Shown here one piece after another: positions 1 through 64,000 of a stretch of DNA of 64,000 bases (within the stretch, counting starts at the first letter, position 1; each line of letters starts with the position of its first letter). The notes under the pieces were generated by a model, which was given only the letters and a program-made list of their open reading frames with translations, did not search any database and was not told the DNA's origin. The translations under genes were made by a program, and so were the position numbers. Location of the stretch: positions 230,945 through 294,944 of the IMG/VR virus record IMGVR_UViG_3300045971_000344, one strand, 5' to 3'.

Positions 1-468
1 GGTCAAGGCCTGGGTGCCCTTTGGGGTGAAGGCATGAATGGTGGTATCGCCTTTGGTAAAAAAGCTCTGAAGAAGATACCTCAGGATCGTGTAGAGAAGG
101 CTATAAAGGCAGTTTTACCTAAGATCGTACCTGCCGCCAAGGAACAAAAGCAAACCTTGATTACTATAATGGAGCAACTACCTGAGATTTATTCTACCGT
201 AAACGGTACAAAGGCCAGCGTAGATGACGTAGGTGAGCCCATTGGTAACTTCATGTTGTTCATTGGTAAGATTTATAAATCCAAACCTGAGATTGACACA
301 ACTCAAGATGGGTGTAAGGTATATACCTACTTCAATGGCCCAAAGTCAGGTCTTCCCAAGCTGTACGTAATTCTGGATAAAAAGACTTTCTTATATGCTC
401 GTATAAAAGACAACACTTACTTGACGCTTGAAACCTTAAAGACAAAACTAGACTCTTATAAGGGGTAG
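1..468 (+). CDS. Hypothetical protein, 5'-truncated by the window edge
   Basis: Frame is open from base 1 (GQGLGALWGEGMNGG...) to TAG at 468. Confidence 0.7.
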   Translation, partial: GQGLGALWGEGMNGGIAFGKKALKKIPQDRVEKAIKAVLPKIVPAAKEQKQTLITIMEQLPEIYSTVNGTKASVDDVGEPIGNFMLFIGKIYKSKPEIDTTQDGCKVYTYFNGPKSGLPKLYVILDKKTFLYARIKDNTYLTLETLKTKLDSYKG

Positions 469-474
469 AGGTCT

Positions 475-1497
475 ATGAGATATGTAGCCATTTCAAGCGG
501 ACTAACGGATGAGATCAGAGGTTTGTTCTCAATAGCCGTTAAGGACGATAAACAACCGGGTGATATAAGGGAATGGGAAGATAGCCTAAAAGCACTTAAG
601 CCTAAGCTATATGAAGCATATAGATCAGCTATTACTAATAAGCTCATAGAGTGGCGTGTAGAGCTCGTACCTTACCATGGATTAGGTAGTCGTAGCTGGA
701 GCGTTAATTCCTACAGAGCTGGTCTTAAAGGTGATGACGCGGCGATCAAGCACCCCGCCCACGTTTTAAGAGAGACGAATTCTAAGACACAGGCCCAGAA
801 GGCAAAAGAAAAAATTGATGAATATAAATACACTAAGGTTTTATCAAGAGAACAGGGCTTCTATAAGCGCCTACGGTATCTGTATAAATTCAATTCCACT
901 AAATTGTCTGATTGGGACCGACAGTTTATTACCTCTTTGGGTAACCAATTGACCGAAGGTAGACCTAGTACATTGAAGCAAAAGCAAATAGCGAGTAAAT
1001 TATTTGAAAAATATAAAGTACCAGAAGGAGCAGAGGCAACTACTATGAGAAAGACTACTATAAGGCATACCAAATCTAATAAGTCCAAGACTACTGCTGT
1101 GGACATGGATACAGAGTACAAAATGCTTAAGGCTCTTAATAAGTTTGCTGGTAAAGACATTAGATTCAAGGACATGATTAAGCTCGAATTTAGGGGTGAA
1201 ACCGACCACATTGAGATTTTTAGTCACCCTTTGAATTTCAATGTCAGTATAAACACAAGCGAATTACTACATAAGTTTAAGGTTCACCCTGGTGCATTCT
1301 TGACCTTTTTGTACTATAACGGGGCTCAAAATAACGATCCTCAGAATTTAAAAGCTTATGTACCATATTCCTTTAGAAGGAAAGGCGTAAAAGCATTCAA
1401 AGGCCCTTCAAAATGGGTACATGATAGCGCTGGTTTTTGGAAGCAGATTCCTCTTAATCCAGAAGATGAGGATTTTGAAAGCATAGAAGTTGAATAA
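475..1497 (+). CDS. Leader-bearing hypothetical protein; probable fusion of two genes (internal start at 1045)
   Basis: N-term MRYVAISS; in-frame GAGG-N9-ATG at 1045 starts MRKTTIRH; C-half resembles 27515-27904. Confidence 0.75.
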   Translation: MRYVAISSGLTDEIRGLFSIAVKDDKQPGDIREWEDSLKALKPKLYEAYRSAITNKLIEWRVELVPYHGLGSRSWSVNSYRAGLKGDDAAIKHPAHVLRETNSKTQAQKAKEKIDEYKYTKVLSREQGFYKRLRYLYKFNSTKLSDWDRQFITSLGNQLTEGRPSTLKQKQIASKLFEKYKVPEGAEATTMRKTTIRHTKSNKSKTTAVDMDTEYKMLKALNKFAGKDIRFKDMIKLEFRGETDHIEIFSHPLNFNVSINTSELLHKFKVHPGAFLTFLYYNGAQNNDPQNLKAYVPYSFRRKGVKAFKGPSKWVHDSAGFWKQIPLNPEDEDFESIEVE

Positions 1498-1525
1498 CTA
1501 ATCTCTTAATGAAGGGAGTGTATAA

Positions 1526-1771
1526 ATGAGAAAGACCCTTGTTGTTAATATCCGCCAAAAAGAACAATCTTATGTAAATGAAATAGAGATAGAAAAGGCT
1601 GTAGAAAAGGCTAGAGAGGCCAAAGATTTTCGTCAAGAACTACTAAAATTAGATAGGATCTTTACGAAAAACCTAAACGAGTCAATTGGTAGTGACCGCT
1701 TTATCTATAAGAAGTATAGAGACAAGGTTAGAGGTCTTATGACGGTCCGTATGCCCGCTGGTTGGGACTGA
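1526..1771 (+). CDS. Hypothetical protein with leader-like N-terminus
   Basis: SD GGGAG; MRKTLVVNIR. Confidence 0.7.
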   Translation: MRKTLVVNIRQKEQSYVNEIEIEKAVEKAREAKDFRQELLKLDRIFTKNLNESIGSDRFIYKKYRDKVRGLMTVRMPAGWD

Positions 1772-1835
1772 TCACTAAAAATACAAGCATATCTAAGCAA
1801 ATCGTAATTTATTTATGATTGAGGAGGTTTGATCT

Positions 1836-2294
1836 ATGCGAAAGATAAGGGTTGCTATTGCATCCGTAAAGAACGAATTATCTTATCAGTGGTACAAAAT
1901 AAAGAGTCGGGTACAGCCCATGGAACTCCGAGGTAAAGAAGTACGACTCAATCAGGGTGATGTTATCGGTTTCCGTCCAGGTTCCAATGGAAAGACCACT
2001 CGCATGGTCCTCAAGGATAGCATCGGGTACGTTATGAGTCCTACCAAAGAACAGGTTGAGTATTTATTGAAGAAATGCGAGCCCTTAATTGGTGGCGCAA
2101 TAGACACAGCCAAGATAGGCTTAGTAACTGAACCTAAGGTTAGCGTTAAAGACAGGCGCATACTTGAAGAACTAAAGGACATGTCTAATATCTTGAAAAG
2201 GTATAAAGACATAACTGACATAAAGATCGAAAATAAACGTTTGCTATTTAGGTACGATAATCGTCCTTACAGTATTATTAGCGACCCTTCTTAA
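1836..2294 (+). CDS. Leader-bearing hypothetical protein
   Basis: SD GAGGAGG; MRKIRVAIAS. Confidence 0.8.
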   Translation: MRKIRVAIASVKNELSYQWYKIKSRVQPMELRGKEVRLNQGDVIGFRPGSNGKTTRMVLKDSIGYVMSPTKEQVEYLLKKCEPLIGGAIDTAKIGLVTEPKVSVKDRRILEELKDMSNILKRYKDITDIKIENKRLLFRYDNRPYSIISDPS

Positions 2295-2305
2295 AGGAGA
2301 AGTGT

Positions 2306-2857
2306 ATGAAGACCATTAGTGTAGAAATAAGTAGCGGAGATAACCAGTTAGTGTCCCAAGCAATACGGATCCTAACTAAGGTTGTTGACGCGGGTTTTAA
2401 GAAGAAAAAGGGTAAGGGCGCTACGGGGAAAAATACTGTACAAAAGGCCATAGAGAAATTCGTTAGAAGTCTTCCTGAAAAGGATCTTCAGGAATTGATA
2501 GAAAGTAAGTACGAAAATACGGAGACCTCTGAAGATAGATTACTCGCTTTGGCTTACAATATGAAGCAGCAGTCTACTAGGATGCCAAAAGAAAAGATAG
2601 CGGAACGGTCGGAACGCCATAAGGCAATGATAACAAAGCGTAAGAACAGAATAAAAGAACTTGAAATGAAGAAAAAGAACAGTACAAACCCAGATACTGT
2701 AAAGCGTATCTCACAGATTGTTACCAAGCATAAAGATCGTATTGACCGCCATAATGAAGCTCTTAAGTATTACAAAATGCTTGGGTCGTTAAAGCCCAAG
2801 ACGCATAAAGACATAGTTAAAAAGAAGACCAATCCAATGGGCCAGTCTACTAAATAA
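2306..2857 (+). CDS. Leader-bearing basic coiled-coil protein
   Basis: SD AAGGAG; MKTISVEISS; Lys-rich. Confidence 0.8.
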   Translation: MKTISVEISSGDNQLVSQAIRILTKVVDAGFKKKKGKGATGKNTVQKAIEKFVRSLPEKDLQELIESKYENTETSEDRLLALAYNMKQQSTRMPKEKIAERSERHKAMITKRKNRIKELEMKKKNSTNPDTVKRISQIVTKHKDRIDRHNEALKYYKMLGSLKPKTHKDIVKKKTNPMGQSTK

Positions 2858-2869
2858 GGATAAATAAAA

Positions 2870-3262
2870 ATGAGAAAAATCAGTGTCCGTATTGTCACAA
2901 CCGCGGCTGGCGCAGGAGAAGCATGGTGGAACAATCAGAGCAAAGAGCAGAAGGCGGCGTACATCAAAGCTCATCCAAATAGTAAGTATGCTAAACAAGC
3001 GGGAGCAGAAAAAGAGACTGTGGTAAACCAACATCCAAAGAAACTTATAACTGATTCTAAACTTAATAAGAAACAAGAAAAAATAAAGGAGCTTAACGTC
3101 CAGTTAAAAAATGAAAAGGAGACGTTAAAAAAGCTTACGAAACAACTACCAAAGTATAGATGGGGCTCATCCGCTAGTTTATGTAGATCAGAAATAGCCG
3201 ATATTAAAGAAAAGATACAAAAGATTGAAAAGCAACTACAAAAATATGAAGATAAAATCTAA
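2870..3262 (+). CDS. Leader + WW/HPNSKYAK module protein
   Basis: MRKISVRIVTTAA then WWNNQSKEQKAAYIKAHPNSKYAKQ. Confidence 0.8.
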   Translation: MRKISVRIVTTAAGAGEAWWNNQSKEQKAAYIKAHPNSKYAKQAGAEKETVVNQHPKKLITDSKLNKKQEKIKELNVQLKNEKETLKKLTKQLPKYRWGSSASLCRSEIADIKEKIQKIEKQLQKYEDKI

Positions 3263-3283
3263 CAAAAAAGAAATAAAGGAGAA

Positions 3284-3454
3284 ATGAAAAAGAAAAATAC
3301 GACTAACCCAGATACTGTAAAGCGTATCTCTCAGATCGTGACCAAGCATAATGAGGCACTAAAGTATTACAAAATGCTTGGGTCGTTAAAGCCCAAGACA
3401 CATAAAGACATAGTTAAGAAGAAGACCAACCCTATGGGACAGTCTACTAAGTAA
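3284..3454 (+). CDS. 56-aa duplicate of the C-terminus of 2306-2857 (small gene or remnant)
   Basis: AAGGAGAA-ATG; MKKKNTTNPDTVKRISQIVTKHNEALKYYKMLGSLKPKTHKDIVKKKTNPMGQSTK*. Confidence 0.55.
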   Translation: MKKKNTTNPDTVKRISQIVTKHNEALKYYKMLGSLKPKTHKDIVKKKTNPMGQSTK

Positions 3455-3466
3455 AAGGGAGATGTT

Positions 3467-3952
3467 ATGAGAAGAATAATTGTAAAGATTGTAACAACTG
3501 CTTCTGGGGATGACTGGTGGAATAGTCAGAGCAAAGAGCAGAAAGCGGCTTACATAAAAGCCCATCCTAGAAGTAAGTACGCTAAACAAGCTGGTTCGGC
3601 TGCACCTAAAGCCACTAAAACAAAGACCGAAAAGGTAGAATCACTAAAAAATAAATTGGTAGTACATCATAAGCCATCAAAAAATTTAACGAAAGAGCAA
3701 ATTGAAGATAATAAAAGGTATAATAAGTTTAAAGATAAAGAGAATCTTAAAAAAGCGAAGCTTTTAGCTGAAGGTGCTGAAGAAAAAATTAAAGCCCTTA
3801 AGGCTAAACTTAAAAAAGAAAATGACGCTAGCATAAAAACGCGCATCCAAAAACAAATACAAAAGTTAGAGTCAGCTGTTCGTATAACGGCTATGTACTC
3901 TAGAGAAAAGGTTGACGGTTACTATAATTCAGACCGACATTATCAAAGTTAA
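3467..3952 (+). CDS. Leader + WW/HPRSKYAK module protein
   Basis: MRRIIVKIVTTAS then WWNSQSKEQKAAYIKAHPRSKYAKQ. Confidence 0.8.
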   Translation: MRRIIVKIVTTASGDDWWNSQSKEQKAAYIKAHPRSKYAKQAGSAAPKATKTKTEKVESLKNKLVVHHKPSKNLTKEQIEDNKRYNKFKDKENLKKAKLLAEGAEEKIKALKAKLKKENDASIKTRIQKQIQKLESAVRITAMYSREKVDGYYNSDRHYQS

Positions 3953-4006
3953 GAAGAAGACCAACCCTATGGGTAATAAACCCTAATACAAAAAAAGGAG
4001 AAGTGT

Positions 4007-5197
4007 ATGAAGAAGATTAGCGTACGTATCAGCAGCATGAACAAGGCAACTGCAGCAAGAACTCGTATGAACTTTGAGAGCGAAGGTGATGAAGGCATGA
4101 GCTTCAGGGCGGCCAAGGGCGTCAATGATGAGCTGAACGTAGTTGAAGGCGATGTTATTTTTGATAGTGAGAACGGAATTAAATTCAAGCCTTCTCGGGC
4201 ATTCCGAAAAGAAGTACCTATGAAGACAGGTAATACGATTAAGGTAGAAAAGGATGCAGAAGGTGAGCTTACCTTTGAGTTCGAAGGTAATGATATTAAA
4301 TTTAAGCCTTCTCGCGCTCTTAAGAACAGCGTAATCCTTAAGAATAACAGTAAGATCAAAGTAGCAAAAGACAATCACGGCGATATCATCTTTGAAGGCA
4401 TTGACGGACTTGGATTCAAACCATCTAGCAAGATGAAGCGTATGCTCACAGCCTCGTCTGACTATACAGAGATTTCATCTGATAGTGGTGATGCATGGTG
4501 GGCGAAACAAAGCAAAGAGCAGAAAGCGGCTTATATAAAAGCCCACCCTAGAAGTAAGTACGCTAAACAATCAGGTGGACAAACTGCTCCAGCTAAAGAA
4601 AAGACAGGCGGGTCTAAGTCAACTAGCGCTCCAGAGCATTGGTTTAAGAATAAAGAAAAGCCTGGCACTAAAGAATATGACGATGCTATAATAGACGCTC
4701 TAAAGCAAAATAGTAAAGGATCTACATATGTAAATAAGAATGATAAACCTCTCTTTCTTAAGATAAAGAATCCTTCAGAAAGAGTACAAATGGAGGCAGT
4801 AAGAATTCAACCTTCTGTTTATGAGGCTATAAAAAATCCTAGTGAAAAAGTTTCTCTCTCTTACCTTAAATCTTTCCCTAGGGGAATAATGGATATAAAA
4901 AATCCTAGTGAAACTATGCTTAAAGTAGTTGAAAAGAAGGATCCCTTTTGGATAAAAGAACTGGAAAAGAAGAACGGTTCATCTAAAACAACCGTAGGTC
5001 CTAAAGATACTAACGGGCCTAAAGTAAAGGCTTTGAAAGAAAAGATTTCGGAGCTTACTGAAAAAATGAATAAGTGGAAAGAAAAATATAGGGCGTCTAA
5101 ATCAGCTACGGATAAGATAGTAGCAAAGACACACTATAAATCTACTAAAGCTGAACTGACTAAGGTTAATCGCGAGATCAGGAAGCTTTCTAAGTAA
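4007..5197 (+). CDS. Leader-bearing multidomain protein: HU-like FKPS repeats, WW/HPRSKYAK module, IKNPSE (DUF4116-like) repeats
   Basis: MKKISVRISS; KFKPSRAFRKEV, KFKPSRALKNSV, FKPSSKMKRML; internal TEISS; three IKNPSE repeats. Confidence 0.75.
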   Translation: MKKISVRISSMNKATAARTRMNFESEGDEGMSFRAAKGVNDELNVVEGDVIFDSENGIKFKPSRAFRKEVPMKTGNTIKVEKDAEGELTFEFEGNDIKFKPSRALKNSVILKNNSKIKVAKDNHGDIIFEGIDGLGFKPSSKMKRMLTASSDYTEISSDSGDAWWAKQSKEQKAAYIKAHPRSKYAKQSGGQTAPAKEKTGGSKSTSAPEHWFKNKEKPGTKEYDDAIIDALKQNSKGSTYVNKNDKPLFLKIKNPSERVQMEAVRIQPSVYEAIKNPSEKVSLSYLKSFPRGIMDIKNPSETMLKVVEKKDPFWIKELEKKNGSSKTTVGPKDTNGPKVKALKEKISELTEKMNKWKEKYRASKSATDKIVAKTHYKSTKAELTKVNREIRKLSK

Positions 5198-5211
5198 AGG
5201 ACTAATTAACC

Positions 5212-6411
5212 ATGGCTATCAGAATATGGGAATATGGGTCATCCCCAGAAGCAGTAAATCAGAGTACGACTAATGTCCAGATTGTGGTTGGAAACCCTAT
5301 TTCCTGTTCTGAGCAATTTTTGTCTACCGAGACGGGGGTTCCTTTGGAGCCCCTTTCTGGGTATCCTATTGTCCAAGTATTAGAGGGAGTTGACCTCATT
5401 ACATCCACAATAGGTTATAGAAACAATAACGCTCTGCCCGGGGAGTGGACCGCGGATCTAACAATCCCGCCCACAATAGAATTCAATTCTGGTAAAGAGA
5501 AGATACTTACCTTATCTTGGATATTTAAGTCCCTTGAAGGAACGGAAAAGTCCAATCAGTATATAACCGTTGTACCCAAAGACGATGTCTACTCTGAGGA
5601 CTACAAAGAGATTGTTTTACTTGGACCAGTACAGGACTTGAAGGTTACTGTCCCTTACATAATAAACGTTCTGGCAGGTGACATTGCAGAATATACGTTA
5701 TACGATGAAAACTCCCCTATCTCTTCAGGGAAAGCCGCAGACTCGGCTATAAATGGTCCTCACAGCGTTCTGTCTTTTACTGTAATCAGCCCCTTGTTTG
5801 TTCCACGACTTCGTCCATATAATCTTGTTATTACCTTGCGCTTTAACACCGCTGTCCGTCAGTTGTTTTCCAACGTATATCAGATTAATCCTACCATACT
5901 TAGTGCGATGCAGGCTCTAGAACTATCCATAAATAAGGCAAATCAAATTGAGACAATTAGAGGACTCCAGTTCCGTGAGGTAGACCTTTTACAAGGATTA
6001 ACCCGGGGACTCGACTACTTCAATAACGTACCGCCTACCCTAACGAGTTTCACCGGCGTCTGCATGACAGGCGGTATAAGAGAGGGCTGGCTCGTCTGCG
6101 CGTCAATCCGGTCCCTTAGAGCACAGCTACAGTCGGAGGGGATGTTCCAATTTGATTTTTCTGGACAAAATATTAGTCTTAATGTTGACCGTCAGCAGGC
6201 AATAGAGAGTGCTTGTGGTCATTATGAATCATTAGTCGATACTATGGTCAGGCCCTTGAAGATCATACTGGGTAAAAAGGGCGTAGTAAACGGTGATGGC
6301 TCATTAGGTGATAAATTGGCATTGATGTCTTCAATGGGTCTGACCAGACTGAGTAATAATGCTATAACTCGTTCTAAGTTAGGCAATCCATTATACCCTA
6401 GGACATGGTGA
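5212..6411 (+). CDS. Probable virion structural protein (possibly neck/head completion)
   Basis: Beta-rich N-half, helical C-half with FDFSGQNISLNVDR; no leader; function inferred only. Confidence 0.45.
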   Translation: MAIRIWEYGSSPEAVNQSTTNVQIVVGNPISCSEQFLSTETGVPLEPLSGYPIVQVLEGVDLITSTIGYRNNNALPGEWTADLTIPPTIEFNSGKEKILTLSWIFKSLEGTEKSNQYITVVPKDDVYSEDYKEIVLLGPVQDLKVTVPYIINVLAGDIAEYTLYDENSPISSGKAADSAINGPHSVLSFTVISPLFVPRLRPYNLVITLRFNTAVRQLFSNVYQINPTILSAMQALELSINKANQIETIRGLQFREVDLLQGLTRGLDYFNNVPPTLTSFTGVCMTGGIREGWLVCASIRSLRAQLQSEGMFQFDFSGQNISLNVDRQQAIESACGHYESLVDTMVRPLKIILGKKGVVNGDGSLGDKLALMSSMGLTRLSNNAITRSKLGNPLYPRTW

Positions 6412-6415
6412 TAAT

Positions 6416-6652
6416 ATTAGATACACAACTATTGCTAAAACAACTAAGCGTGGTAATTTAGATTACGACCCTGAAGATATCCCTGAGTATAAGAAGGGTG
6501 CGGTCAAAGCAAAGGCCGATGGTATGTTTGTTATGTTTTATGATAAAAAGGGAAATGAACTGGGTAGAAAGAAAATAGGAAACGCTAATCAAGCACAAGA
6601 ATGCGCGGAATCAAATAATGTATTCTATAAGAAATATGGAGTTATGCTATGA
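6416..6652 (+). CDS. Unannotated 78-aa leader-bearing protein with ATT start
   Basis: Open frame fills the gap; GGTGA then ATT-AGA-TAC-ACA-ACT-ATT-GCT (xRYTTIAK); ends in ATGA overlap with 6649. Confidence 0.6.
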   Translation: MRYTTIAKTTKRGNLDYDPEDIPEYKKGAVKAKADGMFVMFYDKKGNELGRKKIGNANQAQECAESNNVFYKKYGVML

Positions 6653-7083
6653 GGTACGTTACCCTATCTGTATCTACTAATCCAAATAGACCTAAATTTG
6701 GGACCTGTATTACTAAAGGTAAATTATGTCTATGCTTTGAAAATGCTCGTTTAGAGTATTGGGCCCAAAAGGCTAAGGGTAATGATTGCAAGTACATAGT
6801 TGGACTTGTTTATGGTGTTCCAAAAGAATTTGAGAAGGAAAAACAAGATAGTAAACCCAGTGGTCTTTCTCACGCATGGGTAGAACTTGAAGATAATACA
6901 ATAGTGGACCCCACACCCTATGCAATAGGTAAGTGGGTTCAAAGTAGAGAAATAGAAAATAATACTGCTCCAAAAGAGTATGCACTTAAGTATTGGAGTA
7001 AAAAGCATCCTTTAGAATACAAGATAAATAAGGAAATAAAAGAATCAAAATTAAGGGCGGTACTAAAATACTTTCCTCTATAG
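6649..7083 (+). CDS. Leader-bearing protein with transglutaminase/papain-like Cys-His-Asp motifs
   Basis: MRYVTLSVS; CFENA...HAWVE...DPT. Confidence 0.6.
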   Translation: MRYVTLSVSTNPNRPKFGTCITKGKLCLCFENARLEYWAQKAKGNDCKYIVGLVYGVPKEFEKEKQDSKPSGLSHAWVELEDNTIVDPTPYAIGKWVQSREIENNTAPKEYALKYWSKKHPLEYKINKEIKESKLRAVLKYFPL

Positions 7084-7096
7084 ACAGGAATAAATT

Positions 7097-7369
7097 ATGC
7101 AAGTAGATACTGAGAAAATGGTTCCCACCCAAATGAAGTCCAAGCTTAAGAAGAAGGGCTATTGGATCGTATCTTGTGAGTCCGCGGGTGGTGGTAACCG
7201 TGCCCACAGCTATTGGTTCGTCTATTGGAATGACCTAGACGACTCGGTCCACGTACAGACCGATGGTACCTTAGGTGGGGCGAGTAAGTCCTATAATAAG
7301 CAAAAGGCAATGGAAATCGCCATAACAAAAAGATATAAAGAACTTTATACGAAAGGACAATTGCTATGA
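7097..7369 (+). CDS. Hypothetical protein
   Basis: SD AGGA; ATGA overlap with next gene. Confidence 0.65.
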   Translation: MQVDTEKMVPTQMKSKLKKKGYWIVSCESAGGGNRAHSYWFVYWNDLDDSVHVQTDGTLGGASKSYNKQKAMEIAITKRYKELYTKGQLL

Positions 7370-7854
7370 AAAAGATAACGGTTAGAATCACCACCGCAAA
7401 GACCGATGAGCCTGTAGTAGAAAATCAATTTGCAGAGATCGTAAAAGAGATGCGGCAAATGCCTGCAGTTAAGAACAAAGAAGCCGTGTTGAAGAAGCGT
7501 AAAAACTGTATTCACCTGGAATATAAGGGCGCTAATTACTATATCGTACGCCATATCCATGAATTGAAGAAACTTAGAGAAGAGTCTTCTGAAACTCCAG
7601 GGGACTTAGACTTTATGGATTCTTATGGCTTTAAATACTATGGGTTAACTGAAGGTAACCACGTATTTTCTTATTCTAAATTCGTGCCATCTAAAGGTAT
7701 AACTTTTAGTTGTTCCGTTCGAGTAGCTAAAGATGGAACTTGGAGTGGTGGTGGGTCTGATGCTAAATTTCCTAAAAACAGAGGGTCTAACCTTTCTCAG
7801 TTAAAGACTTACGCTAATTCAGTTAAAAAGAAAATGAATTCCTTAGGTTCTTAA
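7366..7854 (+). CDS. Leader-bearing hypothetical protein
   Basis: MKKITVRITTAK. Confidence 0.8.
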   Translation: MKKITVRITTAKTDEPVVENQFAEIVKEMRQMPAVKNKEAVLKKRKNCIHLEYKGANYYIVRHIHELKKLREESSETPGDLDFMDSYGFKYYGLTEGNHVFSYSKFVPSKGITFSCSVRVAKDGTWSGGGSDAKFPKNRGSNLSQLKTYANSVKKKMNSLGS

Positions 7855-7881
7855 ATAAAAGAAATTGAAGGAGCAATAGTA

Positions 7882-8253
7882 ATGGCAACAATTTGTGTTG
7901 ACTTTGATGGAACTGTAGTTACCCATGACTACCCAAGAGTAGGTAAAGATATAGGAGCGGTTCCTGTACTAAAAAGATTAGTCGAAGACGGGCATAGACT
8001 AATCTTATGGACAATGAGAGACAAAGCTGAGTTACAAGATGCAGTCAATTGGTTTTTTCAGAATAATATACCTCTTTGGGGTGTGAATGAGAACCCAGAA
8101 CAACATACTTGGACGGACAGTCCAAAGGCTTATGGCCAACATTATATAGACGATTGTGCGGTTGGCACTCCCTTAATTCATGGTGTACACAGTAGACCTT
8201 ATATTGATTGGGCACGTATGGAGCAATTATTGTTGGAGATGGGGGTACTATGA
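7882..8253 (+). CDS. Cap-less HAD-superfamily phosphatase (BT0820-like)
   Basis: ICVDFDGT motif I, LILWTMR motif II, SPK...YIDD motifs III/IV. Confidence 0.85.
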   Translation: MATICVDFDGTVVTHDYPRVGKDIGAVPVLKRLVEDGHRLILWTMRDKAELQDAVNWFFQNNIPLWGVNENPEQHTWTDSPKAYGQHYIDDCAVGTPLIHGVHSRPYIDWARMEQLLLEMGVL

Positions 8254-8453
8254 AGATCAAACGACTAAAAATAACAACTGCGGCTGATACAGATAAGCAT
8301 GACTACATAATTGCCGTAAAAGAGATGCTAGATAGCCATGATGAAAATGACCACAATAAGACACAGTTCGATAACTACTCTGATAAAGCGCGCCAATTAT
8401 TGGACAACAATAAAGATCGTGATAGAATGACAGTACTACTTTTATCTACCTGA
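8250..8453 (+). CDS. Leader-bearing small protein
   Basis: ATG at 8250 (ATGA overlap); MKIKRLKITTAA. Confidence 0.7.
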   Translation: MKIKRLKITTAADTDKHDYIIAVKEMLDSHDENDHNKTQFDNYSDKARQLLDNNKDRDRMTVLLLST

Positions 8454-8466
8454 TAAGGATAATCTT

Positions 8467-9783
8467 ATGATATGTATTAAGCGATATAGGGTCCATATAA
8501 GAACCACAGCTAAAGAAGTATTGGCTAAAAACGATGACGAATGGTTTAAGGGCCTAACTAAAGAACAGCAAAAGCAGTACTTGGAAGAACACCCAAATAG
8601 TAAATTTGCTAAAACCTTTAAGGCTAAAGAAGATGAGAATGGCCAATCAGGATCTAAAAAGACTGGCCCAGCCAAAGTAAAAAAAGAAAAGACTGACCCT
8701 TATAAAGATGTACCCGAAGAAGATAAAAAGGTCATGCTGGCGGCAAAGACTCGCGGATATAGAGTGCCTCCTGCGTGGAGAAATGTGTGGCTCAATCCTA
8801 ACCCAAAGGCTGATCTTCAGGTTAAAGGTAAGGATGCAAAGGGCCGTACTCAAAGTGTATATACTGCGTCTTTTAGAGCCGCTCAGGATATAAAGAAGTT
8901 TAACCGCCTAAGAGATTTCACTAAGGCCTATAAAGGTATGCGGACCCAGATAGACAAGGACTTTGATGAATCTCCTGAGGCACAGTGTTTATATTTGATA
9001 GCCAAGACAGGATTCAGGATTGGCAGCTCCAAAGAGACTGGCGCGAAGGTTAAAGCGTACGGAGCATCTACTCTTACTGTTGACCATATCTCAATAGATG
9101 GGGACATTATTAACTTTGATTTTACTGGTAAAAAGGGCGTACACCAGAAACATGAGATTGTAGATGCAAAGCTCGCTAAAATGCTGAGTACTAAGAAAGA
9201 GGGCTTATTATTTGAGACGAATGGAGCAAAGATACATAAGTATTTAGAATCCTTAAATCCAGAACAAAAATTTGAGGTCAAAGATTTTAGAACATACGTT
9301 GCTACCTCCACAGCTCTATCTTCGGTATCCTCTATGGAAGCCCCTAGGACTAAAGCAGAATATATAAAATCCGTAAATAAGGTCTGTAAGACTGTTTCAG
9401 AAAAATTAGGTAACTCCCCAGACATGGCTAAAAAGTCTTATATAGATCCTACCGTCTTCAAGGAATGGCAATCGAATATAACTGACCCGGATGTAGAGAC
9501 CTCGAGTGATTCTATTGGGCCTTATTTCTGTCTAGCTATGGACAAAGAACAGCAACTTATGCAGGACTTTATAGAGTGCAATCACTATAGGATTCCAGAT
9601 AAGGTAGTTATAGCCCTTAAGAGAGTTATTAAACTTCCTCGTGGAAAAGATAGAGAGATCGCCTATTCTGCCTTCCAAAAGCTCGCAAAGGTTTTCAACT
9701 TAGTAGATACTTCAAGTAAAAAGGTCTACATAGACTCTCTCCGTGAGATCGAAAAGATTGCACGTTCACAGGGTGATTTATGA
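8467..9783 (+). CDS. DNA topoisomerase IB (bacterial/poxvirus-like) with leader and WF/HPNSKFAK module
   Basis: VPPAWRNVW, GKDAKGRTQ, TGFRIGS (Arg), FTGKKG (Lys), KDFRT (Arg), LGNSPDMAKKSYIDP (catalytic Tyr). Confidence 0.9.
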   Translation: MICIKRYRVHIRTTAKEVLAKNDDEWFKGLTKEQQKQYLEEHPNSKFAKTFKAKEDENGQSGSKKTGPAKVKKEKTDPYKDVPEEDKKVMLAAKTRGYRVPPAWRNVWLNPNPKADLQVKGKDAKGRTQSVYTASFRAAQDIKKFNRLRDFTKAYKGMRTQIDKDFDESPEAQCLYLIAKTGFRIGSSKETGAKVKAYGASTLTVDHISIDGDIINFDFTGKKGVHQKHEIVDAKLAKMLSTKKEGLLFETNGAKIHKYLESLNPEQKFEVKDFRTYVATSTALSSVSSMEAPRTKAEYIKSVNKVCKTVSEKLGNSPDMAKKSYIDPTVFKEWQSNITDPDVETSSDSIGPYFCLAMDKEQQLMQDFIECNHYRIPDKVVIALKRVIKLPRGKDREIAYSAFQKLAKVFNLVDTSSKKVYIDSLREIEKIARSQGDL

Positions 9784-10028
9784 GTCGTCTCGTAGTTATC
9801 GCCGGCTCGGCCTGTAAAGGCTGTGGGGAGTCGAATACTATAAAAGACAAGCGTAGGGACTACGTAGATGTAGATAACAGCGATGAAATGCAGACTTTTA
9901 GGGTCTGTCGTCTTTGTGGACACAGGGAAATTATAAAGACACGAATGACGGTCCGTAAACGCGCAAGGCAGGATAAGCTGGCTGGTCTAGCTGACCTAAT
10001 AAACGAATTGACCAATAGAGGGCAATAG
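9780..10028 (+). CDS. Zinc-ribbon protein
   Basis: CKGC...CRLC; N-term MSRLVVIAG. Confidence 0.7.
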   Translation: MSRLVVIAGSACKGCGESNTIKDKRRDYVDVDNSDEMQTFRVCRLCGHREIIKTRMTVRKRARQDKLAGLADLINELTNRGQ

Positions 10029-10030
10029 AT

Positions 10031-10348
10031 ATGAAGATCAAAGGAATTACTATAGCTTCTTCTATAGATGACCGGCTGGAGACCATATTCAAGCAATTAG
10101 GTGCAAAGTACATGAACCATAACGGACAGTCAGTATTGGTCTTGAATACTACTCCAGACGTAATGGCACAAAAGGTTGAGATAGCGTATGAACAGTTGAG
10201 GAAACTGGGATATGATAATAAAAGCCAGTCCCAAAAGCATTTCTGGTATATAGTAGATGCTCAAAATGAATTACCTGAGGTTCAGATTGAGTCACAAGGT
10301 TCTGAGGGTTTTATCAAAGAAAAGCACAATTATACTATAACTTGGTAA
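10031..10348 (+). CDS. Leader-bearing hypothetical protein
   Basis: MKIKGITIASS. Confidence 0.75.
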   Translation: MKIKGITIASSIDDRLETIFKQLGAKYMNHNGQSVLVLNTTPDVMAQKVEIAYEQLRKLGYDNKSQSQKHFWYIVDAQNELPEVQIESQGSEGFIKEKHNYTITW

Positions 10349-10389
10349 GGGTCTTTGTAATTTATTAATAACAATGATGAGGAGAAATC

Positions 10390-10689
10390 ATGAGAACGAT
10401 AAGGGTAAGTATTGAGACCACCAAGACTACTGCGGCATCTCCGAAGGGAATTATCCAAGTATTCTTCTGTAATGGCTTGAATACTGCAATGGGTAAAGGC
10501 GTTATCTTTCCTACTAAGGCTGAGGCAGTTGAGTATGCTATTAGCAAGTTAAGAACAAGCAGTAATTTATTTAGTTCAAAAGTATGTTTAGATACAGTTG
10601 ACTCTAAAGGATGGACTTCACAAGAAACTCTCGCTGAGTTTGTAAAAAACAGCTCGGGTAAGGTTTGCAAATTAGTTCCAGTAAAATAA
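10390..10689 (+). CDS. Leader-bearing hypothetical protein
   Basis: SD GAGGAG; MRTIRVSIETT; C-term GKVCKLVPVK resembles 42325-42588. Confidence 0.75.
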   Translation: MRTIRVSIETTKTTAASPKGIIQVFFCNGLNTAMGKGVIFPTKAEAVEYAISKLRTSSNLFSSKVCLDTVDSKGWTSQETLAEFVKNSSGKVCKLVPVK

Positions 10690-10753
10690 TAAATATCAGG
10701 AGCACTTGTCCATGACAAGACAAATACAAACAGCAGGACAAAGGAGAAGGGTC

Positions 10754-11578
10754 ATGAAAGAAATCGGGAAATCAATTATTCAGGAATTAGCGGCAAACAT
10801 GGATCGTCTCACTGTTGGCATCGAGAGCTTCAAGACACACGGAGACAAGAGCAAGGTTCGTGTATCAGTAATTGCAACTTCGGACTCAAACAAATCTGAT
10901 ATCTTGAAGTCAATTAACTCACAGTTCGGTGGTCGTCTTAGGGCAGTTGCTCGCTCATTCCGTATCGTAGAATCGTCTAATGCGGACCGTAATAACGTAA
11001 CTTTTAAGCTCCAGGGATACGTTGTACCAAATGTAGAAATAGTGGCCGCATCTTCTGAGCAGGGAAAGAAAATGAAGTGTGTTGCGTCCAATATGTTTAT
11101 GGACCAGTCTGATTGCATTTGGAGCAAAACTGGAGATTTCTTATATAAGAAATCAGATGTTGAGACCGCAGAAGAACTTAATCAGTTTCTTACTGAGTGT
11201 AGCTCAACCACAACCCGGGTCAGAAAGGGCCTTGATTTTGAGACCGTAGTGGCCTCCGCAGGAGATTTCGTCCGTTACTTGAGTAAAGGTGAAATGTGCT
11301 GTGGTATTGTAGTAGCGGCCGATGAAACAAATCATAAGCTCATGGTACTGGCCGAAGGTGAAGAAGACCCAGAAGTTATTGATACTTTTGACGTCCAGGA
11401 TAGTCTGCCCGTAGATGATGAGAAAGTACGCTTTCCTGAAGAGACGGACATGGTTGAGACCTCGGCGTCAGCCGTAGATATTAACGCCATCGTTTCTTAC
11501 TACAAGCGTTGGTTTACCTACAATCCCAACTACGCCCAGATGCTGATTGACCGATTGAATCAGCATGCCTTTTGCTAA
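10754..11578 (+). CDS. Conserved-looking phage protein, probably head-associated
   Basis: SD AAGGAG before ATG 10754; internal VETSAS motif. Confidence 0.6.
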   Translation: MKEIGKSIIQELAANMDRLTVGIESFKTHGDKSKVRVSVIATSDSNKSDILKSINSQFGGRLRAVARSFRIVESSNADRNNVTFKLQGYVVPNVEIVAASSEQGKKMKCVASNMFMDQSDCIWSKTGDFLYKKSDVETAEELNQFLTECSSTTTRVRKGLDFETVVASAGDFVRYLSKGEMCCGIVVAADETNHKLMVLAEGEEDPEVIDTFDVQDSLPVDDEKVRFPEETDMVETSASAVDINAIVSYYKRWFTYNPNYAQMLIDRLNQHAFC

Positions 11579-11668
11579 AAAGAATTTACCCATATAGACT
11601 GTTTCGTTTTTGACCGCACACGTCCTTTAAGGATGACCTAACTGAGCGTAAAACAAATATGTGGGTTC

Positions 11669-11706
11669 TGGGGTGGGGTGGTGATTAACTTTACTACCCC
11701 ACCCCA
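11669..11706 (+). terminator. 16-bp GC-rich hairpin (terminator or RNA processing site)
   Basis: TGGGGTGGGGTGGTGA-ttaact-TTACTACCCCACCCCA with two G-U pairs; no strong U-tract. Confidence 0.5.
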
Positions 11707-11739
11707 ACAATATTATTATTATATACTGTAGGAGAGTTT

Positions 11740-12069
11740 ATGAAAGTACGTTCAATTGCCATTAAAGGCGAAGGAATAGAACTGGCTAAAGTTGCGATCC
11801 ATGCAAAGAGAAACCGAATGAAGGGTATGTACGATAACACAAACCCTACGGCTATGGATATTTATAAAGCCCGTCATAAGTATGACTTTAAGCACGAGTT
11901 CAATAAGTTCATAGAAGATAACTACGTAGATGTTATATCCAAGACAGACCGTAAGGCTCTAATGCAGGCCGTAGAGACACACTACAATGAGGGCTGTATA
12001 GAGAACGTAGAAGACCTTAAAAGACATATTGAGGTCATAGGTAAGCGTGAAGGCATAATCTTTGATTAA
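11740..12069 (+). CDS. Hypothetical protein with leader-like N-terminus
   Basis: SD AGGAG; MKVRSIAIKG. Confidence 0.7.
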   Translation: MKVRSIAIKGEGIELAKVAIHAKRNRMKGMYDNTNPTAMDIYKARHKYDFKHEFNKFIEDNYVDVISKTDRKALMQAVETHYNEGCIENVEDLKRHIEVIGKREGIIFD

Positions 12070-12087
12070 ACCATATAGGTGTGAACT

Positions 12088-12747
12088 ATGAAGACCCCAA
12101 AACGTACAGAAGTGGAATTGAGTACCTCAAGTAAGAGTAAGAAGCCTGTTAAAGTAAAGAAGGATTGTACTGATGTAAAGCCCGCCTTAGAAGTGAAAAA
12201 GAAGAAAAGGACTCCTGAACAGAAAGCAAAACGACTTGAAAAAATAAAGGCCAAAGTAGTGGCGGAAGAAGCGGTTGCACTCAAGCTCATTGATGACATT
12301 CATTTAAAGGCAAAAAAGAAGTTCAATGGTGAAGATGACCATAAAGAAGTTTATTTGGATATGTTTCGCCAATTGAGAAGAATAATAAAGAAAACAGAAC
12401 GGTCCTGTCTTAAGTCAAAGAACGGTCAAGGTGCGTATCAACTTGCTACGTTGTATACTCAGTTAAGGGAAGTTCTGGCTGAGATTAGAGCCTACACGGA
12501 TCTTTCTGACCATGTTGACTCTATGATTGAGCGCGTAATGAAACCCCTTTTTACTACATTAGTACAAAGTACATCCAATGCAATGTACCAAACAAAAATA
12601 AAAATAAAAGACAAATTGAAAGAAAAAAGGGTCAGGCGGACCTTCGAAGACATAGATGAAATAACACTTGACCAGGCGAATCAATTGCAGACACAGTATG
12701 ATAAGGCCTGTCAGACAATAAGAGAGATTTTAATAGGAAATACGTAG
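12088..12747 (+). CDS. Basic, helical hypothetical protein
   Basis: SD AGGTG; Lys-rich N-terminus, coiled-coil C-terminus. Confidence 0.7.
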   Translation: MKTPKRTEVELSTSSKSKKPVKVKKDCTDVKPALEVKKKKRTPEQKAKRLEKIKAKVVAEEAVALKLIDDIHLKAKKKFNGEDDHKEVYLDMFRQLRRIIKKTERSCLKSKNGQGAYQLATLYTQLREVLAEIRAYTDLSDHVDSMIERVMKPLFTTLVQSTSNAMYQTKIKIKDKLKEKRVRRTFEDIDEITLDQANQLQTQYDKACQTIREILIGNT

Positions 12748-12776
12748 TCATTAATAAAGATTTGAGGTAAACCTTT

Positions 12777-13646
12777 ATGGCATATCATAAGTTACAAGTA
12801 ACTATTTCAGCGGCAGGTGGTGGAAAGTCCACGCATGACCATCCTAAGGGACTTTCTAAGCCAGCTAGCTCTGGTGATAACTGGTTTGACCGTTTAAGTG
12901 AGGACGAGCAGACGGAATATATAGAGTCGCATCCTAATTCAAAGTATGCTAAAAATATTCACCGTGTTGACCACGAAGACCAATCGGATAAGAGTAAGAA
13001 GAAATCCGGATCTGATACTAAAAATCCAAAAGCAATGCGCCATGTATTGGCTGATAAAATAAAGGTCCTACCTAAGAAACACAAAGAATTTTTTGAGACC
13101 GAGCAGGACCAACCCAATTCAGAACAACGTTCAGGTATTGCAAAGCACATACGATTGAACCATAAAGAAATAGTTAAGCACATGAAAGGTCAGATTGTAG
13201 AGTGGAAAGATGGATGCGGGGCTATTGCAAAGCTCGCTACTGGTAAGTCCATTTCGGCACATGAAAAGAAAGCATTGAAGGCCCTAGTTATAGATGCATC
13301 CGTTATAGCTGCTTCTGTTGCTGTAACAGGTGGGTTTGCTCACGGAGCAGCGCTGGCATTGAAGCACGTTGGATTCGATGTCTTAAAAGATGTTGTACTC
13401 AAAACGGTTATAAGAGGAACTACAAGAGCAATGGGCGCATCTACAGGAGTAACTGGACTGGTAGGCTTAGAAGCCTTGGCTACTACAGCTGCCTCTAAGA
13501 AAGTAAACCCAGATAGAATAAACGATAAGATAATGAGCATGCTGGTTAAACAGCTTGCGGCCTATATTGAAAAGGGTGATATCCCTAAAGAGGCTTGGGA
13601 TAAGGCTATTGATGAATTGGCTGCAACTAATAGGAAGCGTAAATGA
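12777..13646 (+). CDS. WF/HPNSKYAK-module protein with hydrophobic segments
   Basis: QVTISAA; WFDRLSEDEQTEYIESHPNSKYAK; ALVIDASVIAASVAVTGGFAHGAALAL. Confidence 0.75.
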   Translation: MAYHKLQVTISAAGGGKSTHDHPKGLSKPASSGDNWFDRLSEDEQTEYIESHPNSKYAKNIHRVDHEDQSDKSKKKSGSDTKNPKAMRHVLADKIKVLPKKHKEFFETEQDQPNSEQRSGIAKHIRLNHKEIVKHMKGQIVEWKDGCGAIAKLATGKSISAHEKKALKALVIDASVIAASVAVTGGFAHGAALALKHVGFDVLKDVVLKTVIRGTTRAMGASTGVTGLVGLEALATTAASKKVNPDRINDKIMSMLVKQLAAYIEKGDIPKEAWDKAIDELAATNRKRK

Positions 13647-13924
13647 AAGCCCGTTCAGCGTATGGCGCGTATAAGCAAGCACAAAGAACAATCCTTAAAC
13701 AAAGACCTACGGCTAAACAGATTAGAACATCCAGTTATGGCGATGACTGGTCAAGTATAAGTGCTACTTGTCTTAAGCTAGCAAATTATACTTGTAGCTG
13801 TGGATTGAAGGCAAATAGGGCGCATCATATTATTCCTCTATCTAAAGGCGGATCAAACGCTCAGTTTAACCTAAAAGCAGTCTGTGAGGTCTGCCATAAA
13901 AAATATCATAAGCACCTGCGATAG
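13643..13924 (+). CDS. Small HNH endonuclease
   Basis: CSCG...AHHIIPLSKGGSN..FNL..VCEVCHKKYH. Confidence 0.85.
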   Translation: MKARSAYGAYKQAQRTILKQRPTAKQIRTSSYGDDWSSISATCLKLANYTCSCGLKANRAHHIIPLSKGGSNAQFNLKAVCEVCHKKYHKHLR

Positions 13925-13965
13925 TATGTAGGGAATTAAATCTAATAAATGAGTGGGAGCAGCCT

Positions 13966-14214
13966 ATGGCTCGTACACAAGTAAATGCTGCACAGATCCT
14001 AAATGGAACAATACAAAAAGAGGACTTGAATACTAATACTCCAGGTAAGGCTGTAATAACAAATTTAATAGCTGGTAATGGTATATCTTTAAGTAGCTCC
14101 GGCGTAGATCAAGGTACAGGATCAGTTACAATAAACGTAGTTAGAAATATTGATGGAGGTTCTCCAGATTCTGTCTACGCGAGAACACAGTCGATAGATG
14201 GAGGAGGACCTTAA
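13966..14214 (+). CDS. Small tail-fibre-associated protein
   Basis: LIAGNGISLSS and IDGG motifs typical of fibre proteins; position at head of tail block. Confidence 0.55.
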   Translation: MARTQVNAAQILNGTIQKEDLNTNTPGKAVITNLIAGNGISLSSSGVDQGTGSVTINVVRNIDGGSPDSVYARTQSIDGGGP

Positions 14215-14580
14215 ATGGCAGATTTAATTCAATTACGTGGTGGAGACTCGGCACATTGGTCATTGGCCAACCCTGTACTTATGTCGCGTGAAGTAGGAAT
14301 TGAGACAGATACTAATAGGATGAAGATTGGTGATGGAGTTACAAATTGGAATGATTTACCTTACCCTGCTACTTCTAATCATACTCATTTGACCTTTATT
14401 TTTAATCAAGATACTCCCAGTAACGTCTGGAATATAAATCATGGTCAAAATAAATTTCCTTCGGTTACTATCGTAGACTCAAGCGGCAGAGTAGTTATTG
14501 GACAAATAACTTATGTTGATCTTAATAATGTTCAACTTGACTTCAATGAAGGCTTTTCGGGAAAAGCCTATCTAAATTAA
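14215..14580 (+). CDS. Tail protein with Mtd-like N-terminal domain
   Basis: IQLRGG...W...NPVL...EVGIETDT...KIGDGVTNWNDLPY. Confidence 0.75.
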   Translation: MADLIQLRGGDSAHWSLANPVLMSREVGIETDTNRMKIGDGVTNWNDLPYPATSNHTHLTFIFNQDTPSNVWNINHGQNKFPSVTIVDSSGRVVIGQITYVDLNNVQLDFNEGFSGKAYLN

Positions 14581-14592
14581 AGGGGATTGACA

Positions 14593-16533
14593 ATGGCTTT
14601 AGACTACTACCAGAGTATAAACCTACACAAGGGTGAAATCCAGAATGTAAGAATCCAGAATTTACCGTCAGCACCAGCAGGACCAGTAGAAGGTCTTATT
14701 TATTATGACACTACGCTTCATCAGTTTGGTCACTACAATGGAACAGCCTGGGAATATGTATCCTCAGTAGCAGGACTCAATTTAAAAGCAGACAAAACAA
14801 TTACAATAAACGGTCATGACCTTTCTGCCAATGTAACCTTAAATGCCTCAGATGTAGGACTTGGTAACGTACTTAACGTAGCACAGATTCCAGCTACGGA
14901 TAAAGGCGCGGCAAACGGTGTGGCCACCCTTGATGGTTCTGGTAGGTTGACTACTTCACAGATTCCAACGGTCTTAACCGGTGCAATGGTTTATCAGGGT
15001 ACTTGGAACGCCGCTACTAATAGTCCTGCCCTAGCAAGTGGTACAGGCACGAAAGGTCAATATTACAAAGTATCTAATGCTGGTTCTACAGCTATTGATG
15101 GTAACAGCAATTGGACTACCGGAGATTTAATTATCTTCAATGGAACTACTTGGGATAAAGTAGAAGGAGGATCTCCTGATGTTGTCTCCGTTGCTGGTCG
15201 GATTGGGGCTGTTGTGCTTACAACAGCAGATGTGGCTGCCTCTACTAATAAGAATTATGTCACCGATGCCCAAGCAGTCGTCATCGGAAACACAAGTAAC
15301 ACAAACACAGGCGATGAGACTATCACCACAATCAAGTCCAAACTTGGAATAACTACTCTCAGTGGTTCAAACACGGGTGATCAGACGATTACGCTTACTG
15401 GTGATGTAACTGGATCCGGTACAGGTTCATTTGCCACCACTATTGCTGCTTCTTCGGTAACGCTTGCTAAGATGTCAACGTTGGCCGCAAACTCTTTTAT
15501 AGGTAATAATACAGCATCTAATGCTACTCCTATTGCCTTAACAGTTGCACAAGCAAAGACGTTGCTGGCTATTACAGAAGCAGACGTTACGAACCTAACT
15601 ACTGACTTGGCTGCCCGCGCACTGCTGACAACAAATACCTTTACGGGAAAACAGACTTTTGTAGCTCCTACGACGGCAATAGCTTCAGTACTTCTTCCTA
15701 ACGGTGCGGCGAACCCTACTACTCCAGTTAGCGGTGACTTATGGGCAAACACTGGCGTCATTAAATGGTACAATGGAACAACAACAAAGAACATTGCTTT
15801 TACGGATTCGGCTATTACAGGTTCAGCCGCAGGAGTAACGGGCGGACTTGTAAATCAGATTCTGTATCAGACCGCAGCTTCTACTACAGGTTTTATTACT
15901 ACCGCAAACTCTGGAGTACTGATTACATCAGCCGCAGGGGTGCCTTCGATTGCAACTACGCTTCCTGCAGTAAATGGCTCCGCCTTAACAGGATTAACCG
16001 GCGCACAGATTACTGGAAATATCGCGGGCAGCGCGGCGAATGTAACAGGTACTGTAGCAATAGCTAATGGTGGTACTGGACAGACTACTCAGCAAGCTGC
16101 TCTTAACGCGCTGTCAGGTACGCAATCCTCAGGGAAGTATTTACGTTCTGATGGAGCCAATACTACCTTGGCATCTATTCAGGCCGCTGATGTTCCAACA
16201 CTTAATCAGAACACAACTGGTACGGCTGCTAACGTAACCGGCGTGGTGGCAATCGCAAATGGTGGTACTGGAGCAGCAACAGCCGCCTTGGCCAGGACTG
16301 CATTAGCAGTTCCTACAAAGTACTCGGTAGCAATAGGTAATGGGGCCTTAACATCTTTCGTTATCACGCATAACTTAGGTACTCAGGACTTTGTTTTTGA
16401 CTGCTGGGATATTTCAGTTAGTCCAAGAACTAGAGCAGTACCCTCGATTGTAAATACTGATGCTAATAACGCTACAGTAAGTTTTTCAGTTGCTCCGACA
16501 ACTAACCAGTTTCAGTTAATCTTTATTGGATAA
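14593..16533 (+). CDS. Tail fibre protein
   Basis: Thr/Gly/Ala-rich; GAANGVATLDGSG, YQGTWNAATNSP, VVSVAGRIGAVVL, repeated VAIANGGTG. Confidence 0.85.
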   Translation: MALDYYQSINLHKGEIQNVRIQNLPSAPAGPVEGLIYYDTTLHQFGHYNGTAWEYVSSVAGLNLKADKTITINGHDLSANVTLNASDVGLGNVLNVAQIPATDKGAANGVATLDGSGRLTTSQIPTVLTGAMVYQGTWNAATNSPALASGTGTKGQYYKVSNAGSTAIDGNSNWTTGDLIIFNGTTWDKVEGGSPDVVSVAGRIGAVVLTTADVAASTNKNYVTDAQAVVIGNTSNTNTGDETITTIKSKLGITTLSGSNTGDQTITLTGDVTGSGTGSFATTIAASSVTLAKMSTLAANSFIGNNTASNATPIALTVAQAKTLLAITEADVTNLTTDLAARALLTTNTFTGKQTFVAPTTAIASVLLPNGAANPTTPVSGDLWANTGVIKWYNGTTTKNIAFTDSAITGSAAGVTGGLVNQILYQTAASTTGFITTANSGVLITSAAGVPSIATTLPAVNGSALTGLTGAQITGNIAGSAANVTGTVAIANGGTGQTTQQAALNALSGTQSSGKYLRSDGANTTLASIQAADVPTLNQNTTGTAANVTGVVAIANGGTGAATAALARTALAVPTKYSVAIGNGALTSFVITHNLGTQDFVFDCWDISVSPRTRAVPSIVNTDANNATVSFSVAPTTNQFQLIFIG

Positions 16534-16545
16534 TTAGGAGTAACT

Positions 16546-17037
16546 ATGCAAGATTTTAAAGATGTGCCAACGGTAAATGGTGTCCGTGTGTCCCTCCAGG
16601 GACACACGCACTCCGTATCAGAGATAACAGATACTTATGCCACAAGGGTACGTAGAGCGACTACAGTTCAGAGTATCTCAGCTAATACTGCTACTAAGAT
16701 TCAGTTTAACGTGGAAGACTATGACTATGGAAATAACTATGATAATGTAACAAATTTTAGGTGGACAACACCAGCTGCACAGACAGTAGGTATTTACCGG
16801 GTAATGTGCTCTATATATTTATCCGGTACTTCTATTGGTAGACTTATGTTGTATAAAAACGGAGTAGAATATCAGAGACTTGTTGAGTATTCCTCGGCAA
16901 TTATTCAGTACACTGGCTCTACAGAAATTGGCGGCTTAGTAGCTGGAACAGATTACCTTGAGATCTATGCGTATTTGAGCACTGCAAGAAGTGTTGCTAT
17001 AACAAATAGCTTTTTATCCATTAGTAGTGTATTTTAG
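16546..17037 (+). CDS. Short fibre / receptor-binding protein with C1q-like domain
   Basis: HTHSVSEI fibre motif; IQFNVEDYD...GIYRV...DYLEIYAY. Confidence 0.65.
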   Translation: MQDFKDVPTVNGVRVSLQGHTHSVSEITDTYATRVRRATTVQSISANTATKIQFNVEDYDYGNNYDNVTNFRWTTPAAQTVGIYRVMCSIYLSGTSIGRLMLYKNGVEYQRLVEYSSAIIQYTGSTEIGGLVAGTDYLEIYAYLSTARSVAITNSFLSISSVF

Positions 17038-17047
17038 TGGAGGCACA

Positions 17048-18079
17048 ATGCAAGATTATAAAGTTACTCCTACTGTTAATGGAGTTAAAGTGGTTCTGGA
17101 AGGTGGGACTACTAGCAAGGTAATAGCTGGGACAAGTGTAGTAGTAAGTTCAACAGGGCCTCAAGGTACTGGAGATGTTACCGTCGGATTAAATCAAGAT
17201 CTGATTGAAATGACTTCTAATCTGCCTAAGTTAGTAATGACTGATACCCAGCAAAATTATACCTTTGAGATCTGGCAGTTAGGAGGTTCAGAGGTAGATT
17301 TATTATTAAGAGATAACCTCGGTAATATAACAAATACCATCAATATGAATTACGATGGAGAAAATGAGTATTTATCTGGAATGGCTAGACCTTTAGGTTC
17401 AGCTATCGGTCCTCGCCATGTTTTTTATATTTGTAATACCGAAGTAGGTGGGTTTGACCATAGAGGTTGGGTTGCAGTAAATAGTAATAGAACCTCAGGG
17501 TCTACTACTAGGTCCCCATTAGATGTTACAGGTGATGCACTAATTGAAGGGGCCATAACTGCTAATAGTTACAAGTCAAACGGTTTTACAGGTGTAACCG
17601 CCACTATTGGTAATCTAAGTTTTAATAATGGTTTACTTGTAGATAGTCCAGTTATTCCAAATACTTTTACCTCAGCGGTAGCTCCAGTAAAGGTACATAC
17701 TATAGCTGCGCAAGCTATATCCGCAACAACCTATACTAAACTTGTTTTTGGTTCTATAGACCATGCACCAATATCTGCAGCTTGGTCAGCCGCTAATAAT
17801 AGGTATATAGCACAAACTTCCGGTATTTTTAGGGTCAGTGCTGCAATTAGGTGTACAGGTACCGCTAGGTCGTCTAAACTGATGATCTATAAAAATGGTG
17901 TTTTAGTACATTCACTTCAAGATAATAACACAACCGCATTAACGGCTGTAAGCTATGGAGGAACTACAGATATACAGTTAGTTCTGAATGACTATATAGA
18001 ACTGTGGATTTATTCCTCTGCCGCAACAACCGTTGCTAGTAGCGCAGACTGTCATTTTTGTGTATCTCGTATTTACTAA
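17048..18079 (+). CDS. Fibre / receptor-binding protein with C1q-like C-terminus (paralog of 16546-17037)
   Basis: SD GGAGG, ATG 17048; MQDYKVTPTVNGV vs MQDFKDVPTVNGV; DYIELWIY. Confidence 0.65.
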   Translation: MQDYKVTPTVNGVKVVLEGGTTSKVIAGTSVVVSSTGPQGTGDVTVGLNQDLIEMTSNLPKLVMTDTQQNYTFEIWQLGGSEVDLLLRDNLGNITNTINMNYDGENEYLSGMARPLGSAIGPRHVFYICNTEVGGFDHRGWVAVNSNRTSGSTTRSPLDVTGDALIEGAITANSYKSNGFTGVTATIGNLSFNNGLLVDSPVIPNTFTSAVAPVKVHTIAAQAISATTYTKLVFGSIDHAPISAAWSAANNRYIAQTSGIFRVSAAIRCTGTARSSKLMIYKNGVLVHSLQDNNTTALTAVSYGGTTDIQLVLNDYIELWIYSSAATTVASSADCHFCVSRIY

Positions 18080-18088
18080 GGAGTCGGT

Positions 18089-18877
18089 ATGATAAACTAT
18101 GCACAATGTATACAGATAAAATACCCAGGAATTACTGAGTTAGACTTTGAATTACGTGAAGATGAAAATGGTTTAGACTTGATTTGGAATAATGAGGCAA
18201 CTTATGGACCTAAGCCTTCATTTGGAGCTCTTGCAAGTTATGAACTTCCCACTAGAATTCAGGAAAAGGTTATAGAACTTGATACAACTATGTATGATGA
18301 GATAACCAACGGCACTTCTGGTTATCAACTTCAAGGTCTTAACTCTAATTTTCGCATAGACTCCGGTCGTGATGACCTGGACAATATGCGAAACTTGAGA
18401 GACTACTGCCGGCAGATGATAGTAGCATTTACAAATGGTGCCTATCCTGCAAACTTGGGTGGACAAGTTACAAACAATCACCCAGAGCTTAATCCCACTG
18501 GTGACTGGTATGGAGTAATCTCTAGCTTTGCGGTTGAATATGGATCGTGGGGAACTGGTGATGCCCAAGGAGTGGCCTACCTTAATTCCTGTAAAGGTAC
18601 ACTAACTGTAGGTGAACAAATTTATATGTGTGATAACGATCCTGTCAGATTGCCTGTTGCAGTTCCTGTATACTTTGTAAAAAATAACATGATGGGTACA
18701 GTTATCAAAGGTTTTGAAAATAACTTTCATCCAGTAACTTTGCAGGAACTAGACGTAATAATTTTTGAGTTACAAGCATACGGACTTTGGCTGTACCAAC
18801 ATAAATGGGAGAAGGTAGCACAGGTAATGACTTGTACTACTGTTGAACAATTAGAAGCAATTTCATTTTTCAGTTGA
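18089..18877 (+). CDS. Probable tail fibre assembly/chaperone protein
   Basis: XkdW-like start (IQIKYPG..DFELRED...W); C-term CTTVEQLEAI; follows the fibre genes. Confidence 0.55.
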   Translation: MINYAQCIQIKYPGITELDFELREDENGLDLIWNNEATYGPKPSFGALASYELPTRIQEKVIELDTTMYDEITNGTSGYQLQGLNSNFRIDSGRDDLDNMRNLRDYCRQMIVAFTNGAYPANLGGQVTNNHPELNPTGDWYGVISSFAVEYGSWGTGDAQGVAYLNSCKGTLTVGEQIYMCDNDPVRLPVAVPVYFVKNNMMGTVIKGFENNFHPVTLQELDVIIFELQAYGLWLYQHKWEKVAQVMTCTTVEQLEAISFFS

Positions 18878-18910
18878 ACCTCAGTTAAACCCGTAAAGGG
18901 GAGGATAGAA

Positions 18911-19438
18911 ATGTCGGATAATATTTTATTTAAACCCATGGACGTTATTGTATTTTATAGTCGCCCTTACAACATTCTCCATAAATTGATTAATTGGAGA
19001 TGCTTAGATGATTCCCCTCATTGTGCCACTGTTGTAGACCTTGCTTCTTCTGGAGAGGCGGAAATTTATGATTTAGATATAAAAGGTTTTCATATTAATT
19101 TACTATCTGCCTATAAAGATTGGTTTTGTACCGTTCATAGATACAATAAAGTATATAACGAAATTAACTTGAGAGCTTGGTGTGATGAGAAGCTAATTAC
19201 TAGCAATGGGTATGATTTGTGGGCACAATGGATTATGGGGTTTTGTTTGGGTCTTACAAAAAGATCACTGGCTAATGATGAACACCGATGGACATGTGCT
19301 GAACTCCCGTATTGGGCTTTTCAAGAAAACGGGTATAAACTTACAGCTAAGGATGAGGTTTTACCCATGCCTAGATTTTTTAGATACAGCACAGAATTTG
19401 ATTGTCTGTATGAAGGCCCCGTGAGTCTGTTGGTTTAA
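18911..19438 (+). CDS. Permuted papain-like (YiiX/YebB-type NlpC/P60) protein
   Basis: KPMDVIVF, early His (SPHCATV), GYD, late Cys (WTCAEL). Confidence 0.7.
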   Translation: MSDNILFKPMDVIVFYSRPYNILHKLINWRCLDDSPHCATVVDLASSGEAEIYDLDIKGFHINLLSAYKDWFCTVHRYNKVYNEINLRAWCDEKLITSNGYDLWAQWIMGFCLGLTKRSLANDEHRWTCAELPYWAFQENGYKLTAKDEVLPMPRFFRYSTEFDCLYEGPVSLLV

Positions 19439-19543
19439 ATTGTATATTCTAGTGTGTGCGCGAGTGAGTGTGTAAGAGGGCTTATCTAAATAAAAGGAGA
19501 ACCATTATGTGGATCAAACGACCAACTGCAGGAGGTATTAGCC

Positions 19544-21403
19544 GTGGGTAAAACCAAGATCGTGTTAAACCGACAGTCAGAAGTAAAAGAGGATGTAAGC
19601 TTTGGGTCAAAGAACATCAAAGCATTGGCTGACCCGGTTGATGGCCAAGATGCTGTAACAAAGAGTTTTTTGGAGTCTTATGTAGGAACTGAAGTATCAA
19701 CTGGATCTGGTGTGATTGGTCTCGCAGAAGATGGATCGTATGCAGATGGCTTGTTTACAGACTTCTCTGCAGCTACTCCTGTAGGAACGGCTGTGGATCG
19801 CTTCAATGAGGTTCTTAAGTCATTAAGTCCTCAGCCCGCTCCTAACTTGAGTTCTATGAGCTCTAACTCAGGTGTAGGTGGAAAGCTATCTTTTGGGGCT
19901 ACCAATGCTATTGACGGTTACACTAATGCAACTGGCGTGGATATTAATGGTAGTTATGCTATCGCTGGGACCAGGCTTGGTATTTTTAACGGGTCAACTG
20001 CTGTAACGGGAACACTGGCAAATAATGTTACTCCAAACTTTGTCAGTTCACGTCCGTATCCAAACAACGCTTTTGGCGATGGTAACGTAGGCCTGCTCCA
20101 TCTAGAAGTAAACGGGTCGATTGTAAAGACAATTGATCTTTCGTCTTTTACTTCGGGAGCGTCCTTAAGTGCATCAGGTTCAGGATTTACGCTGTCGGCT
20201 GCAACAGCGGTACAATTCACTAACGGAGATTCCTTTAGTGTATTTCAGTATCGTACCGGTACTTGGACGGTCTCTGCAAATGACCAAGTAAGTGGGTACA
20301 ACACTGTTCGGGTCCGTCATGAGTATGCTACTGGATTATTCCGGACTACTCAGACCTTTGATTTTGTTGCTGATAGAGGGACAACAGCAACAACGTTTAG
20401 TGGAGAGGTCCTGAATACACTCGCAATGACCGGATCTAAGTATTTGTCCGGTGTTCAGTATCACAATGCAGGTACCGCTAAGTACAGTGTTACAATTCTT
20501 AATGGATATGTAAATACTTATAGTGCTTCTGCATCAGCTCTTTCTCACACTACCTCAAATTGCAGTATTTCTGCTGAAGCTATTCCTACGGCTACCACTC
20601 AGGCAGACAATATTGTACTAACAAATCGGACAGCAACGGTATCAGCAACTAGACTCCTCAATGGTTCAATTTCCGTAAATACAACGGTTGACCGTACAGT
20701 CCAGTCAGATGTTACTTCTACAGGTGCGTCCATTACAGGCCTGCTGTATGACAACGTTGCTGAGAGCAGCACAAACACCTCCATTACATTCAACGGTGAG
20801 GCTCGAAGGATTAACGGTGGAGTGAGCTTAACCTCTACCTCTTATGGATCTGGAGCGGCAGGTTCACAGCAGTCTCCCTGGGACAGCACACAGTCCCTAG
20901 TTGGTGCTGACGCAAATCATAACACTGGACTTCTGGTATACAACGGTGTACTCCAGTATCCAAAAACCAATTTTTCTACAATTGCAAATGGACCTGCAGG
21001 TAATGTAAACTATAGTGCGGCCGCGGGTTTAAGAACTTTCCTCTGTTACTTCTACGATAGCGCAGCACACTCTAACTTCCGTCTGAATGTTGCTGGTGCT
21101 TCTATCGCCTTTGTACCAGTATCAACTGGCCCTAGCGGAAACAACCTTACACTGGAAGTATTGGCTCCTAACACAACTAAACAGGGAGGAACTGTAGAGT
21201 TTAAAGATGCGATGATTGCATACTCTACAGATAACGGAATTGGATGCTATGCGTCTACCTACGGGGCTGTTGTCCCAACAGCTTGGGGTTGTACCTTGGG
21301 TTCCAAAAACACTTCAACATCCGGCAATGTAATTGTCGTGAAAATAACTGCTGCGGCTGCTTGGACTGGTTCTATCAGTTCAATCAGCATCACTTGGCTA
21401 TAA
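19544..21403 (+). CDS. Virion structural (tail/baseplate) protein
   Basis: LADPVDGQDAVTK fibre motif; Ser/Thr/Gly beta-rich; SD GGAGG with GTG start. Confidence 0.7.
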   Translation: MGKTKIVLNRQSEVKEDVSFGSKNIKALADPVDGQDAVTKSFLESYVGTEVSTGSGVIGLAEDGSYADGLFTDFSAATPVGTAVDRFNEVLKSLSPQPAPNLSSMSSNSGVGGKLSFGATNAIDGYTNATGVDINGSYAIAGTRLGIFNGSTAVTGTLANNVTPNFVSSRPYPNNAFGDGNVGLLHLEVNGSIVKTIDLSSFTSGASLSASGSGFTLSAATAVQFTNGDSFSVFQYRTGTWTVSANDQVSGYNTVRVRHEYATGLFRTTQTFDFVADRGTTATTFSGEVLNTLAMTGSKYLSGVQYHNAGTAKYSVTILNGYVNTYSASASALSHTTSNCSISAEAIPTATTQADNIVLTNRTATVSATRLLNGSISVNTTVDRTVQSDVTSTGASITGLLYDNVAESSTNTSITFNGEARRINGGVSLTSTSYGSGAAGSQQSPWDSTQSLVGADANHNTGLLVYNGVLQYPKTNFSTIANGPAGNVNYSAAAGLRTFLCYFYDSAAHSNFRLNVAGASIAFVPVSTGPSGNNLTLEVLAPNTTKQGGTVEFKDAMIAYSTDNGIGCYASTYGAVVPTAWGCTLGSKNTSTSGNVIVVKITAAAAWTGSISSISITWL

Positions 21404-21418
21404 GGAGCGAACTAACTC

Positions 21419-22231
21419 ATGTCATATATACTCGATACCTTTGCCAGAGCGGCATTTAAACGATTAATTGGTAAGTCACATACTTCAAATACTAGGGACC
21501 CGGCTAACGAGCCCATTGCATCGGCCTTCGTTATCTCTGCACAAAACGTCTGGGCACAGAAAATTAACCCCACCCCTGCAGATGGAACTAATGTGGGGAT
21601 TGTTAGTGATCTGATTACCTTAAACTTGGAGCCTGTTTCTGGTACTGCCAACAGTGGTAAGTATGCCTCTTATAGGGCAAAACTTGGGGCTTCTGTACCT
21701 TCCTCTTTGACCGGTAAGATAAATCGCCAGACTGGTGTGGCTTACGTGGCAAATGACTATGTGGGAGATATTATTCCACAGTCATTTGGTGATTCATTCC
21801 GTCCAAAGCTGTATAAGAGTGGAGTAGAAACTCCTCCTCTGGATGCTTCTGACTGGTTCATTGACACTTCAGCTGGTGTTATAACCCAAGAAGAAGATGT
21901 TACGGGTGCAATGATTGACTATTCCACCGGTGGAACAGTTCAATGCTATGTCTACATAGGCGCCTTTGTAGCAGACTCTTTGCAGAACGTTAGTTCCTCC
22001 GTTCCTGTATTCTATGATCTTCAGACAATCGGAGACGGTATTACTGGAACTATTGATGGTACAAATGATACGTTTTTACTGAGTAATACTCCAGTAGCAT
22101 CTTCTGTCCATGTTTATCTGAACGGACTGTTAACTAAGGATTTCACACTATCCGGAGCTAACGTTGTCTTCAACACTGAGTCAATTCCTAAGGTAGGTTG
22201 GGAATTAATTGTGAGTTACAGAACAATCTAG
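21419..22231 (+). CDS. Virion structural protein
   Basis: C-term GTIDGTNDTF.L...VYLNGL..DFTLSG domain; DWFIDTSAGVI. Confidence 0.65.
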   Translation: MSYILDTFARAAFKRLIGKSHTSNTRDPANEPIASAFVISAQNVWAQKINPTPADGTNVGIVSDLITLNLEPVSGTANSGKYASYRAKLGASVPSSLTGKINRQTGVAYVANDYVGDIIPQSFGDSFRPKLYKSGVETPPLDASDWFIDTSAGVITQEEDVTGAMIDYSTGGTVQCYVYIGAFVADSLQNVSSSVPVFYDLQTIGDGITGTIDGTNDTFLLSNTPVASSVHVYLNGLLTKDFTLSGANVVFNTESIPKVGWELIVSYRTI

Positions 22232-22299
22232 TCTGGTCTAACCATAACGGGGTGGGAAGATAAATAATTTATATGTATATATGAAAGGATTTGTCTACA

Positions 22300-23241
22300 A
22301 TGAATTATCTTCCCATCCCTTATGAATGTCTACAGTTAAACACAACACCAGATTTTAGGTTATACCTAAAGTATGGTGATAAGTATGTCTTGTATAAAGA
22401 TTCAGGAATAAACTTTAGTATTGAAGATAAAGAGAGACTATCCCGCAATCATTCCAAACTCTACATTGAAAACAACCAAACAGATGAATATAAAAAGTAT
22501 GTAGATGAAAGGATATCTAGTATCTTAATAGACCGTAATGTACCTAGCAAAATAAAAGGAAACTTATTGTACCAAGTTTCTTCTTCTTATATTGAGGAAG
22601 TATTTAAGACAAATGTTAATCAAGAACTAGATGGTAGGTATCGTTATTTAGTTGAGCAAATTGTAGGATTATGGCTGTCTGATCCAGAAACTCTAACTTC
22701 AGTAACCTTATTGAATAATCATAGTGAGTACGAATATAGCCATGCCGTCCAAGTCTCTGCTATGTCAATAATGTTGGCCACACTATGTTTTAACTTAAAT
22801 CGCTTTGAGTTGATAGACATAGGTGTTGCTGGGCTTTTGCATGATATAGGTAAAATTTATGTTCCAAAGGCTGTACTTAGTAAGCCTGGAAAATTAGATA
22901 AAGAAGAGTTTGAGGCTCTTAAAAAGCATCCAACTGATGGTTCTTTTTATTTATCTAAAATAACAAAATTCAATCCAACTATACTGTCTGCAATTGAAGG
23001 TCACCATGAGTGTATAGACGGATCAGGATACCCTAAGGGTCTTCGCGAACATCAGATTGGAAGAAATGCCCGACTGGTTGCTATAGCTGACACGTTTTGT
23101 GCTTTGATATCTAATAGATCTTATAGGCCGGCCTATACTCATGCTGATGCTTGTACTTTGTTGAAAAAAGAGTTTTATTCTAAATTAGACGTGCGTATGG
23201 TTAATAAGCTTTCGGAACACATTCTAGGATTAAAGGTGTAG
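22300..23241 (+). CDS. HD-GYP domain cyclic-dinucleotide phosphodiesterase
   Basis: YSHAVQV, GLLHDIGK, HPTDG, HHECIDGSGYPKGL, AIADTFCAL..RSYR. Confidence 0.9.
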   Translation: MNYLPIPYECLQLNTTPDFRLYLKYGDKYVLYKDSGINFSIEDKERLSRNHSKLYIENNQTDEYKKYVDERISSILIDRNVPSKIKGNLLYQVSSSYIEEVFKTNVNQELDGRYRYLVEQIVGLWLSDPETLTSVTLLNNHSEYEYSHAVQVSAMSIMLATLCFNLNRFELIDIGVAGLLHDIGKIYVPKAVLSKPGKLDKEEFEALKKHPTDGSFYLSKITKFNPTILSAIEGHHECIDGSGYPKGLREHQIGRNARLVAIADTFCALISNRSYRPAYTHADACTLLKKEFYSKLDVRMVNKLSEHILGLKV

Positions 23242-23243
23242 AT

Positions 23244-23720
23244 ATGGCAGATTTAGAGCAAAAAATATCTAAACTGGAAGATAATATCCATGTTATTGAT
23301 ACCAAATTAACGGAAATAAAAACGGATGTACCTTACATAAAGCAAGATGTACAGGATTTGTGGAGTGCAGTTAACCCAATAATTAGGGATCATGAAGAAT
23401 TAAAGACAGAAATAATAAGGTACCTGAACAGGATAGAGTTGTTTGATAAAGATGTAGTTTCAGTAAAAGAAACAGTAAAGGCTCACGTAGTAAAGATTTC
23501 AGAGTTTGATGAGCAATATAAATTCTTGGCTAATGCAAGAAAAAATATAAACACAATATTTGTGGCAATAATAATCCAGACTATTTTCCTTATATCTGGT
23601 CTATTGGCTTTTGTTTTTACCTTAACCCAACAAAAGACTAATCAGCAGCAGCAGCAACAACAACCACAAGATCTACCGAAAAAAGGTACCCCTTCAGTAA
23701 CAGTAGGGGGTGGTAATTAA
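23244..23720 (+). CDS. Coiled-coil protein with one C-terminal TM helix (holin-like topology)
   Basis: Heptad N-term; IFVAIIIQTIFLISGLLAFVFTL. Confidence 0.6.
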   Translation: MADLEQKISKLEDNIHVIDTKLTEIKTDVPYIKQDVQDLWSAVNPIIRDHEELKTEIIRYLNRIELFDKDVVSVKETVKAHVVKISEFDEQYKFLANARKNINTIFVAIIIQTIFLISGLLAFVFTLTQQKTNQQQQQQQPQDLPKKGTPSVTVGGGN

Positions 23721-24484
23721 TGCAAGATAAACTCCAAATCTCAACAGAAATATTCAACATAATGGTTAGCTTCTCTGACGGAGTGTCTAATCACCAGCAC
23801 GATAACGCAATAGGGGCGTTATTAGCTCTTTGGTTTTTCTTATTTGCCACAGTGTTGTGCGTAAAAAGACTAATAAATAATGGGCCTACTTTTAACCTTA
23901 CCTTGATCTTGATTTCTTGTATCTTTGGAATATGCCGAAACGGCTTTTTGTTTATAATAGACTATGGTTACTTTAGAGGATTCTTTCCGCATCCAGGAGT
24001 ATATAACTCAATCCCTTTAATTGACCATACGTTTCAATTACTTGGCTTATTGGCAATGAATTATGCAATTATTTATCTATCTGCACCTCCGCGCTGGTGC
24101 ATAAAGTATTATCATTTTTCTTTTATAGTACCATTTTTTCTCTACGTTCTTATTCAGGTTCTTCAAAGATTCGGGAACTTAAATCTTATAGAGTACTCCT
24201 TTTTCATAGGAGACATTGTCTATCATGGAACAATGATTTTTATGACGCTGTCTGTACTGGCCCTTATTTTATATAGACATAAGTCCGTTGCAACAAGTCT
24301 TTTGTGCTATATAATGTTTATCTTGACCTCAAACGCTTATACTTTTAGTAACTCAATTACAAAGAGCGTTTATTCAGATATACTTATCCCATATCATAAT
24401 GCTTATTACTTATGGGCAATTCCGTTTATTATATATTACATCCAGTCAATACCAATCCAAAATGTAACAAGGGATGAAATATGA
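23720..24484 (+). CDS. Multi-pass (~7 TM) membrane protein, sensor-domain-like
   Basis: About seven hydrophobic segments and no cytoplasmic output domain. Confidence 0.7.
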   Translation: MQDKLQISTEIFNIMVSFSDGVSNHQHDNAIGALLALWFFLFATVLCVKRLINNGPTFNLTLILISCIFGICRNGFLFIIDYGYFRGFFPHPGVYNSIPLIDHTFQLLGLLAMNYAIIYLSAPPRWCIKYYHFSFIVPFFLYVLIQVLQRFGNLNLIEYSFFIGDIVYHGTMIFMTLSVLALILYRHKSVATSLLCYIMFILTSNAYTFSNSITKSVYSDILIPYHNAYYLWAIPFIIYYIQSIPIQNVTRDEI

Positions 24485-24588
24485 GAAACAAGAAGTTGTG
24501 CACTGCATTAAGGTGGGTGATAGCAATCTGTGCTTTTGGACTAGCCTACATGGTAGGGGACTTCATTACAAAGATCATGGGTTTATAA
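24481..24588 (+). CDS. 35-aa single-TM peptide
   Basis: ATGA overlap; MRNKKLCTALRWVIAICAFGLAYMVGDFITKIMGL*; fills the gap. Confidence 0.5.
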   Translation: MRNKKLCTALRWVIAICAFGLAYMVGDFITKIMGL

Positions 24589-24589
24589 T

Positions 24590-26227
24590 ATGAAAATAAC
24601 TAAGGTTACAATAGCAAGTCAAGCAGATGACCTAAAGGAATCTAAAGTAGAAGATAGTCTCTATGAAAAACCAGAGACTATTCTTACTATAGACGAGCCT
24701 ACAGACAAACAAAAACAGATAGCTTTATCAGAAATGCCTAAGCTTATTGCTAAATTGAAGAGTCCTACTGAACAGGATTATTTGTACGCTGTTAGGGCAG
24801 ATGGGAACGTACTTCAATTTATCCCCAATAGATCTAAAAGGGTAATAGAGGAAGCTGTTAGAACAACTGGTGATGCTATTAGGTTCGTAGAAAATCCTAC
24901 AGAGGACCAAATACGAATAGCATTGATATCTAATCCTTTTAGTATAAGACACATAAAGAATAAAGAACTGTGGGTACAACAACTTGCGGTTAGGACCGAT
25001 GGTTTAGCTATTCAGCATATACAAAATCCAGAAGAAAGTGTACAGATTTTGGCTGTAAAGACCCACCCTTCAGCTTTGGGCTTTATCTCGAATCCGACTA
25101 AGAAGGTTTGTGAGACAGCACTACGGGTAGACGGACTTGCCATTGAGCACGTAAAGGCACCCTCTGAAGAATTACAATTACTAGCTGTTTCAGAATCTTA
25201 TATGGCGTATGCTTATCGCTATATTGATAAGCCCACTGATAAAGTTAAGATTATTGCGTATAAAAAGAACCCTAATTTGATTGCATATATGGATCGTATT
25301 CCCGAAGAAATCCAGATCAACGCGGTTAATAAGGATATCCGAAACTTTCAGTATATTGAGGAACCTACGAAAAAATGTCAGAAATTGGTATTGAAGCACA
25401 TAGTAGATTACCCGCATATCTTTGATGATATTCATAATATAGATCAAGATGTGTTGACTGAATACTTGGAAGAAATAAAGTTTACTGAAAAGTATGATAA
25501 ACGCCAGCAGATACCCGAGGGATTGAATCTACCTCAACTTCGCCTATATAGATACTTCCAGCAAATGAGTAAAAAGGAAGTATTTAAAACAGAACTTAAG
25601 AATTTGGATTTCATAGATAATAGAATACGAAAGATCATGGAGTCCATTAAAGGTAACGTACTTAAACTTTCTGATGTTATTTCCTTTAAACCCAAAAAGA
25701 CTGATTCTGAGTTGGGTACATTTATTCAAAAGAAATTTGGATTGGCGAAGCTTAATGCTACAAAGCAAATTTTTGATTCCGATAGTATGTACTTTGTCGT
25801 TTATGTAGACGCGGTAAAACTCCTTGATTTGGACTTCAATAAAAATCACATCTACAATATGAGTCAGATGCTGGCGGACAAGGAACCTCCTTACATTCCG
25901 GGACAGTATATTTTAGGGTACGTTAAGTACACACCATATTTACAAAATATTTGGATTGATGAATTCTGGACAGACACTAAGATAAAATCCTCTGAAGACA
26001 ACCTTAATTGGTTACCTGCTTGGATAATGTCTCTGTTTATTCGTGAGCTTCGCTATAGAGATTACAATAGTTTTTATTATGCAATTCCAGAGTTGCGGTC
26101 TCGCCTGAAGTACCCTGAAAGTCCTGTCTATATGGAACAACTGTTACAGGCAGCCTATTTTAGAAAAATGCTGATAAAGAATTTACACCCGTTGGTCAAC
26201 GGTAAAGAAGCATTTATCTTAACCTAG
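24590..26227 (+). CDS. Leader-bearing DUF4116-like helical repeat protein
   Basis: MKITKVTIAS; about ten 'AV..DG.AI..I.NP.E..Q' repeats. Confidence 0.75.
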   Translation: MKITKVTIASQADDLKESKVEDSLYEKPETILTIDEPTDKQKQIALSEMPKLIAKLKSPTEQDYLYAVRADGNVLQFIPNRSKRVIEEAVRTTGDAIRFVENPTEDQIRIALISNPFSIRHIKNKELWVQQLAVRTDGLAIQHIQNPEESVQILAVKTHPSALGFISNPTKKVCETALRVDGLAIEHVKAPSEELQLLAVSESYMAYAYRYIDKPTDKVKIIAYKKNPNLIAYMDRIPEEIQINAVNKDIRNFQYIEEPTKKCQKLVLKHIVDYPHIFDDIHNIDQDVLTEYLEEIKFTEKYDKRQQIPEGLNLPQLRLYRYFQQMSKKEVFKTELKNLDFIDNRIRKIMESIKGNVLKLSDVISFKPKKTDSELGTFIQKKFGLAKLNATKQIFDSDSMYFVVYVDAVKLLDLDFNKNHIYNMSQMLADKEPPYIPGQYILGYVKYTPYLQNIWIDEFWTDTKIKSSEDNLNWLPAWIMSLFIRELRYRDYNSFYYAIPELRSRLKYPESPVYMEQLLQAAYFRKMLIKNLHPLVNGKEAFILT

Positions 26228-26238
26228 AGGTTAAAACC

Positions 26239-27246
26239 ATGTATCGACTCGCAACCAAACCCAAATACGTTAGTCCTGAATACACTGGGACTACCCCCAT
26301 TCAGTCCTCCATTGAGTGCGCAACCTATGGACCAACAAACATAACTGTTGAGCCCATCCCTATTCTACCCCTACCTGAAGAAGTTAAAGACAAAACTTGG
26401 TTTATTCTTAAAGGACTTAGTGACTCTATTCCTACAACTTTAAAGGACTATAAAATAGGGAATATAGCTCTTACTGCGATTCTTAATATTTCAGAGAGAC
26501 CACTCTTTTTGACCTGCGAGAGCGGAACAGGTGTTGCGGCAACGTACTTCAACCTAGAGTTGAAACCAAAACGATTAACCTTTTGGTTTGACCAGAATGT
26601 CGTAATGAGTTTTCAAGAAACTTGTGATGATTTATTTAGGCCCTTGCTTACCCGAATGGAGCATAAAGATTCTCTTACTAGAAAAGAGAATTCAGACAGA
26701 CTATTCGTAGCTCTCTTAGACTTTTTGGTAGACCTTTATTATCCCATTGTTGAGATAATGGATCAGAAGATTCAACAGCTTGAGGAAACAATCTTTGAGG
26801 CGACTAATCCTATAGATGGAATAAAAACCTGTAGAGAATTGAAAATAAAGATACATGGAATACAGAGCGTACTAGTGCCCTTACAGCCAATCTTTGAGAT
26901 CTTATTTGAAGAAAAGATCTTAGCTTCAGGCTCAACTGATTATTTAAAAGATGTGATTTCGCATATTCAGCAGTTGACTTCTAAATTTGACCAACAGTTG
27001 GATAACCTTGACTCTTTGGTAGACCTTTGTATCGCACTAAATAGCAATAAGTTAAATGACCTTATGCGATTCTTAACTGTCTTATCTACATTCTTTTTGC
27101 CCTTATCTTTTATCTGTGCGTGGTATGGAACAAACTTTATAGTACCCGAAACCCATTGGAAATACGGATACTTGTACTTCATAGGTTTATGCGTAGTAAG
27201 CACGTTAGGTTGTTGGGCATGGTTTCGTCAGAAACGCTGGTTATAA
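26239..27246 (+). CDS. corA: CorA-family divalent cation transporter (GTN instead of GMN)
   Basis: LLDFLVDLY, YLKDVISH, NKLNDLMRFLTVLSTFFLPLSFICAWYGTNF..PE.HWKYGY, WFRQKRWL. Confidence 0.85.
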   Translation: MYRLATKPKYVSPEYTGTTPIQSSIECATYGPTNITVEPIPILPLPEEVKDKTWFILKGLSDSIPTTLKDYKIGNIALTAILNISERPLFLTCESGTGVAATYFNLELKPKRLTFWFDQNVVMSFQETCDDLFRPLLTRMEHKDSLTRKENSDRLFVALLDFLVDLYYPIVEIMDQKIQQLEETIFEATNPIDGIKTCRELKIKIHGIQSVLVPLQPIFEILFEEKILASGSTDYLKDVISHIQQLTSKFDQQLDNLDSLVDLCIALNSNKLNDLMRFLTVLSTFFLPLSFICAWYGTNFIVPETHWKYGYLYFIGLCVVSTLGCWAWFRQKRWL

Positions 27247-27284
27247 CAAATAACAATTGTCGAATATAAAAGGAGGATGTGGTA

Positions 27285-27518
27285 ATGATTAGTATGCCAA
27301 TACGTTCCGATAGTTCCCGTGAATTGGCCAGTCCATGTATAAACTCTAAAGGTACAGTTTGCCCTAAGAGGGACTACCCAAAGTGTATGAAAGCCTGTCT
27401 TGGATTGTCTAAATTTACTGACTTCCTTATGAATCAAGTAAACTTAATGTCGTCTACAATGAATGATGTTCATCTGTATCCAATAAATTTTAGCAGAAAT
27501 GGAGAATGTGCCCGATGA
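27285..27518 (+). CDS. Small Cys-rich protein
   Basis: SD AGGAGG; SPC...C...CMKAC. Confidence 0.6.
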   Translation: MISMPIRSDSSRELASPCINSKGTVCPKRDYPKCMKACLGLSKFTDFLMNQVNLMSSTMNDVHLYPINFSRNGECAR

Positions 27519-27904
27519 AGATCGTAAAGGTTGAAATAAGCCATAATACAGTAGAAACCTCAATGGATATTAACCAAGAGTATACTATCCTAAAAAAGTT
27601 GTATTCTATTTTGGGAAAAGAATTGCACTTAAAAGATATTTGTAAATGTACCTTTCGTAGATACGAATCTTATATCCACCTTTTCAGTAACGTTCTTCAC
27701 ATCGACCAAAAAATTGATAATGACTCTTTATTAGCAGACTTCGGGTTATTCCCTTCTCAGTTTACAGATTTTCTTTATTTCAATGGGGCTGAACCTGAAG
27801 TATCTTCTTATCGTCCTACCGGAGGAATGCCTCATAAGCAAAAATCTGAAGGTAAAAAGAAATGGCTTATGATTAACGGCTTTTGGAAGGAAGTTGAAGC
27901 ATAA
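27515..27904 (+). CDS. Leader-bearing protein, paralog of the C-half of 475-1497
   Basis: MKIVKVEISH..VETS; EY.ILK.L...GK....KD; FL(Y/F).NGA; GFWK. Confidence 0.75.
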   Translation: MKIVKVEISHNTVETSMDINQEYTILKKLYSILGKELHLKDICKCTFRRYESYIHLFSNVLHIDQKIDNDSLLADFGLFPSQFTDFLYFNGAEPEVSSYRPTGGMPHKQKSEGKKKWLMINGFWKEVEA

Positions 27905-27919
27905 AGGACGGAGATAATC

Positions 27920-28657
27920 ATGAAGATAGTTAGGATAGCATTGAACACCGCTGCCTCAGATAGTAAGAGTCTTGACTATTTGTTTGATGCAGACAACGGT
28001 TATGGGCAGACCCCTAATTCTGCTGAAATACAGAACAGAGGTTTTACCTTGTATTTACATCCGTCAGAGTTTTTATCACTTGCGGATGATCTACCTAATA
28101 AAGACCTAAGTTTTTATGAAATGTTACTGGATAAAGATGAACCTCTTGGGTATCCTACGCTAAATATTGATATGGGTAAGTATGGAAAGAAGCCCGCGTG
28201 GAGGGTAGAAGGTCATGAAGGACGTCATAGAGTAGAAGCAATCCTTAAGCGATTTGGTGATACCTATTTTATTCCTGTACACATGCTTACATGGCCCCAA
28301 AAGAATAGAACATTAACAGATGAATATTTCTTGCTACCTATTATAGGTCAAGATAAGTCCAAGTGGAAACGAAAAGAATTTTACATGGCAAAGGATAGGA
28401 TAGATAAGAATAGCGTACATGGTAACTTTGGTGTACGCAAGTTATCAAAAAAGTACCCACGTCATCCAGCTGAATTAGCTAATGAAGTATGGCAATCAGA
28501 CCTTAATAGAAAAAGTAGTCCCTGTGACCTTGAGAAAAGAAATAGAAATGAAGACGATGTAACTGAACAGGTACTACTGAATGAACAACCGCTCCATATT
28601 TATCACAATCCGAATCTATCTTTTAGGACATCTAATAAAATGAGGCGCGTGAATTGA
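27920..28657 (+). CDS. Leader-bearing ParB/Srx-like domain protein
   Basis: MKIVRIALNTAAS; VEGHEGRHR. Confidence 0.6.
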   Translation: MKIVRIALNTAASDSKSLDYLFDADNGYGQTPNSAEIQNRGFTLYLHPSEFLSLADDLPNKDLSFYEMLLDKDEPLGYPTLNIDMGKYGKKPAWRVEGHEGRHRVEAILKRFGDTYFIPVHMLTWPQKNRTLTDEYFLLPIIGQDKSKWKRKEFYMAKDRIDKNSVHGNFGVRKLSKKYPRHPAELANEVWQSDLNRKSSPCDLEKRNRNEDDVTEQVLLNEQPLHIYHNPNLSFRTSNKMRRVN

Positions 28658-28658
28658 T

Positions 28659-29564
28659 ATGGACATTAGAACAATAGAAATCTCTTCTGGATTTATAGAT
28701 ATACTTGATAAAGAAATTCAAGGTAAATCTTGGACCTTGAAAGTTTATAATCTTAGTAAGCCTGCTAAGACTTTCTTTGATCTAACTTTTTCACCCAAAG
28801 CAAAGATGAAGAAGTTACCTGCAGGAGAAGTAATAGATGACTATAAGCAATTAACTAAGATTGGGCCTGCCTCAGCATGGTTAAAATTTCCTTGTAGAAA
28901 AGCAATGGTAATTCAAGGCGCTAATTATAAGCAAGGAGCTAGTTTTTATGTAAACGGAACTTATCTTTATAAGAGTAGAAAGACTGGAAATTATATAGTT
29001 GAGATTTCTGATATTAAGGAACTTTTAAAGAACTTAATTGAATTAAAGTTAATAGAAAATAAACCAAAAGGAAATATTTTAGATATAGTAGCATATACTT
29101 TTTATAAGCGTTGGTACAATGCGGTAACAAAAGACTTACCAAAACATTGGGCTTTATATAAAGATTTCGATTTTGGTCATCTTAAGACTGTTAAGCAACC
29201 TGTTTTATATAGAGGTATTCGAGTATCAAAGTCCTTAGGGCTTAAATTAATTGAAGAAAAGAAGACAATAAAGCTCAAAGACCTGGACTATAGTTCTTGG
29301 ACCACTCGTGAAGGTGTAGCCGCAAGCTTTGCTTCGGGACAAAAAGGGATAGGTGTAGGCTCTCCTGAACCACCTTATTACCTAAATAAAAAAAGTGTTG
29401 GACTTATACTAAAAGTTCCTACAGCTAAATTAGATATATTCTTAAATAGTACTTTACTACCATCTGTAGCTAATGGGCTAACTTCACATAGTGAATCTGA
29501 AGTATTAGTTAAAGGTCCAGGTGTTGTCACCATTACACCTGAAATGGTTTGTGATATATACTAA
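28659..29564 (+). CDS. Leader-bearing ADP-ribosyltransferase (R-S-E clade)
   Basis: VLYRGI, YSSWTT, SESEVLV. Confidence 0.75.
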   Translation: MDIRTIEISSGFIDILDKEIQGKSWTLKVYNLSKPAKTFFDLTFSPKAKMKKLPAGEVIDDYKQLTKIGPASAWLKFPCRKAMVIQGANYKQGASFYVNGTYLYKSRKTGNYIVEISDIKELLKNLIELKLIENKPKGNILDIVAYTFYKRWYNAVTKDLPKHWALYKDFDFGHLKTVKQPVLYRGIRVSKSLGLKLIEEKKTIKLKDLDYSSWTTREGVAASFASGQKGIGVGSPEPPYYLNKKSVGLILKVPTAKLDIFLNSTLLPSVANGLTSHSESEVLVKGPGVVTITPEMVCDIY

Positions 29565-29584
29565 AATACTGAGAGTGAATTGAA

Positions 29585-31708
29585 ATGCTAAAAAAGAAGA
29601 GAGCGAGTGTGGGTGGTAGTACAACCAGAATTGCAATAAAAGATGTCCAGGCCAAGAAGTTAGATCTTAGTATGAACTTCAACTCTGATGCCGCTATAGC
29701 TCAAGACGCGACAATAAAGCTCACCGCGAATGTTGACCCTAGTAAGGAATCTAAGTTCAATATAAACAAGCTGATTAATAAGATCCTTAAGTCAGAATTG
29801 GGTGTTCCACTTGATATAAAGATAGACGACAGTAGTCTTCCTACGGCTCCGAATTTTGTAACGTTCTTGAATGAACCTCAATTCTTGAATGTCCGCGCGT
29901 TTGCCCGACAGAATGAAATTGGTACAAAGCTGTTCGGAGAATATTGCCCAGACTGCTCTGACTTAATCTTCATGGATAATATTCCTGTTGACTGTAGTCT
30001 AAAGAAATTCAAGAGAAAAGTACAGCTCCTGGATTTTGGATTATGCCCAAAGTGTGGGAAAGGTAGGGCTGAGTTTATAAAGCAAGGTAAGCTTCAATCT
30101 TATCAAGAAGCAGCGGTATGCTGTGGCCAACGTTCTGCCAAGTCCCATGTTACGGCAATGATAGCCTGCTACATTGTTCACCGATACTTGAAGCTCCAAA
30201 ACCCTACTCAACTATTGGGATTAGTCCAGGCGACCACTCTGCATGGAACCTTTGTTGCCTTAACGTATGGGCAAGCAAAAGAAACGCTTTGGGATCCTTT
30301 CCTTGAGTACATCTCAGCATCAGCCTGGTTTTCTTCATACCATGAATTACTTAAAGGGTATAACGCTAAGTACAATGAAGAGATTTTCAAGTTCAAAGAC
30401 ACATTCTTATTGTACCGTCACAGGGGTCTCTTGATTTATCCTTCAGGTCCAAACATGAAGACCCTTCGTGGACGTACTCGATTTTTTGCAGCAATTGATG
30501 AACTCGGGTGGTTCGATAATGATGCACAGAAAAATAAAGTAAAAGATAACGCCAATGAGGTTTATATTGCCCTCGAGCGTTCACTGCTTACTGTTCGAGC
30601 TGCCTCGAATAGACTACTACGCCAGGGGTACGATAACATACCGACTGGCTACTTTTGTAATGTAAGCTCCCCTTCTCACGCTCGTGATAAGATTATGGAG
30701 CTCATAAATAAAGCAAAGATCAGTAAAAAGATATTTGCGCTTCATAAGCCCACTTGGGAGATGAATCCCAATGTAACCAGGGAGGACTTAGAGGACGAAT
30801 TTACTAAGGACTTTGCAAGGGCAGACCGAGACTATGGAGCTAATCCTCCTTTGGCAAATAGCCCTTTGATTTCTAACGTAGATATGGTCACTCAGTGCTG
30901 TTCTTCAATAACCAATAGGATAGAATCCATAAAGTACAAGCAACGAAGCGGTAAGAAGGGAGACCAGTCTAGGTATGCTATTATAGTACCCAAGCCCGTA
31001 ATTAGTCCTACGGTATTGACCATAGACGCAGGATATAGTAACAATAGTTTTGCGTGCACCGTAGCAAGCATTGATAAACTGACTAAATTTGCATCCTTCA
31101 AGACAATGGTTGAGATCCAGCCCCGTCCGGGTGTACCTTTGAACTATACTTTGATCTACAAATACATAATAAAGGTCCTTATTGAGTCCCAGAATGTAAA
31201 GATCGTACGGGCCGACCGTTGGAACAGCTTGAAATTACTATCTGATATATCCGTAGAGTACCCAAATGTAGATGCAAAGCAATACTCAGTTAAGTATAAT
31301 GATCTGACGCTCTTTAAGGATTACATAATAGATAAAGAAGTGGTGTTCCCTAAAGCAGAGTGGAAAACAGAGGATATCGTCCATTTTAACTATTCTGAGT
31401 ACCCTAAATGCTTTTCACAGGCAGTTGTATCTCATTTTGTCATGCAGTGCGTAACTGTCCAAGATACAGGAAACCAAGTAAATAAAGGGTCGGGCTTGAC
31501 CGATGATTTATTTCGAGCAGCCGCACTGGCGTTTACTGTAATAATGGATGAAAAGGTTAATAAACCCTTACTAGGGGCTGACGCAAAAAGAACAAATATA
31601 GCAATAGGAAATGTAGCTGGACGGTCATTTGGATCAAGTAGTGGAGGTGGGGCATCTATTGGTGTAACCACTACAGGTAAAGCTTTGGGCTTCATAGGAG
31701 GTCGCTAA
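29585..31708 (+). CDS. terL: Terminase large subunit
   Basis: GQRSAKS Walker A variant, LRGRTRFFAAIDE Walker B, VSSP coupling motif, PTWEMNP, IDAG..N and DDLFRA RNase H-fold acidic residues. Confidence 0.85.
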   Translation: MLKKKRASVGGSTTRIAIKDVQAKKLDLSMNFNSDAAIAQDATIKLTANVDPSKESKFNINKLINKILKSELGVPLDIKIDDSSLPTAPNFVTFLNEPQFLNVRAFARQNEIGTKLFGEYCPDCSDLIFMDNIPVDCSLKKFKRKVQLLDFGLCPKCGKGRAEFIKQGKLQSYQEAAVCCGQRSAKSHVTAMIACYIVHRYLKLQNPTQLLGLVQATTLHGTFVALTYGQAKETLWDPFLEYISASAWFSSYHELLKGYNAKYNEEIFKFKDTFLLYRHRGLLIYPSGPNMKTLRGRTRFFAAIDELGWFDNDAQKNKVKDNANEVYIALERSLLTVRAASNRLLRQGYDNIPTGYFCNVSSPSHARDKIMELINKAKISKKIFALHKPTWEMNPNVTREDLEDEFTKDFARADRDYGANPPLANSPLISNVDMVTQCCSSITNRIESIKYKQRSGKKGDQSRYAIIVPKPVISPTVLTIDAGYSNNSFACTVASIDKLTKFASFKTMVEIQPRPGVPLNYTLIYKYIIKVLIESQNVKIVRADRWNSLKLLSDISVEYPNVDAKQYSVKYNDLTLFKDYIIDKEVVFPKAEWKTEDIVHFNYSEYPKCFSQAVVSHFVMQCVTVQDTGNQVNKGSGLTDDLFRAAALAFTVIMDEKVNKPLLGADAKRTNIAIGNVAGRSFGSSSGGGASIGVTTTGKALGFIGGR

Positions 31709-32364
31709 TGTTAAAGCATAAGACAGCACTATATGTTTGTCTATACATAACAATTTTTATTTGCTTCGCCACTTATAGTATCTCAAAAATACATAAGACA
31801 CAGGACCAAGTAAATAACTTAACCAAGACAGCTGATTATAAGCTACGAGTGTCTCGACTACAAATCCGATTGGATAACGTAGAGCAGTTAATTCATAGTT
31901 TAGAACACACGAAACAAGATAGTAAGGACGAAGTATTGGCCTTAATTACCTCACAGAGAAAACTGTATCAAGATGACCTCATGTATTTAGCCAATTTTTG
32001 CACCAAGCCAGAAGGTGTTAGACTTGGTAAGAAGTTAATTGAGGTAATTAATGCTGATGAATCTATAGATAATACTGAAATGGACTTATTGGTAAATGAT
32101 AAAGTCCTTGAGTTTCACCGTATATTACCACAGAGTAGAAAAGCAGATGCAGACGTAGTAAGTGTAACAAATGAATTACTAACATACTTGGATAAAAAGA
32201 TCAGGACAAAAGTTGTTGAGGCAGATATAACTTCTGATAGTGCGATATACTCTATACTTGCGCTATGTGTTATGAGTCTTTTGGTTTCTATTTACCTATT
32301 TATTTATGCAGTTACCCGAATCTTTAAAGACCTTAGCCCTCTTAAGGAAGAGACTGATCTATGA
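31708..32364 (+). CDS. Membrane protein: TM - four-helix-bundle sensor-like domain - TM
   Basis: Two TM segments flank about 150 helical residues; chemoreceptor-LBD topology with no signalling domain. Confidence 0.6.
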   Translation: MLKHKTALYVCLYITIFICFATYSISKIHKTQDQVNNLTKTADYKLRVSRLQIRLDNVEQLIHSLEHTKQDSKDEVLALITSQRKLYQDDLMYLANFCTKPEGVRLGKKLIEVINADESIDNTEMDLLVNDKVLEFHRILPQSRKADADVVSVTNELLTYLDKKIRTKVVEADITSDSAIYSILALCVMSLLVSIYLFIYAVTRIFKDLSPLKEETDL

Positions 32365-32882
32365 AAACTATCTCAAGGACTGAAATAACGGACTGCATAA
32401 CTAATTCCGTTATTTCATACTTCGTACATAAACGAATGGCAGTATTTAAAGAAATAGGTATAGAGACGTGGGGTAGGCGTAGAGCGGACGTCCTTTGTTT
32501 ATCCATGAAGAAACGAGAGATAACCCTTGTTGAGATCAAATCTTGTGAAGCCGATTTCTTAACCGATAAGAAATGGGAGACTTATTTAGCTTACTGCAAT
32601 AAAATGTACTTTGCGGTTCATGGCGATATTACTTGGGTAGATCGCTATAAAGACCTGTTTAAGCAACATGGAATTGGGATCCTTCATCTAACCCAGTATG
32701 GGACAATGAAGGTAATCCTTAACTGTAAATATAAGAAAATGAAGAAAAAGCATAAGCTTGATATACTGGTCCGATTGGCTTGGCGCTCTGGTACGTATAG
32801 TTTGCGTACTCATAGTAGACGCTATGCCGCAACTTCCTCATCCGGAATTAGATTTCAGACCTTGGCCGAGCGTAAACGTTAG
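32361..32882 (+). CDS. MmcB-family PD-(D/E)xK nuclease
   Basis: RRADVL...LVEIKSCEADFLTDKKW..YL.YC...YFAV. Confidence 0.75.
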   Translation: MKTISRTEITDCITNSVISYFVHKRMAVFKEIGIETWGRRRADVLCLSMKKREITLVEIKSCEADFLTDKKWETYLAYCNKMYFAVHGDITWVDRYKDLFKQHGIGILHLTQYGTMKVILNCKYKKMKKKHKLDILVRLAWRSGTYSLRTHSRRYAATSSSGIRFQTLAERKR

Positions 32883-32931
32883 GGTCTTCATAATTTATAT
32901 TAAAGGTGGAGTAATATAAAGGAGAATTAAA

Positions 32932-33222
32932 ATGAAGAAAATAGCTATTGGCGGTGGACTAAATACTAAATTAACTCCAAAGCAAATTCAAAAAGTTAAA
33001 GCTAGTGATCCAACCGGTGGTATAGTTAAGTATAGAGACATGGGTAGTCCTGAAGATAAATACGGTATAATTTTAGGCTCTGGTGGTTTCTTAGGACGCG
33101 GCTTGCAGATAATGGTGTACTTAGAAGACGGAAGTACTGTAATAATTGATATTGAAAAATCTCAGGTTATAAAGTATTTAAATAGTAAAAAGGTACGAAC
33201 TATTCTACAAAGATTTTTGTGA
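32932..33222 (+). CDS. Hypothetical protein with leader-like N-terminus
   Basis: SD AAGGAG; MKKIAIGG. Confidence 0.7.
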   Translation: MKKIAIGGGLNTKLTPKQIQKVKASDPTGGIVKYRDMGSPEDKYGIILGSGGFLGRGLQIMVYLEDGSTVIIDIEKSQVIKYLNSKKVRTILQRFL

Positions 33223-33270
33223 AATACCTAATACTAGAGATAATTAAATAACAAGTATGAGGTGAGGACC

Positions 33271-33768
33271 ATGCGTAAGGTCATTATAGCAGGATTCCAG
33301 GGTTACTATGATCCTGATTATGAACCTGGTGCAGTTATGCGCGAGCACGATGCTCGTGAAAAGGTTCGTAAAAAAGAAGAAGAGGCAATTAAGAACATAC
33401 CTTTTCTTGCTAAGAAATTGAAAGGTACCTTAAAGATAACTCCCCCAGTTAGGGGTAGTCTTAATCCAACTATCAAGTTTGTAATAGGGGATTGTAAAAT
33501 AAGTACAAAATATAAAATAAAAGTTAGTACAACCCAACAGTGTCAGCTCATAGTAAACCCTACACCTTCTGAACTTAAGTATGAAGAAATAGCTAGTATC
33601 TGGAAAAGAGTGATGGGTAGAGACTTTTCTAGAATTTATTTTCATACCTACAAGGATAATTACTTTGCAATAGACGTGGGCTATTTACTCAATTTTACTG
33701 ATGATGAGTATAAGAAAAGAACAAAGGTAATACTAGAGATAGTTAAATACTTGAATACCTTGAGGTAG
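33271..33768 (+). CDS. Leader-bearing hypothetical protein
   Basis: MRKVIIAG. Confidence 0.75.
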   Translation: MRKVIIAGFQGYYDPDYEPGAVMREHDAREKVRKKEEEAIKNIPFLAKKLKGTLKITPPVRGSLNPTIKFVIGDCKISTKYKIKVSTTQQCQLIVNPTPSELKYEEIASIWKRVMGRDFSRIYFHTYKDNYFAIDVGYLLNFTDDEYKKRTKVILEIVKYLNTLR

Positions 33769-33774
33769 AAACTT

Positions 33775-34503
33775 ATGAGAAAAATTACGGTACGGTTTAC
33801 CGAGACTAGTGCAGTACCTACTCCTTATGTAGTAAAATTTGTTCCTGCCACTAAAGACGAATACTCAAGTGTAGATGCTCATGTTATAGTTAAGACTACT
33901 GCAACTGGTGGTGTACCTATTACAGCCATAAAGCACTTGTTATGGGAATGTCATTGGCAGTTTTTTAAAAATGGCCCTCATTCAAAGTCATATTCAGGAG
34001 AAAAAGAAGTTATTAATGCTGTTAAGGCCTTGAAGATCACAAACCTGAAGTCCTTAAGTGGAAAGACCTTTGGGAAAACCACAGATGTGATCCAATTGAA
34101 ACTAAATGGATTTCGGATCTATAGTAGCCTACCTGAAAAGGAAGTTCTACACCTTGTAGAACATGCCTTAACAGCCCAGATTAAGGTAACCCAGACTGAA
34201 GAGGATGCGTCTATTAGACGAAAACAAGATGCTCTTAATTACAAGAGCTCTCCTGAAGGTAAAGCAGAAGATGCGGAAATGCGTAGGCTTGCCAATGAAG
34301 GCCGTGCTGAAGATAAGAAAAAGCTTGAAGATAAATGGGGTAAGGACGTAGTTCGAAGAGTGACTTCCAGACAAATAGGCGGTGATGACGGATGTCAGCA
34401 TTCCGTCTTAATTGATGGCCGGGTCTTCGTAAATGGACTAACCAGAAGTGAAGTTGAATACTATAAGGTTCAGGCCTATAAAATTATAATAAAGGGGAAA
34501 TGA
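33775..34503 (+). CDS. Leader-bearing hypothetical protein
   Basis: MRKITVRFTETSA. Confidence 0.8.
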   Translation: MRKITVRFTETSAVPTPYVVKFVPATKDEYSSVDAHVIVKTTATGGVPITAIKHLLWECHWQFFKNGPHSKSYSGEKEVINAVKALKITNLKSLSGKTFGKTTDVIQLKLNGFRIYSSLPEKEVLHLVEHALTAQIKVTQTEEDASIRRKQDALNYKSSPEGKAEDAEMRRLANEGRAEDKKKLEDKWGKDVVRRVTSRQIGGDDGCQHSVLIDGRVFVNGLTRSEVEYYKVQAYKIIIKGK

Positions 34504-34730
34504 TTATGAGTAGCGAACAAATTTTAAATCCGTTGTATGCTAAGCCAAAGGGTGAGGGTAATAAACCAACCAAGCACGTAGCAATGGCCCGTATAGAAAA
34601 CACTAGAGCAGGCGTATGCCCTAAGTGTATGACTGAAATGAGTAAGTCACAGTTAGGTCAGTCAATGGGAAATCAGACCGTCTTTTTCTGCACAACCTGC
34701 AGAGTGGCGGAACCTCTTCCCACGGTATAA
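34500..34730 (+). CDS. Zinc-ribbon protein
   Basis: CPKC...CTTC. Confidence 0.7.
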   Translation: MIMSSEQILNPLYAKPKGEGNKPTKHVAMARIENTRAGVCPKCMTEMSKSQLGQSMGNQTVFFCTTCRVAEPLPTV

Positions 34731-34733
34731 CTC

Positions 34734-35225
34734 ATGGCATTCAAACCGTTGTTTGAAGATTCATCTCTTGAGGTAACTGACACAACTGCTACTACTTGTG
34801 CAGGAATGACGGGTACCTCAACGGGTATGACCGACCCCCAGAAATTGAGAGCGTATAAGCTCTTTAAATACTATGGAATAACTGAACTTCACCATGGAGA
34901 CTGTATTGGTGCTGATGAGCAATGTCATAGGATTGCTGTACGAATGAAAATGAAGATCGTGATTCACCCACCTACGGATGACAAAAAGCGCGCTCATTGT
35001 AAGTTAGGCCATCCTATTATTCTTAAGCCTAAGCCTTACTTGGTACGAAATAAAGATATAGTAGACAGTTCTTATCTTATGTTTGCGTTTCCAAAAGAAG
35101 AAAAAGAACAGCTTCGATCTGGTACGTGGGCAACAATTAGGTATGCTAAGAAACAAAATAAACCTTTGATTATTGTTTTCCCCGATGGAACTGGAAAGAA
35201 GTTTAACTGTAAGAACCTTGACTGA
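34734..35225 (+). CDS. SLOG (DprA/YspA-like) Rossmann-fold protein
   Basis: HHGDCIGAD, YLVRNKDIVD, SGTWATIRYA. Confidence 0.75.
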   Translation: MAFKPLFEDSSLEVTDTTATTCAGMTGTSTGMTDPQKLRAYKLFKYYGITELHHGDCIGADEQCHRIAVRMKMKIVIHPPTDDKKRAHCKLGHPIILKPKPYLVRNKDIVDSSYLMFAFPKEEKEQLRSGTWATIRYAKKQNKPLIIVFPDGTGKKFNCKNLD

Positions 35226-35235
35226 AGGAGCGCTT

Positions 35236-35520
35236 ATGAAGAAATTAGTTGTACGAATTATTGAAACTAGTTCAAAAGTTAAAGATCATATCTATGATAA
35301 GGTCGATAAAACAGCTGAAAAGGATTATGCTAAAAAAGATAGAGCTGAAATAGAAAAATTAACTAAGCAAAAGAATACGGCAAAAGAGACTCTTAGGAAC
35401 GCTAAGAAAAATAAGTCAGCGACAACTAGTTATTATGAAGCCATGGAAAAGAAAATACAAGATTTAGAAACTAAAATAGCTAAAATTCGTGAAAAGGCAG
35501 ACTTACACCGTAATAACTAA
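35236..35520 (+). CDS. Leader-bearing basic coiled-coil protein
   Basis: SD AAGGAG, ATG 35236; MKKLVVRIIETSS. Confidence 0.75.
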   Translation: MKKLVVRIIETSSKVKDHIYDKVDKTAEKDYAKKDRAEIEKLTKQKNTAKETLRNAKKNKSATTSYYEAMEKKIQDLETKIAKIREKADLHRNN

Positions 35521-35539
35521 ACTTAAAGGAGAATTGTAA

Positions 35540-36046
35540 ATGAAGAAGATTACCGTAAGATTTGTATCAAATGCAGCAGCTGCGGAAACAAGCTCTGCAC
35601 GGAGAAAGAACGTAGAGCTGTCCAATGGTGGACCCAAAGGTAAGGCTTTTGATAAATTCTTTGATGCACTTGTCTCTTCACAAGGTAAGGCTTCTACCGT
35701 AGAGGGCGAGATCATTAGGGCAATGGGTAAAGTCGGTTATCGTTGGTACAATGACGGCGATAAATTTTACGAAGGATACGGTGCAGAAACAGCGGGCCCA
35801 TCCGCCTCGTATTTATATGAAAGTCCTGTCCCTGGAATGGCGAAATTAGTGGACGCCGCGGAGCGTGCTAGGGGAGACAGTGCTTATGAAAAGTGTATTC
35901 AAAACATGGTCTCCGCTGTAGTTGAGTACGTAGAGTCCAAGAAGGGTAAATATACCAAAAACAGTATTGATAACTTAGATACAAATAGCAAATGGCGCAA
36001 TGATGACAACGACTATGATGAAGACGATAACGAGTGGGATGACTAA
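35540..36046 (+). CDS. Leader-bearing hypothetical protein
   Basis: MKKITVRFVSNAAAAETSS; GEIIRA...YRWYNDGD; acidic tail. Confidence 0.8.
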   Translation: MKKITVRFVSNAAAAETSSARRKNVELSNGGPKGKAFDKFFDALVSSQGKASTVEGEIIRAMGKVGYRWYNDGDKFYEGYGAETAGPSASYLYESPVPGMAKLVDAAERARGDSAYEKCIQNMVSAVVEYVESKKGKYTKNSIDNLDTNSKWRNDDNDYDEDDNEWDD

Positions 36047-36078
36047 CCTAATATACTAAAAAATAAGGAGAAGCAACA

Positions 36079-36422
36079 ATGAAGAAGATTACTGTAAGAA
36101 TGACAGAAAAAAGCGCAATGATTAAAAAAGGTCTTCAAAAAAAGCAGCAGACTTTGCTGATTCTAATGTTTATAGCGTAGACTGCTGGGATGCTGTTACT
36201 AACAAAGCAATTAGAGAAGACTTGGAAACAAATGGCTCTTTTGAAGACGCAGAAAAAGAAGCTAGTAAGATTTATAAGAATGCAGTGGGCTACGCCGTTA
36301 TTAGGGAAGAAGAAAATACTGGAAAAGAAAGAAAGTACTCAGTTGTTAAGGGTAAGTTCACTAAGATGTCTAGCCTACGCTTACCTTATTTGTGGTTCAA
36401 AGCAGAAGAAGGTGGTAAGTAG
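36079..36422 (+). CDS. Leader-bearing gene that needs a -1 shift at A-AAA-AAG (programmed frameshift or pseudogene)
   Basis: SD AAGGAG; MKKITVRMTEKSA; 0 frame stops at 36180; -1 frame from 36141 is open to 36422. Confidence 0.6.
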
Positions 36423-36543
36423 TACGCTTAAGTCTATTCTTAATAGCGGGAAAAGGCTGACGAGCCCTGACGTAGTGCTTCTACGTATACCGCTACCGAT
36501 TAATTTAAATACTCCTGAGCACAGGAAAGGAAGTGTACAAACG

Positions 36544-38418
36544 ATGATTAAGCGCCGCATGCCTGGAAATAGTCCACTAAGTAGGACACACTCAGTAGAT
36601 AGTACAGCCCTTGGAGCGAAGGCAAACCCAAAGTTAAGAGTTAACGATAGTCAAGGTCGAATGGTTGAGACTTCTAATATTGGAGGGGGCGGACTACAGA
36701 ATACCTCCATGTCTAACAACCCAATATCCATTGACTTATTTCCTTTACTTAAAGGGATAGTACCGGATGGATTTGAAAACTATCCATTACTTAATGCTTT
36801 GTACCGTGATATTTTCTACTATGACTCTGTAGCAGGCTCTGCTACCGAGTTAATGTCGTTTATGCCCTTTTCAGATTTTACCTTGGGCGGAGTAGAATCA
36901 GCTGATAAGCCGAAGCTGAATAAGTTTTATGAATCCTTGGATAGGATTAATACACGCCGTTTATTACCTGAGTTATCCGTAGACTACTTAGTATTAGGTA
37001 CCTTCGTAGGTTCATTGATTTTCAATAAAAAGCAAGGTATCTTTACAGATGTTGTTCCTCAAGACATTGACCACATCTCTATGGTTCCCCTTCCCTTTTA
37101 TTCGCAAGACCCGATAATGAATGTAACGGTAGCAAAAGAAACTATCGCTGCCCTTTCAGGAAATTCTAAGCGCATAGAACGCGTTAAGAAAATGGTAGGC
37201 GAAGAAGTAATACAGAAGTTAACTAGTGGTAAATTTGAGCTCGATCCATTGACCACGCTTTATGTTCCACGCAAGACCCTATCTACTAGAGAAGGAATAT
37301 CTTGGTTTAAACGATTGCTTCCCATATACTTATTGGAGAAAAACCTGTTTAAGGGTACCATTATAGAAAGTGCTAAAAGACAGAGAAGCATAATGCACAT
37401 AATGGCTGGGTCTTCCGATTGGGAGCCAACTGTTAATGACCTACAGTTTCTTACTGAGCTGTTTATGAACGCTGACGCTGACCCTATTGGAGCAATGGTT
37501 GCTACCCGGCAAGACGTTCAGGTAAACGATATTCGCCAAGGTGGTGACTTTTGGAATATTACGCAGGTTTGGGCGGATACAGTACCGGCCAAATTAAGGG
37601 CTCTAGGTATTAGTGAAGGATTCTTAGGACAAGACGCCAACTACGCAGAAGCCCAAAACAGCTTGACTGTCTTTATAGAGTGGCTAGCAGCGTTCCGTTA
37701 TATGATTGAGCGCAAAGTATTTTACGATAAAATATTCCCGTTTATTAGTGTAGTAAACGGTTATTATAAAACAGAAAAAGACATGAAGAAATGGAAGAAC
37801 AGCGATCTAGATCCCGAAGATATTATGTACGAGCTTCAGGATAATAGCGCCCTCATGATTCCAAAAATTCATTGGCACAAACAGCTACAACCCGAAGGTG
37901 ACTCTGATTATTTGGGTATGTTAAATAGCTTGGCCGAGGCAGGCGTACCTGTTACCTTACGTTCACTTGCCGCAGCTGGTAACTTGAGCTTGGATCAGTT
38001 AATGTCTGAAATGGAAGAAGACCTGCGGTTGAGGAAGACGGTCCAAGAAATGAAGGCAAAATTAGAAGGCGGAGGAGGGGGCGGTGATGAAGGTGGATCT
38101 GGAGAAGAGTCTTTTGAAGAATCTTCTATAGGTGCAAATTTTAGTACCTTGGGTTCCCTTAGCCCGGACAATCCTTATATAAGTGCTGCCTTATCCAAGA
38201 CTAGGGCAAAGCACGGACCTCTTAAGAATATACTTCAGCGTTCCTATGGTTCCGATAGTGAGATCAAAGGTGTATCCAAGACAGGAAAAATGAAGTACGT
38301 CCATAATCAAAAAGAAGCTAATGACCGAATCAATACCTTCATCGCTCGCGCGGCCGTAGAAAAACATGGAGTAAAGAAAAATAGAAGAACATTCTTCCCT
38401 ACAATAAAATTAAGATAG
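36544..38418 (+). CDS. Probable portal protein
   Basis: 624 aa from ATG 36544 (purine-rich SD); helical core with LYRDIFYYDSVAGSATEL and KLRALGISEGFL; lies between terminase and protease. Confidence 0.65.
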   Translation: MIKRRMPGNSPLSRTHSVDSTALGAKANPKLRVNDSQGRMVETSNIGGGGLQNTSMSNNPISIDLFPLLKGIVPDGFENYPLLNALYRDIFYYDSVAGSATELMSFMPFSDFTLGGVESADKPKLNKFYESLDRINTRRLLPELSVDYLVLGTFVGSLIFNKKQGIFTDVVPQDIDHISMVPLPFYSQDPIMNVTVAKETIAALSGNSKRIERVKKMVGEEVIQKLTSGKFELDPLTTLYVPRKTLSTREGISWFKRLLPIYLLEKNLFKGTIIESAKRQRSIMHIMAGSSDWEPTVNDLQFLTELFMNADADPIGAMVATRQDVQVNDIRQGGDFWNITQVWADTVPAKLRALGISEGFLGQDANYAEAQNSLTVFIEWLAAFRYMIERKVFYDKIFPFISVVNGYYKTEKDMKKWKNSDLDPEDIMYELQDNSALMIPKIHWHKQLQPEGDSDYLGMLNSLAEAGVPVTLRSLAAAGNLSLDQLMSEMEEDLRLRKTVQEMKAKLEGGGGGGDEGGSGEESFEESSIGANFSTLGSLSPDNPYISAALSKTRAKHGPLKNILQRSYGSDSEIKGVSKTGKMKYVHNQKEANDRINTFIARAAVEKHGVKKNRRTFFPTIKLR

Positions 38419-38429
38419 AGGTAAAAATC

Positions 38430-38696
38430 ATGAGAAAAATTATTGTACGTTTCACTGAGACTGGTTCACTCAAAGAACAATCTTTTGCTACTCGTCCTAA
38501 ATTTTTAGAACGAGGGCAATCCGTAAACATAGTTGATCGACATGGAAAAGGAATGACTTGTGATGTATTACTTCGTGCTAGTACAGACGATGATGGGAAT
38601 TTACTTATGACAGTTACTCCAACTTCTCGTAAAGGTCCTTCCTTTTTGGTTGTATGGAATAGTCGTGAAGGTAAATGGATAGAGTTTGAGGACTAA
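38430..38696 (+). CDS. Leader-bearing hypothetical protein
   Basis: MRKIIVRFTETGS. Confidence 0.75.
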   Translation: MRKIIVRFTETGSLKEQSFATRPKFLERGQSVNIVDRHGKGMTCDVLLRASTDDDGNLLMTVTPTSRKGPSFLVVWNSREGKWIEFED

Positions 38697-38699
38697 CGT

Positions 38700-39065
38700 A
38701 TGAGAAGAACAACTATAAAGACCTCAAAACCTGAAGTTGTTATCTTTAAGACCATACCAGATGAGTATAAAGGTTTACGAGTGGAGGACCGTTGTCCCTC
38801 TAATAGTGAGCTGTCTTCATGGATTAAATGGAGAAATAAAGAACAAAAGAAATTCTCTGAACCTTGGATTATGGTAGACGTTAGAAAGGCATTGATAAAG
38901 ACAAACATTTCTGGTAGAGGAAATGGTAGTAATCCTTGGTGGTGCGTAGGGGCTCAGGTTACTTTAAAAGGTGGAGCATCTCTTTTATTTTGGAAAGCAT
39001 TAGACAAAGTAAAGCTTTTAGATAAAGGGTTTCATCCCTATATTCTTATAGCTATAAAAGGATGA
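38700..39065 (+). CDS. Leader-bearing hypothetical protein
   Basis: MRRTTIKTSK. Confidence 0.7.
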   Translation: MRRTTIKTSKPEVVIFKTIPDEYKGLRVEDRCPSNSELSSWIKWRNKEQKKFSEPWIMVDVRKALIKTNISGRGNGSNPWWCVGAQVTLKGGASLLFWKALDKVKLLDKGFHPYILIAIKG

Positions 39066-39072
39066 GTAATTT

Positions 39073-39360
39073 ATGAGAAAAGTAATTATCGCAGGTATAG
39101 TACGCGCATCTCAGCAAATAACTCTTAAGGGAAACCGCTTAGTATTTCCTTCCGGTGAAGTTTCAAGTTTGCCAACTAAATATGATGAATTTTTAGTTGT
39201 GGGTAATAAACGTGGTGAGGAAGTAGCAATACAAAAACAGAAGAAGTATATTTACTTGGACTTTAATAAGTATGATGAGACTGTACCCGATGAAAAATCT
39301 CTAGTTGAATATTTAAATAAAAATGGTTATATTTATTTCATTGGTGTTGATGATAGATAA
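39073..39360 (+). CDS. Leader-bearing hypothetical protein
   Basis: MRKVIIAG. Confidence 0.75.
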   Translation: MRKVIIAGIVRASQQITLKGNRLVFPSGEVSSLPTKYDEFLVVGNKRGEEVAIQKQKKYIYLDFNKYDETVPDEKSLVEYLNKNGYIYFIGVDDR

Positions 39361-39380
39361 ATTGAGGACTGGAGAATTTT

Positions 39381-39767
39381 ATGAGAAAAGTCGTAATTGC
39401 GTCTACAGGAGAAAAAGTTACCTCCAAAGAGAGAAGGACCATAACAGACGGATTATACAAAGTTTCAAAGGTGAAATGGGAAAGCATTCCCTTAAGAGAA
39501 ATAAGACAGGCCTTTGCAGACGCGAATATGATCTTACTCCAAGAGGATGATACTCCATATAGCGGAATGTTCTTGGGTGAAAAAGGCAGGGCAAGAATAG
39601 CTTTTGGTCGTGCACCTGAAGAAATCTGTGAGCGCTCAGTGTACGGTAAGCTAACAACGGACCAGTCTAATACACGCTTTACCCCAATCAGTAATAGCCT
39701 GCTCATCCTTGAGTGGTATAAAGATCAGGGTATGACAAAGTCCGAAATTAATTGTTATATATCCTGA
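39381..39767 (+). CDS. Leader-bearing hypothetical protein
   Basis: MRKVVIAS. Confidence 0.75.
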   Translation: MRKVVIASTGEKVTSKERRTITDGLYKVSKVKWESIPLREIRQAFADANMILLQEDDTPYSGMFLGEKGRARIAFGRAPEEICERSVYGKLTTDQSNTRFTPISNSLLILEWYKDQGMTKSEINCYIS

Positions 39768-39778
39768 GGTAGACCATT

Positions 39779-40180
39779 ATGAGATTCGTAGCGATAGCTA
39801 AAGATTTGTATAACACAAAAGACGTTTTAGCTATTCAAAATAAAGATAGACAGAAAAAACTTTCTTTAAGAACAATTTTTGACTTAGACGAGTCTAAGGC
39901 ATTGTTAGAAAGTAAGTGGGATCTTGTGGACATTCCTTTAGTTAAGATTAAAAAGGGTGTTTTTAGCTTTAACCCAGATTTTGAAATGCTTAGAGTTGGG
40001 TCTGTAGCGTACAAAGCAAATAAGAATGTTTACGACATAATTCTTGCATATAAAGCAAGGGCCAACGTCCCTCCTTTGTGGCTAGATTCGGATCTTAGCG
40101 TTCTAGATGGAAACCACCGAATGGCTGCTCTAGAGTTTTTAGGTATAAAGAAAATAAAAGCTTTTATTCCTGCATCATGA
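39779..40180 (+). CDS. Leader-bearing ParB/Srx-like domain protein
   Basis: MRFVAIAK; VPPLWL....VLDGNHRMAAL..LG. Confidence 0.75.
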   Translation: MRFVAIAKDLYNTKDVLAIQNKDRQKKLSLRTIFDLDESKALLESKWDLVDIPLVKIKKGVFSFNPDFEMLRVGSVAYKANKNVYDIILAYKARANVPPLWLDSDLSVLDGNHRMAALEFLGIKKIKAFIPAS

Positions 40181-40189
40181 GGTTGTTCT

Positions 40190-40666
40190 ATGAGATTCGT
40201 AATTATTGCTGGTGAAGAAGACCACAAGGCAGCGCTTGAACGTACCGGCTTTTGGGGACAAGAAGCCGCTGGTTGCTTATTTTTGGCAAAAGACACTGGA
40301 CGTATTCTGTTTGCCCGAAGAAGCAAGAATGTATTGAGCCCAAATACTTATGGAACATGGGGTGGGGCTATAGACAGAGGAGAATCTCCAGAGAAGGCAG
40401 TTCGTAGAGAAGTAGAAGAAGAATCTGGATACGCTGGAACATTCGCTCTAAAGTTTCTTATACTGTTCAAACATTCATCTGGCTTTCAGTATTTTAACTA
40501 CCTTGCTATAGTTCCCACTGAGTTTGAACCCGAATTGGATTGGGAAACTTCTGGGTATAAGTGGGTAACTTTTGGGCAATGGCCACGACCTTTACACTCT
40601 GGGGTTAAATTTCTTTTGGCAAATGCTTCAAATAAAATAAAGAAATACGTAGATAAATACTCTTAG
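40190..40666 (+). CDS. Leader-bearing Nudix hydrolase
   Basis: MRFVIIAG; Nudix box GGAIDRGESPEKAVRREVEEESG. Confidence 0.9.
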   Translation: MRFVIIAGEEDHKAALERTGFWGQEAAGCLFLAKDTGRILFARRSKNVLSPNTYGTWGGAIDRGESPEKAVRREVEEESGYAGTFALKFLILFKHSSGFQYFNYLAIVPTEFEPELDWETSGYKWVTFGQWPRPLHSGVKFLLANASNKIKKYVDKYS

Positions 40667-40691
40667 TAGGACCCTGAGGAGGGAACGGGTT

Positions 40692-40928
40692 ATGACTAGT
40701 GCGGTTGAGTCTAGTGAGATTTTAGTATGTGACCGTTGTGGTTCAGACGAAGGTAAATGTAGTCATGCGTTAGACACAAAGGATTATCTCTTACAAAGAC
40801 GAGAGACTTATATCGTCCAGAAGAAAAAAGCGCTCAATCTTTTAGCCTTCTTTTTGATCTTAATATTAGCTACCGTAATATATTTAGTTGGGTATTACAA
40901 TTTATTTGGTTATACCAGGTTAAAATAA
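40692..40928 (+). CDS. Small membrane protein
   Basis: CDRC motif and C-terminal TM helix. Confidence 0.6.
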   Translation: MTSAVESSEILVCDRCGSDEGKCSHALDTKDYLLQRRETYIVQKKKALNLLAFFLILILATVIYLVGYYNLFGYTRLK

Positions 40929-40962
40929 ATTCTGATTTAACCTAGGATGAGGAGATTGTTCC

Positions 40963-42306
40963 ATGTTAATGTCTGAATTTATTTCTAAGTACAAAAAAGC
41001 AGGGCGTAAGAAAAGTTCTGCGCTTGAACTTATAAAGACAAAGACACGTTTGGTTGGTGAACGTTGGACAAATAAAAAGCAATTGCTGTTTGATAAAACG
41101 TGGGACGCTTTAGATAACGTTAGCCCTATTATAGTAGAGCATAAACCCGAGAAAAGGGATGAATTAGATCCTTTTGAAGAACGCTTTAAACTCATGGCAA
41201 AAGTGTTTAACAAAAGAGAGGCCTTAAAATTTTACCATGACCTTTGGGTTTATTATAATCACAAGCTATTCTCTAATAGGATGAAGGCTCCTGGATTTAA
41301 ATTTACTAGGGATAGTGGTCTTAAGTTGAACGTACGGGCATACTATTCCTCTAAAAATATAATAGCATTTAACAAAAGATTATTCTTCAACCCTTTCAGT
41401 ATGTTTTGTAACACCATGGTGCATGAAATGTGTCACCAAGCGGTGGCCGTATTGGATGGCAAGGTTAATATAAGAGAAGGTAAGAACAGGGTTATTCATG
41501 GAGACGACTGGAAGAAATGGATGCGTCACTGTGGACTAAACCCAGACCGCTGTACTAAGTCTGAATTAATGGATTACATGAATGAAGATGAAAAGGTTGA
41601 ACATAAAGAAAAGATAGAAGAGAGAAAAGCTCAAGTAGCATCTAAGGTTAAGTTACAGCCTGAGGGTCATACTATTGCTCAGACATGGTCTACTCAAAGG
41701 CATGAATGGATAAAAGGCTGGATTGTAATGCCTTTAGATAAAGGTAGAAAGAAATGGATGTTTATTGAAAAGCCCGAAGGGTTGGCTTACCTTATTGTAC
41801 CTGCAGAATCGTTTTTTGAGGTTCCTCTGGAGGAACAGAGAGCACTTGAGCTTAATACTATTCAGTGGAAACAGTATTCTAAGCATATAGAACAACAGTA
41901 TATCTCTGTTAAGTCCCGAAAGAAAGAACAAAACGCAGGTAAGAAACAATTTACCACTAATTACGCTAAATTATTACAAGAGCACTATAAGTTAATTCCA
42001 GGATCTAGGTTACAGAGCTTTGAGGTAATATTATACTTATTAGCTAGGTCTGAAATTGCAAGTAATGGGTATGGAACTTATAATATAACGCGCTTAAGCG
42101 CAGGTAGTAAATATCCTGTGTATATGGTTACAGATGCAGTAAATTGGTTGTGCCTTATGGATCCTCATAATGTGGAGACCGATGACACTGAAGAATTAGT
42201 TACCTTCATGAACAATTCCGGCTATGGTCAAAAAGGCTATACCATAGAGAATTTTTTATCTGCGGTAAGGAATTATTACTATAACGGTGAAGACGTATTT
42301 GCGTAG
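40963..42306 (+). CDS. SprT-like zinc metalloprotease
   Basis: YYNHKLF, TMVHEMCHQ, HGDDWKKWM. Confidence 0.8.
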   Translation: MLMSEFISKYKKAGRKKSSALELIKTKTRLVGERWTNKKQLLFDKTWDALDNVSPIIVEHKPEKRDELDPFEERFKLMAKVFNKREALKFYHDLWVYYNHKLFSNRMKAPGFKFTRDSGLKLNVRAYYSSKNIIAFNKRLFFNPFSMFCNTMVHEMCHQAVAVLDGKVNIREGKNRVIHGDDWKKWMRHCGLNPDRCTKSELMDYMNEDEKVEHKEKIEERKAQVASKVKLQPEGHTIAQTWSTQRHEWIKGWIVMPLDKGRKKWMFIEKPEGLAYLIVPAESFFEVPLEEQRALELNTIQWKQYSKHIEQQYISVKSRKKEQNAGKKQFTTNYAKLLQEHYKLIPGSRLQSFEVILYLLARSEIASNGYGTYNITRLSAGSKYPVYMVTDAVNWLCLMDPHNVETDDTEELVTFMNNSGYGQKGYTIENFLSAVRNYYYNGEDVFA

Positions 42307-42324
42307 TTAAAAAGGAGAATTATA

Positions 42325-42588
42325 ATGAAGAGAAGAAATTTTGAGATTTCATTGGATATTGATGATAGTAATAAAGCATTTAAGACCATCTTTTATCCTA
42401 AGTCTATCTATAAAGGTAAGTATGATAAGGGCTTTGATACTTTAAGTGCAGCCCGCCTTTGGATTATTAGAGTACTGGGTCAGAAGATAGACTTAGAATA
42501 CGGGGAATTGTATAAAGGCCAAGATAAGATAAAAGAATACACAAAGAACATTGACGGTAAGGTCTGTGAATTAATACCTGTTAAATAA
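42325..42588 (+). CDS. Hypothetical protein with leader-like N-terminus
   Basis: SD AAGGAG; MKRRNFEISL; C-term GKVCELIPVK. Confidence 0.7.
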   Translation: MKRRNFEISLDIDDSNKAFKTIFYPKSIYKGKYDKGFDTLSAARLWIIRVLGQKIDLEYGELYKGQDKIKEYTKNIDGKVCELIPVK

Positions 42589-42597
42589 GGATAATCT

Positions 42598-43335
42598 ATG
42601 AAGATAAAAAGGGTAGGTATTTCCATACGCGAAGTAAGTCTGTATACTGAGACTTCAAGCTCAGACTTTAAAGACCTATCAGAGAAGGACCAGTTAAAGG
42701 AATTGAAGGTTAGCTCACCTCAAAAAGCACTGTCTTTATTTAAGACACTTAAGGCTCCTACGGACAAACAAATACAGATCGTACTTAAGAAGAACCCAAA
42801 GGTCTTGAAACACATAAAACCCCTGCCCAAGTATGTTGAATACGTCTTAGACGAAGACCCTTCTGCGCTAAATCTAATTCCTAAATCTAAGGTAACCGAT
42901 GACTTACTAATAAAGGCAATACGCCCTACCAAAAAAGTATTAGCTGGCCCTAAAGATATTGTGGCTCGAGAGACCTTGAAGAACGTAAGTAAGATAGATA
43001 AGGGAATAAAATTCAGCCCTCGGGCAATAAAAGAAATTAAAAAATTGATTAAAGGTATAAGTAATAGTGAAGTAAAAAGAGCAAATTCCTTACTATCTAA
43101 ACGAGGTATCACGGAGATAGAAATGTCTGCGAGTTCAATTGTTAGATCTAAGTATCCGCCTTATACTTTAACCGTTGCCTTTCCCGGGAATGAAGACACG
43201 AGGTATGAATACTATATAGGCTCTTGGCCGTTATTTAATAAAGCACTCTCCTTACAGAACAATCCTGGAGAGTTTAGCGCCTTTGTAAAACAACATGAAC
43301 TTGATTGTAAAAAATTTACGGTGGGTGTGTCATGA
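42598..43335 (+). CDS. Leader-bearing protein; C-terminal domain possibly KTSC-like
   Basis: MKIKRVGISIR..TETSS; internal IEMSAS then TLTVAF...YEY...F.......PGEF..FVK. Confidence 0.65.
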   Translation: MKIKRVGISIREVSLYTETSSSDFKDLSEKDQLKELKVSSPQKALSLFKTLKAPTDKQIQIVLKKNPKVLKHIKPLPKYVEYVLDEDPSALNLIPKSKVTDDLLIKAIRPTKKVLAGPKDIVARETLKNVSKIDKGIKFSPRAIKEIKKLIKGISNSEVKRANSLLSKRGITEIEMSASSIVRSKYPPYTLTVAFPGNEDTRYEYYIGSWPLFNKALSLQNNPGEFSAFVKQHELDCKKFTVGVS

Positions 43336-44444
43336 AATTATCTGAATTAGTAGTCCGATGGAAGACAAAGGGCATGACGCATCCTGAAGCTTTGTCTAAA
43401 GCAAAGGATAAGGTTAGAAAATTTGGTGAACGCTGGACAAAGAATAAGCAAGCGATCTTTGATACCTCTTGGAGTGAGGTTACTGAAAGTAAGCCCTCTA
43501 AGCAGCCTAGGTCGAGCATAAAGCCCACCACGGACGGTAAAATATCCAATATAGATGAAACAAAGACGCAAGGTGGTACTTATCCACAACGGATTAAGTT
43601 CTTTAATACTATACTTGCTCCATGTAAATTCCCAAAGTCAGATTGGTCTAAATTTGGGCTCCATGTTAGGGCGACTAATACAACTGAGCCCTCTAAAGAG
43701 CAGGCTTTGGCCTTAAAGCTCCTTAAACAGCACGGGTTTACTTACGCTCACAATATAAAGCCCAAGGTATTTCAAGAAGCTAGAGAGACACGAACAGTTG
43801 CCTGGTATAATGACCGTTATAACAACAGTATAAGCACAGTAGCCCAAAAGTCTAATAACGGTAAAGATGATTTCTTTATCCTTAATCTATCGTACCACAT
43901 GACACTCGCTGAAAAAGAAGCCCTTCAAGGTATGGAATGGCTAGAAGAAAAGAAGAAGGCGGCACAAGAGAAAATTGCAAATGGTGAGTTAAAACAGCAG
44001 AAGCGAAAAGAAGATTATCAGTTATCGTTCCATGATTACCTTAAGAACGCTAAGGGTACCCAGACAATACGAGTTGGCGTAAAGGAATTTGGACCCGAAG
44101 AATTAAAAGAACAATGGATAAACAAGGTAGAAGAGGCTATAAAGGATGGTCGTCAGGTACCTCAAGCTGTAAAGAGCGAGTACAACGTAATGACCAAAGC
44201 TGTTGGGTCCGTCTATAAGTTACCTGTACTTAATGGTAAAGATAAGACCGTAACTTTAGATGAAGAAAAATTGAATAAAATAATTCGTAATTTAAAGAAG
44301 AAGGGCGTTGTTGTAGTAAAATCAGATGATAAGACTGCTTTTACCTTATCTACTGAACAACTAATATCTTCAGTTCCCTGTGGACCAGCCTTACGGTCCG
44401 CACTTAAACTAAAGAAACTGTGGGCAATGAAAGGGAGATTGTAA
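43332..44444 (+). CDS. Hypothetical protein sharing an N-terminal module with the SprT-like protein
   Basis: KVRKFGERWTKNKQAIFDTSW vs KTRLVGERWTNKKQLLFDKTW. Confidence 0.7.
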   Translation: MKLSELVVRWKTKGMTHPEALSKAKDKVRKFGERWTKNKQAIFDTSWSEVTESKPSKQPRSSIKPTTDGKISNIDETKTQGGTYPQRIKFFNTILAPCKFPKSDWSKFGLHVRATNTTEPSKEQALALKLLKQHGFTYAHNIKPKVFQEARETRTVAWYNDRYNNSISTVAQKSNNGKDDFFILNLSYHMTLAEKEALQGMEWLEEKKKAAQEKIANGELKQQKRKEDYQLSFHDYLKNAKGTQTIRVGVKEFGPEELKEQWINKVEEAIKDGRQVPQAVKSEYNVMTKAVGSVYKLPVLNGKDKTVTLDEEKLNKIIRNLKKKGVVVVKSDDKTAFTLSTEQLISSVPCGPALRSALKLKKLWAMKGRL

Positions 44445-45187
44445 TGGATAACATTGGTCTGTATCATAAAGGACGCCAGGTTGTTTACGCGTCTGCACAC
44501 CGCTCTATGGCTCCCATAGACGCTCATAAAGAAAAGCTATCGGCTAACACTGCAATAGCTTCATCTATAACAGGTGAAAATGGCCACAGGCTGGATGCCG
44601 ACGCTTGGTTATCTGCTGCGTCTAAACACTATTGTCTATCCAGAGATATAAAGGACTACGTTATTGTTCCGGTACCAGCCATTATGTCGGATATACCTAA
44701 TACTAATGGGGTGGCGATGCCTCGTTCTGAGTTGTTAGAATTCAGACCTGATGAAGGTCGCCCTGCATACAAAACATGGAAGGGAAAACCCACTTTTAGA
44801 GAACATGATAACCAAGATATCGCCCGGGCAAAGGGTTTGATTTTGGATTGTTATGTTAGCCCTGTCCGTAACTATGGTAAAGGTTTGATTAAGGTTATGA
44901 TGCTAGCGGCCTACGATAGAACAAAAGACAGTGTACTGGCTAACAATATCCTTAACGGTAGTGAGAACGCATATAGTATGGGCGCATACTTCTCTGGGTA
45001 TAAGTGTTCGATCTGTGGTTCTGGTCGATGTAACCACACAGGTCCAAAAGAGGCCTTGAAGATTGACCCTGTATCCAAAACATTAGCCTATAGAAATATT
45101 TATGAGATCAGTGGCTTTGAGCTAAGTTCGGTTTCTTCGCCGGCCTACATAGTTGCCGTAAGTGACTATTTGCTCGGAGCACAGTAA
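44444..45187 (+). CDS. Prohead (capsid maturation) protease, HK97/herpes-like fold
   Basis: PNTNG, TWKGKPTFREH (His), YSMGA (Ser), CSICG, FELSSVSSPAY. Confidence 0.8.
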   Translation: MDNIGLYHKGRQVVYASAHRSMAPIDAHKEKLSANTAIASSITGENGHRLDADAWLSAASKHYCLSRDIKDYVIVPVPAIMSDIPNTNGVAMPRSELLEFRPDEGRPAYKTWKGKPTFREHDNQDIARAKGLILDCYVSPVRNYGKGLIKVMMLAAYDRTKDSVLANNILNGSENAYSMGAYFSGYKCSICGSGRCNHTGPKEALKIDPVSKTLAYRNIYEISGFELSSVSSPAYIVAVSDYLLGAQ

Positions 45188-45222
45188 ACGTTAAACTGTA
45201 AATATTATTGAAAGGAAGACGT

Positions 45223-45717
45223 ATGAGAACATTATTAGTTGAGGTCTCACAGATTGATAGACAAGCAGAGGCAGCGGCCAAACGTATAGCAAAGGCGTTG
45301 TCTATGGATTTAACCGAACCAGTAATATCCACATCTCTTGATGATATTTCATTCTTACGGGTCCAGATAAGAGATCTTCAGAGAAGAAACTTAGAGTTGA
45401 GTTTCTTGGTCTATAACCCAGGTTTTGATGTAGACGATGAAGTAGCTTATGAATTAAAATGGATAAAGGATTTCAGTTCACAGAACGGAGATCGCCTGAT
45501 TGTCCAAGCACGCTATTCGTATGAATTTTTTGAGCAAAAATATCATCCAGAGTTTGTTGTCAGAGTATGCGAATTTTTATGTAATGTTTATGTTGACAGG
45601 GACTTCAAACCTTTTGAACTTTGGGTAGCGTTAATAAAGACAAACGGAATTATAAATAAGGAAATAGTTAAATATTTTGGACCAATAGACGTACCAGAAA
45701 AAGGAATAATCGAATAG
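45223..45717 (+). CDS. Hypothetical protein with leader-like N-terminus
   Basis: SD AAGGA, ATG 45223; MRTLLVEVSQ. Confidence 0.7.
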   Translation: MRTLLVEVSQIDRQAEAAAKRIAKALSMDLTEPVISTSLDDISFLRVQIRDLQRRNLELSFLVYNPGFDVDDEVAYELKWIKDFSSQNGDRLIVQARYSYEFFEQKYHPEFVVRVCEFLCNVYVDRDFKPFELWVALIKTNGIINKEIVKYFGPIDVPEKGIIE

Positions 45718-45727
45718 GAGACTATCT

Positions 45728-48700
45728 ATGTTAGGATCAGCAGCAGGTTTAAGCTCGAAGTTTAAAAAACAATTTGGACATGGAATTGAAGTCTCAGCGC
45801 CCAGACAAAAGGGTGTAGCTCCGGACAAAGTGTTTGAAAGTAAGATGCATGAAAAAACACTTGAAGTACCTTTATCAGAAGGTGGCCAGCCCAAGCGCGA
45901 ATTCTTGGACTGTTTGTATCGTGCTTTCTCTCCAGAAGAAAAACAGAAGGTAACTAAGAAGACCGAAGAACTTAAGATCGAGGTTTCTAAAGATTTCGGT
46001 TGGGATGTTCTTTTCCGTAAGATCAACGAAATCCAAAATACAGTTGAGGCAATAAAAGTCAGACACTTTGCTTTGTTGGCTATTATGTCCGATTTAGCTA
46101 CAGGTCAGATTTGGAACTGTTACGATGCTGAGGAAGACTATAATGCCTTTAAGGCAGGTACAGCAACAGTACCTCAAGTAGTAAATTTGATTGTTACTAT
46201 AACAGGTACTAGTAGATCTTATCGTTACCCCGAAGCTACTTCTAAAGAAGGCTTTATTGCAAAGACCGTTGGTAAAGAATTTGATGAGTACATGATTGCC
46301 ATGAATAAATTTATGGCATCAGACTCTACCTTTATTCTAAAACGTAGTGGCTCTGATATTGATCTAGAGTGGGTTGGTGATGGTAGGGCCAATGAGTCAC
46401 CTGTACCTAGTTATAACTATCCTGATCCTAAAAAGATTATTTCAAAAGAAGACTTTTCAGAACTGGTAGTTAAAAGAGAACTTGCAGGAAATTCTGGAGC
46501 TATAATTACAGCCCTTTACTCTGAGGTTTACGAGTCAGTATTTAACTTTCTTTCTTCCGTAGTTCCTGGGTTGAATACTAATCTCCATACAAAACAGTTT
46601 ACTCAGCATAAATTGGATTTTATGCTTGATCTGACTGTTAGTCGGACATTTAGAGAATACCTTATTAGGGAGTGGGACGTAATTAACCTCCCCAAAGGTT
46701 TTCAGGAAGCGCGTGGAAAGTATTTATCCCTCCTTATACACAGGGGCTACAATAAAAATTATATCCCTCTGGAGCGGGCAAAGAACGCGCAGAGATCAGC
46801 ATTCGATCTTTATGACAAAGTACGGTGTACACTTAGTGTCCCCGTTAATGTAGACGGTTCTACGCAACTTGAAGAACGTGAAGTTATTGCTACCATGAGA
46901 ACCTGGAGTAGAAATAAAAAGAAGCTTAGTGTTGATTACCAAGGTAATGAATACAAAATTACTGAAGTAAAGGACTTACGACTCTTCCTTAAAGAGGGCC
47001 TTGAGAACTTGACTAGACCAGACGTTGCTATACTTAACGCGATAAATCTCTCTCTTCATTTTACCTTTAAGATAAAAATGAATGAGCAATTTACTAGAGT
47101 GGTTACTCAGACAGTAAGCGGAAAAGTTGGGTTCTCTGCAATGCGGACATGGATTATGATTTGGCAGAAACTTAAGTTCACTCGCTCTAGAGAGTTTAAG
47201 CGCACACCTAAGTATATTCTACCTTATAGCACCTTGGCGTCCAATCCTGCGTTTAAATCAAAAAGTTCGGTACCTGCGGAACGTACAGATGAAAATGGTA
47301 TGACCGTAGATAATGTGGGAAGAATAATTTATGTCCCGCCTATTTCCGACACTCTTCCTTTAGAGTACGAAAAGACGTTGGATGAACTCTTGGAAAGTTC
47401 TTACGCTAACAATGAGCCCTTCAATATTGAGAATACAACTAGTGCACCTATTTATAAGTTAACTCGCTCTACAGAAGAGCAAGAAGCTAGGGTAGAGGGT
47501 ATAGAGAAACTTACAAGATTTAACCTGCTTCCCTTAGCAGTTAACTGGACTACCAACGTTGTTCTTTACCCAGGTAATTCTAATAAGAACAAAGTTGAGG
47601 CAGTTAACCTTGATGGGGCGATGAAACCAGATGTTAGGACAATGGCAGACTGGATGGGTATGCCTACAAGGGGAGGAGAAGAAGGTGGACCCGGGGGTAA
47701 ATTCCCTGGTGGAAAGCCAGGTATGCTGGCTTACAGTCAAATGACCGGAGTGTCTAAAATAACCGAGCCTGCAGAGCTTATTACTGCATTGTTTTTTGTT
47801 GAAGTTTTCTATGATTGGTTATTAACAAATAAAAAGGTAGCGGATTATGATACTATTTTACAAAGAGCAAAAAAGCATTTAGAGGGAATTGAGCGCGGAC
47901 CAGAAATTACTGAGATTGATACTCCTGAAATCTATAAACGTATAATAACCGATGATAAATTTATAACAGCTGGTTTATCCTCTTATGATAATACTGGTAA
48001 TGCAGGGTCGATGCTAAAAGCTGCAATGTGGGCCGCAAACCCTCATAATCCTAAGTTTCAGGCTGTTTGTAAGTCCTATACTGTTGCTACAACAGACCAT
48101 CCTTGTTATTTTAAATTAGATGAATCTACTTTATCTAAAATTCATGAAAGCCTAAGTCTTTTACTTGGTGGTGCTCTTTGGATTGAGTTGTGTAAAGAGT
48201 GTAATGAATTTCTTAAGGACCAGAAAGCCTTAGAAGACTTGATCTTGAATGGTGTTGAAATTGACCACATGGATATGTTGAATTACGATACACTATCTAC
48301 TAAGATAGTTCCTCAGATAAAGATTTGGGGCGTCTATATGCCTCAATCTGATGATATTTTACTGAAGGCGCATGAGCATAAAAAGACTTTGGAGAAAACT
48401 AAGGACTATGTACCTGAGGTTCCTGGTATTAAAGAAATAGACCCAACTGATCCAAAACAGGAGGGGTTTGCTCTACAACCACATCAGGTAGACGTAATGG
48501 CATATTCGGCGTCACACCCTAGATTTATGATCCTCGATGTTGCCCCTGGTGGTGGAAAGACGACTCTTGGGCTATCAGAGATCTTAACGTATTTAGGTGA
48601 GGGTCGGATTAAGCGTCCTATGGTAATGATGCCTGCGAAGCTCATTAAGAACTGGATTAACGATTGCATCCATGTTCTTAAAGCACCAGTTAACTTCATA

Positions 48701-51700
48701 CCCATTACAACTCAGACAATAAATAATTGGGGTCGTGAAGAACTTGCTAGGAAAATAAAAGATGCACCTCCAAATACTATCGTCTGCGTTGCGTATAAGT
48801 GGTTAAGTAATCCTACAGACACAAAGATAGTTATGTACGGTGTACGTCCAGTTAAGGTTTTGGAGAACATTGAGTTCCTTAAGCAGTTTGACTTTGATTA
48901 CATCGCTTGTGATGAGTCTCATAACCTTAAAAACTCTGGTTCTACTGAGACAGTAACACAGAAAAATGGTAAGACAAAGATTAAAGTTAAACGACCCTCT
49001 ACGGCCCATCTTTCTGTCTTACGTTTGGTCAGTACAAACTCTGTTAAGTACATTCGATTACTTACTGGTACCTTAATTAAGAACAATTTACTGGACTTGG
49101 TCGGGCAAGCTCGTTTGTTAAACCCGGCTATCTTTAGAACAATAGATGAGTTTAAAAAGGAATATGGAGACCCTAATTCGCCTGTTCCTACGGATGATGG
49201 TCGAAGGATTCAGCAAGAAATTCGGAATTATCTTGAAGAGTTTGTTACTGTTGTCCAAAAGAAGAAACGTCACTGGGCTTTTGTAATGCCAGAGTTTGTT
49301 GACCAATTCAACTTTGTTGACCCAGATGACCTTGCAAAAGAGTACTATGAGTGGCTTTGTAAGAAAACAATTGACCAAATAGAAGGAACGTTAGGTGCAG
49401 ACTCTGAAAAGTTCAAGAACTTGACTAATGGTATAAAGATAAACGCTGAGGGAGAAGACGAAGACGAAGGTGAAGATCCAGATGATGGTGGTGAAGGCGG
49501 AGGTGGTGGGGACGATGATGGTGATGATGAAGATGACGAGTCAGGTACTGATTCAGATGATGATACTCCGGGGGTGTCTTCAGATGTTGCAAAGATAGAG
49601 AGTGCTCTTAATCCGTATTTACAACGACTTGAGATGGCTTTGGTTGATCCAGAGGGAGACTCAGAATTTTCTGAGTTTAAAGATTGGGCTATAGCTAAGG
49701 GTTATGACCCCAGAGTATTGGATATGAGTCCTACTACAAAGGCTCGCAAGGTTTACGAGATCATAAAGATACACTTTGAAGGTCGTTATAACGCGACTGA
49801 CAAGTATGGGCGTAATCTTGAAGATCAAGATCCTTTGACAACTATTGATAGCCTTGAGAACTCAAATAAGATACTTATTTTCTGTAAGTTTTACCGTACC
49901 GTAGATAGCATCTACAATTTTATGCCTGAACAATTTAAGAAGTATGCGGCGAAGTATAGGGCAGCTGATTCGGCTGTCTTGGAAGACTTCTTGGTCAATC
50001 CTAAGTTGAAGATTCTGGTCGCCCTTGAAGACAGTTTACAGGAAGGTCACAACTTACAGTGTTGTTCACGCTTGATCCGCGTAGAGCAGGTTTGGACCCC
50101 AGGTGAAATGGAGCAAGGTGTTTCGAGGGTTCATAGACCAGACGTACTAAATCGTTTTGGGAGGACCAAGATTGTAAGTAACTGGATTATTACAAATGGA
50201 ACCCTTGAAATCGCTAAGATTGGTCGATTGATAGCAAAATCGGTATCGAAAGCAAAGTTTGACGAGGCGGATAGAAAGTATCAGCGTTTACCTAACCTTG
50301 AACCTATTTGTATGAGTTTTGAGGTTCTATCAGGACGTAACAGGGACGGGACGCCAAACAACATTGGTAAAAAAGAAGCGGATGATATTGCTGAATATCT
50401 TGAAGCGTTTGGTATGGACTACCATCAGACCGGTAATGTACGCGGGCTCGCTCAATTCCAAAATGAGGACTTTGAAGAAGAACGTATTAAAGCAAAAGCT
50501 GAAAATAGAGATAAGATGGTTATTGTTAAGACAAAGGAAATGCCAGCGGGCTCAAAGTTTATAAAACACCTGCCTTACGTTATTGGTCAGTCCGTATATG
50601 ACCCGAATGAACTTGGGTTAATTCCTCTTCGAGATTACTTGATCGCGCACCCTGAGCTCAAAGAAAATCTTAAAGAAGGCATCGTAGGATTACCTGTTCA
50701 TATTGCTCAAGGTGAGGGAATAATTCAGTCAATCCGAGAGGTCTCAAAAGGTTTTACTTTAAAAATTCATCTCACTACGGGTGTAACCCTTAAAAGTATT
50801 CGCTGGGATATGGTTTATGTAATAACTAAGACAGATACTAACATGAAGAAAATGCTTAAGAAAGCGAAGGGTGAGGTTGGACCCGAAGTTTCTCCTGAAC
50901 CTACAGAGAAGCAGAAGCGTGTAAGAGAAAAAATTGAACGGCTCAAAGCGCAACAGCCCGAAATGTTTAAGCCACCTAAAGAAGAAAAGGTTCCTAAAGA
51001 GCGGCGTAAGCGTAGAGAAAAAGAGGAAGAGGTAATTGTAGATACCACTGTTAAACAGCCTAAGCTCAAACCTAAGACTGTAATTGACGTTACTCAAGAG
51101 AATGAGGCGACAAAAGACAAGATTAAGCAGACTGGTAATAAAGATCGTCCTGTTAGAGAGAAGGAGAAGGATAAGATTAAACCTAGTTTGACCCCAACAA
51201 AGGATTACGAAAAGAACCTTGCACTTGATGTCTATGCAATGGACTGTAACGGGTTACCTACGCTGTTATTATCTCACGATGACCCAGATAGTAACTTAAT
51301 CGGTAGAAAATTGGGCTTTACCTACTTCGGATCTTATCTCTATTGTGAGCTCAAGACACGCCAGCAGTTTGATCAGTGTATGAAAGGTTTGGATAGCGCT
51401 GGGTTTAAACCGGGTAACAGAAGTCAAAGAGTACTTGACGCGGTCTCAAATACTTTTGTAGGAATTCAGAATAAAGAAAAAGCTTTCCTTAAGATCAAGG
51501 CAATTGATAAACGCCAGTTCTTTAACGTAAACTCAGCAGACCGCGCAAAGGTTAGAGACCCAGCTAGACTAAGTATTTACCCTATTGTTGAAGGTAATGA
51601 CCGCCTTGCACTTTACGTAGATACCTCTAAAGGTAGCGCAGGACCTATGCGTCTCAAGGCCATGAAGAAACTGCCCGATGCACCTAACGTAAAGTGGTTT

Positions 51701-51835
51701 GCCGCCTCCGGTATTTGGGTATATCAGGGTCAAAACGGTCAGAAGTTATTGAAGAAGATTGCTGAGTTCAAAGCCGTAGGCATTAAGGTTAATAACATGG
51801 CTGAAGTTAAAGCCGATATTGAAGCATTATTCTAA
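45728..51835 (+). CDS. Giant SNF2-family helicase/ATPase (2035 aa)
   Basis: LQPHQ, APGGGKT, DESH, LTGT, KILIF, EGHNLQ, WTPGEMEQGVSRVHR. Confidence 0.85.
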   Translation: MLGSAAGLSSKFKKQFGHGIEVSAPRQKGVAPDKVFESKMHEKTLEVPLSEGGQPKREFLDCLYRAFSPEEKQKVTKKTEELKIEVSKDFGWDVLFRKINEIQNTVEAIKVRHFALLAIMSDLATGQIWNCYDAEEDYNAFKAGTATVPQVVNLIVTITGTSRSYRYPEATSKEGFIAKTVGKEFDEYMIAMNKFMASDSTFILKRSGSDIDLEWVGDGRANESPVPSYNYPDPKKIISKEDFSELVVKRELAGNSGAIITALYSEVYESVFNFLSSVVPGLNTNLHTKQFTQHKLDFMLDLTVSRTFREYLIREWDVINLPKGFQEARGKYLSLLIHRGYNKNYIPLERAKNAQRSAFDLYDKVRCTLSVPVNVDGSTQLEEREVIATMRTWSRNKKKLSVDYQGNEYKITEVKDLRLFLKEGLENLTRPDVAILNAINLSLHFTFKIKMNEQFTRVVTQTVSGKVGFSAMRTWIMIWQKLKFTRSREFKRTPKYILPYSTLASNPAFKSKSSVPAERTDENGMTVDNVGRIIYVPPISDTLPLEYEKTLDELLESSYANNEPFNIENTTSAPIYKLTRSTEEQEARVEGIEKLTRFNLLPLAVNWTTNVVLYPGNSNKNKVEAVNLDGAMKPDVRTMADWMGMPTRGGEEGGPGGKFPGGKPGMLAYSQMTGVSKITEPAELITALFFVEVFYDWLLTNKKVADYDTILQRAKKHLEGIERGPEITEIDTPEIYKRIITDDKFITAGLSSYDNTGNAGSMLKAAMWAANPHNPKFQAVCKSYTVATTDHPCYFKLDESTLSKIHESLSLLLGGALWIELCKECNEFLKDQKALEDLILNGVEIDHMDMLNYDTLSTKIVPQIKIWGVYMPQSDDILLKAHEHKKTLEKTKDYVPEVPGIKEIDPTDPKQEGFALQPHQVDVMAYSASHPRFMILDVAPGGGKTTLGLSEILTYLGEGRIKRPMVMMPAKLIKNWINDCIHVLKAPVNFIPITTQTINNWGREELARKIKDAPPNTIVCVAYKWLSNPTDTKIVMYGVRPVKVLENIEFLKQFDFDYIACDESHNLKNSGSTETVTQKNGKTKIKVKRPSTAHLSVLRLVSTNSVKYIRLLTGTLIKNNLLDLVGQARLLNPAIFRTIDEFKKEYGDPNSPVPTDDGRRIQQEIRNYLEEFVTVVQKKKRHWAFVMPEFVDQFNFVDPDDLAKEYYEWLCKKTIDQIEGTLGADSEKFKNLTNGIKINAEGEDEDEGEDPDDGGEGGGGGDDDGDDEDDESGTDSDDDTPGVSSDVAKIESALNPYLQRLEMALVDPEGDSEFSEFKDWAIAKGYDPRVLDMSPTTKARKVYEIIKIHFEGRYNATDKYGRNLEDQDPLTTIDSLENSNKILIFCKFYRTVDSIYNFMPEQFKKYAAKYRAADSAVLEDFLVNPKLKILVALEDSLQEGHNLQCCSRLIRVEQVWTPGEMEQGVSRVHRPDVLNRFGRTKIVSNWIITNGTLEIAKIGRLIAKSVSKAKFDEADRKYQRLPNLEPICMSFEVLSGRNRDGTPNNIGKKEADDIAEYLEAFGMDYHQTGNVRGLAQFQNEDFEEERIKAKAENRDKMVIVKTKEMPAGSKFIKHLPYVIGQSVYDPNELGLIPLRDYLIAHPELKENLKEGIVGLPVHIAQGEGIIQSIREVSKGFTLKIHLTTGVTLKSIRWDMVYVITKTDTNMKKMLKKAKGEVGPEVSPEPTEKQKRVREKIERLKAQQPEMFKPPKEEKVPKERRKRREKEEEVIVDTTVKQPKLKPKTVIDVTQENEATKDKIKQTGNKDRPVREKEKDKIKPSLTPTKDYEKNLALDVYAMDCNGLPTLLLSHDDPDSNLIGRKLGFTYFGSYLYCELKTRQQFDQCMKGLDSAGFKPGNRSQRVLDAVSNTFVGIQNKEKAFLKIKAIDKRQFFNVNSADRAKVRDPARLSIYPIVEGNDRLALYVDTSKGSAGPMRLKAMKKLPDAPNVKWFAASGIWVYQGQNGQKLLKKIAEFKAVGIKVNNMAEVKADIEALF

Positions 51836-51853
51836 AAAAAGGAGATACACTAC

Positions 51854-52276
51854 ATGAGTTTGATTAAATGTCAGCAAAGCATTCTTAAAGACCTTGGACT
51901 TTATCAAGGTAAAATCGAAGGCGCGTGGGGAATAAAGAGTATGTCTGCTATGGCAGGTTTACAGGATACGACTACATTCGCAGGCCTTCGTAGGCGTCCA
52001 GGTAATGAACCTTTTGCACCCTTTGAGCCCCTGCCCAAAGGATGGACTTGGTCGGAAGATGGAACCAGTATTTCCGTCTCCGCAGTTGAGGCAATAGCCC
52101 CAATAAATGCACCTGTTGCTGCTCCGCCCGTTGAGGCCGCCGCTCTTGTGGAAGAGGTAGTAGTACCCGTGGTTGATGCTCCAGTTGAACCTGAACAAGT
52201 AGTAGTAGTGGATTCTCCTGTAGCTTCAGTTCAAAGTGAGCCAACAGAAGGGAAACCCGTATTTAAGAAAAAATAA
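51854..52276 (+). CDS. Protein with peptidoglycan-binding-like N-domain and Pro/Val/Ala-rich tail
   Basis: QQSILKDLGLYQGKIEGAWG..S..A motif. Confidence 0.55.
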   Translation: MSLIKCQQSILKDLGLYQGKIEGAWGIKSMSAMAGLQDTTTFAGLRRRPGNEPFAPFEPLPKGWTWSEDGTSISVSAVEAIAPINAPVAAPPVEAAALVEEVVVPVVDAPVEPEQVVVVDSPVASVQSEPTEGKPVFKKK

Positions 52277-52304
52277 ACACCTCATATTTAAACCTCACGT
52301 AACT

Positions 52305-52332
52305 AAGGGAGTAGGCAACTACTCCCTTTTTT
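52305..52332 (+). terminator. Rho-independent terminator
   Basis: AAGGGAGTAG-GCAA-CTACTCCCTT followed by TTTT. Confidence 0.85.
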
Positions 52333-52394
52333 ACTTTTAGTTTACTAAAACTGTAAATATTGGTACATGAAGTAACTTACACTGAGGTTTATCT

Positions 52395-55322
52395 ATGAAG
52401 ACAATAACGTTTGATATTGACCATGGGTTAAAGGTTAAGTCTTTTAACCCGGAATTACCAGTAGTAGACGTTGGTACAGAAAAGAGAATTCTTTTTGTTT
52501 TGGACAAACTGGACTATATAGAGCAAAAACAAAACTCTTTACTAGTAGGCCCGCAAGGGAGTCTAATTACTTCTTTGGTTACAAAGGCAAAGTCTACTTA
52601 CGTCAAAAACCCTGAAGACAAAAAATTCAGTTGGTCCTGTATTAACTACATAAACTCTATAATAGGCGAAAATAGAACTGAGTGCTATGAATATTTTAAT
52701 GCCAGAGTAGAAGCTTATTGTAAGAAATTTAAACCCACTGCTATAATTTGCTTTAGCCCACGCTTTTTGAGAAATTTATTACCAGAGAAATTTGGTAATT
52801 ACCAGAACTATGGAAAATATCTGGGTGCCTTCGTAGAGTGGAAGAAAATTAAGATTTTTCCTTGTATAGAGATCTATAATTTAGTTACTAAAACTCCGGA
52901 TGAGGGATTGGCGGGTGCTCTGGAAATTGTTTGTAACATTATTGCAAATGGTATTGCCAATAAAATACAGTTTGGTATAAATGAGGACCGAATACTAGAG
53001 TCTAAAAAAGTAATCATTGAGAGTGTAAAGCAGTTTAAATCAATGATGAAGGAATTGAGAACACAAGAGATAGTTGCAATAGATACTGAAACAACTAACC
53101 TGAATAAAATCCAAAATAAATTACTTACGATCCAATTTGCGTACAGTGAAGACCTTGCATATATTCTTCCTATTTATCACCAAGATAGTACTTTTAGCTT
53201 AAAGGAACGCCAGTATATCTTTGATGAGCTGAAAACGTTCTTTGAGGGTGAAAATTCAATAAAATATTTTATTTTTCATAATGCAAACTTTGATCTGAAC
53301 GTAATACGGGTCAATCTAAAGATAGACTTTTATCCCAATAACGTCTGGGATACTATCGGTGGAGAATTTGGGCATTCTGAAAATTGGAAGTTTATTGGGT
53401 CCTGTAAAGGGCTGGAGTTTAAGCCTTACGCACTTGAAACCGTGGCTATTCGTTATGGGTTCTTCGCGTATGGTCATCACACTATTGCTAAGAATGAATC
53501 CAAGAATATACAAACAAAGAAATTAAGCGACCCACTGGTAACAAGTTACTGCGCTTTTGACGTCCTCGTCCCTTTCGCAATCCAGAAAAAACAAATGGCT
53601 CGAGCTAAATTCTTGGGCTATACTAAGTATGAGTCATTAGTATCTCACCAAATTTCTGACCAGATAAATTCATTCTCTGATATGAATATGAATGGGCTTC
53701 ATGTAGACATAAATTACTTGATGTATTTGAACTCAAACGATAGCCCAATTCTTAAGGTTCTTAGAGAAATGGAGCAAAGTATTTATGCTACAGAAGAAGC
53801 AAAAATAGTAAATAAGAAATTGATAAAGTCAGAAAATGTACCAACCAGTGGATTATTCGGAAAGGTAACTACTTGGTTATTTGATATACATAAGCGGGAC
53901 CATAAAGCACGTTTGTTTTTTGATGAGCTTGGATTGAAGCCCCTTTCGTATGGAAAAGATAAAAAAGGAAAAGTCGATAAGGTATTTAAGGCCCACTATT
54001 CAGATATCCCAGCGGTTAAGGCTTATAGCGATTTAGGAAAGGCCGAAAAGCTAAGAGATTCTTACGTTAAGAGCTTTTTGAAGAAGCTTGCTAAATCAGA
54101 TGACTTTAAGCACGATTTCTGTATTCGTCCAAGTTTTAACTTCAGAGATATCGTAACTGGTAGGATATCTGAAAATGACCCCAATTGTCAGCAAATACCT
54201 TCACACTCCGAATTGGGTAAGCATATAAAGAGACTGTTTACTGCACCCGAAGGTTGGGTCGTAATAAAGGTTGACTATAGTGCGCATGAAGTCCGTGGAC
54301 TCGCTCTTATAAGTAAAGACAGTGTATTAGCACAAGTGTTTCAAGTAGGATTAGACCTTAGAAATAAATTTAGGTTAAAACCTAGTAAAGAAACCGCATT
54401 AGAAATAGAATTAACAGGTGACGTACATAAGCTCAACGTGGCCTTCTTTTTCTCTAAGGACTTGACTAAGATAGCGAAAGACGTTTTAAAACAATTGAGG
54501 AATCAGATTAAAGCAGTTGTATTTGGCTTAATTTATGGTAAAGGTAATAAAGCACTTTCAAGAGATTTGGATAAACCCGAGGATTTTGTTGAAGCAATCG
54601 TTAAGAAATTCTTTAATAGATTTAAGCGTGGTGGTCAATGGCTCATTGATATTGAAAAATTCTCAAGAGCTAATCTATTTGTTGAGTCCCCTCTAGGTAG
54701 AAGACGTAACCTTAGCGCATACTTAATACCAAAGTCTTTTGACGTTGCCAATAAGCTTTGGGCCGCGATGGATCGTAGGGCACGAAATAGTCCAATCCAA
54801 GGTATGTGCTCTGACTTTGGATTCATAGGGGTAAGACGGATTGTCCGTAATGCCTGGAATAGAGCTAAAAAAGTAGGTCAAGTAGTACTTAAGGTATGCA
54901 ATGTTGTCCACGACTCGACTGAGACTATCTGTAGATATGAGCATATCATGTACGGAATTAAGACAATTTATCATGAGCTTACGGATGGGGTGGCACAGAC
55001 TGTAGAAGAACGTCATGGTTTCAAATTCTGTATAGGCCTAGAAATTGACTTAGAGGTAGGCGCAAATCTCCGAGATTGCCAAGTGTGGAACGGTGATGCA
55101 GAGGAGCTGTTTAGAATTATCGCTGAGACTTTTGTGTTCCAACGCGATGTTCTTGGATATGAAATAAAGGTAAAGAAATTACTTAAACATTGCTTAGTAG
55201 AACAGTTTAACGATATGCCTAAATTGTTACAACAGCAAATAAATAATCGTAAGTCAGAAATTGACCTTGATGCAATATATAGTAAAGCCGTAGTTACAGT
55301 AAAAGAGAGTAGTTATAAATAA
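52395..55322 (+). CDS. polA: Family A DNA polymerase with 3'-5' exonuclease and degenerate UDG-like N-domain
   Basis: IDTET, HNANFD, YCAFD (exo); TGRISENDPNCQQIP, DYSAHEVR, KAVVFGLIYG, NSPIQG, VHDS. Confidence 0.92.
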   Translation: MKTITFDIDHGLKVKSFNPELPVVDVGTEKRILFVLDKLDYIEQKQNSLLVGPQGSLITSLVTKAKSTYVKNPEDKKFSWSCINYINSIIGENRTECYEYFNARVEAYCKKFKPTAIICFSPRFLRNLLPEKFGNYQNYGKYLGAFVEWKKIKIFPCIEIYNLVTKTPDEGLAGALEIVCNIIANGIANKIQFGINEDRILESKKVIIESVKQFKSMMKELRTQEIVAIDTETTNLNKIQNKLLTIQFAYSEDLAYILPIYHQDSTFSLKERQYIFDELKTFFEGENSIKYFIFHNANFDLNVIRVNLKIDFYPNNVWDTIGGEFGHSENWKFIGSCKGLEFKPYALETVAIRYGFFAYGHHTIAKNESKNIQTKKLSDPLVTSYCAFDVLVPFAIQKKQMARAKFLGYTKYESLVSHQISDQINSFSDMNMNGLHVDINYLMYLNSNDSPILKVLREMEQSIYATEEAKIVNKKLIKSENVPTSGLFGKVTTWLFDIHKRDHKARLFFDELGLKPLSYGKDKKGKVDKVFKAHYSDIPAVKAYSDLGKAEKLRDSYVKSFLKKLAKSDDFKHDFCIRPSFNFRDIVTGRISENDPNCQQIPSHSELGKHIKRLFTAPEGWVVIKVDYSAHEVRGLALISKDSVLAQVFQVGLDLRNKFRLKPSKETALEIELTGDVHKLNVAFFFSKDLTKIAKDVLKQLRNQIKAVVFGLIYGKGNKALSRDLDKPEDFVEAIVKKFFNRFKRGGQWLIDIEKFSRANLFVESPLGRRRNLSAYLIPKSFDVANKLWAAMDRRARNSPIQGMCSDFGFIGVRRIVRNAWNRAKKVGQVVLKVCNVVHDSTETICRYEHIMYGIKTIYHELTDGVAQTVEERHGFKFCIGLEIDLEVGANLRDCQVWNGDAEELFRIIAETFVFQRDVLGYEIKVKKLLKHCLVEQFNDMPKLLQQQINNRKSEIDLDAIYSKAVVTVKESSYK

Positions 55323-55347
55323 CGAACTATGAAGAGGAGATTAAATT

Positions 55348-56046
55348 ATGAAAGATCTAACTTGTGGAATTGTAGAAATCTTTAGTTCATTAGAAGGAGA
55401 AGGAAAATTTATTGGTACACCTACTCTTTTTATTCGTTTAGCTGGGTGTGACGTTGGTTGTAAAAGTTGCGATAGCCGTCAGACCTGGTCGGATAAGTGT
55501 TACCGTAAACAGTCAGTTAGAGCCGTTGTTACTAAGGTAAAAGCACTTAGGTTAAAAACTCCGTCTTTAGGACGAGTAAGCATCACTGGTGGTGAACCCT
55601 TACTAAACACTACGTTTGTAGTTAGTCTCTGCAATTCTCTAATTCAGTATGACCCAAGTATTAAAATAAACCTTGAAACTTCTGGAACTAAATTTCCTCC
55701 TGAAATACTTTTAGACAATATTTTTGATATGATCTCCATGGATATAAAGACACCGTCCTCTGGTGTTATACTAACAAATGAACAAATGCTTAATCTTAAG
55801 CTATTTTCTACAAACTCTAACGTTTATACAAAAGCCGTTATAGCAAATACTTTAGACATTGACTTTGTTTATTTAATTCTTAAAGATATGCCTATAAATA
55901 GCTTGTGCTTTACTCCTTGTGAGACAAACGGTAAATTCTTTAGTACAAATACTATAATGAACTATCTTGCTAAGAATAAGATTCAGTTCAACACTATGGA
56001 TTTTCGTATTATAACTCAGCAACATAAACTCCTTAAATACCGATGA
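55348..56046 (+). CDS. queE: 7-carboxy-7-deazaguanine synthase (radical SAM)
   Basis: EIFSSLEGEG, FIRLAGCDVGCKSCDS, ITGGEPL, LETSG, QQHK. Confidence 0.88.
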   Translation: MKDLTCGIVEIFSSLEGEGKFIGTPTLFIRLAGCDVGCKSCDSRQTWSDKCYRKQSVRAVVTKVKALRLKTPSLGRVSITGGEPLLNTTFVVSLCNSLIQYDPSIKINLETSGTKFPPEILLDNIFDMISMDIKTPSSGVILTNEQMLNLKLFSTNSNVYTKAVIANTLDIDFVYLILKDMPINSLCFTPCETNGKFFSTNTIMNYLAKNKIQFNTMDFRIITQQHKLLKYR

Positions 56047-56489
56047 AGAGCAAGGTTTTTATTTATACCGATGGTTCAGCTGATAATAGACGTAAAGTAG
56101 GTGGGTGGGGCGCGATTCTTATTTATGGAACTGTTACTAAAGAGATACATGGTACAGTAAAAGAAACTACTTCTAATAGAATGGAATTAACTGCGCCTAT
56201 TAAGGCCTTGAAGAAAATGAAAAAATTTGATGTACCAATTGTAATCCATTCCGACTCACAGTATGTAATTCGGGGAATGAATGAATGGATAGAACGATGG
56301 CAAAGAAATAATTGGATTTCCTCAACTAGAAAAGAAGTTGTAAACAAAGATCTCTGGATTAAACTACTGAAGATAAGTAAAAAATTTACCTCCATAGAAT
56401 GGGTTTGGGTTAGAGGTCATGCTGGAGATGAATACCAAGAAGTAGCTCATACCTTAGCTGAAAAAGGCTATAGAAAGCACAACTGTTAA
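56043..56489 (+). CDS. rnhA: Ribonuclease HI
   Basis: IYTDGS, TSNRMEL, SDSQY, VNKDLW, WVRGHAG. Confidence 0.92.
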   Translation: MKSKVFIYTDGSADNRRKVGGWGAILIYGTVTKEIHGTVKETTSNRMELTAPIKALKKMKKFDVPIVIHSDSQYVIRGMNEWIERWQRNNWISSTRKEVVNKDLWIKLLKISKKFTSIEWVWVRGHAGDEYQEVAHTLAEKGYRKHNC

Positions 56490-56518
56490 TAAATACAATA
56501 TAAAATAAAGGAGAGTTT

Positions 56519-57649
56519 ATGCAATTTACGGTGGCGGCCAAATCTTTAGCGGACTCAATTAAACTTATGAGCTCAATCGTACCTACGGGTACTAATAGCG
56601 TATTTGCACTTGACTTAAGAGATGGTGATCTTTGGTTATACGGTAACAGTGAAACAATCACCTTTAAGTGTAAGTGTAAAGACGTTAAAGAAGTTTCTGG
56701 AAAAGGACTGGTTGGGATTGAGCTCTCTCGCTTGGAAAAATTAGTTAGGGGAAGAAAAGAATTTACTGTATCTTTGAAGGAAAACGTTCTAGGGTTTGAA
56801 AACAAAAAAGACAAAATAAAGGCCGATATTACAATCATACCTGTAACTAGGGATACCATAAATGGCTTTGATGACAGTTTAGAGTTGAAAAAGGGAGATA
56901 AAAAGCATAAAATTGAACCCGACCTTTTTTCAGCGATTTTAGACGGTCTTGCAAAGACAAAGATAAATGCGGTCCACGTTAGTGATCCTTTGGATACCTT
57001 TATTGTCCTGAAAGACAACGTACTAGAAGTATCCTCTTCAGATAACTTTCACCTTGCCTTTTATTCTGCTCAGTGTGAGAGTGAAGTAAGTTTGAGACTG
57101 GGTGCGTCAAAAGCCGTCTTTGACGTTCTCGCTAAATTAGCCATTGCCTTCCCTAATAAAGTACAACTGGCTTTTAACACGAGCGCAATTATCGCGAGCT
57201 GTGCTGACTACGCACTGAATATGCCAACAATACAGACAACAGACGCTTCATTCTTAAGGACAAAGTCCTTCATTTCAGAACTGCCTAAAGCAAAAGCTTC
57301 TTTTGAAATGTCTGTTACCGAGTTTTCTTCTTCATTGGATAACGTTAGCTCAGTATACGATGAAGGTGGATCTGTCTTAAAGATGAGTTTGAAGCAAACT
57401 AAAAAGGGGTATTCTTTATACCTAGACATGTCTACTACTTATGGTACTGTTTCAAGCGCAGTTGACGCTAATGCTGTTAAGGGAGCAGAGTTTGTTTGTA
57501 CTTGTGATCCGCGTATGATACTTGATATACTTACGCTTGTAAAGGCAAAGAAATTTAAGTTCTCTTATATCTCTGAAAAGGCTTGTATCTTCACCGTTAC
57601 GTTAGATAACTTGGTTACTACTTATATAAGTAGCACCGTAAGTGAGTAG
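56519..57649 (+). CDS. dnaN: DNA sliding clamp (beta/DnaN-like)
   Basis: 376 aa, three-domain alpha/beta pattern, SSDNFHLA (cf. ATDGHRLA); replication context. Confidence 0.65.
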   Translation: MQFTVAAKSLADSIKLMSSIVPTGTNSVFALDLRDGDLWLYGNSETITFKCKCKDVKEVSGKGLVGIELSRLEKLVRGRKEFTVSLKENVLGFENKKDKIKADITIIPVTRDTINGFDDSLELKKGDKKHKIEPDLFSAILDGLAKTKINAVHVSDPLDTFIVLKDNVLEVSSSDNFHLAFYSAQCESEVSLRLGASKAVFDVLAKLAIAFPNKVQLAFNTSAIIASCADYALNMPTIQTTDASFLRTKSFISELPKAKASFEMSVTEFSSSLDNVSSVYDEGGSVLKMSLKQTKKGYSLYLDMSTTYGTVSSAVDANAVKGAEFVCTCDPRMILDILTLVKAKKFKFSYISEKACIFTVTLDNLVTTYISSTVSE

Positions 57650-57651
57650 TT

Positions 57652-58053
57652 ATGGTCCTAACACATGATCTATCCGAAGTTCCTATAAAAGCGTTCTATA
57701 ATATTTCAGGTGACCCAAAAATATCTGAGTATGTTTATCTGGTTAATAAACCTATTGTAAAGATGGAGGTTAATAAGTCAGAACAAAATTTAGTAGAAAT
57801 AGGAAACAGGATTATAATACAGTACTTAAATATAGTTAGTTATAATATCGGATACTACATCTCCGTTGCAGGATACTGTTTATGCAAACCAAATATTCTT
57901 TTTATTGGGACAAATAGTCTTAACATAAAGAACATCGGTCCTGTAGACATTTTGTACTATGATAATTATTTAACCATACTTCAGAATAAAACATATTCGT
58001 CCTATTTAATACTAGAAACATCTCATGAAGACATACCACAACCAAGAATTTAA
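57652..58053 (+). CDS. Hypothetical protein
   Basis: Gap-filling ORF in the operon. Confidence 0.6.
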   Translation: MVLTHDLSEVPIKAFYNISGDPKISEYVYLVNKPIVKMEVNKSEQNLVEIGNRIIIQYLNIVSYNIGYYISVAGYCLCKPNILFIGTNSLNIKNIGPVDILYYDNYLTILQNKTYSSYLILETSHEDIPQPRI

Positions 58054-58078
58054 TAAACACTACAAGGAGAGTTGAACT

Positions 58079-58786
58079 ATGCCACACAAGATTATTCCAA
58101 AAGCAGTAAATGAGAAACATAACATTGAAACCTGTAACTTACCTGGACCTCTATTAGTAGCTTTTCAAAACATTTTAGATCATTTAAGTCGGCACAATGA
58201 TCTATCAGAATCGGATAAATCAAATTACGCTGATACCGTTGTAAGATCAACTAAGGCCTTCATGGATTTGACAAAGACGCGTACTGAAATTTGTACTGAT
58301 TTAGTAGAAATCTTATCCACGGGATTTCCTCTTACAGACGTAACTGCTAACATTGGAATGCAGACTCATGGGCCTATACACTTATATTCTTTTTGTCCAC
58401 ATCACTTACTGGCTGTTAAATATAGTGCTTATATTGCTTATATCCCAAGAGCTGACCACATTTTAGGCTTATCAAAGATAACAAGATTAGCACAAGCTTT
58501 GGCAAGTAGACCTGTTCTTCAAGAACAGCTTTCAGAAGATATTGCGGATGTTTTGTTTTATCAAGAATCAACCAACCCCAATATCCATTATTTACCAGCA
58601 ATAGAGACAAAAGGTTCTGCTGTTTTGTTGACCGGTCATCATAGTTGTATTTCGTGTAGAGGAGTAAAATCTGAAAATCTTGTTACTCAAAGTTCTTTAC
58701 GAGGAGCATTTTGGGAATTAGATATGGAGCAAAAATTTCATGCAATGATTACTGCAACTAGAGCAGCACGAAATTCCGAACTCTAA
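58079..58786 (+). CDS. folE: GTP cyclohydrolase I
   Basis: SFCPHHLL, AYIP, GLSKITRL, RPVLQEQL, HSCISCRGV. Confidence 0.88.
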   Translation: MPHKIIPKAVNEKHNIETCNLPGPLLVAFQNILDHLSRHNDLSESDKSNYADTVVRSTKAFMDLTKTRTEICTDLVEILSTGFPLTDVTANIGMQTHGPIHLYSFCPHHLLAVKYSAYIAYIPRADHILGLSKITRLAQALASRPVLQEQLSEDIADVLFYQESTNPNIHYLPAIETKGSAVLLTGHHSCISCRGVKSENLVTQSSLRGAFWELDMEQKFHAMITATRAARNSEL

Positions 58787-58806
58787 CATAATAGAGGTAA
58801 CCGTAA

Positions 58807-59364
58807 ATGATTATTCAAAAACTTACCCTTGAAGAATTACAAGTCAAGATCCAAAAGGGAAAAAAGTACAAACAACTTCTAGAAGCATTTCAGACGAATA
58901 GACTGTATAACATAAATTTGGATGAGTATAAAGAAGAAATAACAGCTCTTCATCGTGCTAGATCAATCCGGACTCTTATTAATTTTTGTAATGACAAGGC
59001 CGCCACTAGTATGGTAGACGAAGTCATACGAGCCAATCTTACAGACCAAGCACAAAGGGGACGTTTAACAGAGATTCTCTTGACCTGCGTTAGAGCGTCT
59101 AATGCCTTGAATGAAGCAATTAGTGTATTTAAGGACTTTGCTTTGATTAGGTATGACTCGTATCTGACTAAGATAAAGACAAAAGGTGAAAGGGCTACCT
59201 TTCTGGACACACTCTTATCTGATATGCAGACATACAGCGCAGATTGCGAGCTCGTTATTAACTTGGCAAAATTGGTAATTGCAGATATAGACCAAGGCGG
59301 ATGGGCTCTCTCCAGAACAATAGAGGCTCTGAAGATAACTAACGCCCCTGAAAAACGGATATGA
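58807..59364 (+). CDS. Helical hypothetical protein (possibly UvsY-like)
   Basis: All-helical; directly upstream of the SF2 helicase; function not established. Confidence 0.55.
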   Translation: MIIQKLTLEELQVKIQKGKKYKQLLEAFQTNRLYNINLDEYKEEITALHRARSIRTLINFCNDKAATSMVDEVIRANLTDQAQRGRLTEILLTCVRASNALNEAISVFKDFALIRYDSYLTKIKTKGERATFLDTLLSDMQTYSADCELVINLAKLVIADIDQGGWALSRTIEALKITNAPEKRI

Positions 59365-59365
59365 T

Positions 59366-60508
59366 ATGGATCTTAAACCTAAAGTAATTTTGGATAATAA
59401 GTGTTGGATCCCTGCTTCGTTATTGAGCCTAAAGAGAGTTAGATCTCGTTATTTAGTTTATCGTTATGAAGAAAAAGCCTGTATTAAATGCGAGCACCAA
59501 CAAGAAAAAGGACCTAATGATGAACCTTACTATCTCTGTGAAAGTTGTGCAGGGTTTTTAGGTAAGTATAAGCTCTATGAAAGAAAAGAAATAAATGGCG
59601 TACCGTACATTGGGTTCCATAATGGAGACCGGCTGAATCTCTGTAAGAAGCTTAAGTTAGACAAAAGTGTATTTAAGAATACAGTCGATAATCGTATTGA
59701 GAAAAAGTTTAAATACGATATTAACTTTACTGGTACATTGCGTCCTCATCAGATAGATGCCTTAAAACAGTGGAATGACTATAACTTTGGTCAGTTAATG
59801 GCTCCACCACGTTCAGGGAAGACCGTGCTCGCGGTTAACCTTACTGTTAACCTAAAAGTACGGACCCTTATACTTACGCATCAAGGCGATCTTTTGGACC
59901 AGATGCTACAGTCCTTTTATGACTTCACAGACATAAAGGACGTAGAATTTGAACATAAGAAACAGCTGGTAGGTATAGCAAAGAAACCCGAGGACTTTAA
60001 GAAATGGCCAATTGTACTCGCTACCTATCAGAAGTTTATAACCCCAAAGGGTAAAAAGAGACTTGAAAAGATCGTTAAGAAATTTGGACTCGTTATAGTG
60101 GATGAGGTTCATCGTGCTAATAGTACATGTTTTAGTGCAGTCCTAGCACAGTTTCATGCTAAGTATAAAATTGGATTCACAGCCACACCCAAGAGGAAGG
60201 ATTGCTTCATAAAAGGCACTCAAGTACTCTTAAGTAATGGGGAATACGCGCCTATAGAAGAACTAGCAAAAAATCCTGAGAAGTTTTCAGTTAAAACTTT
60301 TAATCATTCTTTAGGGGTTATCGAAGATAGTAAAATACTATTAGGTCATACTAGAAAAAAGTCTTCATTAATTAAGATTAAGTATAAAGGAGACTATATT
60401 GTTTGTACTCCAGATCAACAATTTTGGTCAAAAACACGAAAAGCTTATATTAATGCCAAAGACCTAGAGCTAGGAGAAGAAATCTTAGACTTTAGTGATA
60501 TAGCGTAA
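59366..60508 (+). CDS. SF2 (UvsW-like) helicase N-half fused to split-intein N-fragment
   Basis: LRPHQ, PPRSGKT, DEVH, TATP, then intein block A CFIKGTQVLLSNG at 60203. Confidence 0.9.
   Translation: MDLKPKVILDNKCWIPASLLSLKRVRSRYLVYRYEEKACIKCEHQQEKGPNDEPYYLCESCAGFLGKYKLYERKEINGVPYIGFHNGDRLNLCKKLKLDKSVFKNTVDNRIEKKFKYDINFTGTLRPHQIDALKQWNDYNFGQLMAPPRSGKTVLAVNLTVNLKVRTLILTHQGDLLDQMLQSFYDFTDIKDVEFEHKKQLVGIAKKPEDFKKWPIVLATYQKFITPKGKKRLEKIVKKFGLVIVDEVHRANSTCFSAVLAQFHAKYKIGFTATPKRKDCFIKGTQVLLSNGEYAPIEELAKNPEKFSVKTFNHSLGVIEDSKILLGHTRKKSSLIKIKYKGDYIVCTPDQQFWSKTRKAYINAKDLELGEEILDFSDIA
60203..60505 (+). mobile_element. Split intein, N-fragment (101 aa)
   Basis: Cys1 block A; block B IVCTPDQQFW; YINAKDLELGE. 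Confidence 0.88.
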
Positions 60509-61561
60509 TACTTGTCTACGTGTCAGCTCGATCCAGTTTATTGGTAATTTTATTTTTTCTTTTTTGCTATTATAGCAGTATAGTTTAAACTTAAAGCCTT
60601 GCTTAATACACGCTTTTGCTTTTTTCTTAACTTTATTAAATTCACTTGGACTATTATGGTATAGTCCAAGTGTATAGTCAGATTTTACTTCTATTATTAA
60701 GTTTTTATGAGGAATAAAGATATCAGGGTAATAAGTTTTACTTTTACCTTTAAACTTATAAGAGATCTGTGGTATGGCTTGACCAAGTCCTGCATTAATG
60801 GCACTAATCTCGTATTTTTTAGAAAGTTCTTCTAAAGCTAAATGTTCATACCCTTGGATAATAAATTTTTTACCTTTAAGCTTAAACGTAAAAGTTTTTC
60901 TTTTATTTTTGTCTATTGCACATTTTCTACAACCAGTATAGCCCTCCTTAGTTCCAAGAATAGCTCCTAAAGTAGTTTCAAATACACTGTCACAGTCATA
61001 GCATATAACTTTTACTCGGCTCTTAGCTGGATCCTCTGAAATTGAAATAAGTTTAATCTTATGGTTATGCTTACTCATTTTATTTTTTATTCTACGTTTT
61101 ATTTCTTTTTCTGTTAGTCTATTCTTTTGTCCGCCTACTTTAGCTGCACAAATAGGACACCCATAACTTGTTTTTAGTACTAATCTAATTTTATTATAAA
61201 ATATGTGTCCTTTATTACACTCTATTTTTGCCAAGTCTTCCCTTGTTTTTTGAGTTCTTAGTACTATGAACCCAGGAAAGCGTTGTTCCAATTCGTCAAC
61301 TAGTTCTTTAGTTTTATTAACCCAAGCATTAAATCGTGTTTTTATTCTATTTTCTGTTTCCTTTTCTTTACTGCATTTTGGGCATCCCGATTTTCTAGCA
61401 GTAACTAAATTACTTGGTTTTTTAGAAAAAATATTTTTACAAACTAAGCACTCACATTTTACTTCTTTACTTTTCTTTATGTATTTTTCTAAAACTTTAA
61501 TTGTTGGGTGAATATCTAGCATTTCCTTTAAAAATTGCTCTTCTGTTCTTTTTGCACTCAT
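60485..61561 (-). CDS. Free-standing putative homing endonuclease (zinc-ribbon repeats + PD-(D/E)xK domain)
   Basis: Three C..(C/H)...GC(P/R)xC repeats; YYPDIFIPHKNLIIEVKS; the only credible antisense gene; SD GGTGG. Confidence 0.8.
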   Translation of the reverse strand: MSAKRTEEQFLKEMLDIHPTIKVLEKYIKKSKEVKCECLVCKNIFSKKPSNLVTARKSGCPKCSKEKETENRIKTRFNAWVNKTKELVDELEQRFPGFIVLRTQKTREDLAKIECNKGHIFYNKIRLVLKTSYGCPICAAKVGGQKNRLTEKEIKRRIKNKMSKHNHKIKLISISEDPAKSRVKVICYDCDSVFETTLGAILGTKEGYTGCRKCAIDKNKRKTFTFKLKGKKFIIQGYEHLALEELSKKYEISAINAGLGQAIPQISYKFKGKSKTYYPDIFIPHKNLIIEVKSDYTLGLYHNSPSEFNKVKKKAKACIKQGFKFKLYCYNSKKEKIKLPINWIELTRRQVLRYITKV

Positions 61562-61666
61562 TTAGTATTCCACCTTTTTACACTAAAATTAACGGCTACT
61601 CCTATATGTATAAATTATGTAATTTAATATTAATGCTTAGGAGTATCACTAAACTTAGGAGAAAAT

Positions 61667-61783
61667 ATGCCAGTAGAAGCCATTGAATACTTGAATTTTA
61701 TAGAAGATACTTATGACATTACAGTTGAGTCTAATAATAATTTTTTTATTAAACAAAATAATAGTACTTTATTGGTTCATAAC
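61667..61783 (+). mobile_element. Split intein, C-fragment (39 aa)
   Basis: Block F TYDITV...NFF; block G VHN followed by Cys+1 at 61784. Confidence 0.88.
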
Positions 61784-62617
61784 TGTTTAGAGTTTGTAAT
61801 TGAACAAATTATTGGTCCAGTTACTTCTAAAATTGAACCTGAACAGGTTATACCTAAAGTATTTGTCCATGAGTCTGGTGTTAAGCCCAAGCATGAGTAT
61901 AAGCAGTGGGTATATGCAATGCAATTTCTAGCCAAAGATAAGGACCGTCAGAAAATGATAGTTGATATGGCTGTTAAAGACGTTATCGCCGGATACTACG
62001 TAGTTATCCCTGTTGTCTTTGTTAAACAGGCCAATGAACTCGCAGATGCAATAGAAAAACGTCTGTATAAGAAATACGATAGACGTGGTCTTGCTATTGC
62101 TTTTACTTCAAAGGTAAAGGACAGAAAAGATGTATTGGAAAAGATACGAAAGGGTAAAATAAAGGTTACTGTAGGTATACGCTCTCTTATACAGGCAGGT
62201 ATAAATGTTCCTCGCTGGTCATCTATAATAGAATGTAGTCCTATAAGTAATAAGCCAAATCATACTCAAGAGATTGCCAGGATCCGAACACCCGCACCTG
62301 AGCTGAATAAACCACAACCCATTATACACCAAATAGTAGATGAAAAGATGGGTGGAATGAGTACGGGTTGTTTCAGAACCTGCTTTCAAGTATACAAGGA
62401 CTTTGAATGGGACCCATCTAGTTACGCTGAGGCAGTACGTTTATTAAGGGGATTAAAGCCCTCGTCTAACTATGATGAGTACGCTGTTAAGCCCGTTAGG
62501 CTCATACAGAATGATAAGTCACTTTTTGATGATTCTTCTAAGTCTACTAAAGACAAAACTGTAAATAAGGAAAAACGTGGTTTTGGGTTCGGTGGGCTAA
62601 ATCCAAAAATAAGGTGA
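61667..62617 (+). CDS. Split-intein C-fragment fused to SF2 helicase C-half
   Basis: SD AGGAG; TYDITVESNNNFF...LLVHN/C; then GINVP (motif V) and QEIARIRT (motif VI). Confidence 0.9.
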   Translation: MPVEAIEYLNFIEDTYDITVESNNNFFIKQNNSTLLVHNCLEFVIEQIIGPVTSKIEPEQVIPKVFVHESGVKPKHEYKQWVYAMQFLAKDKDRQKMIVDMAVKDVIAGYYVVIPVVFVKQANELADAIEKRLYKKYDRRGLAIAFTSKVKDRKDVLEKIRKGKIKVTVGIRSLIQAGINVPRWSSIIECSPISNKPNHTQEIARIRTPAPELNKPQPIIHQIVDEKMGGMSTGCFRTCFQVYKDFEWDPSSYAEAVRLLRGLKPSSNYDEYAVKPVRLIQNDKSLFDDSSKSTKDKTVNKEKRGFGFGGLNPKIR

Positions 62618-62622
62618 GAACC

Positions 62623-63393
62623 ATGAGTAAAAAGAAAAAACGTGAGATCGAAGAAGACGAAGATTCTCATTTATTGGACGATGAAGACGAGGAAGATAAG
62701 AAACTAGAACAAGAAGAAGAGGAAAAAGAAGAACAAGATAAAAAGAAAAAGAAAAAAGTTAAAGAACTTGGATCAGTAAAGATTTCGCATAACCATGACG
62801 TTAAATTTGCCAAGCTCTTGCGGTCCCGTGGGGTTTCAACTCTGGATTTACTTCATGGCTCGCGCTCGTTTCTTCTTGAAGACGTTATACTACCAATTGA
62901 ATCAAATACTTGGGAACGGTGTAAAAGAATAAGCTCAGATAAACAGCTTGGATGGTATCATCGTGCCTATCAGAAGGTATTATCCAATAACTGGCTCTGT
63001 GCAGGTATAGGCGGAACTCCAACGGATGCTCGTGCAAAGCAAGTAGCTCTCCATATTTTTATAAAAGCAATCTATGAGTATCAAGAGCGAGATCCTAGAA
63101 AGAACGTTGGACGCGCATTGCCTTATTGGCACAACGTCTATGGTGGGTTCAATGATTATCTTAGAGATTTGAAATCAGATTTTCCATCTTTTATAGTAAT
63201 CTCTAATATCACGCCTACCTGTACTTCTTTGAAGCTCGAAAAAGTTAGAGATGCTTTAACACGTTATACAAATATGGAGATACCTGTACTTGTTGTTTGT
63301 GCGGGTATGGATCCCTTTACCCTCTTTTCATCTAAACTTTATTTCCCCATAAAATGGTGCTTAAACATTGGTAATCCTTTGGTAGCAGTCTGA
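62623..63393 (+). CDS. Hypothetical replication-region protein
   Basis: Acidic/basic N-tail plus alpha/beta domain; no intact Walker A. Confidence 0.65.
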   Translation: MSKKKKREIEEDEDSHLLDDEDEEDKKLEQEEEEKEEQDKKKKKKVKELGSVKISHNHDVKFAKLLRSRGVSTLDLLHGSRSFLLEDVILPIESNTWERCKRISSDKQLGWYHRAYQKVLSNNWLCAGIGGTPTDARAKQVALHIFIKAIYEYQERDPRKNVGRALPYWHNVYGGFNDYLRDLKSDFPSFIVISNITPTCTSLKLEKVRDALTRYTNMEIPVLVVCAGMDPFTLFSSKLYFPIKWCLNIGNPLVAV

Positions 63394-63414
63394 ATTAACT
63401 ATAAGGTGTGTCTT

Positions 63415-63654
63415 ATGAGTATGGAAAAAGATTTTTACATTAATATAGATAAGTGCTTGAATGACTTGCTCTCTATTTTAGAGACCTTGGATGGAAGGGT
63501 ACGAAAGCTCGAAATAAAGACGCAGATAAAGAAATCTCCGTCTTACCTAAAGGTAGTAGTTCCTTTAAAGGAACGCCAAGTTTTATCTTCTATAGAACAA
63601 ATGACTCAAATAGCTTCTGAGCTAGGCGAAAGAATACAAAAACTAGAAAAATAA
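63415..63654 (+). CDS. Hypothetical coiled-coil protein
   Basis: SD AAGGTG; heptad pattern. Confidence 0.6.
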   Translation: MSMEKDFYINIDKCLNDLLSILETLDGRVRKLEIKTQIKKSPSYLKVVVPLKERQVLSSIEQMTQIASELGERIQKLEK

Positions 63655-63666
63655 GGAGAGTAAACT

Positions 63667-64000
63667 ATGGCAACACATTTCTGGCGTGATACTTCAGAAA
63701 CAACCGCTAACATCTTTAGTAAATTAATTAAGAACAATTTTCCTTTACTCAAGAAAGCTAATTTTATCTTTGTATTAAGAGACAATGAAAAAACAGACGA
63801 TGAAGGTAATATTATCGCTGGTGAGGCACGTAAGATCTCTGGAAAAGAACGTGACCTTTGGGGCTTTGACTTTGAGATTTGTTTGGATGCAGAGATCTGG
63901 TCAAAAATGAATAAGGCCGATAAGTACCGCTTGGGTTTTCATGAGCTTTGTCATTGTGGAGTTGAAACAGAGGAAGGCTCTACTGAACCTAAATTTGATG
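63667..64000 (+). CDS. Putative phage metallopeptidase, 3'-truncated
   Basis: SD AAGGAG; MATHFWRD...DFEICLDAEIW...LGFHELCHC (HExxH). Confidence 0.7.
   Translation, partial: MATHFWRDTSETTANIFSKLIKNNFPLLKKANFIFVLRDNEKTDDEGNIIAGEARKISGKERDLWGFDFEICLDAEIWSKMNKADKYRLGFHELCHCGVETEEGSTEPKFD

Follow-up and report, generated by a model that had tools for sequence, protein, structure and literature searches.

A short basic leader common to otherwise unrelated proteins of a pond-water jumbo phage: a candidate capsid-targeting peptide

Why should about 45 otherwise unrelated proteins of a single phage begin with one common short, basic, strand-like peptide? The question is raised by a 295-kb jumbo phage from pond water (294,944-bp IMG/VR record IMGVR_UViG_3300045971_000344), the last 64 kb of which form the window analysed here; coordinates are window positions unless marked 'genome', which refers to the whole record. 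The peptide, or leader, is an N-terminal tag of 8–12 residues that is basic, amphipathic and strand-prone, with V and I at fixed positions. It is a single motif in two length classes, with the core [K/R]-x-V-x-I-[A/S]-[S/T] placed straight after the Met or two residues further on, and is usually followed by a short stretch of small or acidic residues. Genome-wide, 44 leader starts were curated, 42 of them with a Shine-Dalgarno-like motif. All 26 starts listed in an earlier note were found in place, and all score at least 7 bits with a profile (HMM) built from the leader. That note had claimed about 35 tagged genes; while the leader is real, the window count is about 26 firm plus 6–8 weak cases, not 35 firm ones. 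The set reaches beyond the window, to genome 121–138 kb (minus strand), genome 228–231 kb and a few scattered genes, and is concentrated in two late/structural regions, both next to genes for tail proteins, portal and terminase. In the early region of the genome, a few matches to the HMM or to a regular expression (43642, 54385) may be false positives.

The leader is specific to true N-termini: a regular expression for the motif hit 28 of them (first starts), whereas permuting residues 2–12 (n=1000) gave 1.8 hits on average and never more than 7. The expression matched 34 of 426 N-termini against 5 of 1325 internal Met positions (Fisher p 8e-17), and 28 of 94 genes in the two regions against 6 of 332 in the rest of the genome (p 6e-15). 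The expected enrichment was also seen with the leader HMM: at the cut-off used for clade comparison (at least 8 bits) it detected 36 of 409 genes in the phage, 1 of 1039 internal Met positions, and 6 of 37 genes in two independent loci of the clade (L036 and L043), but none of 462 genes in outgroup PaBG-like loci. The leader is restricted to a single sub-clade within the PaBG-like jumbo phages, and no cultured homologue was found.

Selection on the leader acts at the peptide level and not at the DNA level, as had been proposed, because the synonymous codon choice for K, I, V, T, S and A is the same as genome usage, the upstream DNA is unrelated (no shared k-mer was found upstream of the leader genes), and orthologues at 30–57% identity keep the pattern while their sequence drifts. 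The carriers are mostly unrelated beyond the tag: after trimming of 16 residues, BLASTP joined only a few small paralogue groups, and the Pfam domains differ (topoisomerase IB, NUDIX, ART, DUF4116), beginning 25–100 residues past the tag. The bona fide head proteins, i.e. the major capsid protein (MCP), portal and decoration-like protein, have no leader.

The window genes described here all lie on the plus strand. The first tagged gene (nt 475–1497; 340 aa) has a leader of the short class, MRYVAISS (HMM 7.5 bits), which is retained by its orthologues in G004 and L070. It is followed by a 152-aa gene (nt 1836–2294; MRKIRVAIAS, 13.7 bits) with a weak match to KMPT-N that fails the cut-off (PF20294, E 7e-4), and by a 183-aa gene (nt 2306–2857; MKTISVEISS, 13.8 bits). 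The next (nt 2870–3262; 130 aa) combines the leader with a WW..SKEQK..YI module and a coiled-coil tail, shows a weak Phage_scaffold match, and has a tagged 161-aa paralogue (nt 3467–3952) with 89% identity across the WW module. A 396-aa gene with DUF4116-like repeats (nt 4007–5197; MKKISVRISS), a 144-aa gene (nt 6649–7083; MRYVTLSVS, 9.2 bits) and a 162-aa gene with a near-consensus leader (nt 7366–7854; MKKITVRITTAK, 15.8 bits) precede a small 67-aa gene (nt 8250–8453; MKIKRLKITTAA, 13.4 bits) that starts at an internal ATG of ORF 8208. The topoisomerase IB gene (nt 8467–9783; PF01028, E 9e-27) has an N-terminal extension of about 98 aa with a degenerate leader (..KRYRVHIRTTAK), while its orthologues in G004 and L036 begin MKIIQVKYISLAS and MRIIKIKLATLAK. 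Two small genes complete this group: a 105-aa gene (nt 10031–10348; MKIKGITIASS), the G004 orthologue of which is 58% identical and retains MKIKKIIIAN, and a 99-aa gene (nt 10390–10689; MRTIRVSIETT, 12.0 bits).

The second group begins with a 545-aa DUF4116 protein (nt 24590–26227; PF13475), in which MKITKVTIAS is followed by an acidic linker; five relatives retain MKITRLKV.. with a variable linker and two are without it. Three tagged genes, of 129 aa (nt 27515–27904; MKIVKVEISH..VE|TS, 16.7 bits, with an E-T-S motif), 245 aa (nt 27920–28657; MKIVRIALNTAAS, orthologues MKINKIKIVKASS) and 301 aa (nt 28659–29564; MDIRTIEISS, 12.6 bits), lead up to the untagged large terminase (nt 29585–31708; 42% identity to PaBG gp108). 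Beyond it are genes of 165 aa (nt 33271–33768; MRKVIIAG, 8.8 bits, with a Shine-Dalgarno motif preceding the chosen ATG), 242 aa (nt 33775–34503; MRKITVRFTE|TSA), 94 aa (nt 35236–35520; MKKLVVRIIE|TSS) and 168 aa (nt 35540–36046; MKKITVRFVS..AAE|TSS). A further small tagged gene (nt 36079–36422) is interrupted where the frame changes after A-runs: its leader ORF spans 33 codons (nt 36079–36180) and continues in a different frame to nt 36422, and two pond-metagenome runs gave contigs with the identical sequence. The start at nt 36079 is not that of the portal. The portal (nt 36544–38418; 43% identity to the PaBG portal) is untagged, and its start was set at nt 36544 by comparison with L036; its N-terminal region contains GRMVE|TSN. 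Downstream lie tagged genes of 88 aa (nt 38430–38696; MRKIIVRFTE|TGS), 95 aa (nt 39073–39360; MRKVIIAG, 8.4 bits), 128 aa (nt 39381–39767; MRKVVIAS, 12.0 bits) and 133 aa (nt 39779–40180; MRFVAIAK, 7.5 bits), and a tagged 158-aa NUDIX hydrolase (nt 40190–40666; PF00293, E 4e-14, residues 25–131), the fold of which begins at about residue 25. In a SprT-like protein (nt 40963–42306; PF10263) the leader is replaced by a second, helical N-terminal module, found by jackhmmer also in a 370-aa protein (nt 43332–44444). Between these two is a tagged 245-aa gene (nt 42598–43335; MKIKRVGISI..YTE|TSS), the orthologues of which in L036 and L043 retain the leader.

In an AlphaFold2 model of a tagged protein, residues 1–20 are without secondary structure (pLDDT 52–69, against more than 90 in the core), and the leader is predicted to be an unstructured appendage outside the modelled fold. 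Among PDB structures, only one stood out as a match to this model, a chain from the pre-ejectosome inside the capsid of cyanophage A4 (Foldseek E 7e-3; VIA-align Z 7.7, next match 4.3), which points to a modest structural likeness to an ejection protein. Tagged payloads include ART-PolyVal ADP-ribosyltransferases, topoisomerase IB and NUDIX; judged by sequence these domains are of the polyvalent or injected-protein type, injection itself being putative. In the relative G004, the payload of a tagged gene at genome 125265 (minus strand) forms the C-terminal portion of a protein of the head module. A search of the genome with Pfam S77, S78, S78_2, ClpP and S49 detected no prohead protease, and the tags have no uniform cleavage motif, with E|T-S-type sites in only about 7–9 of them. 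An extremely acidic 613-aa protein is encoded next to the MCP.

The comparison with homologues is informative about the position of the leader. A tagged 410-aa protein (genome 126857–128089) belongs to a family in which at least 54 of 118 homologues have a peptide of 10–13 residues, ending in Glu, directly before the conserved 'ARRNPEQNPK'. One of these peptides, MKRFKEFIAE, shares 7 of its 10 residues with T4 MKTYQEFIAE, an experimentally defined capsid-targeting sequence (PMC8442874), among them those at positions 4, 7, 8 and 10, which matter in T4 (PMC9026906); the contig bearing it is T4-like (gp32, late coactivator, UvsX). On another T4-like contig, MLSYKEYL.E is common to two members of the family and an unrelated neighbouring protein. 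In the clade of the present phage, the same position is occupied by the leader (MRKTTIAA|RRNPE, MRKVSIAA|RKNP). A second swap was seen in ART-PolyVal, with MRKVVLSSIS|SSATKIWYQG in the phage and MNFITYIYE|SSANNIWYHG in a homologue, while the ART-PolyVal database search taken alone gave no clear tag swap. In two cargo families, the leader stands exactly where homologues from T4-like phages have a canonical T4-type capsid-targeting sequence. The earlier note had described an independent system, which fits the tag, as its sequence differs from that of T4, but not the cargo families, which are common to T4-like phages; the leader therefore looks like a substitute tag on cargo that both groups share, and less like an invention made entirely apart.

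The reading favoured here, with moderate confidence, is that the leader targets proteins to the capsid (prohead) and is specific to this lineage, following the T4-type principle with a different sequence and on a much larger scale. Support for such a tag on diverse payloads, as first proposed, is comparative: the swap in two families, the appendage predicted to be unstructured and the effector-type payloads. Together these suggest that the leader marks proteins for loading into the virus head and so for delivery to the host. The tag would be added to diverse enzymes and other proteins and, during head assembly, bind to some part of the prohead core as it assembles, for which the acidic 613-aa protein is a candidate; the tagged proteins would thereby become enclosed in the head and later enter the host along with the DNA. 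A maturation protease specific for Glu may trim a subset of the tags, those that end in E|T-S-S.

It is unlikely that the leader is instead a docking or handover tag for a target other than the capsid, either a chaperone-binding element or a strand joining a common intracellular assembly. Its composition (basic, with V-x-I) would suit such a role, as a basic-flanked hydrophobic core resembles the DnaK-binding type; the phage encodes a J-domain protein (genome 14856–15479; PF00226, E 1e-20), and it also speaks for this reading that neither a protease nor a uniform cleavage site was found. Docking leaves unexplained, however, why a canonical capsid-targeting sequence is found at the same position in T4-like homologues, and why the tag-rich regions are structural in nature. 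Since chaperone binding could itself be a step towards packaging, the two readings are not fully exclusive.

An expression feature, i.e. an N-terminal coding sequence or peptide aiding translation initiation or early elongation, is improbable. While Lys or Arg stands at position 2, AGA is in mild excess and the motif occurs only at starts, with good Shine-Dalgarno motifs, the codons of the six residues named above follow genome usage, the highly expressed MCP, sheath and portal are without a leader, and the 462 genes of related phages lack it. Moreover, the leader spans 8–12 residues with V and I at specific positions, and it and a T4-type targeting peptide of very different sequence can stand in for each other. 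That swap is equally unexplained by an N-terminal degron through which a host or phage protease would limit the lifetime of toxic effectors. Such a degradation or timing signal, slightly more improbable still, would agree with a short, exposed leader that appears unstructured in the model and with the many potentially toxic carriers (e.g. ADP-ribosyltransferases, topoisomerase), but small, non-toxic-looking proteins are also tagged, and the leader has no similarity to known N-degrons among the classes compared. The least probable reading is inheritance, either of the conserved first strand of one ancient family or of a DNA-level recombination cassette. Some carriers are tandem paralogues (nt 2870/3467/4007; three genes of 350–410 aa), and the neighbours at nt 35540 and 36079 are identical at 21 of their first 22 bases; yet the carriers' domains differ and start well after the tag, the leader lies outside the modelled fold, neither upstream DNA nor codons are conserved, and homologues elsewhere have no tag or other tags.

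As a candidate capsid-targeting peptide, the leader is best compared with that of T4, which is found on the internal proteins IPI–III and Alt (Mullaney and Black 1996; reviewed in PMC9026906). Both are short (about 10 aa) N-terminal peptides common to otherwise unrelated proteins of one phage, both are modular and, where their cargo families are homologous, occupy one position, both have ADP-ribosyltransferases among their cargo, and a subset of leaders has a Glu-containing site where T4 is processed. The sequences are unrelated, however, as the leader is basic (V-x-I-[A/S]-[S/T]) and looks strand-prone, whereas that of T4 (MK.Y..FI.E) is aromatic and acidic. Unlike T4, the phage has no detectable S77 (gp21-type) protease, most leaders are without Glu, and the phage is one of the PaBG-like jumbo phages, not a T4-like one. 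The system is also much larger, as the earlier note held, with about 45 carriers against the few shown in T4 (IPI–III, Alt).

In phage P1, an N-terminal signal suffices for incorporation of DarB, a large anti-restriction protein, into the head; its first 30 residues are sufficient, it has so far been shown for DarB alone, and Dar proteins are incorporated into the capsid in order, DarB last (PMC9024508). The present phage resembles P1 in the N-terminal position of its putative signal and in having a giant protein, a 2035-aa SNF2-type protein adjoining the tagged block, but this protein is itself untagged, and dozens of others bear one consensus motif. Head and ejection proteins of phiKZ and SPN3US have propeptides that are thought to target the prohead and are cleaved after Glu; most exceed 100 residues, and only the cleavage motif A/S/G-x-E is common to them (PMC5694885). 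These too are jumbo phages, with many internal head proteins where the present phage has putative tagged head cargo, but the leader is short and is itself common to its carriers.

The putative role of the leader is also similar to encapsulin cargo loading, in which a short extended peptide brings various cargo proteins into a shell of the HK97 fold; the head module of the phage includes a gene for a ferritin-like protein. In encapsulins, the loading peptide is mostly at the C terminus, attaches to the shell protein itself and works inside cells and not in virions, whereas the leader is N-terminal. Finally, the repertoire of ART-PolyVal, SprT-like, KMPT-N-like and SNF2 helicase domains recalls the polyvalent proteins of phages and conjugative elements, which are the source of the Pfam families ART-PolyVal and KMPT-N. 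The domains of polyvalent proteins are predicted to accompany DNA into the recipient; while there they are joined in one giant polypeptide, in the present phage they are mostly separate small proteins, each individually tagged.

The record, 294,944 bp in length and judged to be complete, was laid out in full (426 ORFs, greedy calling); the window comprises its positions 230945–294944 on the plus strand. The MCP, portal (window 36544–38418) and large terminase (window 29585–31708) are 46%, 43% and 42% identical, respectively, to those of the jumbo phage PaBG, and homology of these three proteins places the phage among the jumbo myoviruses of the PaBG / Lu11 / Erwinia 'Alexandra' type. Its sequence is present in contigs of two pond-metagenome runs. 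A phage collection yielded no DNA match to it and no tblastn match to its 410-aa cargo family (see below); no cultured relative for a proteomic cross-reference was found. The window also carries a tail-fibre-like block, and its right end is occupied by a replication and DNA-modification block (DNA polymerase A, RNase H, radical-SAM, GTP cyclohydrolase I, helicases). The radical-SAM protein (window 55348–56046) and GTP cyclohydrolase I (window 58079–58786) lie among replication genes, a pair that suggests a 7-deazaguanine-type DNA modification pathway. A helicase in this block is apparently split into a ResIII/DEAD part (window 59366–60508) and a Helicase_C part (window 61667–62617). Between them, in a low-GC (31%) stretch, is a minus-strand gene (window 60485–61561) whose product combines TnsA-like endonuclease and zinc-finger domains; a mobile endonuclease has probably inserted here. 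The late region includes a gene for a CorA-like Mg2+ transporter (window 26239–27246; PF01544, E = 3e-42).

The earlier note had described a short basic N-terminal peptide shared by some 35 otherwise unrelated genes of the window. That observation is confirmed, since every one of the listed starts exists, and is extended here. When 44 leaders were aligned on their hydrophobic pair they gave a single motif, with the consensus [K/R]-x-V-x-I-[A/S]-[S/T]. The anchor position is Val in 36 of 44, Ile follows two residues on in 31, then Ala/Ser in 29 and Ser/Thr in 24, while basic residues and Met precede the anchor. Leaders are 8–16 residues long and fall into a short class, with Met three residues before the anchor (MRKVVIAS), and a long class, with Met five residues before it (MKKITVRITT). 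Over the first ten residues the net charge averages +1.8, compared with +0.7 for all genes. A regular expression for the motif matched 28 first starts where 1.8 were expected from shuffled N-termini (maximum 7), and was specific to N-termini (34/426, against 5/1325 internal Met positions). Matches are concentrated in two regions (28/94 genes, against 6/332 elsewhere), located at genome 121–138 kb (minus strand) and 228–276 kb (plus strand, in part within the window), both of which adjoin, and share the orientation of, tail, baseplate, portal and terminase genes. In a six-frame scan, matches with long downstream ORFs occurred almost only at gene starts within these two regions. A 289-aa protein (window 12777–13646) starts with MAYHKLQVTISAAGG, a leader-like core after differing first four residues, and its counterpart in G004, a contig of a close relative, starts with MRTLTVYIKP.

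Once their first 16 residues are trimmed, the 44 curated carriers are mostly unrelated by BLASTP, the remaining links being three paralogues of 350–410 aa, a group formed by the genes at window 2870, 3467 and 4007, and two or three pairs. Pfam and PHROG annotation provided no family for most of them. The recognisable domains differ and each begins well downstream of the tag: topoisomerase IB (window 8467–9783, domains from residue 99), NUDIX (window 40190–40666, domain from residue 25), DUF4116 (window 24590–26227), a weak KMPT-N match (window 1836–2294) and, outside the window, ART-PolyVal ADP-ribosyltransferases encoded at genome 137232–138236 and by a split gene at genome 134317–134888 (-). 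Several proteins have a 'WW..(Q/L)(S/T)KEQK..YI..HP.SK' module directly after the leader (window 2870–3262, 3467–3952, 8467–9783, and internally in 4007–5197), and it recurs in the topoisomerase IB orthologues of three relatives (G004, L036, L070). In two tagged genes a frame change breaks the ORF soon after the leader (window 36079–36422; genome 134317–134888 (-)), which could reflect slippage or decay; the break in the former lies among A-runs and its sequence is identical in contigs of the two pond-metagenome runs. The portal itself is not tagged, its true start being at window 36544, downstream of the small broken gene at 36079, which is distinct from it. The payload of another tagged gene, 125265(-), corresponds to the C-terminal part of a head-module protein in G004, where the N-terminus of that protein is formed by a different, helical module. 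The tagged block is immediately followed by a 2035-aa protein with a SNF2-type helicase core (window 45728–51835), which lacks the leader and calls to mind P1 DarB and other large anti-restriction proteins that are packaged.

The most informative carrier family is that of a 410-aa protein (genome 126857–128089), which has two paralogues in this genome and 118 database homologues. All members share the conserved start '(A)R(R/K)NPEQNPK..', then '..DVYISFT.IDKIGINPKS', while the peptide that precedes it varies by lineage (a middle dot below marks the junction). In this clade the leader is found there: MKITNVEISA·R.., MRKTTIAA·RRNPE, MRKVSIAA·RKNP, MRKVILAS·RSNP and MRIKTVSLTTAS·RRNPE. At least 54 homologues instead have a peptide of 10–13 residues with a terminal Glu (MKRFKEFIAE, MKKFTEFITE, MKTFKQFIKE). 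The capsid-targeting sequence (CTS) of T4 internal proteins is MKTYQEFIAE (PMC8442874), in which targeting depends on residues 4 and 7 and processing on residues 8 and 10 (PMC9026906); the environmental peptides agree with it at exactly these four positions. The contig encoding the MKRFKEFIAE form is T4-like (gp32, late-transcription coactivator, UvsX, Rad50-like and DnaB-like genes), and on a second T4-like contig (sheath, gp19-type tube, gp15, gp32) MLSYKE[YF]L.E heads two family members and an unrelated neighbour, as expected of a capsid-targeting sequence. T4-type peptides were found only on homologues from T4-like contigs, and the leader does not have a T4-type sequence. Yet another peptide, MKY[IV]YVP[LI]..A, is found at the start of three large proteins of L069, an 18 kb Logan contig; these are 551–603 aa in length, one belongs to the 410-aa family, and the peptide may be a third lineage-specific N-terminal code. 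A second swap is seen in the ART-PolyVal family, where MRKVVLSSIS·SSATKIWYQG (genome 134317–134888) is replaced by MNFITYIYE·SSANNIWYHG in L071, a contig with a faint T4 neck-protein match, and the proteins are colinear thereafter. The swap came from L071, a database search with ART-PolyVal alone having shown no clean one. In these two families, 410-aa and ART-PolyVal, the leader occupies the CTS-equivalent position, directly before the mature domain. Among DUF4116 relatives, five close ones keep MKITRLKV.. ahead of an acidic linker that varies in length and two others start straight at the conserved body, which indicates that the tag is a modular appendage.

Close relatives were not recovered with the portal alone as query, and an alignment with PaBG was required to find them. 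Fragments of four such relatives (G004, L036, L043, L070) keep leaders on orthologues and on other genes; the G004 MCP is 88% identical, and the portals of L036 and L043 are 71–73% identical. Between orthologues at 30–57% protein identity the leader pattern is kept while residues drift (MKIKGITIASS vs MKIKKIIIAN; MRKIRVAIAS vs ..CKVQIEISA). The leader was not seen in the 100 kb of PaBG inspected, and nineteen further PaBG-like loci had 0–1 chance matches per ~30 genes each, which rules out a feature common to all PaBG-like phages. The genome-wide profile search proposed in the earlier note gave the same picture: with an HMM built from the 44 leaders and a cut-off of 8 bits or more, 36/409 N-termini matched in this genome (training set included), as did 6/37 in L036 and L043, which are independent of training, 0/462 in the outgroup loci and 1/1039 at internal Met positions. 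By this clade-limited distribution the leader is an innovation of one sub-clade, and not a general property of N-termini, of host translation or of the wider phage group. We found no description of this leader in the literature.

In T4, a prohead protease of the gp21 type (Peptidase S77) removes the CTS at (L/I)-x-E. Most leaders here have no Glu. Among the 44 carriers, the context E·T-[S/T/G]-[S/A/G/N/M] is nevertheless found seven times in residues 1–25, where 0.34 occurrences would be expected (p = 7e-8), always just past the leader (..RFTE·TSA, ..RIIE·TSS, ..AAAE·TSS), and the same context is present 43 residues into the portal (GRMVE·TSN here, GRMVETSS in L036). This would be consistent with some of the carriers being processed by a maturation protease specific for Glu. 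A search for a prohead protease with five Pfam families returned only an 11-bit, chance-level match to PF03420 (Peptidase S77) and no match to PF04586, PF14550, PF00574 or PF01343 (S78, S78_2, ClpP, S49). Since most leaders also lack Glu, the tag may stay on the protein. A role as the protease is not supported for the 246-aa protein next to the MCP, which resembles a decoration or cement protein, and a 290-aa conserved protein at window 10706 provided no lead. Propeptides or a protease are not discussed in the PaBG paper.

The 410-aa protein was modelled with AlphaFold2 (61-sequence alignment, mean pLDDT 80), and residues 1–21 of the model are without secondary structure, with pLDDT values of 52 (residues 1–10) and 69 (residues 11–20) compared with above 90 in the core. 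The sole standout PDB match of the model was a chain of the cyanophage A4 pre-ejectosome (Foldseek E = 7e-3, probability 1.0; VIA-align Z 7.7 over 163 residues, next match 4.3), a complex stored within the capsid (PMC12002296). This modest match points in the same direction as capsid targeting. Neighbouring the MCP, besides the decoration-like 246-aa protein, is a 613-aa acidic protein (genome 191777–193618 (-)) that is 32% Asp plus Glu, has a polyacidic repeat of ~230 residues with GDELDEDEE-like units, and whose counterpart in PaBG carries the annotation 'ATPase'. It could plausibly serve as a core or scaffold protein and as an electrostatic partner for the basic tags. When a 20-residue leader was modelled in complex with the MCP and with both ordered parts of the 613-aa protein, the score was 0.00, which the tool counts neither way. 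The head-gene cluster also encodes a ferritin-like protein (genome 193757–194305 (-); PF00210, E = 2e-16) with a 33-residue N-terminal extension, recalling the ferritin-like cargo of encapsulins. A second N-terminal module, of ~50 residues and helical-looking ('MKLSE...KG.S..EAL...GERWT..KQ..FD..W'), was observed on six otherwise different proteins, SprT-like and topoisomerase-like proteins among them (window 43332–44444, 40963–42306 and 34–468; genome 78730–80709, 194305–194730 (-) and 224819–225394). It is found only in this clade, being present in the relatives and absent from the outgroup loci, and may serve as a further address, comparable to the leader.

Other explanations of the leader must be considered. 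An element acting at the nucleotide level is one. A Shine-Dalgarno-like motif is present at 42/44 leader starts, and regions upstream of these starts have nothing in common except the ribosome-binding site, and no shared k-mer. The claim that conservation lies in the peptide also held, as the choice among synonymous codons of Lys, Ile, Val, Thr, Ser and Ala is the same in leaders as genome-wide, the sole deviation being a mild AGA excess among Arg codons; a nucleotide-level element is thereby ruled out. Sec, Tat and lipoprotein signals have a hydrophobic core of ~10 or more residues after a basic N-region, and a twin-Arg or lipobox. The leader has no more than an alternation of V/I over 5 residues, beyond which the residues are polar, and was rejected as a signal peptide of any of these types. 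Docking on a chaperone is a further alternative, and bearing on it is a phage-encoded J-domain protein (genome 14856–15479, outside the window; PF00226, E = 1e-20), which could recruit host DnaK. Taken together, other kinds of docking, expression, degradation or ancestry appear less probable than capsid targeting, which is the best available reading of the leader and, on the comparative evidence, probably the right one.

A broader and more doubtful possibility is that lineage-specific N-terminal 'capsid zip codes' exist in tailed phages, readable from genomes via the peptide before a cargo-family start, and that they mark a preloaded arsenal. The 410-aa family would then show at least three codes: T4-type, MKY[IV]YVP[LI]..A and basic V-x-I-[A/S]-[S/T]. 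The last of these tags roughly a tenth of genes in this clade, where the ~50-residue helical module accompanies it on six proteins of this genome, and it might work without a gp21-type protease, perhaps through binding of a polyacidic core protein. The arsenal would amount to ~45 different injected proteins. It would surpass the head of SPN3US, for which roughly 50 proteins are reported, only on condition that most of the tagged set does end up in the capsid. Should the tag prove to be an address for packaging, the injected proteome of the clade is declared in its genome, as ~45 proteins, mostly of unknown function, that are in the host at time zero, and which become a candidate list of takeover and anti-defence effectors. 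Cargo families would pass between lineages through tag swapping, and there would be a purely genomic, practical route to the capsid-targeting codes of uncultured phages. The leader may also prove useful as a short new tag with which to bring foreign proteins into phage heads.

Several known systems invite comparison. The cargo-loading peptide of encapsulins binds the inner face of an HK97-fold shell protein and is usually C-terminal, unlike the N-terminal leader. P1 DarB, which has an N-terminal signal, represents a related system (PMC9024508). Head proteins of phiKZ and SPN3US carry long propeptides, mostly over 100 residues, that have only an A/S/G-x-E cleavage motif in common (PMC5694885), and the 8–16 residues and common consensus of the leader rule against a propeptide of this type. 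Functionally closest is the T4 CTS, like the leader a short N-terminal peptide on otherwise unrelated proteins of one phage. By sequence the leader falls outside the T4 system, as a T4-type CTS has aromatic residues at 4 and 7, I/L at 8 and E at 10, in contrast to the consensus given above. In positional equivalence, modularity and cargo type it appears to work like the T4 CTS, and if so, a distant lineage of jumbo phages has either reinvented the T4 principle of a short, transferable N-terminal peptide or replaced it, using a different chemistry.

What the first reader, a model, noticed from the sequence alone, without database searches (positions are those of the whole stretch)
44444..45187. 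Inferred prohead-protease site [VIT]-x-[TI]-[AS]|[SAG], also at internal domain boundaries
Seen: most leaders end in this pentamer (VAIAS, VEISS, VTTAA, VRISS, ITIAS, IEISS, VIIAG, TETSA, IETSS). It recurs in the protease's own N-terminus (TAIASS), the portal N-terminus (MVETSN), after the TopoIB domain (VETSS), before the WW module in 4007 (TEISS), and in 10754 (VETSAS), 27515 (VETSM), 42598 (IEMSAS) and the SNF2 N-terminus (IEVSA). Known: herpes assemblin, which shares the fold, cuts after Ala before Ser, whereas T4 and phiKZ proteases cut after Glu. Inference: this protease cuts after a small residue, removes the leaders and splits packaged polyproteins into separate domains.
Basis: partly seen in the sequence, partly recalled or inferred. 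Interest (0 to 1): 0.75.

Follow-up and report, generated by a model that had tools for sequence, protein, structure and literature searches.

The report
Phage head protease cleavage motif
A giant phage's head-maturation protease probably cuts after a small residue (Ala or Ser) at the end of a 7-20-residue N-terminal tag carried by about one in nine of its proteins, so the tag may be a removable label for loading enzymes into the capsid. The cut is inferred from sequence, not shown.

Summary
The window is the last 64 kb of a 295-kb uncultured jumbo phage. ORF 44444-45187 is its head-maturation protease: PHROG hit at E 6e-73, and a model that matches T4 gp21 at Z 12.2 and herpes assemblins at Z 5.6-6.5.

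At N-termini the motif is far above chance: 19 against 1.4 expected in the window, 43 against 12 genome-wide. About 46 of about 404 ORFs start with Met, a basic residue and an aliphatic beta-strand, ending h-x-[I/T/V/L]-[A/S].

Small-residue sites of the same kind are conserved in otherwise variable N-termini of the usual protease substrates: portal, major capsid protein, the protease itself, the SNF2 protein and others. They are over-represented in an acidic scaffold-like protein here and in phage PaBG.

Away from N-termini the motif is only weakly enriched. The sites after TopoIB and in ORF 42598 are not conserved. The site before the "WW" module in ORF 4007 is supported by a parallel case in a relative.

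Cleavage, the exact bond and packaging remain inferences; no relative has a mapped cleavage site. I call this a new variant of the T4 and phiKZ propeptide systems, with an assemblin-like preference at P1. Confidence is about 0.6.

The parts
44444..45187 (+). Head-maturation (prohead) protease, 247 aa from the ATG at 44444. A GTG at 44420 would add 8 codons.
   Evidence: phrog_18299 at E 6.2e-73. Model pLDDT 83. T4 gp21 5JBL at Z 12.2; VZV and HCMV assemblins at Z 6.5 and 5.6. No Pfam hit.
44801..44809 (+). E120-H121-D122; H121 is the presumed catalytic His
   Evidence: E120 and H121 are invariant in 45 homologues.
44969..44986 (+). AYSMGA; S178 is the presumed catalytic Ser
   Evidence: S178 and G180 are invariant.
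45113..45130 (+). GFELSS; E226 is a candidate third triad residue. It matches the motif by chance but lies in the conserved fold core.
   Evidence: E226 and S228 are invariant. Listed as a false positive.
44543..44566 (+). ANTAIA|SS, candidate N-terminal self-cleavage site of the protease
   Evidence: [IL]-[AS]-S is kept in all 11 homologues of 54% identity or more and in many distant ones, 11-12 residues before the RLD..WL motif.
45146..45160 (+). VAVS|D in the C-terminal tail, candidate C-terminal self-cleavage site
   Evidence: A-[IVTL]-S-D occurs in 22 of 45 homologues. Model confidence collapses from residue 234.
36544..38418 (+). Portal protein, 624 aa (corrected start)
   Evidence: phrog_16240 at E 2.7e-178. 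The N-terminal extension is conserved in relatives.
36655..36681 (+). GRMVETS|NI, conserved island in the variable portal N-terminus
   Evidence: A comparable island occurs in 58 of 69 portals, against 2.8 in shuffles; the pattern was chosen post hoc.
45779..45808 (+). HGIEVS|APRQ near the N-terminus of the 2035-aa SNF2 protein (45728-51835)
   Evidence: E-x-[SA]-A-[RP] is kept in 4 of 4 relatives. The PaBG homologue gp202 is a virion protein.
475..12809 (+). First cluster of leader-bearing ORFs. Leaders start at 475, 1836, 2306, 2870, 3467, 4007, 6649, 7366, 8250, 8467, 10031, 10390, 11740 and 12777, each 7-16 codons long.
   Evidence: Each has a Shine-Dalgarno site upstream, and codons vary, including both Ser codon boxes.
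24590..42657 (+). Second cluster of leader-bearing ORFs. Leaders start at 24590, 27515, 27920, 28659, 32932, 33271, 33775, 35236, 35540, 38430, 39073, 39381, 39779, 40190 and 42598.
2306..2332 (+). Typical short leader MKTISVEIS|S
33775..33810 (+). Typical ETS-type leader MRKITVRFTETS|A
40190..40210 (+). Minimal leader MRFVIIA|G on a NUDIX hydrolase
   Evidence: PF00293 at E 4.2e-14, domain residues 25-131.
8467..9783 (+). Leader, WW module, TopoIB domain and a C-terminal domain in one protein
   Evidence: PF01028 at E 8.6e-27, residues 134-338. The leader and WW module are kept in homologues P0353, P0354, P0379 and P0488.
9487..9510 (+). PDVETS|SD after the TopoIB domain: weak candidate site
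   Evidence: It lies in a variable linker and is not conserved in 3 homologues of the same architecture. The protein does hold 5 motif hits against 1.0 expected.
4460..4504 (+). DYTEIS|SDSGDAWW, internal site directly before a WW module in ORF 4007
   Evidence: The same junction occurs at leader ends (2870, 3467) and internally in L001 ORF 1276, as SETS|ADAWW.
11447..11473 (+). DMVETS|ASA near the C-terminus of ORF 10706
   Evidence: It aligns with a small-residue cluster, EAVAAG, in PaBG gp197 at 23% overall identity.
10856..10885 (+). VRVSVIA|TSD, candidate propeptide end in ORF 10706
   Evidence: It aligns with GTITA|SA of PaBG gp197.
43108..43134 (+). ITEIEMS|AS in ORF 42598: weak candidate site
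   Evidence: It sits at the junction to a C-terminal domain that L001 lacks. The motif is not conserved in L008.

Best explanation
ORF 44444-45187 encodes the prohead protease of a 295-kb jumbo phage. It is a serine protease of the T4 gp21 / herpes assemblin fold, with presumed catalytic residues H121 and S178 and probably E226.

About 46 phage proteins, 29 of them in this window, are made with a short N-terminal leader. The leader is Met, a basic residue and an aliphatic beta-strand (M-[RK]-x-[IV]-x-[VI]-x-[IF]), and it ends in h-x-[I/T/V/L]-[A/S].

Proposed mechanism:
1. The N-terminal part of the leader acts as a capsid-targeting tag during prohead assembly, as the T4 capsid targeting sequence (CTS) does.
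2. The protease then cuts after the small residue (P1 = Ala or Ser; P2 beta-branched or aliphatic; P4 Val or Ile; P1' usually small but tolerant).
3. The same specificity would trim the portal (after residue 44), the major capsid protein (candidate sites after residues 35 and 59), the protease's own N- and possibly C-terminus, and the N-terminus of the giant SNF2 protein. It would also cut an acidic scaffold-like protein several times.
4. The matured cargo (ADP-ribosyltransferase, TopoIB, NUDIX, SNF2 and many unknowns) would stay in the head and enter the host with the DNA.

Shown here: the protease family and fold, the existence, extent and protein-level conservation of the leaders, and the conservation of small-residue sites in orthologues.

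Inferred: cleavage itself, the bond cut, and packaging.
For: Protease identity.

Leaders:
- 19 hits against 1.4 expected in the window, and 43 against 12.4 +/- 3.4 genome-wide.
- 43 of 46 curated leaders hold the site. P4 is V24/I15, P2 is I23/T8/V7/L5, P1 is A23/S18/G2. The median length is 9 residues.
- Each has a ribosome-binding site upstream. Synonymous codons vary, with Ser encoded by both AGY and TCN, so selection acts on the peptide.
- The downstream domains are unrelated to each other.

Portability:
- Acb1 orthologues in L004 and L007 carry a leader (...IA|K...LA|K) that our own Acb1 lacks. Our Acb1 aligns from exactly the predicted mature end.
- Orthologous metallophosphatases carry either this leader or another N-terminal module.

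Conserved sites in the usual protease substrates:
- Portal island in 58 of 69 homologues.
- MCP sites 1 and 2, plus a third, leader-like SA[LI][AS]SS site in a subgroup.
- Protease N-terminus.
- SNF2 N-terminus, 4 of 4 relatives.
- gp81-, gp82- and gp197-like proteins compared with PaBG.
- Glu is not conserved at these sites, whereas small residues are.

Scaffold-like acidic protein: 6 hits against 1.3 expected here, and 9 against 2.7 in PaBG gp82.

PaBG virion data: the MCP loses about 20% of its mass, several proteins run in multiple bands, and the SNF2 homologue gp202 is in the virion.

Precedents: the T4 CTS and gp21 self-cleavage, and SPN3US portal, MCP and auto-cleavage.
Against: - There are no proteomic or N-terminal sequence data for this phage or for any relative with mapped sites.
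- The whole MCP N-terminal region is conserved, so conservation alone does not pick out the bond.
- P1' is Lys, Ile or Pro in some candidates.
- Internal enrichment is marginal, and two cited internal sites are not conserved.
- Cultured relatives (PaBG, Vibrio phage GR7B) have the portal and protease islands but few or no MRKIxVxI leaders. Leader removal therefore cannot be read across from them.
Confidence: 0.6

Rival explanations
1. The leaders are targeting or assembly tags that are never removed. The small-residue end is only a strand terminator or flexible hinge between the tag and the cargo domain.
For: No cleavage is shown. P1' is variable. The complex prediction gave no answer, which is not evidence either way.
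Against: The same small-residue pattern recurs in portal, MCP and protease N-termini, where proteolysis has precedent. PaBG virion proteins are processed. Internal copies precede WW modules where no N-terminal tag exists.
Confidence: 0.17
2. The leaders are cleaved, but with a different rule or by a different enzyme. Possibilities are a bond one residue away, a cut after the Glu of the ETS-type sites, the SprT-like metalloprotease (40963-42306), or a host leader peptidase comparable to the staphylococcal Prp that trims phage 80-alpha capsid and scaffold leaders (the Prp case is from my own knowledge).
For: Eleven of 43 leaders have Glu at P3. A conserved SprT-like protease lies 2 kb upstream. 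The register of the portal and SNF2 islands is ambiguous by one residue.
Against: Most leaders, and the MCP and protease sites, have no Glu. In the minimal leaders the IA pair is fixed while the next residue varies among S, G, K and A, which puts P1 at Ala. SprT proteases are not known as sequence-specific maturases (general knowledge).
Confidence: 0.15
3. The shared N-termini are leftovers of duplication or recombination of gene 5' ends (promoter, ribosome-binding site and start cassettes), with no function of their own.
For: Many leader genes lie in tandem arrays, and some are paralogues, such as ORFs 2870, 3467 and 4007.
Against: Codons differ widely while the residues are kept. Downstream domains are unrelated. 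The same leader type is kept in relatives whose proteases are only 54-75% identical. Orthologues gain or lose it cleanly.
Confidence: 0.05

Closest known systems
T4 gp21 prohead protease with the capsid targeting sequences (CTS) of IPI-III, Alt and gp24
   Same: Same protease fold (Z 12.2). In T4, N-terminal propeptides of 10-20 residues direct proteins into the prohead core and are removed by the protease. An ADP-ribosyltransferase is among the cargo. The T4 protease activates by N-terminal self-cleavage.
   Different: T4 cuts after Glu in [L/I]-x-E (general knowledge; LPE), whereas here P1 appears to be Ala or Ser. About 46 tagged proteins here against fewer than ten in T4. The leader sequence is unrelated. 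There is no Pfam S77 match. This protease has a Cys/His knuckle insert.
phiKZ gp175, 201phi2-1 and SPN3US gp245 giant-phage prohead proteases
   Same: Jumbo phages in which MCP, portal, many internal head proteins and the protease itself are processed at one short motif.
   Different: Their motif is A/S/G-x-E with the cut after Glu, and most of their propeptides are 111-254 residues long. Here the leaders are 7-20 residues long and end in a small residue.
Herpesvirus assemblin (MEROPS S21)
   Same: Related fold: VZV at Z 6.5, HCMV at Z 5.6, KSHV at Z 3.5. Assemblin cuts Ala|Ser in (V/L/I)-x-A|S (general knowledge), the same P1 and P1' preference as inferred here.
   Different: The hydrophobic residue is at P3 in assemblin but at P2 and P4 here. 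Assemblin's substrates are itself and the scaffold. The sequences are not detectably similar.
Polyvalent proteins of phages and conjugative elements (Iyer et al. 2017, PMC5512222)
   Same: Same effector repertoire delivered with the DNA: ART-PolyVal, SNF2 ATPase and peptidases. Many TopoIB homologues sit in proteins of 800-4668 aa.
   Different: Here most effectors are separate small ORFs, each with its own leader. Only a few look like fusions that might be split (ORFs 4007 and 8467, and the SNF2 protein).

Membership tests
T4 gp21-like prohead protease (MEROPS S77 / Pfam PF03420) | gp21 fold | tested here: met
   Foldseek against 5JBL gives E 6e-5, probability 1.00. VIA-align gives Z 12.2 with 149 residues aligned at rmsd 2.8 A.
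T4 gp21-like prohead protease (MEROPS S77 / Pfam PF03420) | Match to the family's sequence profile | tested here: not met
   No Pfam family at E <= 0.01. No PDB sequence or profile hit to gp21. It does belong to phrog_18299, 'head maturation protease'.
T4 gp21-like prohead protease (MEROPS S77 / Pfam PF03420) | His-Ser-acid catalytic triad | tested here: inconclusive
   H121, S178, E226 and D158 are invariant in 45 homologues. No residue-level superposition on gp21 was available.
T4 gp21-like prohead protease (MEROPS S77 / Pfam PF03420) | Cleavage after Glu | not testable with these tools
   The sequence evidence points to small residues rather than Glu at the conserved sites.
Herpesvirus assemblin (MEROPS S21) | Assemblin fold | tested here: met
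   VZV 1VZV at Z 6.5 and HCMV 8J3S at Z 5.6. These are ranks 2 and 3 of 48,161 chains, with only gp21 above them. The Z values alone are modest.
Herpesvirus assemblin (MEROPS S21) | Ser-His-His triad and Ala|Ser cleavage | not testable with these tools
   The motif is compatible with a cut between Ala or Ser and a small residue. The triad was not mapped.
T4-type capsid targeting sequence (CTS) | Short N-terminal peptide that ends at a prohead-protease site | tested here: met
   Leaders are 6-20 residues long and 43 of 46 end in the motif. This holds by sequence pattern only.
T4-type capsid targeting sequence (CTS) | Sufficient to load a protein into proheads, and removed there | not testable with these tools
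   Needs an experiment. Indirect support: the PaBG virion contains the SNF2 homologue.
Polyvalent / virion-delivered effector proteins | Characteristic effector domains next to head genes | tested here: met
   ART-PolyVal PF18760 at E 1.9e-25 on a leader-bearing ORF, SNF2 and TopoIB. These genes lie among the portal, terminase and protease genes.

The most novel reading that the evidence does not exclude
A portable N-terminal tag of 7-12 residues loads about 11% of a jumbo phage's proteome into the prohead. The cargo includes an ADP-ribosyltransferase, a type IB topoisomerase, a NUDIX hydrolase and a 2035-aa SNF2 protein. The tag is then removed by a gp21-fold protease whose P1 preference is Ala or Ser, as in herpesvirus assemblin, and not Glu as in T4 and phiKZ. 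That would suggest small-residue specificity is old in this protease superfamily. It would also give a minimal, transplantable capsid-loading tag.
Probability: 0.35. Interest if true: 0.8.

Novelty: new variant of a known kind. Interest (0 to 1): 0.6.

Why it matters
- Only a few prohead-protease specificities are known, essentially Glu for T4 and the phiKZ group. The specificity decides which head proteins mature.
- Recent work shows that CBASS sensors carry bait loops tuned to a phage protease's specificity (PMC12991175). A clade with Ala/Ser preference would predict different baits.
- It would also link phage and herpesvirus proteases by function as well as by fold.
- A leader of 7-12 residues marking about 46 cargo proteins would list the injected proteome of an uncultured jumbo phage from sequence alone.
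- Such a leader could serve as a small tag for packaging foreign proteins, as the T4 CTS has.

Tried and rejected
- Complex prediction of the protease with a 30-residue leader peptide gave 'no answer' (score 0.02). This is not evidence either way.
- DNA search of the phage collection found nothing near the window. There was no PDB sequence or profile link from the protease to gp21.
- The TopoIB protein has no close relative in viral contigs. The records behind L001, L004 and L007 cannot be searched further.
- Literature searches found no mapped cleavage site for the PaBG / Lu11 / Y3 / Yoloswag group or for this leader family. The phage G capsid paper is not held. Its PDB chain 6WKK starts at about our MCP residue 70, which is only a hint.
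- Rejected: a leader on the DNA polymerase. MKTITFDI is part of a conserved polymerase N-terminus and has no site.
- Rejected: GFELSS in the protease as a cleavage site, because it is in the invariant fold core.
- Rejected: a DNA-level repeat as the cause of the leader similarity.
Full report
CONTEXT. The window is the last 64 kb of a single 294,944-bp virus record with 39% G+C, rated complete. It encodes a portal (36544-38418, phrog_16240 at E 2.7e-178), a large terminase (29585-31708), a head-tail connector (5212-6411), a family A DNA polymerase, a 2035-aa SNF2 protein and many small ORFs. The major capsid protein (MCP) lies outside the window at genome 189836-190930 on the minus strand. It is 46.6% identical to PaBG gp80 and hits phrog_2522 at E 4.8e-85. 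No cultured phage is close. The best protease matches are PaBG at 44.5%, then Erwinia, Dickeya, Xanthomonas and Vibrio jumbo phages and 204 mycobacteriophages. Metagenomic relatives reach 54-75% protease identity. Five of their contigs were read as loci L001, L003, L004, L007 and L008.

THE PROTEASE. ORF 44444-45187 (247 aa) matches phrog_18299, 'head maturation protease', at E 6.2e-73, but matches no Pfam family. A model built on 45 homologues (pLDDT 83, pTM 0.82) matches T4 gp21 first: Foldseek E 6e-5, and VIA-align Z 12.2 over 149 residues. Varicella-zoster (Z 6.5) and cytomegalovirus (Z 5.6) assemblins follow as the next two of 48,161 chains. H121, S178 (in YSMGA), E226 and D158 are invariant. 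Membership of S77 by sequence profile does not.

THE OBSERVATION.
- The pentamer occurs 19 times in the first 25 residues of 78 window ORFs, against 1.4 expected.
- Genome-wide it occurs 43 times in the first 45 residues, against 12.4 +/- 3.4 in shuffles.
- Internal matches are only slightly above chance: 18 against about 13 in the window, and 89 against 72 +/- 8 genome-wide (6 of 200 shuffles reach 89).
- The Glu-containing subtype does better internally: 14 against 6.6 +/- 2.5.
- The portal instance is internal (residues 40-44), because the 39 codons upstream are conserved in relatives.

THE LEADER FAMILY. About 46 of about 404 ORFs, 29 of them in the window, start with Met, Arg or Lys and an alternating aliphatic strand, then end in h-x-[I/T/V/L]-[A/S].
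- Counts for the first such site in each of 43 leaders: P4 is V24/I15, P2 is I23/T8/V7/L5, P1 is A23/S18/G2, and P1' is S14/A7/G5/K5/I5. The median length is 9 residues.
- Each leader has a Shine-Dalgarno site upstream. Codons vary freely, with Arg as AGA, CGT, CGA or AGG and Ser from both codon boxes, so it is the peptide that is conserved.
- Downstream domains are unrelated: TopoIB, NUDIX, DUF4116 repeats, an ART-PolyVal ADP-ribosyltransferase (genome 137232-138236) and many unknowns.
- Relatives carry the same kind of leader.
- Orthologues can have it or lack it. Acb1 in L004 and L007 begins with a leader ending IA|K or LA|K. The Acb1 of this genome begins at exactly the corresponding Lys.

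COMPARATIVE EVIDENCE FOR A PROTEASE SITE.
1. Portal. In an otherwise hypervariable N-terminal extension there is a small-residue island 15-22 residues before the conserved body. Examples are GRMVETS|N here, GRMIETS|S, RLSETA|A, WTSES|AG, FESLS|AM, and FEATA|G in PaBG. A pattern of this kind occurs in 58 of 69 portals against 2.8 +/- 1.5 in shuffles, but the pattern was chosen after seeing the data. Glu is not conserved there; the small residues are.
2. Protease. [IL]-[AS]-S sits 11-12 residues before the first conserved motif in all homologues of 54% identity or more and in many distant ones. T4 gp21 activates by N-terminal self-cleavage.
3. MCP. There are two small-residue sites: EAAIA|S at residues 31-36 and VTAS|S at 56-60 (LALS|S and AYAS|G in PaBG). 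A subgroup has a third, leader-like site, SA[LI][AS]|SS, in a variable linker. PaBG's MCP loses about 20% of its mass, which fits a cut near residues 60-77. Because the whole region is conserved, the bond cannot be picked from conservation.
4. SNF2 N-terminus. E-x-[SA]-A-[RP] is kept in 4 of 4 relatives. The PaBG homologue gp202 (E 2.6e-92) is virion band 1.
5. PaBG alignments. The gp81-, gp82- and gp197-like proteins keep sites aligned with PaBG at 23-38% identity.
6. Scaffold-like protein. The acidic protein next to the MCP gene holds 6 motif hits against 1.3 expected. Its PaBG orthologue holds 9 against 2.7. Multiple cuts are what one expects of a scaffold protein.

INTERNAL 'POLYPROTEIN' SITES.
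- Best supported is TEIS|S in ORF 4007. It sits 5 residues before a WW/HPxSKYAK module, the same junction found at the leader ends of ORFs 2870 and 3467. An unrelated L001 protein has SETS|A two residues before its internal WW module.
- The two ORF 10706 sites align with small-residue clusters in PaBG gp197.
- VETSS after the TopoIB domain lies 18 residues past the catalytic Tyr in a variable linker. It is absent from three homologues that keep the leader, the WW module and the C-terminal domain.
- IEMSAS in ORF 42598 is at a domain junction but is not conserved.

MECHANISM. The most likely reading is a T4-like scheme. The N-terminal strand targets cargo to the assembling prohead. The gp21-fold protease self-activates. 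It then cuts after Ala or Ser, trims the portal, MCP and SNF2 protein, fragments the scaffold-like protein and removes the leaders. The cargo is ejected with the DNA, as T4 Alt and polyvalent proteins are.
- The portal, MCP and protease sites lack the Met, basic residue and strand. That part of the leader is therefore more likely the address than the protease recognition element.
- Estimated odds: the leaders are a real functional signal, about 0.95; they are removed by this protease at or next to the motif, about 0.6; the bond is exactly [A/S]|x, about 0.4-0.45.

RIVALS.
- Tags that are never removed (0.17).
- Cleavage by another rule or another enzyme: one residue off, after Glu, the nearby SprT-like protease, or a host peptidase (0.15).
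- Leftover duplicated 5' gene ends (0.05). Codon divergence and clean gain and loss among orthologues contradict this one.

COMPARISON AND NOVELTY. The system works like the T4 gp21/CTS system and like the phiKZ/SPN3US propeptide systems. It differs in the inferred P1 (small rather than Glu), in leader length (7-20 residues against mostly 111-254 in SPN3US) and in scale. The P1 and P1' preference resembles herpes assemblin, which shares the fold, although the hydrophobic positions differ. I found no paper that maps a cleavage site for this protease clade or describes these leaders. I rate it a new variant of a known kind. It rests on sequence statistics and comparison only.

Noticed in passing
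window 45005-45037 (protease residues 188-198): A nearly invariant C-x2-C...C-x-H cluster sits after the catalytic Ser strand. It looks like a zinc knuckle inserted into the gp21 fold, and it gives weak C2H2 zinc-finger hits in a PDB profile search.
   Followed up: partly
window 40963-41100 and 43332-43470; window 1-468; genome 224819-225394: A second shared N-terminal module of about 45 residues (MKLS..V..WK.KG...KAK..V.K.G.RWT..KQ..FD..W) heads the SprT-like protein, ORF 43332 and two others. In relatives it heads a metallophosphatase whose orthologues elsewhere carry the short leader instead, so the two modules may be interchangeable.
   Followed up: partly
window 2915-2990, 3505-3580, 4490-4565, 8530-8610, 12880-12950: A 'WW' module (WW..SKEQKAAYIKAHPNSKYAK, core HPxSK[YF]AK) occurs on five proteins, always 2-25 residues after a motif copy. 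It is also found in TopoIB homologues P0353, P0354, P0379 and P0488. No Pfam family matches it.
   Followed up: partly
genome 137232-138236 (-) and 132052-134298 (-), outside the window: A leader-bearing ART-PolyVal ADP-ribosyltransferase (PF18760 at E 1.9e-25), analogous to packaged T4 Alt. A PARP-domain protein without a leader lies nearby.
   Followed up: partly
L004:2834-3343, L007:613-1119; genome 142639-143133 (-): Anti-CBASS Acb1 homologues in two relatives carry a leader-like N-terminal extension, which suggests they are packaged. The Acb1 of this genome lacks it.
   Followed up: yes
genome 191777-193618 (-), outside the window: A 613-aa protein next to the MCP gene has an extremely acidic Asp/Glu-rich middle. 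Its N-terminus resembles a leader (…GVVTVA|GS), and the motif is over-represented in it. It may be the scaffold. The annotations of its relatives ('ATPase', 'ribosomal-like') look spurious.
   Followed up: partly
L008:18-3296; L007:1600-5106; P0235, P0239, P0320, P0324: Inteins or homing endonucleases interrupt the portal and large terminase genes of several relatives, but not those of this genome.
   Followed up: no
window 36661 (Met40 of the portal): The public gene call for the portal (585 aa, P0233) starts at the internal Met of MVETS. The conserved upstream extension shows the true start is 36544.
   Followed up: yes
P0356-P0502: Many close TopoIB homologues are C-terminal domains of proteins 800-4668 aa long. 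These are probably polyvalent virion proteins.
   Followed up: no

Follow-up and report, generated by a model that had tools for sequence, protein, structure and literature searches.

How does a phage make a helicase from a gene that is cut in two? In the window, by which is meant the whole 64,000-nt stretch of DNA that was analysed, the gene for an SF2 helicase is present as two separate open reading frames, the first ending and the second beginning with what resembles one half of an intein, and an endonuclease gene lies between them. With moderate confidence, and on the evidence of the sequence, the preferred answer is that this is a fractured gene: a split class-1 intein with an antisense endonuclease cassette would have entered a single-copy helicase gene whose halves trans-splice as proteins, the loss of one intein histidine being compensated or dispensable. 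The features are as follows.

59366..60508, plus strand: N-gene, 380 aa, consisting of a 279-aa N-extein and the 101-aa N-intein (IntN).
59366..60202, plus strand: N-extein, the helicase N-lobe, 279 aa with KRKD as last residues (Pfam, PHROG).
60203-61783: cassette interrupting the helicase, 1.58 kb, consisting of IntN, the endonuclease gene and the C-intein (IntC).
60203..60505, plus strand: IntN, 101 aa, from Cys1 (TGC, 60203), without counterpart in intein-free homologues.
60416..60418, plus strand: codon CAA, encoding intein residue Gln72 where block B (TxxH) would have its His.
60485..61561, minus strand: free-standing endonuclease gene, 358 aa (Pfam DUF7487, PHROG, predicted structure).
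60485..60508: convergent overlap of 24 nt between the 3′ ends of the N-gene and the endonuclease gene (ORF coordinates).
60506-60508, plus strand: stop codon of the N-gene.
61562..61666: divergent intergenic region, 105 bp and AT-rich (26% GC), between the starts of the endonuclease gene and the C-gene.
61667..62617, plus strand: C-gene, 316 aa, consisting of the 39-aa IntC, then Cys+1 and the helicase C-lobe.
61667..61783, plus strand: IntC, 39 aa, with its Asn codon at 61781 (Pfam Intein_splicing; PF14890 match in its own genome).
61784..62617, plus strand: C-extein, Cys+1 (TGT, 61784-61786) and the helicase C-lobe (together 277 aa), then the stop codon.

An N-gene ending TATPKRKD and continuing from a Cys into a 101-aa IntN, and a C-gene with its own Shine-Dalgarno sequence and a 39-aa fragment ending LLVHN, had been described in an earlier, sequence-only reading of this DNA. 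Both descriptions are exact, the first to the base in open reading frame and junction string, the second with AGGAG 6 nt 5′ of the ATG on the plus strand. An endonuclease gene lies between the halves, as in the known fractured phage genes that the reading mentioned; newly noted are the block-F substitution described below and the orientation of this gene, on the minus strand and antisense to the helicase gene, with its own Shine-Dalgarno sequence (AAGGTGG, minus strand) inside the intergenic region. No other 1.58-kb stretch of the window is as low in GC as the cassette (29.4% versus a mean of 38.7%, sd 2.7). Scans for promoters and terminators in the locus gave matches no commoner than in shuffles, that for a C-gene promoter not rising above chance, and the folding z-scores of the divergent intergenic region (−0.3 and +0.4) are not significant for RNA structure. 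No match was obtained when the locus was compared by Megablast with 50,697 phage records. The sequence is metagenome-derived, and a misassembly or a chimera of two phage variants would give a spurious interruption. Two pond-metagenome runs, which are possibly the source samples and so are not independent support, each yield a single contig of about 60 kb, identical to the window over 58900-63100 with even depth of about 25x; variants, alternative joints and an intein-less form number zero in the contigs of both. The architecture recurs, moreover, in assemblies made independently and in cultured phages with complete genomes, and the chance of an artefact is negligible.

What has been interrupted is clear from both sides of the cassette. 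The N-extein matches Pfam ResIII (1.7e-25) and DEAD (3.6e-11) and PHROG 16, DNA helicase (8e-33), and the C-extein matches Helicase_C (4.4e-5), which places the two lobes of an SF2 enzyme in separate genes. The N-extein has a CxxC...CxxC zinc module at its N-terminus, Walker A (APPRSGKT, about 59801-59824), motif II (DEVH, about 60101-60112) and motif III (TAT, about 60179-60187), and it contains columns that are invariant in alignment. The protein had been called an SF2, UvsW-like helicase. Pfam bears out the first term and the PDB search does not bear out the second: at E<=0.001 the N-extein finds no UvsW structure and its sole sequence matches are its closest named relatives, XPB, XPBII and Rad25 (the PaBG homologue was named uvsW by its authors; PMC7412058). 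Its best NCBIfam matches, XPB, EcoAI R and Rad25, are all far below cut-off. On these comparisons the host, a conserved helicase of repair type, is closest to SF2 helicases of the XPB/Rad25/ResIII type.

The junction is equally clear. Five intein-free full-length homologues (535-554 aa, 52-60% identity) align one-to-one across KRKD|C, TATPKRKD in them being followed directly by K/R-x-EF, with K/R where the window has Cys+1; the joint TATPKRKD-CLEFVI foreseen earlier is colinear with this alignment. The site is directly after motif III. All 140 aa of the intein, in their two pieces, together with Cys+1, are absent from the five homologues, which makes the element an in-frame insertion. Beyond Cys+1 the C-extein begins LEFVIEQIIGP, and it shares 62-67% identity with the C-terminal parts of the intein-free P0002 and P0005.

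Could the cassette simply have broken the gene, the intein having been inactive since and the enzyme no longer needed? Two residues of the catalytic blocks are non-consensus, as such decay would allow. However, each extein ORF has its full length and is free of frameshifts and stops, the two retain all helicase motifs and are 52-67% identical to intact homologues, and the endonuclease ORF is intact too. The helicase gene is single copy and, across many jumbo phages, syntenic beside replication genes, and a pseudogene is very improbable. Neither helicase lobe is encoded a second time in the 295-kb genome, and 74 IMG/VR phage loci conserve the helicase; its function must therefore come from the fractured gene, and the enzyme probably needs to be stitched together after translation.

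The flanks of the junction provide candidate means for this. Complementary parts of the Pfam intein model are matched (IntN positions 2-92, IntC 123-155), each at 0.008, below cut-off, and the window intein alone matches a BIL domain weakly (0.02). A family profile that includes the window intein matches, among solved inteins, NrdJ-1 as nearest (8.7e-15), BIL (2.7e-13), DnaE (about 1e-7 to 1e-5) and the RecA, DnaB and gp41-1 inteins, and the IntN profile match within its own genome is at 2e-34. The complementary Pfam pieces, the NrdJ-1 match and the clean junction in the homologues sustain the split intein that had been proposed. IntN aligns with 13 related N-inteins, Cys1 being invariant in all 14. 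In the family as a whole Cys1 is present in 15/15 N-inteins, and Asn and Cys+1 in 12/12 C-inteins; the window intein retains Cys1, Cys+1, the block-B Thr, the block-F Asp and the His-Asn pair. Its block G is LLVHN and its block F is YDITVESNNNFF, in which the Asp is kept (YDITV...) and the usual His is Asn (ESNNNFF), at a position that varies among H, N and S within the family. By these blocks it belongs to class 1, and its split falls at the canonical endonuclease-insertion point. IntC has 6 D/E and 1 K (net about −5) and IntN 14 D/E and 15 K/R. The sequence-only reading was right that IntC is strongly acidic, but not that this is unusual, as gp41-1 and gp41-8 also have a negative C-intein, and with it a positive N-intein (PMC2677866).

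Nor is the element unique: it belongs to a family that recurs in jumbo phages, cultured ones included. N-half, antisense DUF7487 endonuclease gene and C-half are found, with synteny kept, in L003, L004, L005/L006 and L015 (Dickeya phage JA11), and the same split arrangement, at motif II, in L011, L045 and Yersinia phage fHe-Yen9-02. The endonuclease gene is antisense in L003, L004, L005, L011, L015 and L083 also, and on the plus strand in L017, and convergent overlaps of 11-64 nt between it and the N-gene are present in L003, L004, L005 and Yersinia phage fHe-Yen9-02. The cultured carriers (Dickeya phage JA11/JA33 and Yersinia phage fHe-Yen9-02) bear no intein annotation. In a complete 140-kb phage (G001: L085/L086) intein halves at the same site are about 32 kb apart on opposite strands, which makes sense only if joining or association is at the protein level. 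Intein-free genes, a contiguous intein, adjacent split halves with an endonuclease and halves 32 kb apart thus all occur in one protein family, and this range of arrangements bears on the origin of split genes.

The distant halves of that relative also weigh against joining at the RNA level, the outcome that had been named in advance as fatal to a split intein. Here a group I or II intron with an endonuclease ORF would unite the reading frames, the intein-like ends being coincidental, and PD-(D/E)xK/Vsr-like endonucleases are found in group I introns too (PMC2677866). However, an Rfam search of 59000-63000 at E<=1 gives no intron and only one chance sRNA match, in-frame Hint blocks A, B, F and G are exactly at the junctions, the endonuclease gene is antisense to its host gene, and the C-gene has its own Shine-Dalgarno sequence and ATG. 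An intron is extremely improbable.

The endonuclease itself, of which there is one copy in the genome, has N-terminal treble-clef zinc-finger repeats (about 60914-61504) and a C-terminal PD-(D/E)xK domain (about 60527-60913) with conserved E239, D280, E291 and K293. Its Pfam matches are DUF7487 (1.6e-19), DUF4379, DUF723 and a TnsA-like family (2e-4), and its PHROG matches 559, 681 and 15137 are all endonuclease. The conserved core is QGYE..PD..EVK, with every conserved catalytic residue kept, and the motif is a canonical E..PD..ExK, unlike the Vsr-type active site. The AF2 model has pLDDT 82. VIA-align of its residues 217-345 gave TnsA Z 8.3, Vsr Z 8.0 and I-Bth0305I Z 5.8 (middling), and a VIA search with the model returned a coherent set of PD-(D/E)xK nucleases, the restriction-endonuclease fold class. 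Foldseek of the model against the PDB gave nothing at E<=0.001, and a PDB sequence search with the endonuclease profile gave zinc-finger noise only, with no solved nuclease.

What complicates the splicing answer is block B, which in the window is TPDQ. As pointed out earlier, the Thr is kept and Gln72 (the CAA codon listed above, with no variant in either run) is in place of the His of TxxH; its counterpart is the His in NrdJ-1 (CTPDH), in the BIL domain and in 12/14 related N-inteins. This His has been described as the best conserved of all intein residues, and many inteins cannot function without it (PMC6333167); with Gln in its place the N-S acyl shift could be slowed or lost altogether. 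The His is missing from 3/15 family members (the window Gln, L045 Gln and L005 Glu), and the nearest relative of each of these three is His-bearing. Of the 474 nearest intein domains 469 have it; in the comparison with the family it is missing from 4 of 473 nearest general inteins (~1%), and the difference has a one-sided Fisher p = 8e-4 for a family set that is small, hand-collected and made up of sequences related to one another. Searches of IMG/VR and JGI metagenomes for close relatives of the N-intein, in which the single protein and also a junction-anchored alignment served as query, gave only JA11 and one 140-kb phage; the Gln72 substitution could be recent. Covariation of the block-B His with the block-F His held in the first four pairs, and was discarded when broken by L015 and L011 (H/N) and by L045 (Q/H).

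Splicing, or N-terminal activation, may accordingly have been lost, with catalytically silent Hint halves dimerising to give a two-chain helicase. In this intein both the block-B and the block-F His are gone, the former being a residue that many inteins cannot do without (PMC6333167), and there is a precedent in fragmented NrdA, which is reported to reassemble without splicing (PMC3045599). The recurrent loss (Gln, Glu, Gln) also fits relaxed selection on catalysis. However, Cys1, Asn and Cys+1, for which we know of no role besides catalysis, are kept in all three His-less members, whose other catalytic residues are likewise intact, and Cys+1 in place of a conserved K/R of the helicase would be a cost without benefit if splicing had been lost. 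Moreover, some natural inteins without the His, the Tko CDC21-1 group, still splice, according to work cited in PMC6333167. Non-covalent assembly is, on balance, unlikely; if true, inteins would have been domesticated as non-splicing heterodimerisation modules. Trans-splicing of the window intein is likely, and in this helicase-borne family the block-B His would be dispensable or compensated. It is put forward more tentatively, as a possibility somewhat short of even, that the jumbo-phage helicase split inteins form a lineage in which this His is dispensable, with Gln or Glu at its site and efficient trans-splicing by an unrecognised activation of the scissile bond. Such a lineage would provide the first split intein in nature to work without the His, and with it a fresh handle on mechanism and perhaps a tool for orthogonal ligation.

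For the preferred trans-splicing reading the course of events may be set out as follows. A mobile cassette would have inserted in the jumbo phage's only XPB/ResIII-like SF2 helicase gene, immediately after motif III. Two polypeptides would then be made, helicase N-lobe with IntN (380 aa) and, from its own ribosome-binding site, IntC with C-lobe (316 aa). The intein halves would associate through a basic patch of IntN and the acidic IntC, with charge polarity as in gp41-1. Formation of a thioester at Cys1, transfer to Cys+1 and Asn cyclisation, Gln72 taking the place of the block-B His, would ligate KRKD to CLEF and yield a helicase of 556 aa, whose sole difference from the intein-free homologues would be Cys for K/R at +1. 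By cleaving intein-less alleles, the endonuclease would presumably spread the cassette.

Naturally split inteins are workhorses of protein ligation, and few families have been characterised. In open-access text, no earlier description was found of a split intein in UvsW/SF2 helicases, of jumbo-phage helicase inteins or of DUF7487. The 2009 catalogue of fractured genes lacks the host protein type, the insertion site and the endonuclease partner of this locus. The loss of the His in 3/15 poses the question of whether phage split inteins splice without it or are mere association domains, and the presence of the element in cultured phages (Dickeya JA11/JA33 and Yersinia fHe-Yen9-02) makes it directly testable.

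That catalogue, of Dassa et al. 2009 (PMC2677866), comprises gp41-1..9, NrdJ-1/2, NrdA, IMPDH, DnaE, ligase and terminase, each combining a split intein and a free-standing homing endonuclease, and the window locus is a fractured gene by the same definition. IntN and IntC (101 and 39 aa) are within the published ranges (88-105 and 33-54 aa), the intein is divided where endonucleases canonically insert, and the C-intein is negative, like those of gp41-1 and gp41-8. However, an XPB/ResIII-like SF2 helicase is absent from its eight listed host types. In its loci the three ORFs are co-stranded, with a short spacer before the endonuclease gene, whereas in the window and most relatives the endonuclease gene is antisense and overlaps the 3′ end of the N-gene (by 24 nt in the window). 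Its nucleases are GIY-YIG or Vsr-like (I-Bth0305I) and that of the window is zinc-finger plus E-PD-ExK (DUF7487, TnsA-like), and all its inteins have the block-B His where the window has Gln.

Like Npu/Ssp DnaE, to which the family profile extends, the window intein belongs to class 1, is split in nature and has Cys1 and Cys+1, and the distant halves of G001 (L085/L086) resemble dnaE-n/dnaE-c. Host and insertion site differ, as do the adjacency of the window halves with an endonuclease between them and the block-B Gln for His, and the charge polarity is opposite, DnaE IntC being basic according to the sequence-only reading. In vB_PaeM_MIJ3 (PMC6892783) an intein likewise divides a jumbo-phage replication gene, and an endonuclease ORF separates the halves, but the host is PolB, the nucleophile Ser, the endonuclease HNH and block B TEDH. 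In Aeromonas phage Aeh1 a mobile endonuclease gene has likewise divided an enzyme, NrdA, which is reported to function as two chains (PMC3045599); no intein catalytic residues take part there, whereas the window has the full set except the block-B His. A parallel for that exception is found in the Tko CDC21-1 orthologues, which, as outlined in PMC6333167, splice without the block-B His via a compensating residue or strain at −1. They resemble the window intein in keeping the other catalytic residues; theirs is contiguous and archaeal with Leu at −1, whereas the window intein is split and phage-borne with Asp at −1, and its family substitutes Gln or Glu.

That the helicase gene of the window is a real split-intein fractured gene, of a kind already known, is well supported. 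The span that the sequence-only reading gave it, 59366-62617, is exactly the start of one open reading frame and the end of another, and a third lies between them on the opposite strand.

59366-60508, plus strand: N-gene, 380 aa, SF2 helicase N-lobe, then N-intein (IntN)
60485-61561, minus strand: endonuclease ORF, 358 aa, between N-gene and C-gene
61667-62617, plus strand: C-gene, 316 aa, 39-aa C-intein (IntC), then Cys and helicase C-lobe

The N-gene has a CxxC...CxxC module and motifs I (APPRSGKT), II (DEVH) and III (TAT), with matches to Pfam ResIII (1.7e-25) and PHROG 16 'DNA helicase' (8e-33), and its frame runs past TATPKRKD for a further 101 residues, the first being Cys. The C-gene does have the Shine Dalgarno sequence of its own that had been claimed for it (AGGAG, 6 nt upstream of the ATG); its residues 1-39 end LLVHN and are followed by Cys and the helicase C-lobe (Pfam Helicase_C 4.4e-5). 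On the Pfam Intein_splicing model the 101-aa piece occupies positions 2-92 and the 39-aa piece positions 123-155, each with E = 0.008; half domains are expected to fall below the curated cut-off, as these do. The alignment with intein-free homologues that the same reading had proposed as a check was run. Proteins P0002-P0006, uninterrupted helicases of 535-554 aa and 52-60% identical in a word-based protein search, read through the junction from TATPKRKD straight into K/R-x-EF-hhE-HIhGPVTS; the window exteins match them one-to-one, with Cys at the K/R position, and ligated would total 279 + 277 = 556 aa. Fracture by a split intein is supported both by the complementarity of the two pieces and by the cleanness of the insertion.

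The 294,944-bp IMG/VR virus record of which the window is the terminal 64 kb (pond metagenome assembly, completeness rating 100%) has no second copy of either helicase lobe, no second intein and no further DUF7487-type endonuclease gene. In each of two runs, possibly the source samples, a contig of ~60 kb equals the window at 58900-63100 with even depth of ~25x, and their contigs contain no alternative joint there. The inserted cassette, 60203-61783, has 29.4% GC, the window minimum for 1.58-kb stretches (mean 38.7%, sd 2.7); the dips in relatives are smaller. The gene after the helicase, 62614-63393, has a long N-terminus of low complexity, Glu/Asp-rich then Lys-rich (GAA/GAG and AAA repeats). 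Many unrelated short contigs of both runs fall at 62700-62850, where depth rises to ~146 against ~26 elsewhere; as a copy-number signal this spike was rejected, being a mapping artefact of a low-complexity stretch that attracts unrelated contigs.

The 3′ ends of the endonuclease gene and the N-gene overlap by 24 nt, and the divergent spacer between the endonuclease start and the C-gene (105 bp, 26% GC) holds both ribosome-binding sites. Within it, at 61600-61660, is an imperfect inverted repeat (TACTCCTA ... TAGGAGTA) with an AGGAG-like sequence on each strand; its fold energy is no better than that of shuffled sequence. The endonuclease has repeated treble-clef zinc fingers (DUF4379, DUF723, DUF7836) ahead of a DUF7487 domain at its C-terminus (1.6e-19), with a sub-threshold TnsA-like match and matches to PHROG 559, 681 and 15137, annotated endonucleases. 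A QGYE...PD...(I/V)EVK core, the canonical PD-(D/E)xK signature, is kept among its relatives. No sequence match to solved proteins was found, nor any significant Foldseek match for its AlphaFold model (pLDDT 82; nuclease domain >90). A Foldseek-independent structure search matched residues 217-345 to TnsA (Z 8.3), to Vsr (Z 8.0) and, at Z 5.8, to the catalytic domain of I-Bth0305I, ahead of many other restriction-fold nucleases; these middling Z values support the fold class but do not single out a specific family.

Through exact-protein look-ups plus a scan of IMG/VR, 78 related loci were collected and then HMM-scanned for the five parts of the locus. Most jumbo-phage relatives have a contiguous, intein-free helicase. 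The window architecture, N-half, antisense DUF7487 endonuclease with convergent overlap and C-half at the identical site, recurs in L003 (31-kb ENA contig), L004 (214-kb NCBI contig), L005/L006 (238-kb contig and an independent Logan contig) and L015, the cultured Dickeya phage vB_DsoM_JA11, with the same match in JA33. In the JA11 annotation each half is a separate 'putative DNA repair helicase' gene, and neither endonuclease nor intein is marked; the gap of ~1.1 kb between the halves contains an intact antisense DUF7487 endonuclease ORF (L081:4617-5692, NC_048077.1 about 129445-130520). A second site, between DE and Cys inside motif II, is occupied by split inteins homologous to these, again accompanied by an endonuclease of that family, in L011, L017, L045 and cultured Yersinia phage fHe-Yen9-02; L083, P0041 and P0029 also have inteins at this site. 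Contiguous inteins occupy a third, after GK in the P-loop, in L012, L045, L050 and L074. With three insertion sites (after Walker A GK, after motif II DE and after KRKD following motif III), this helicase family is a hot spot for inteins, and P0029 and L045 have two inteins in one gene, one contiguous and one split.

The L017 endonuclease (L017:3702-4421) shares the plus strand with its host gene and is without the zinc fingers at its N-terminus; at L045 (L045:3506-4303) only fragments are left. This variation fits a homing-endonuclease decay cycle in which the split intein persists. A second DUF7487 endonuclease gene, L004:16-1257, is free-standing ~1 kb upstream of the L004 fractured helicase, and the family is therefore not confined to inteins. 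Synteny around the helicase is kept (clamp-like protein, small ORFs, helicase, with DNA polymerase or tail sheath near). In the window the interval from the clamp-like gene to the helicase includes, two genes upstream of the latter, a GTP cyclohydrolase I gene (58079-58786, Pfam 1.4e-26) that is not seen at the syntenic loci of relatives; it may belong to a deazaguanine or folate-related pathway.

G001, a complete phage of 140.4 kb that has terminal repeats, also has its helicase split at the window's site, with the halves ~32 kb apart on opposite strands.

About 75.2-76.3 kb, plus strand: N-half (L085), IntN of 78 aa ending directly after block B
About 108.6-109.6 kb, minus strand: C-half (L086:1336-2265), IntC of 49 aa, C-extein start CLEFVIQEILGP

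No C-half is near this N-half and no endonuclease was detected adjoining it; the G001 helicase is thus a phage gene split and dispersed in the manner of DnaE. These dispersed halves, the in-frame Hint blocks, the C-gene's own start signals, the antisense endonuclease and the absence of an intron signature, none being found at the locus, argue for joining or association at the protein level. RNA splicing, a pseudogene or an artefact would each be improbable. The best-supported reading is the scheme of Dassa et al. 2009, in which an endonuclease broke the intein-bearing gene and trans-splicing restores the enzyme. The endonuclease would have integrated at the canonical intein site, breaking the gene in two; two polypeptides would be made, their intein halves would associate, and trans-splicing would restore the helicase.

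The A5 profile, from 14 N-inteins of the helicase family, matched among solved inteins NrdJ-1 (8.7e-15) and a bacterial intein-like domain (2.7e-13), then PolII, DnaE, DnaX, RecA, DnaB and gp41-1, and 29,745 proteins at E<=0.001 among 1.84 billion representatives. Cys1 is present in 14/14, and every C-intein examined keeps the block-F Asp and an HN end followed by Cys. The block-B His is replaced in the window, as had been noticed: C-T-P-D-Q stands where relatives have T-x-x-H, the Gln codon (CAA, 60416-60418) being one step from His. It is missing in 3/15 helicase-family N-inteins, the others being L005/L006 (Glu, GAA) and L045 (Gln, CAG). Since the nearest sampled relative of each has His, and two insertion sites are concerned, more than one independent loss is suggested. 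The Glu codon GAA is two changes away from a His codon but a single change from the CAA of the window, so Gln may be a tolerated intermediate between His and Glu. Of the 474 N-intein domains aligned from the best 150 representatives in the general search, 469 carry His; the window itself is among the five exceptions, and another is apparently an alignment shift. The contrast of 3/15 with 4/473 (one-sided Fisher p = 8e-4) is only indicative, the family sample being small, related and hand-collected. An apparent covariation with a block-F His failed with additional pairs (block-B/block-F states: window Q/N, L005 E/S, L045 Q/H, L015 and L011 H/N; L003, L004, L017 and L083 H/H). No intein residue is more conserved than the block-B His, which is essential in many inteins and only 'important' in some (Friedel et al. 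2018, PMC6333167); in a very small group, the Tko CDC21-1 orthologues, it is naturally absent and compensated. Compensation can likewise come from a bulky residue at −1 (PMC6333167). In the window the −1 residue is Asp.

Judged from sequence, the window intein is somewhat more likely than not to be splicing-competent despite Gln. The helicase is widely conserved and the fractured gene is its sole copy in the genome, the endonuclease is intact, and all three His-less members retain Cys1, Asn and Cys+1, whose sole role in inteins is catalysis; Cys+1 is kept even though it sits where a conserved basic helicase residue would be. Against splicing stand the importance that the histidine is known to have, the changed block-F residue and the failure to find a relative close enough for selection to be measured. 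That the halves instead form a non-splicing association module, for which the fragmented NrdA of phage Aeh1 (PMC3045599) offers a precedent, seems rather unlikely. If splicing without histidine were true, the locus would gain weight.

No prior description of the helicase intein was found in the open-access literature; the PaBG paper mentions inteins for terminases only. The fractured genes reported in 2009 comprise 26 loci of eight host types: gp41, IMPDH, DnaE, NrdA, NrdJ, ligase, terminase and one unknown (PMC2677866). The host here differs from these, being an XPB/ResIII-like SF2 helicase; its closest relatives of solved structure are XPBII and XPB, and the label 'UvsW-like' is unsupported by sequence. 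The 2009 loci have three ORFs on one strand and a GIY-YIG or Vsr-like endonuclease, whereas that of the window is antisense, overlapping and, by its motifs, of zinc-finger/canonical PD-(D/E)xK type; the window also differs from the 2009 inteins in its block-B Gln. The acidic IntC, earlier thought distinctive, is not unusual, as gp41-1 and gp41-8 have the same charge polarity (PMC2677866) and C-intein charge varies within the helicase intein family. The unusual traits are three: the host and site, the antisense DUF7487 endonuclease, and the His-less block B, recurrent in the family.
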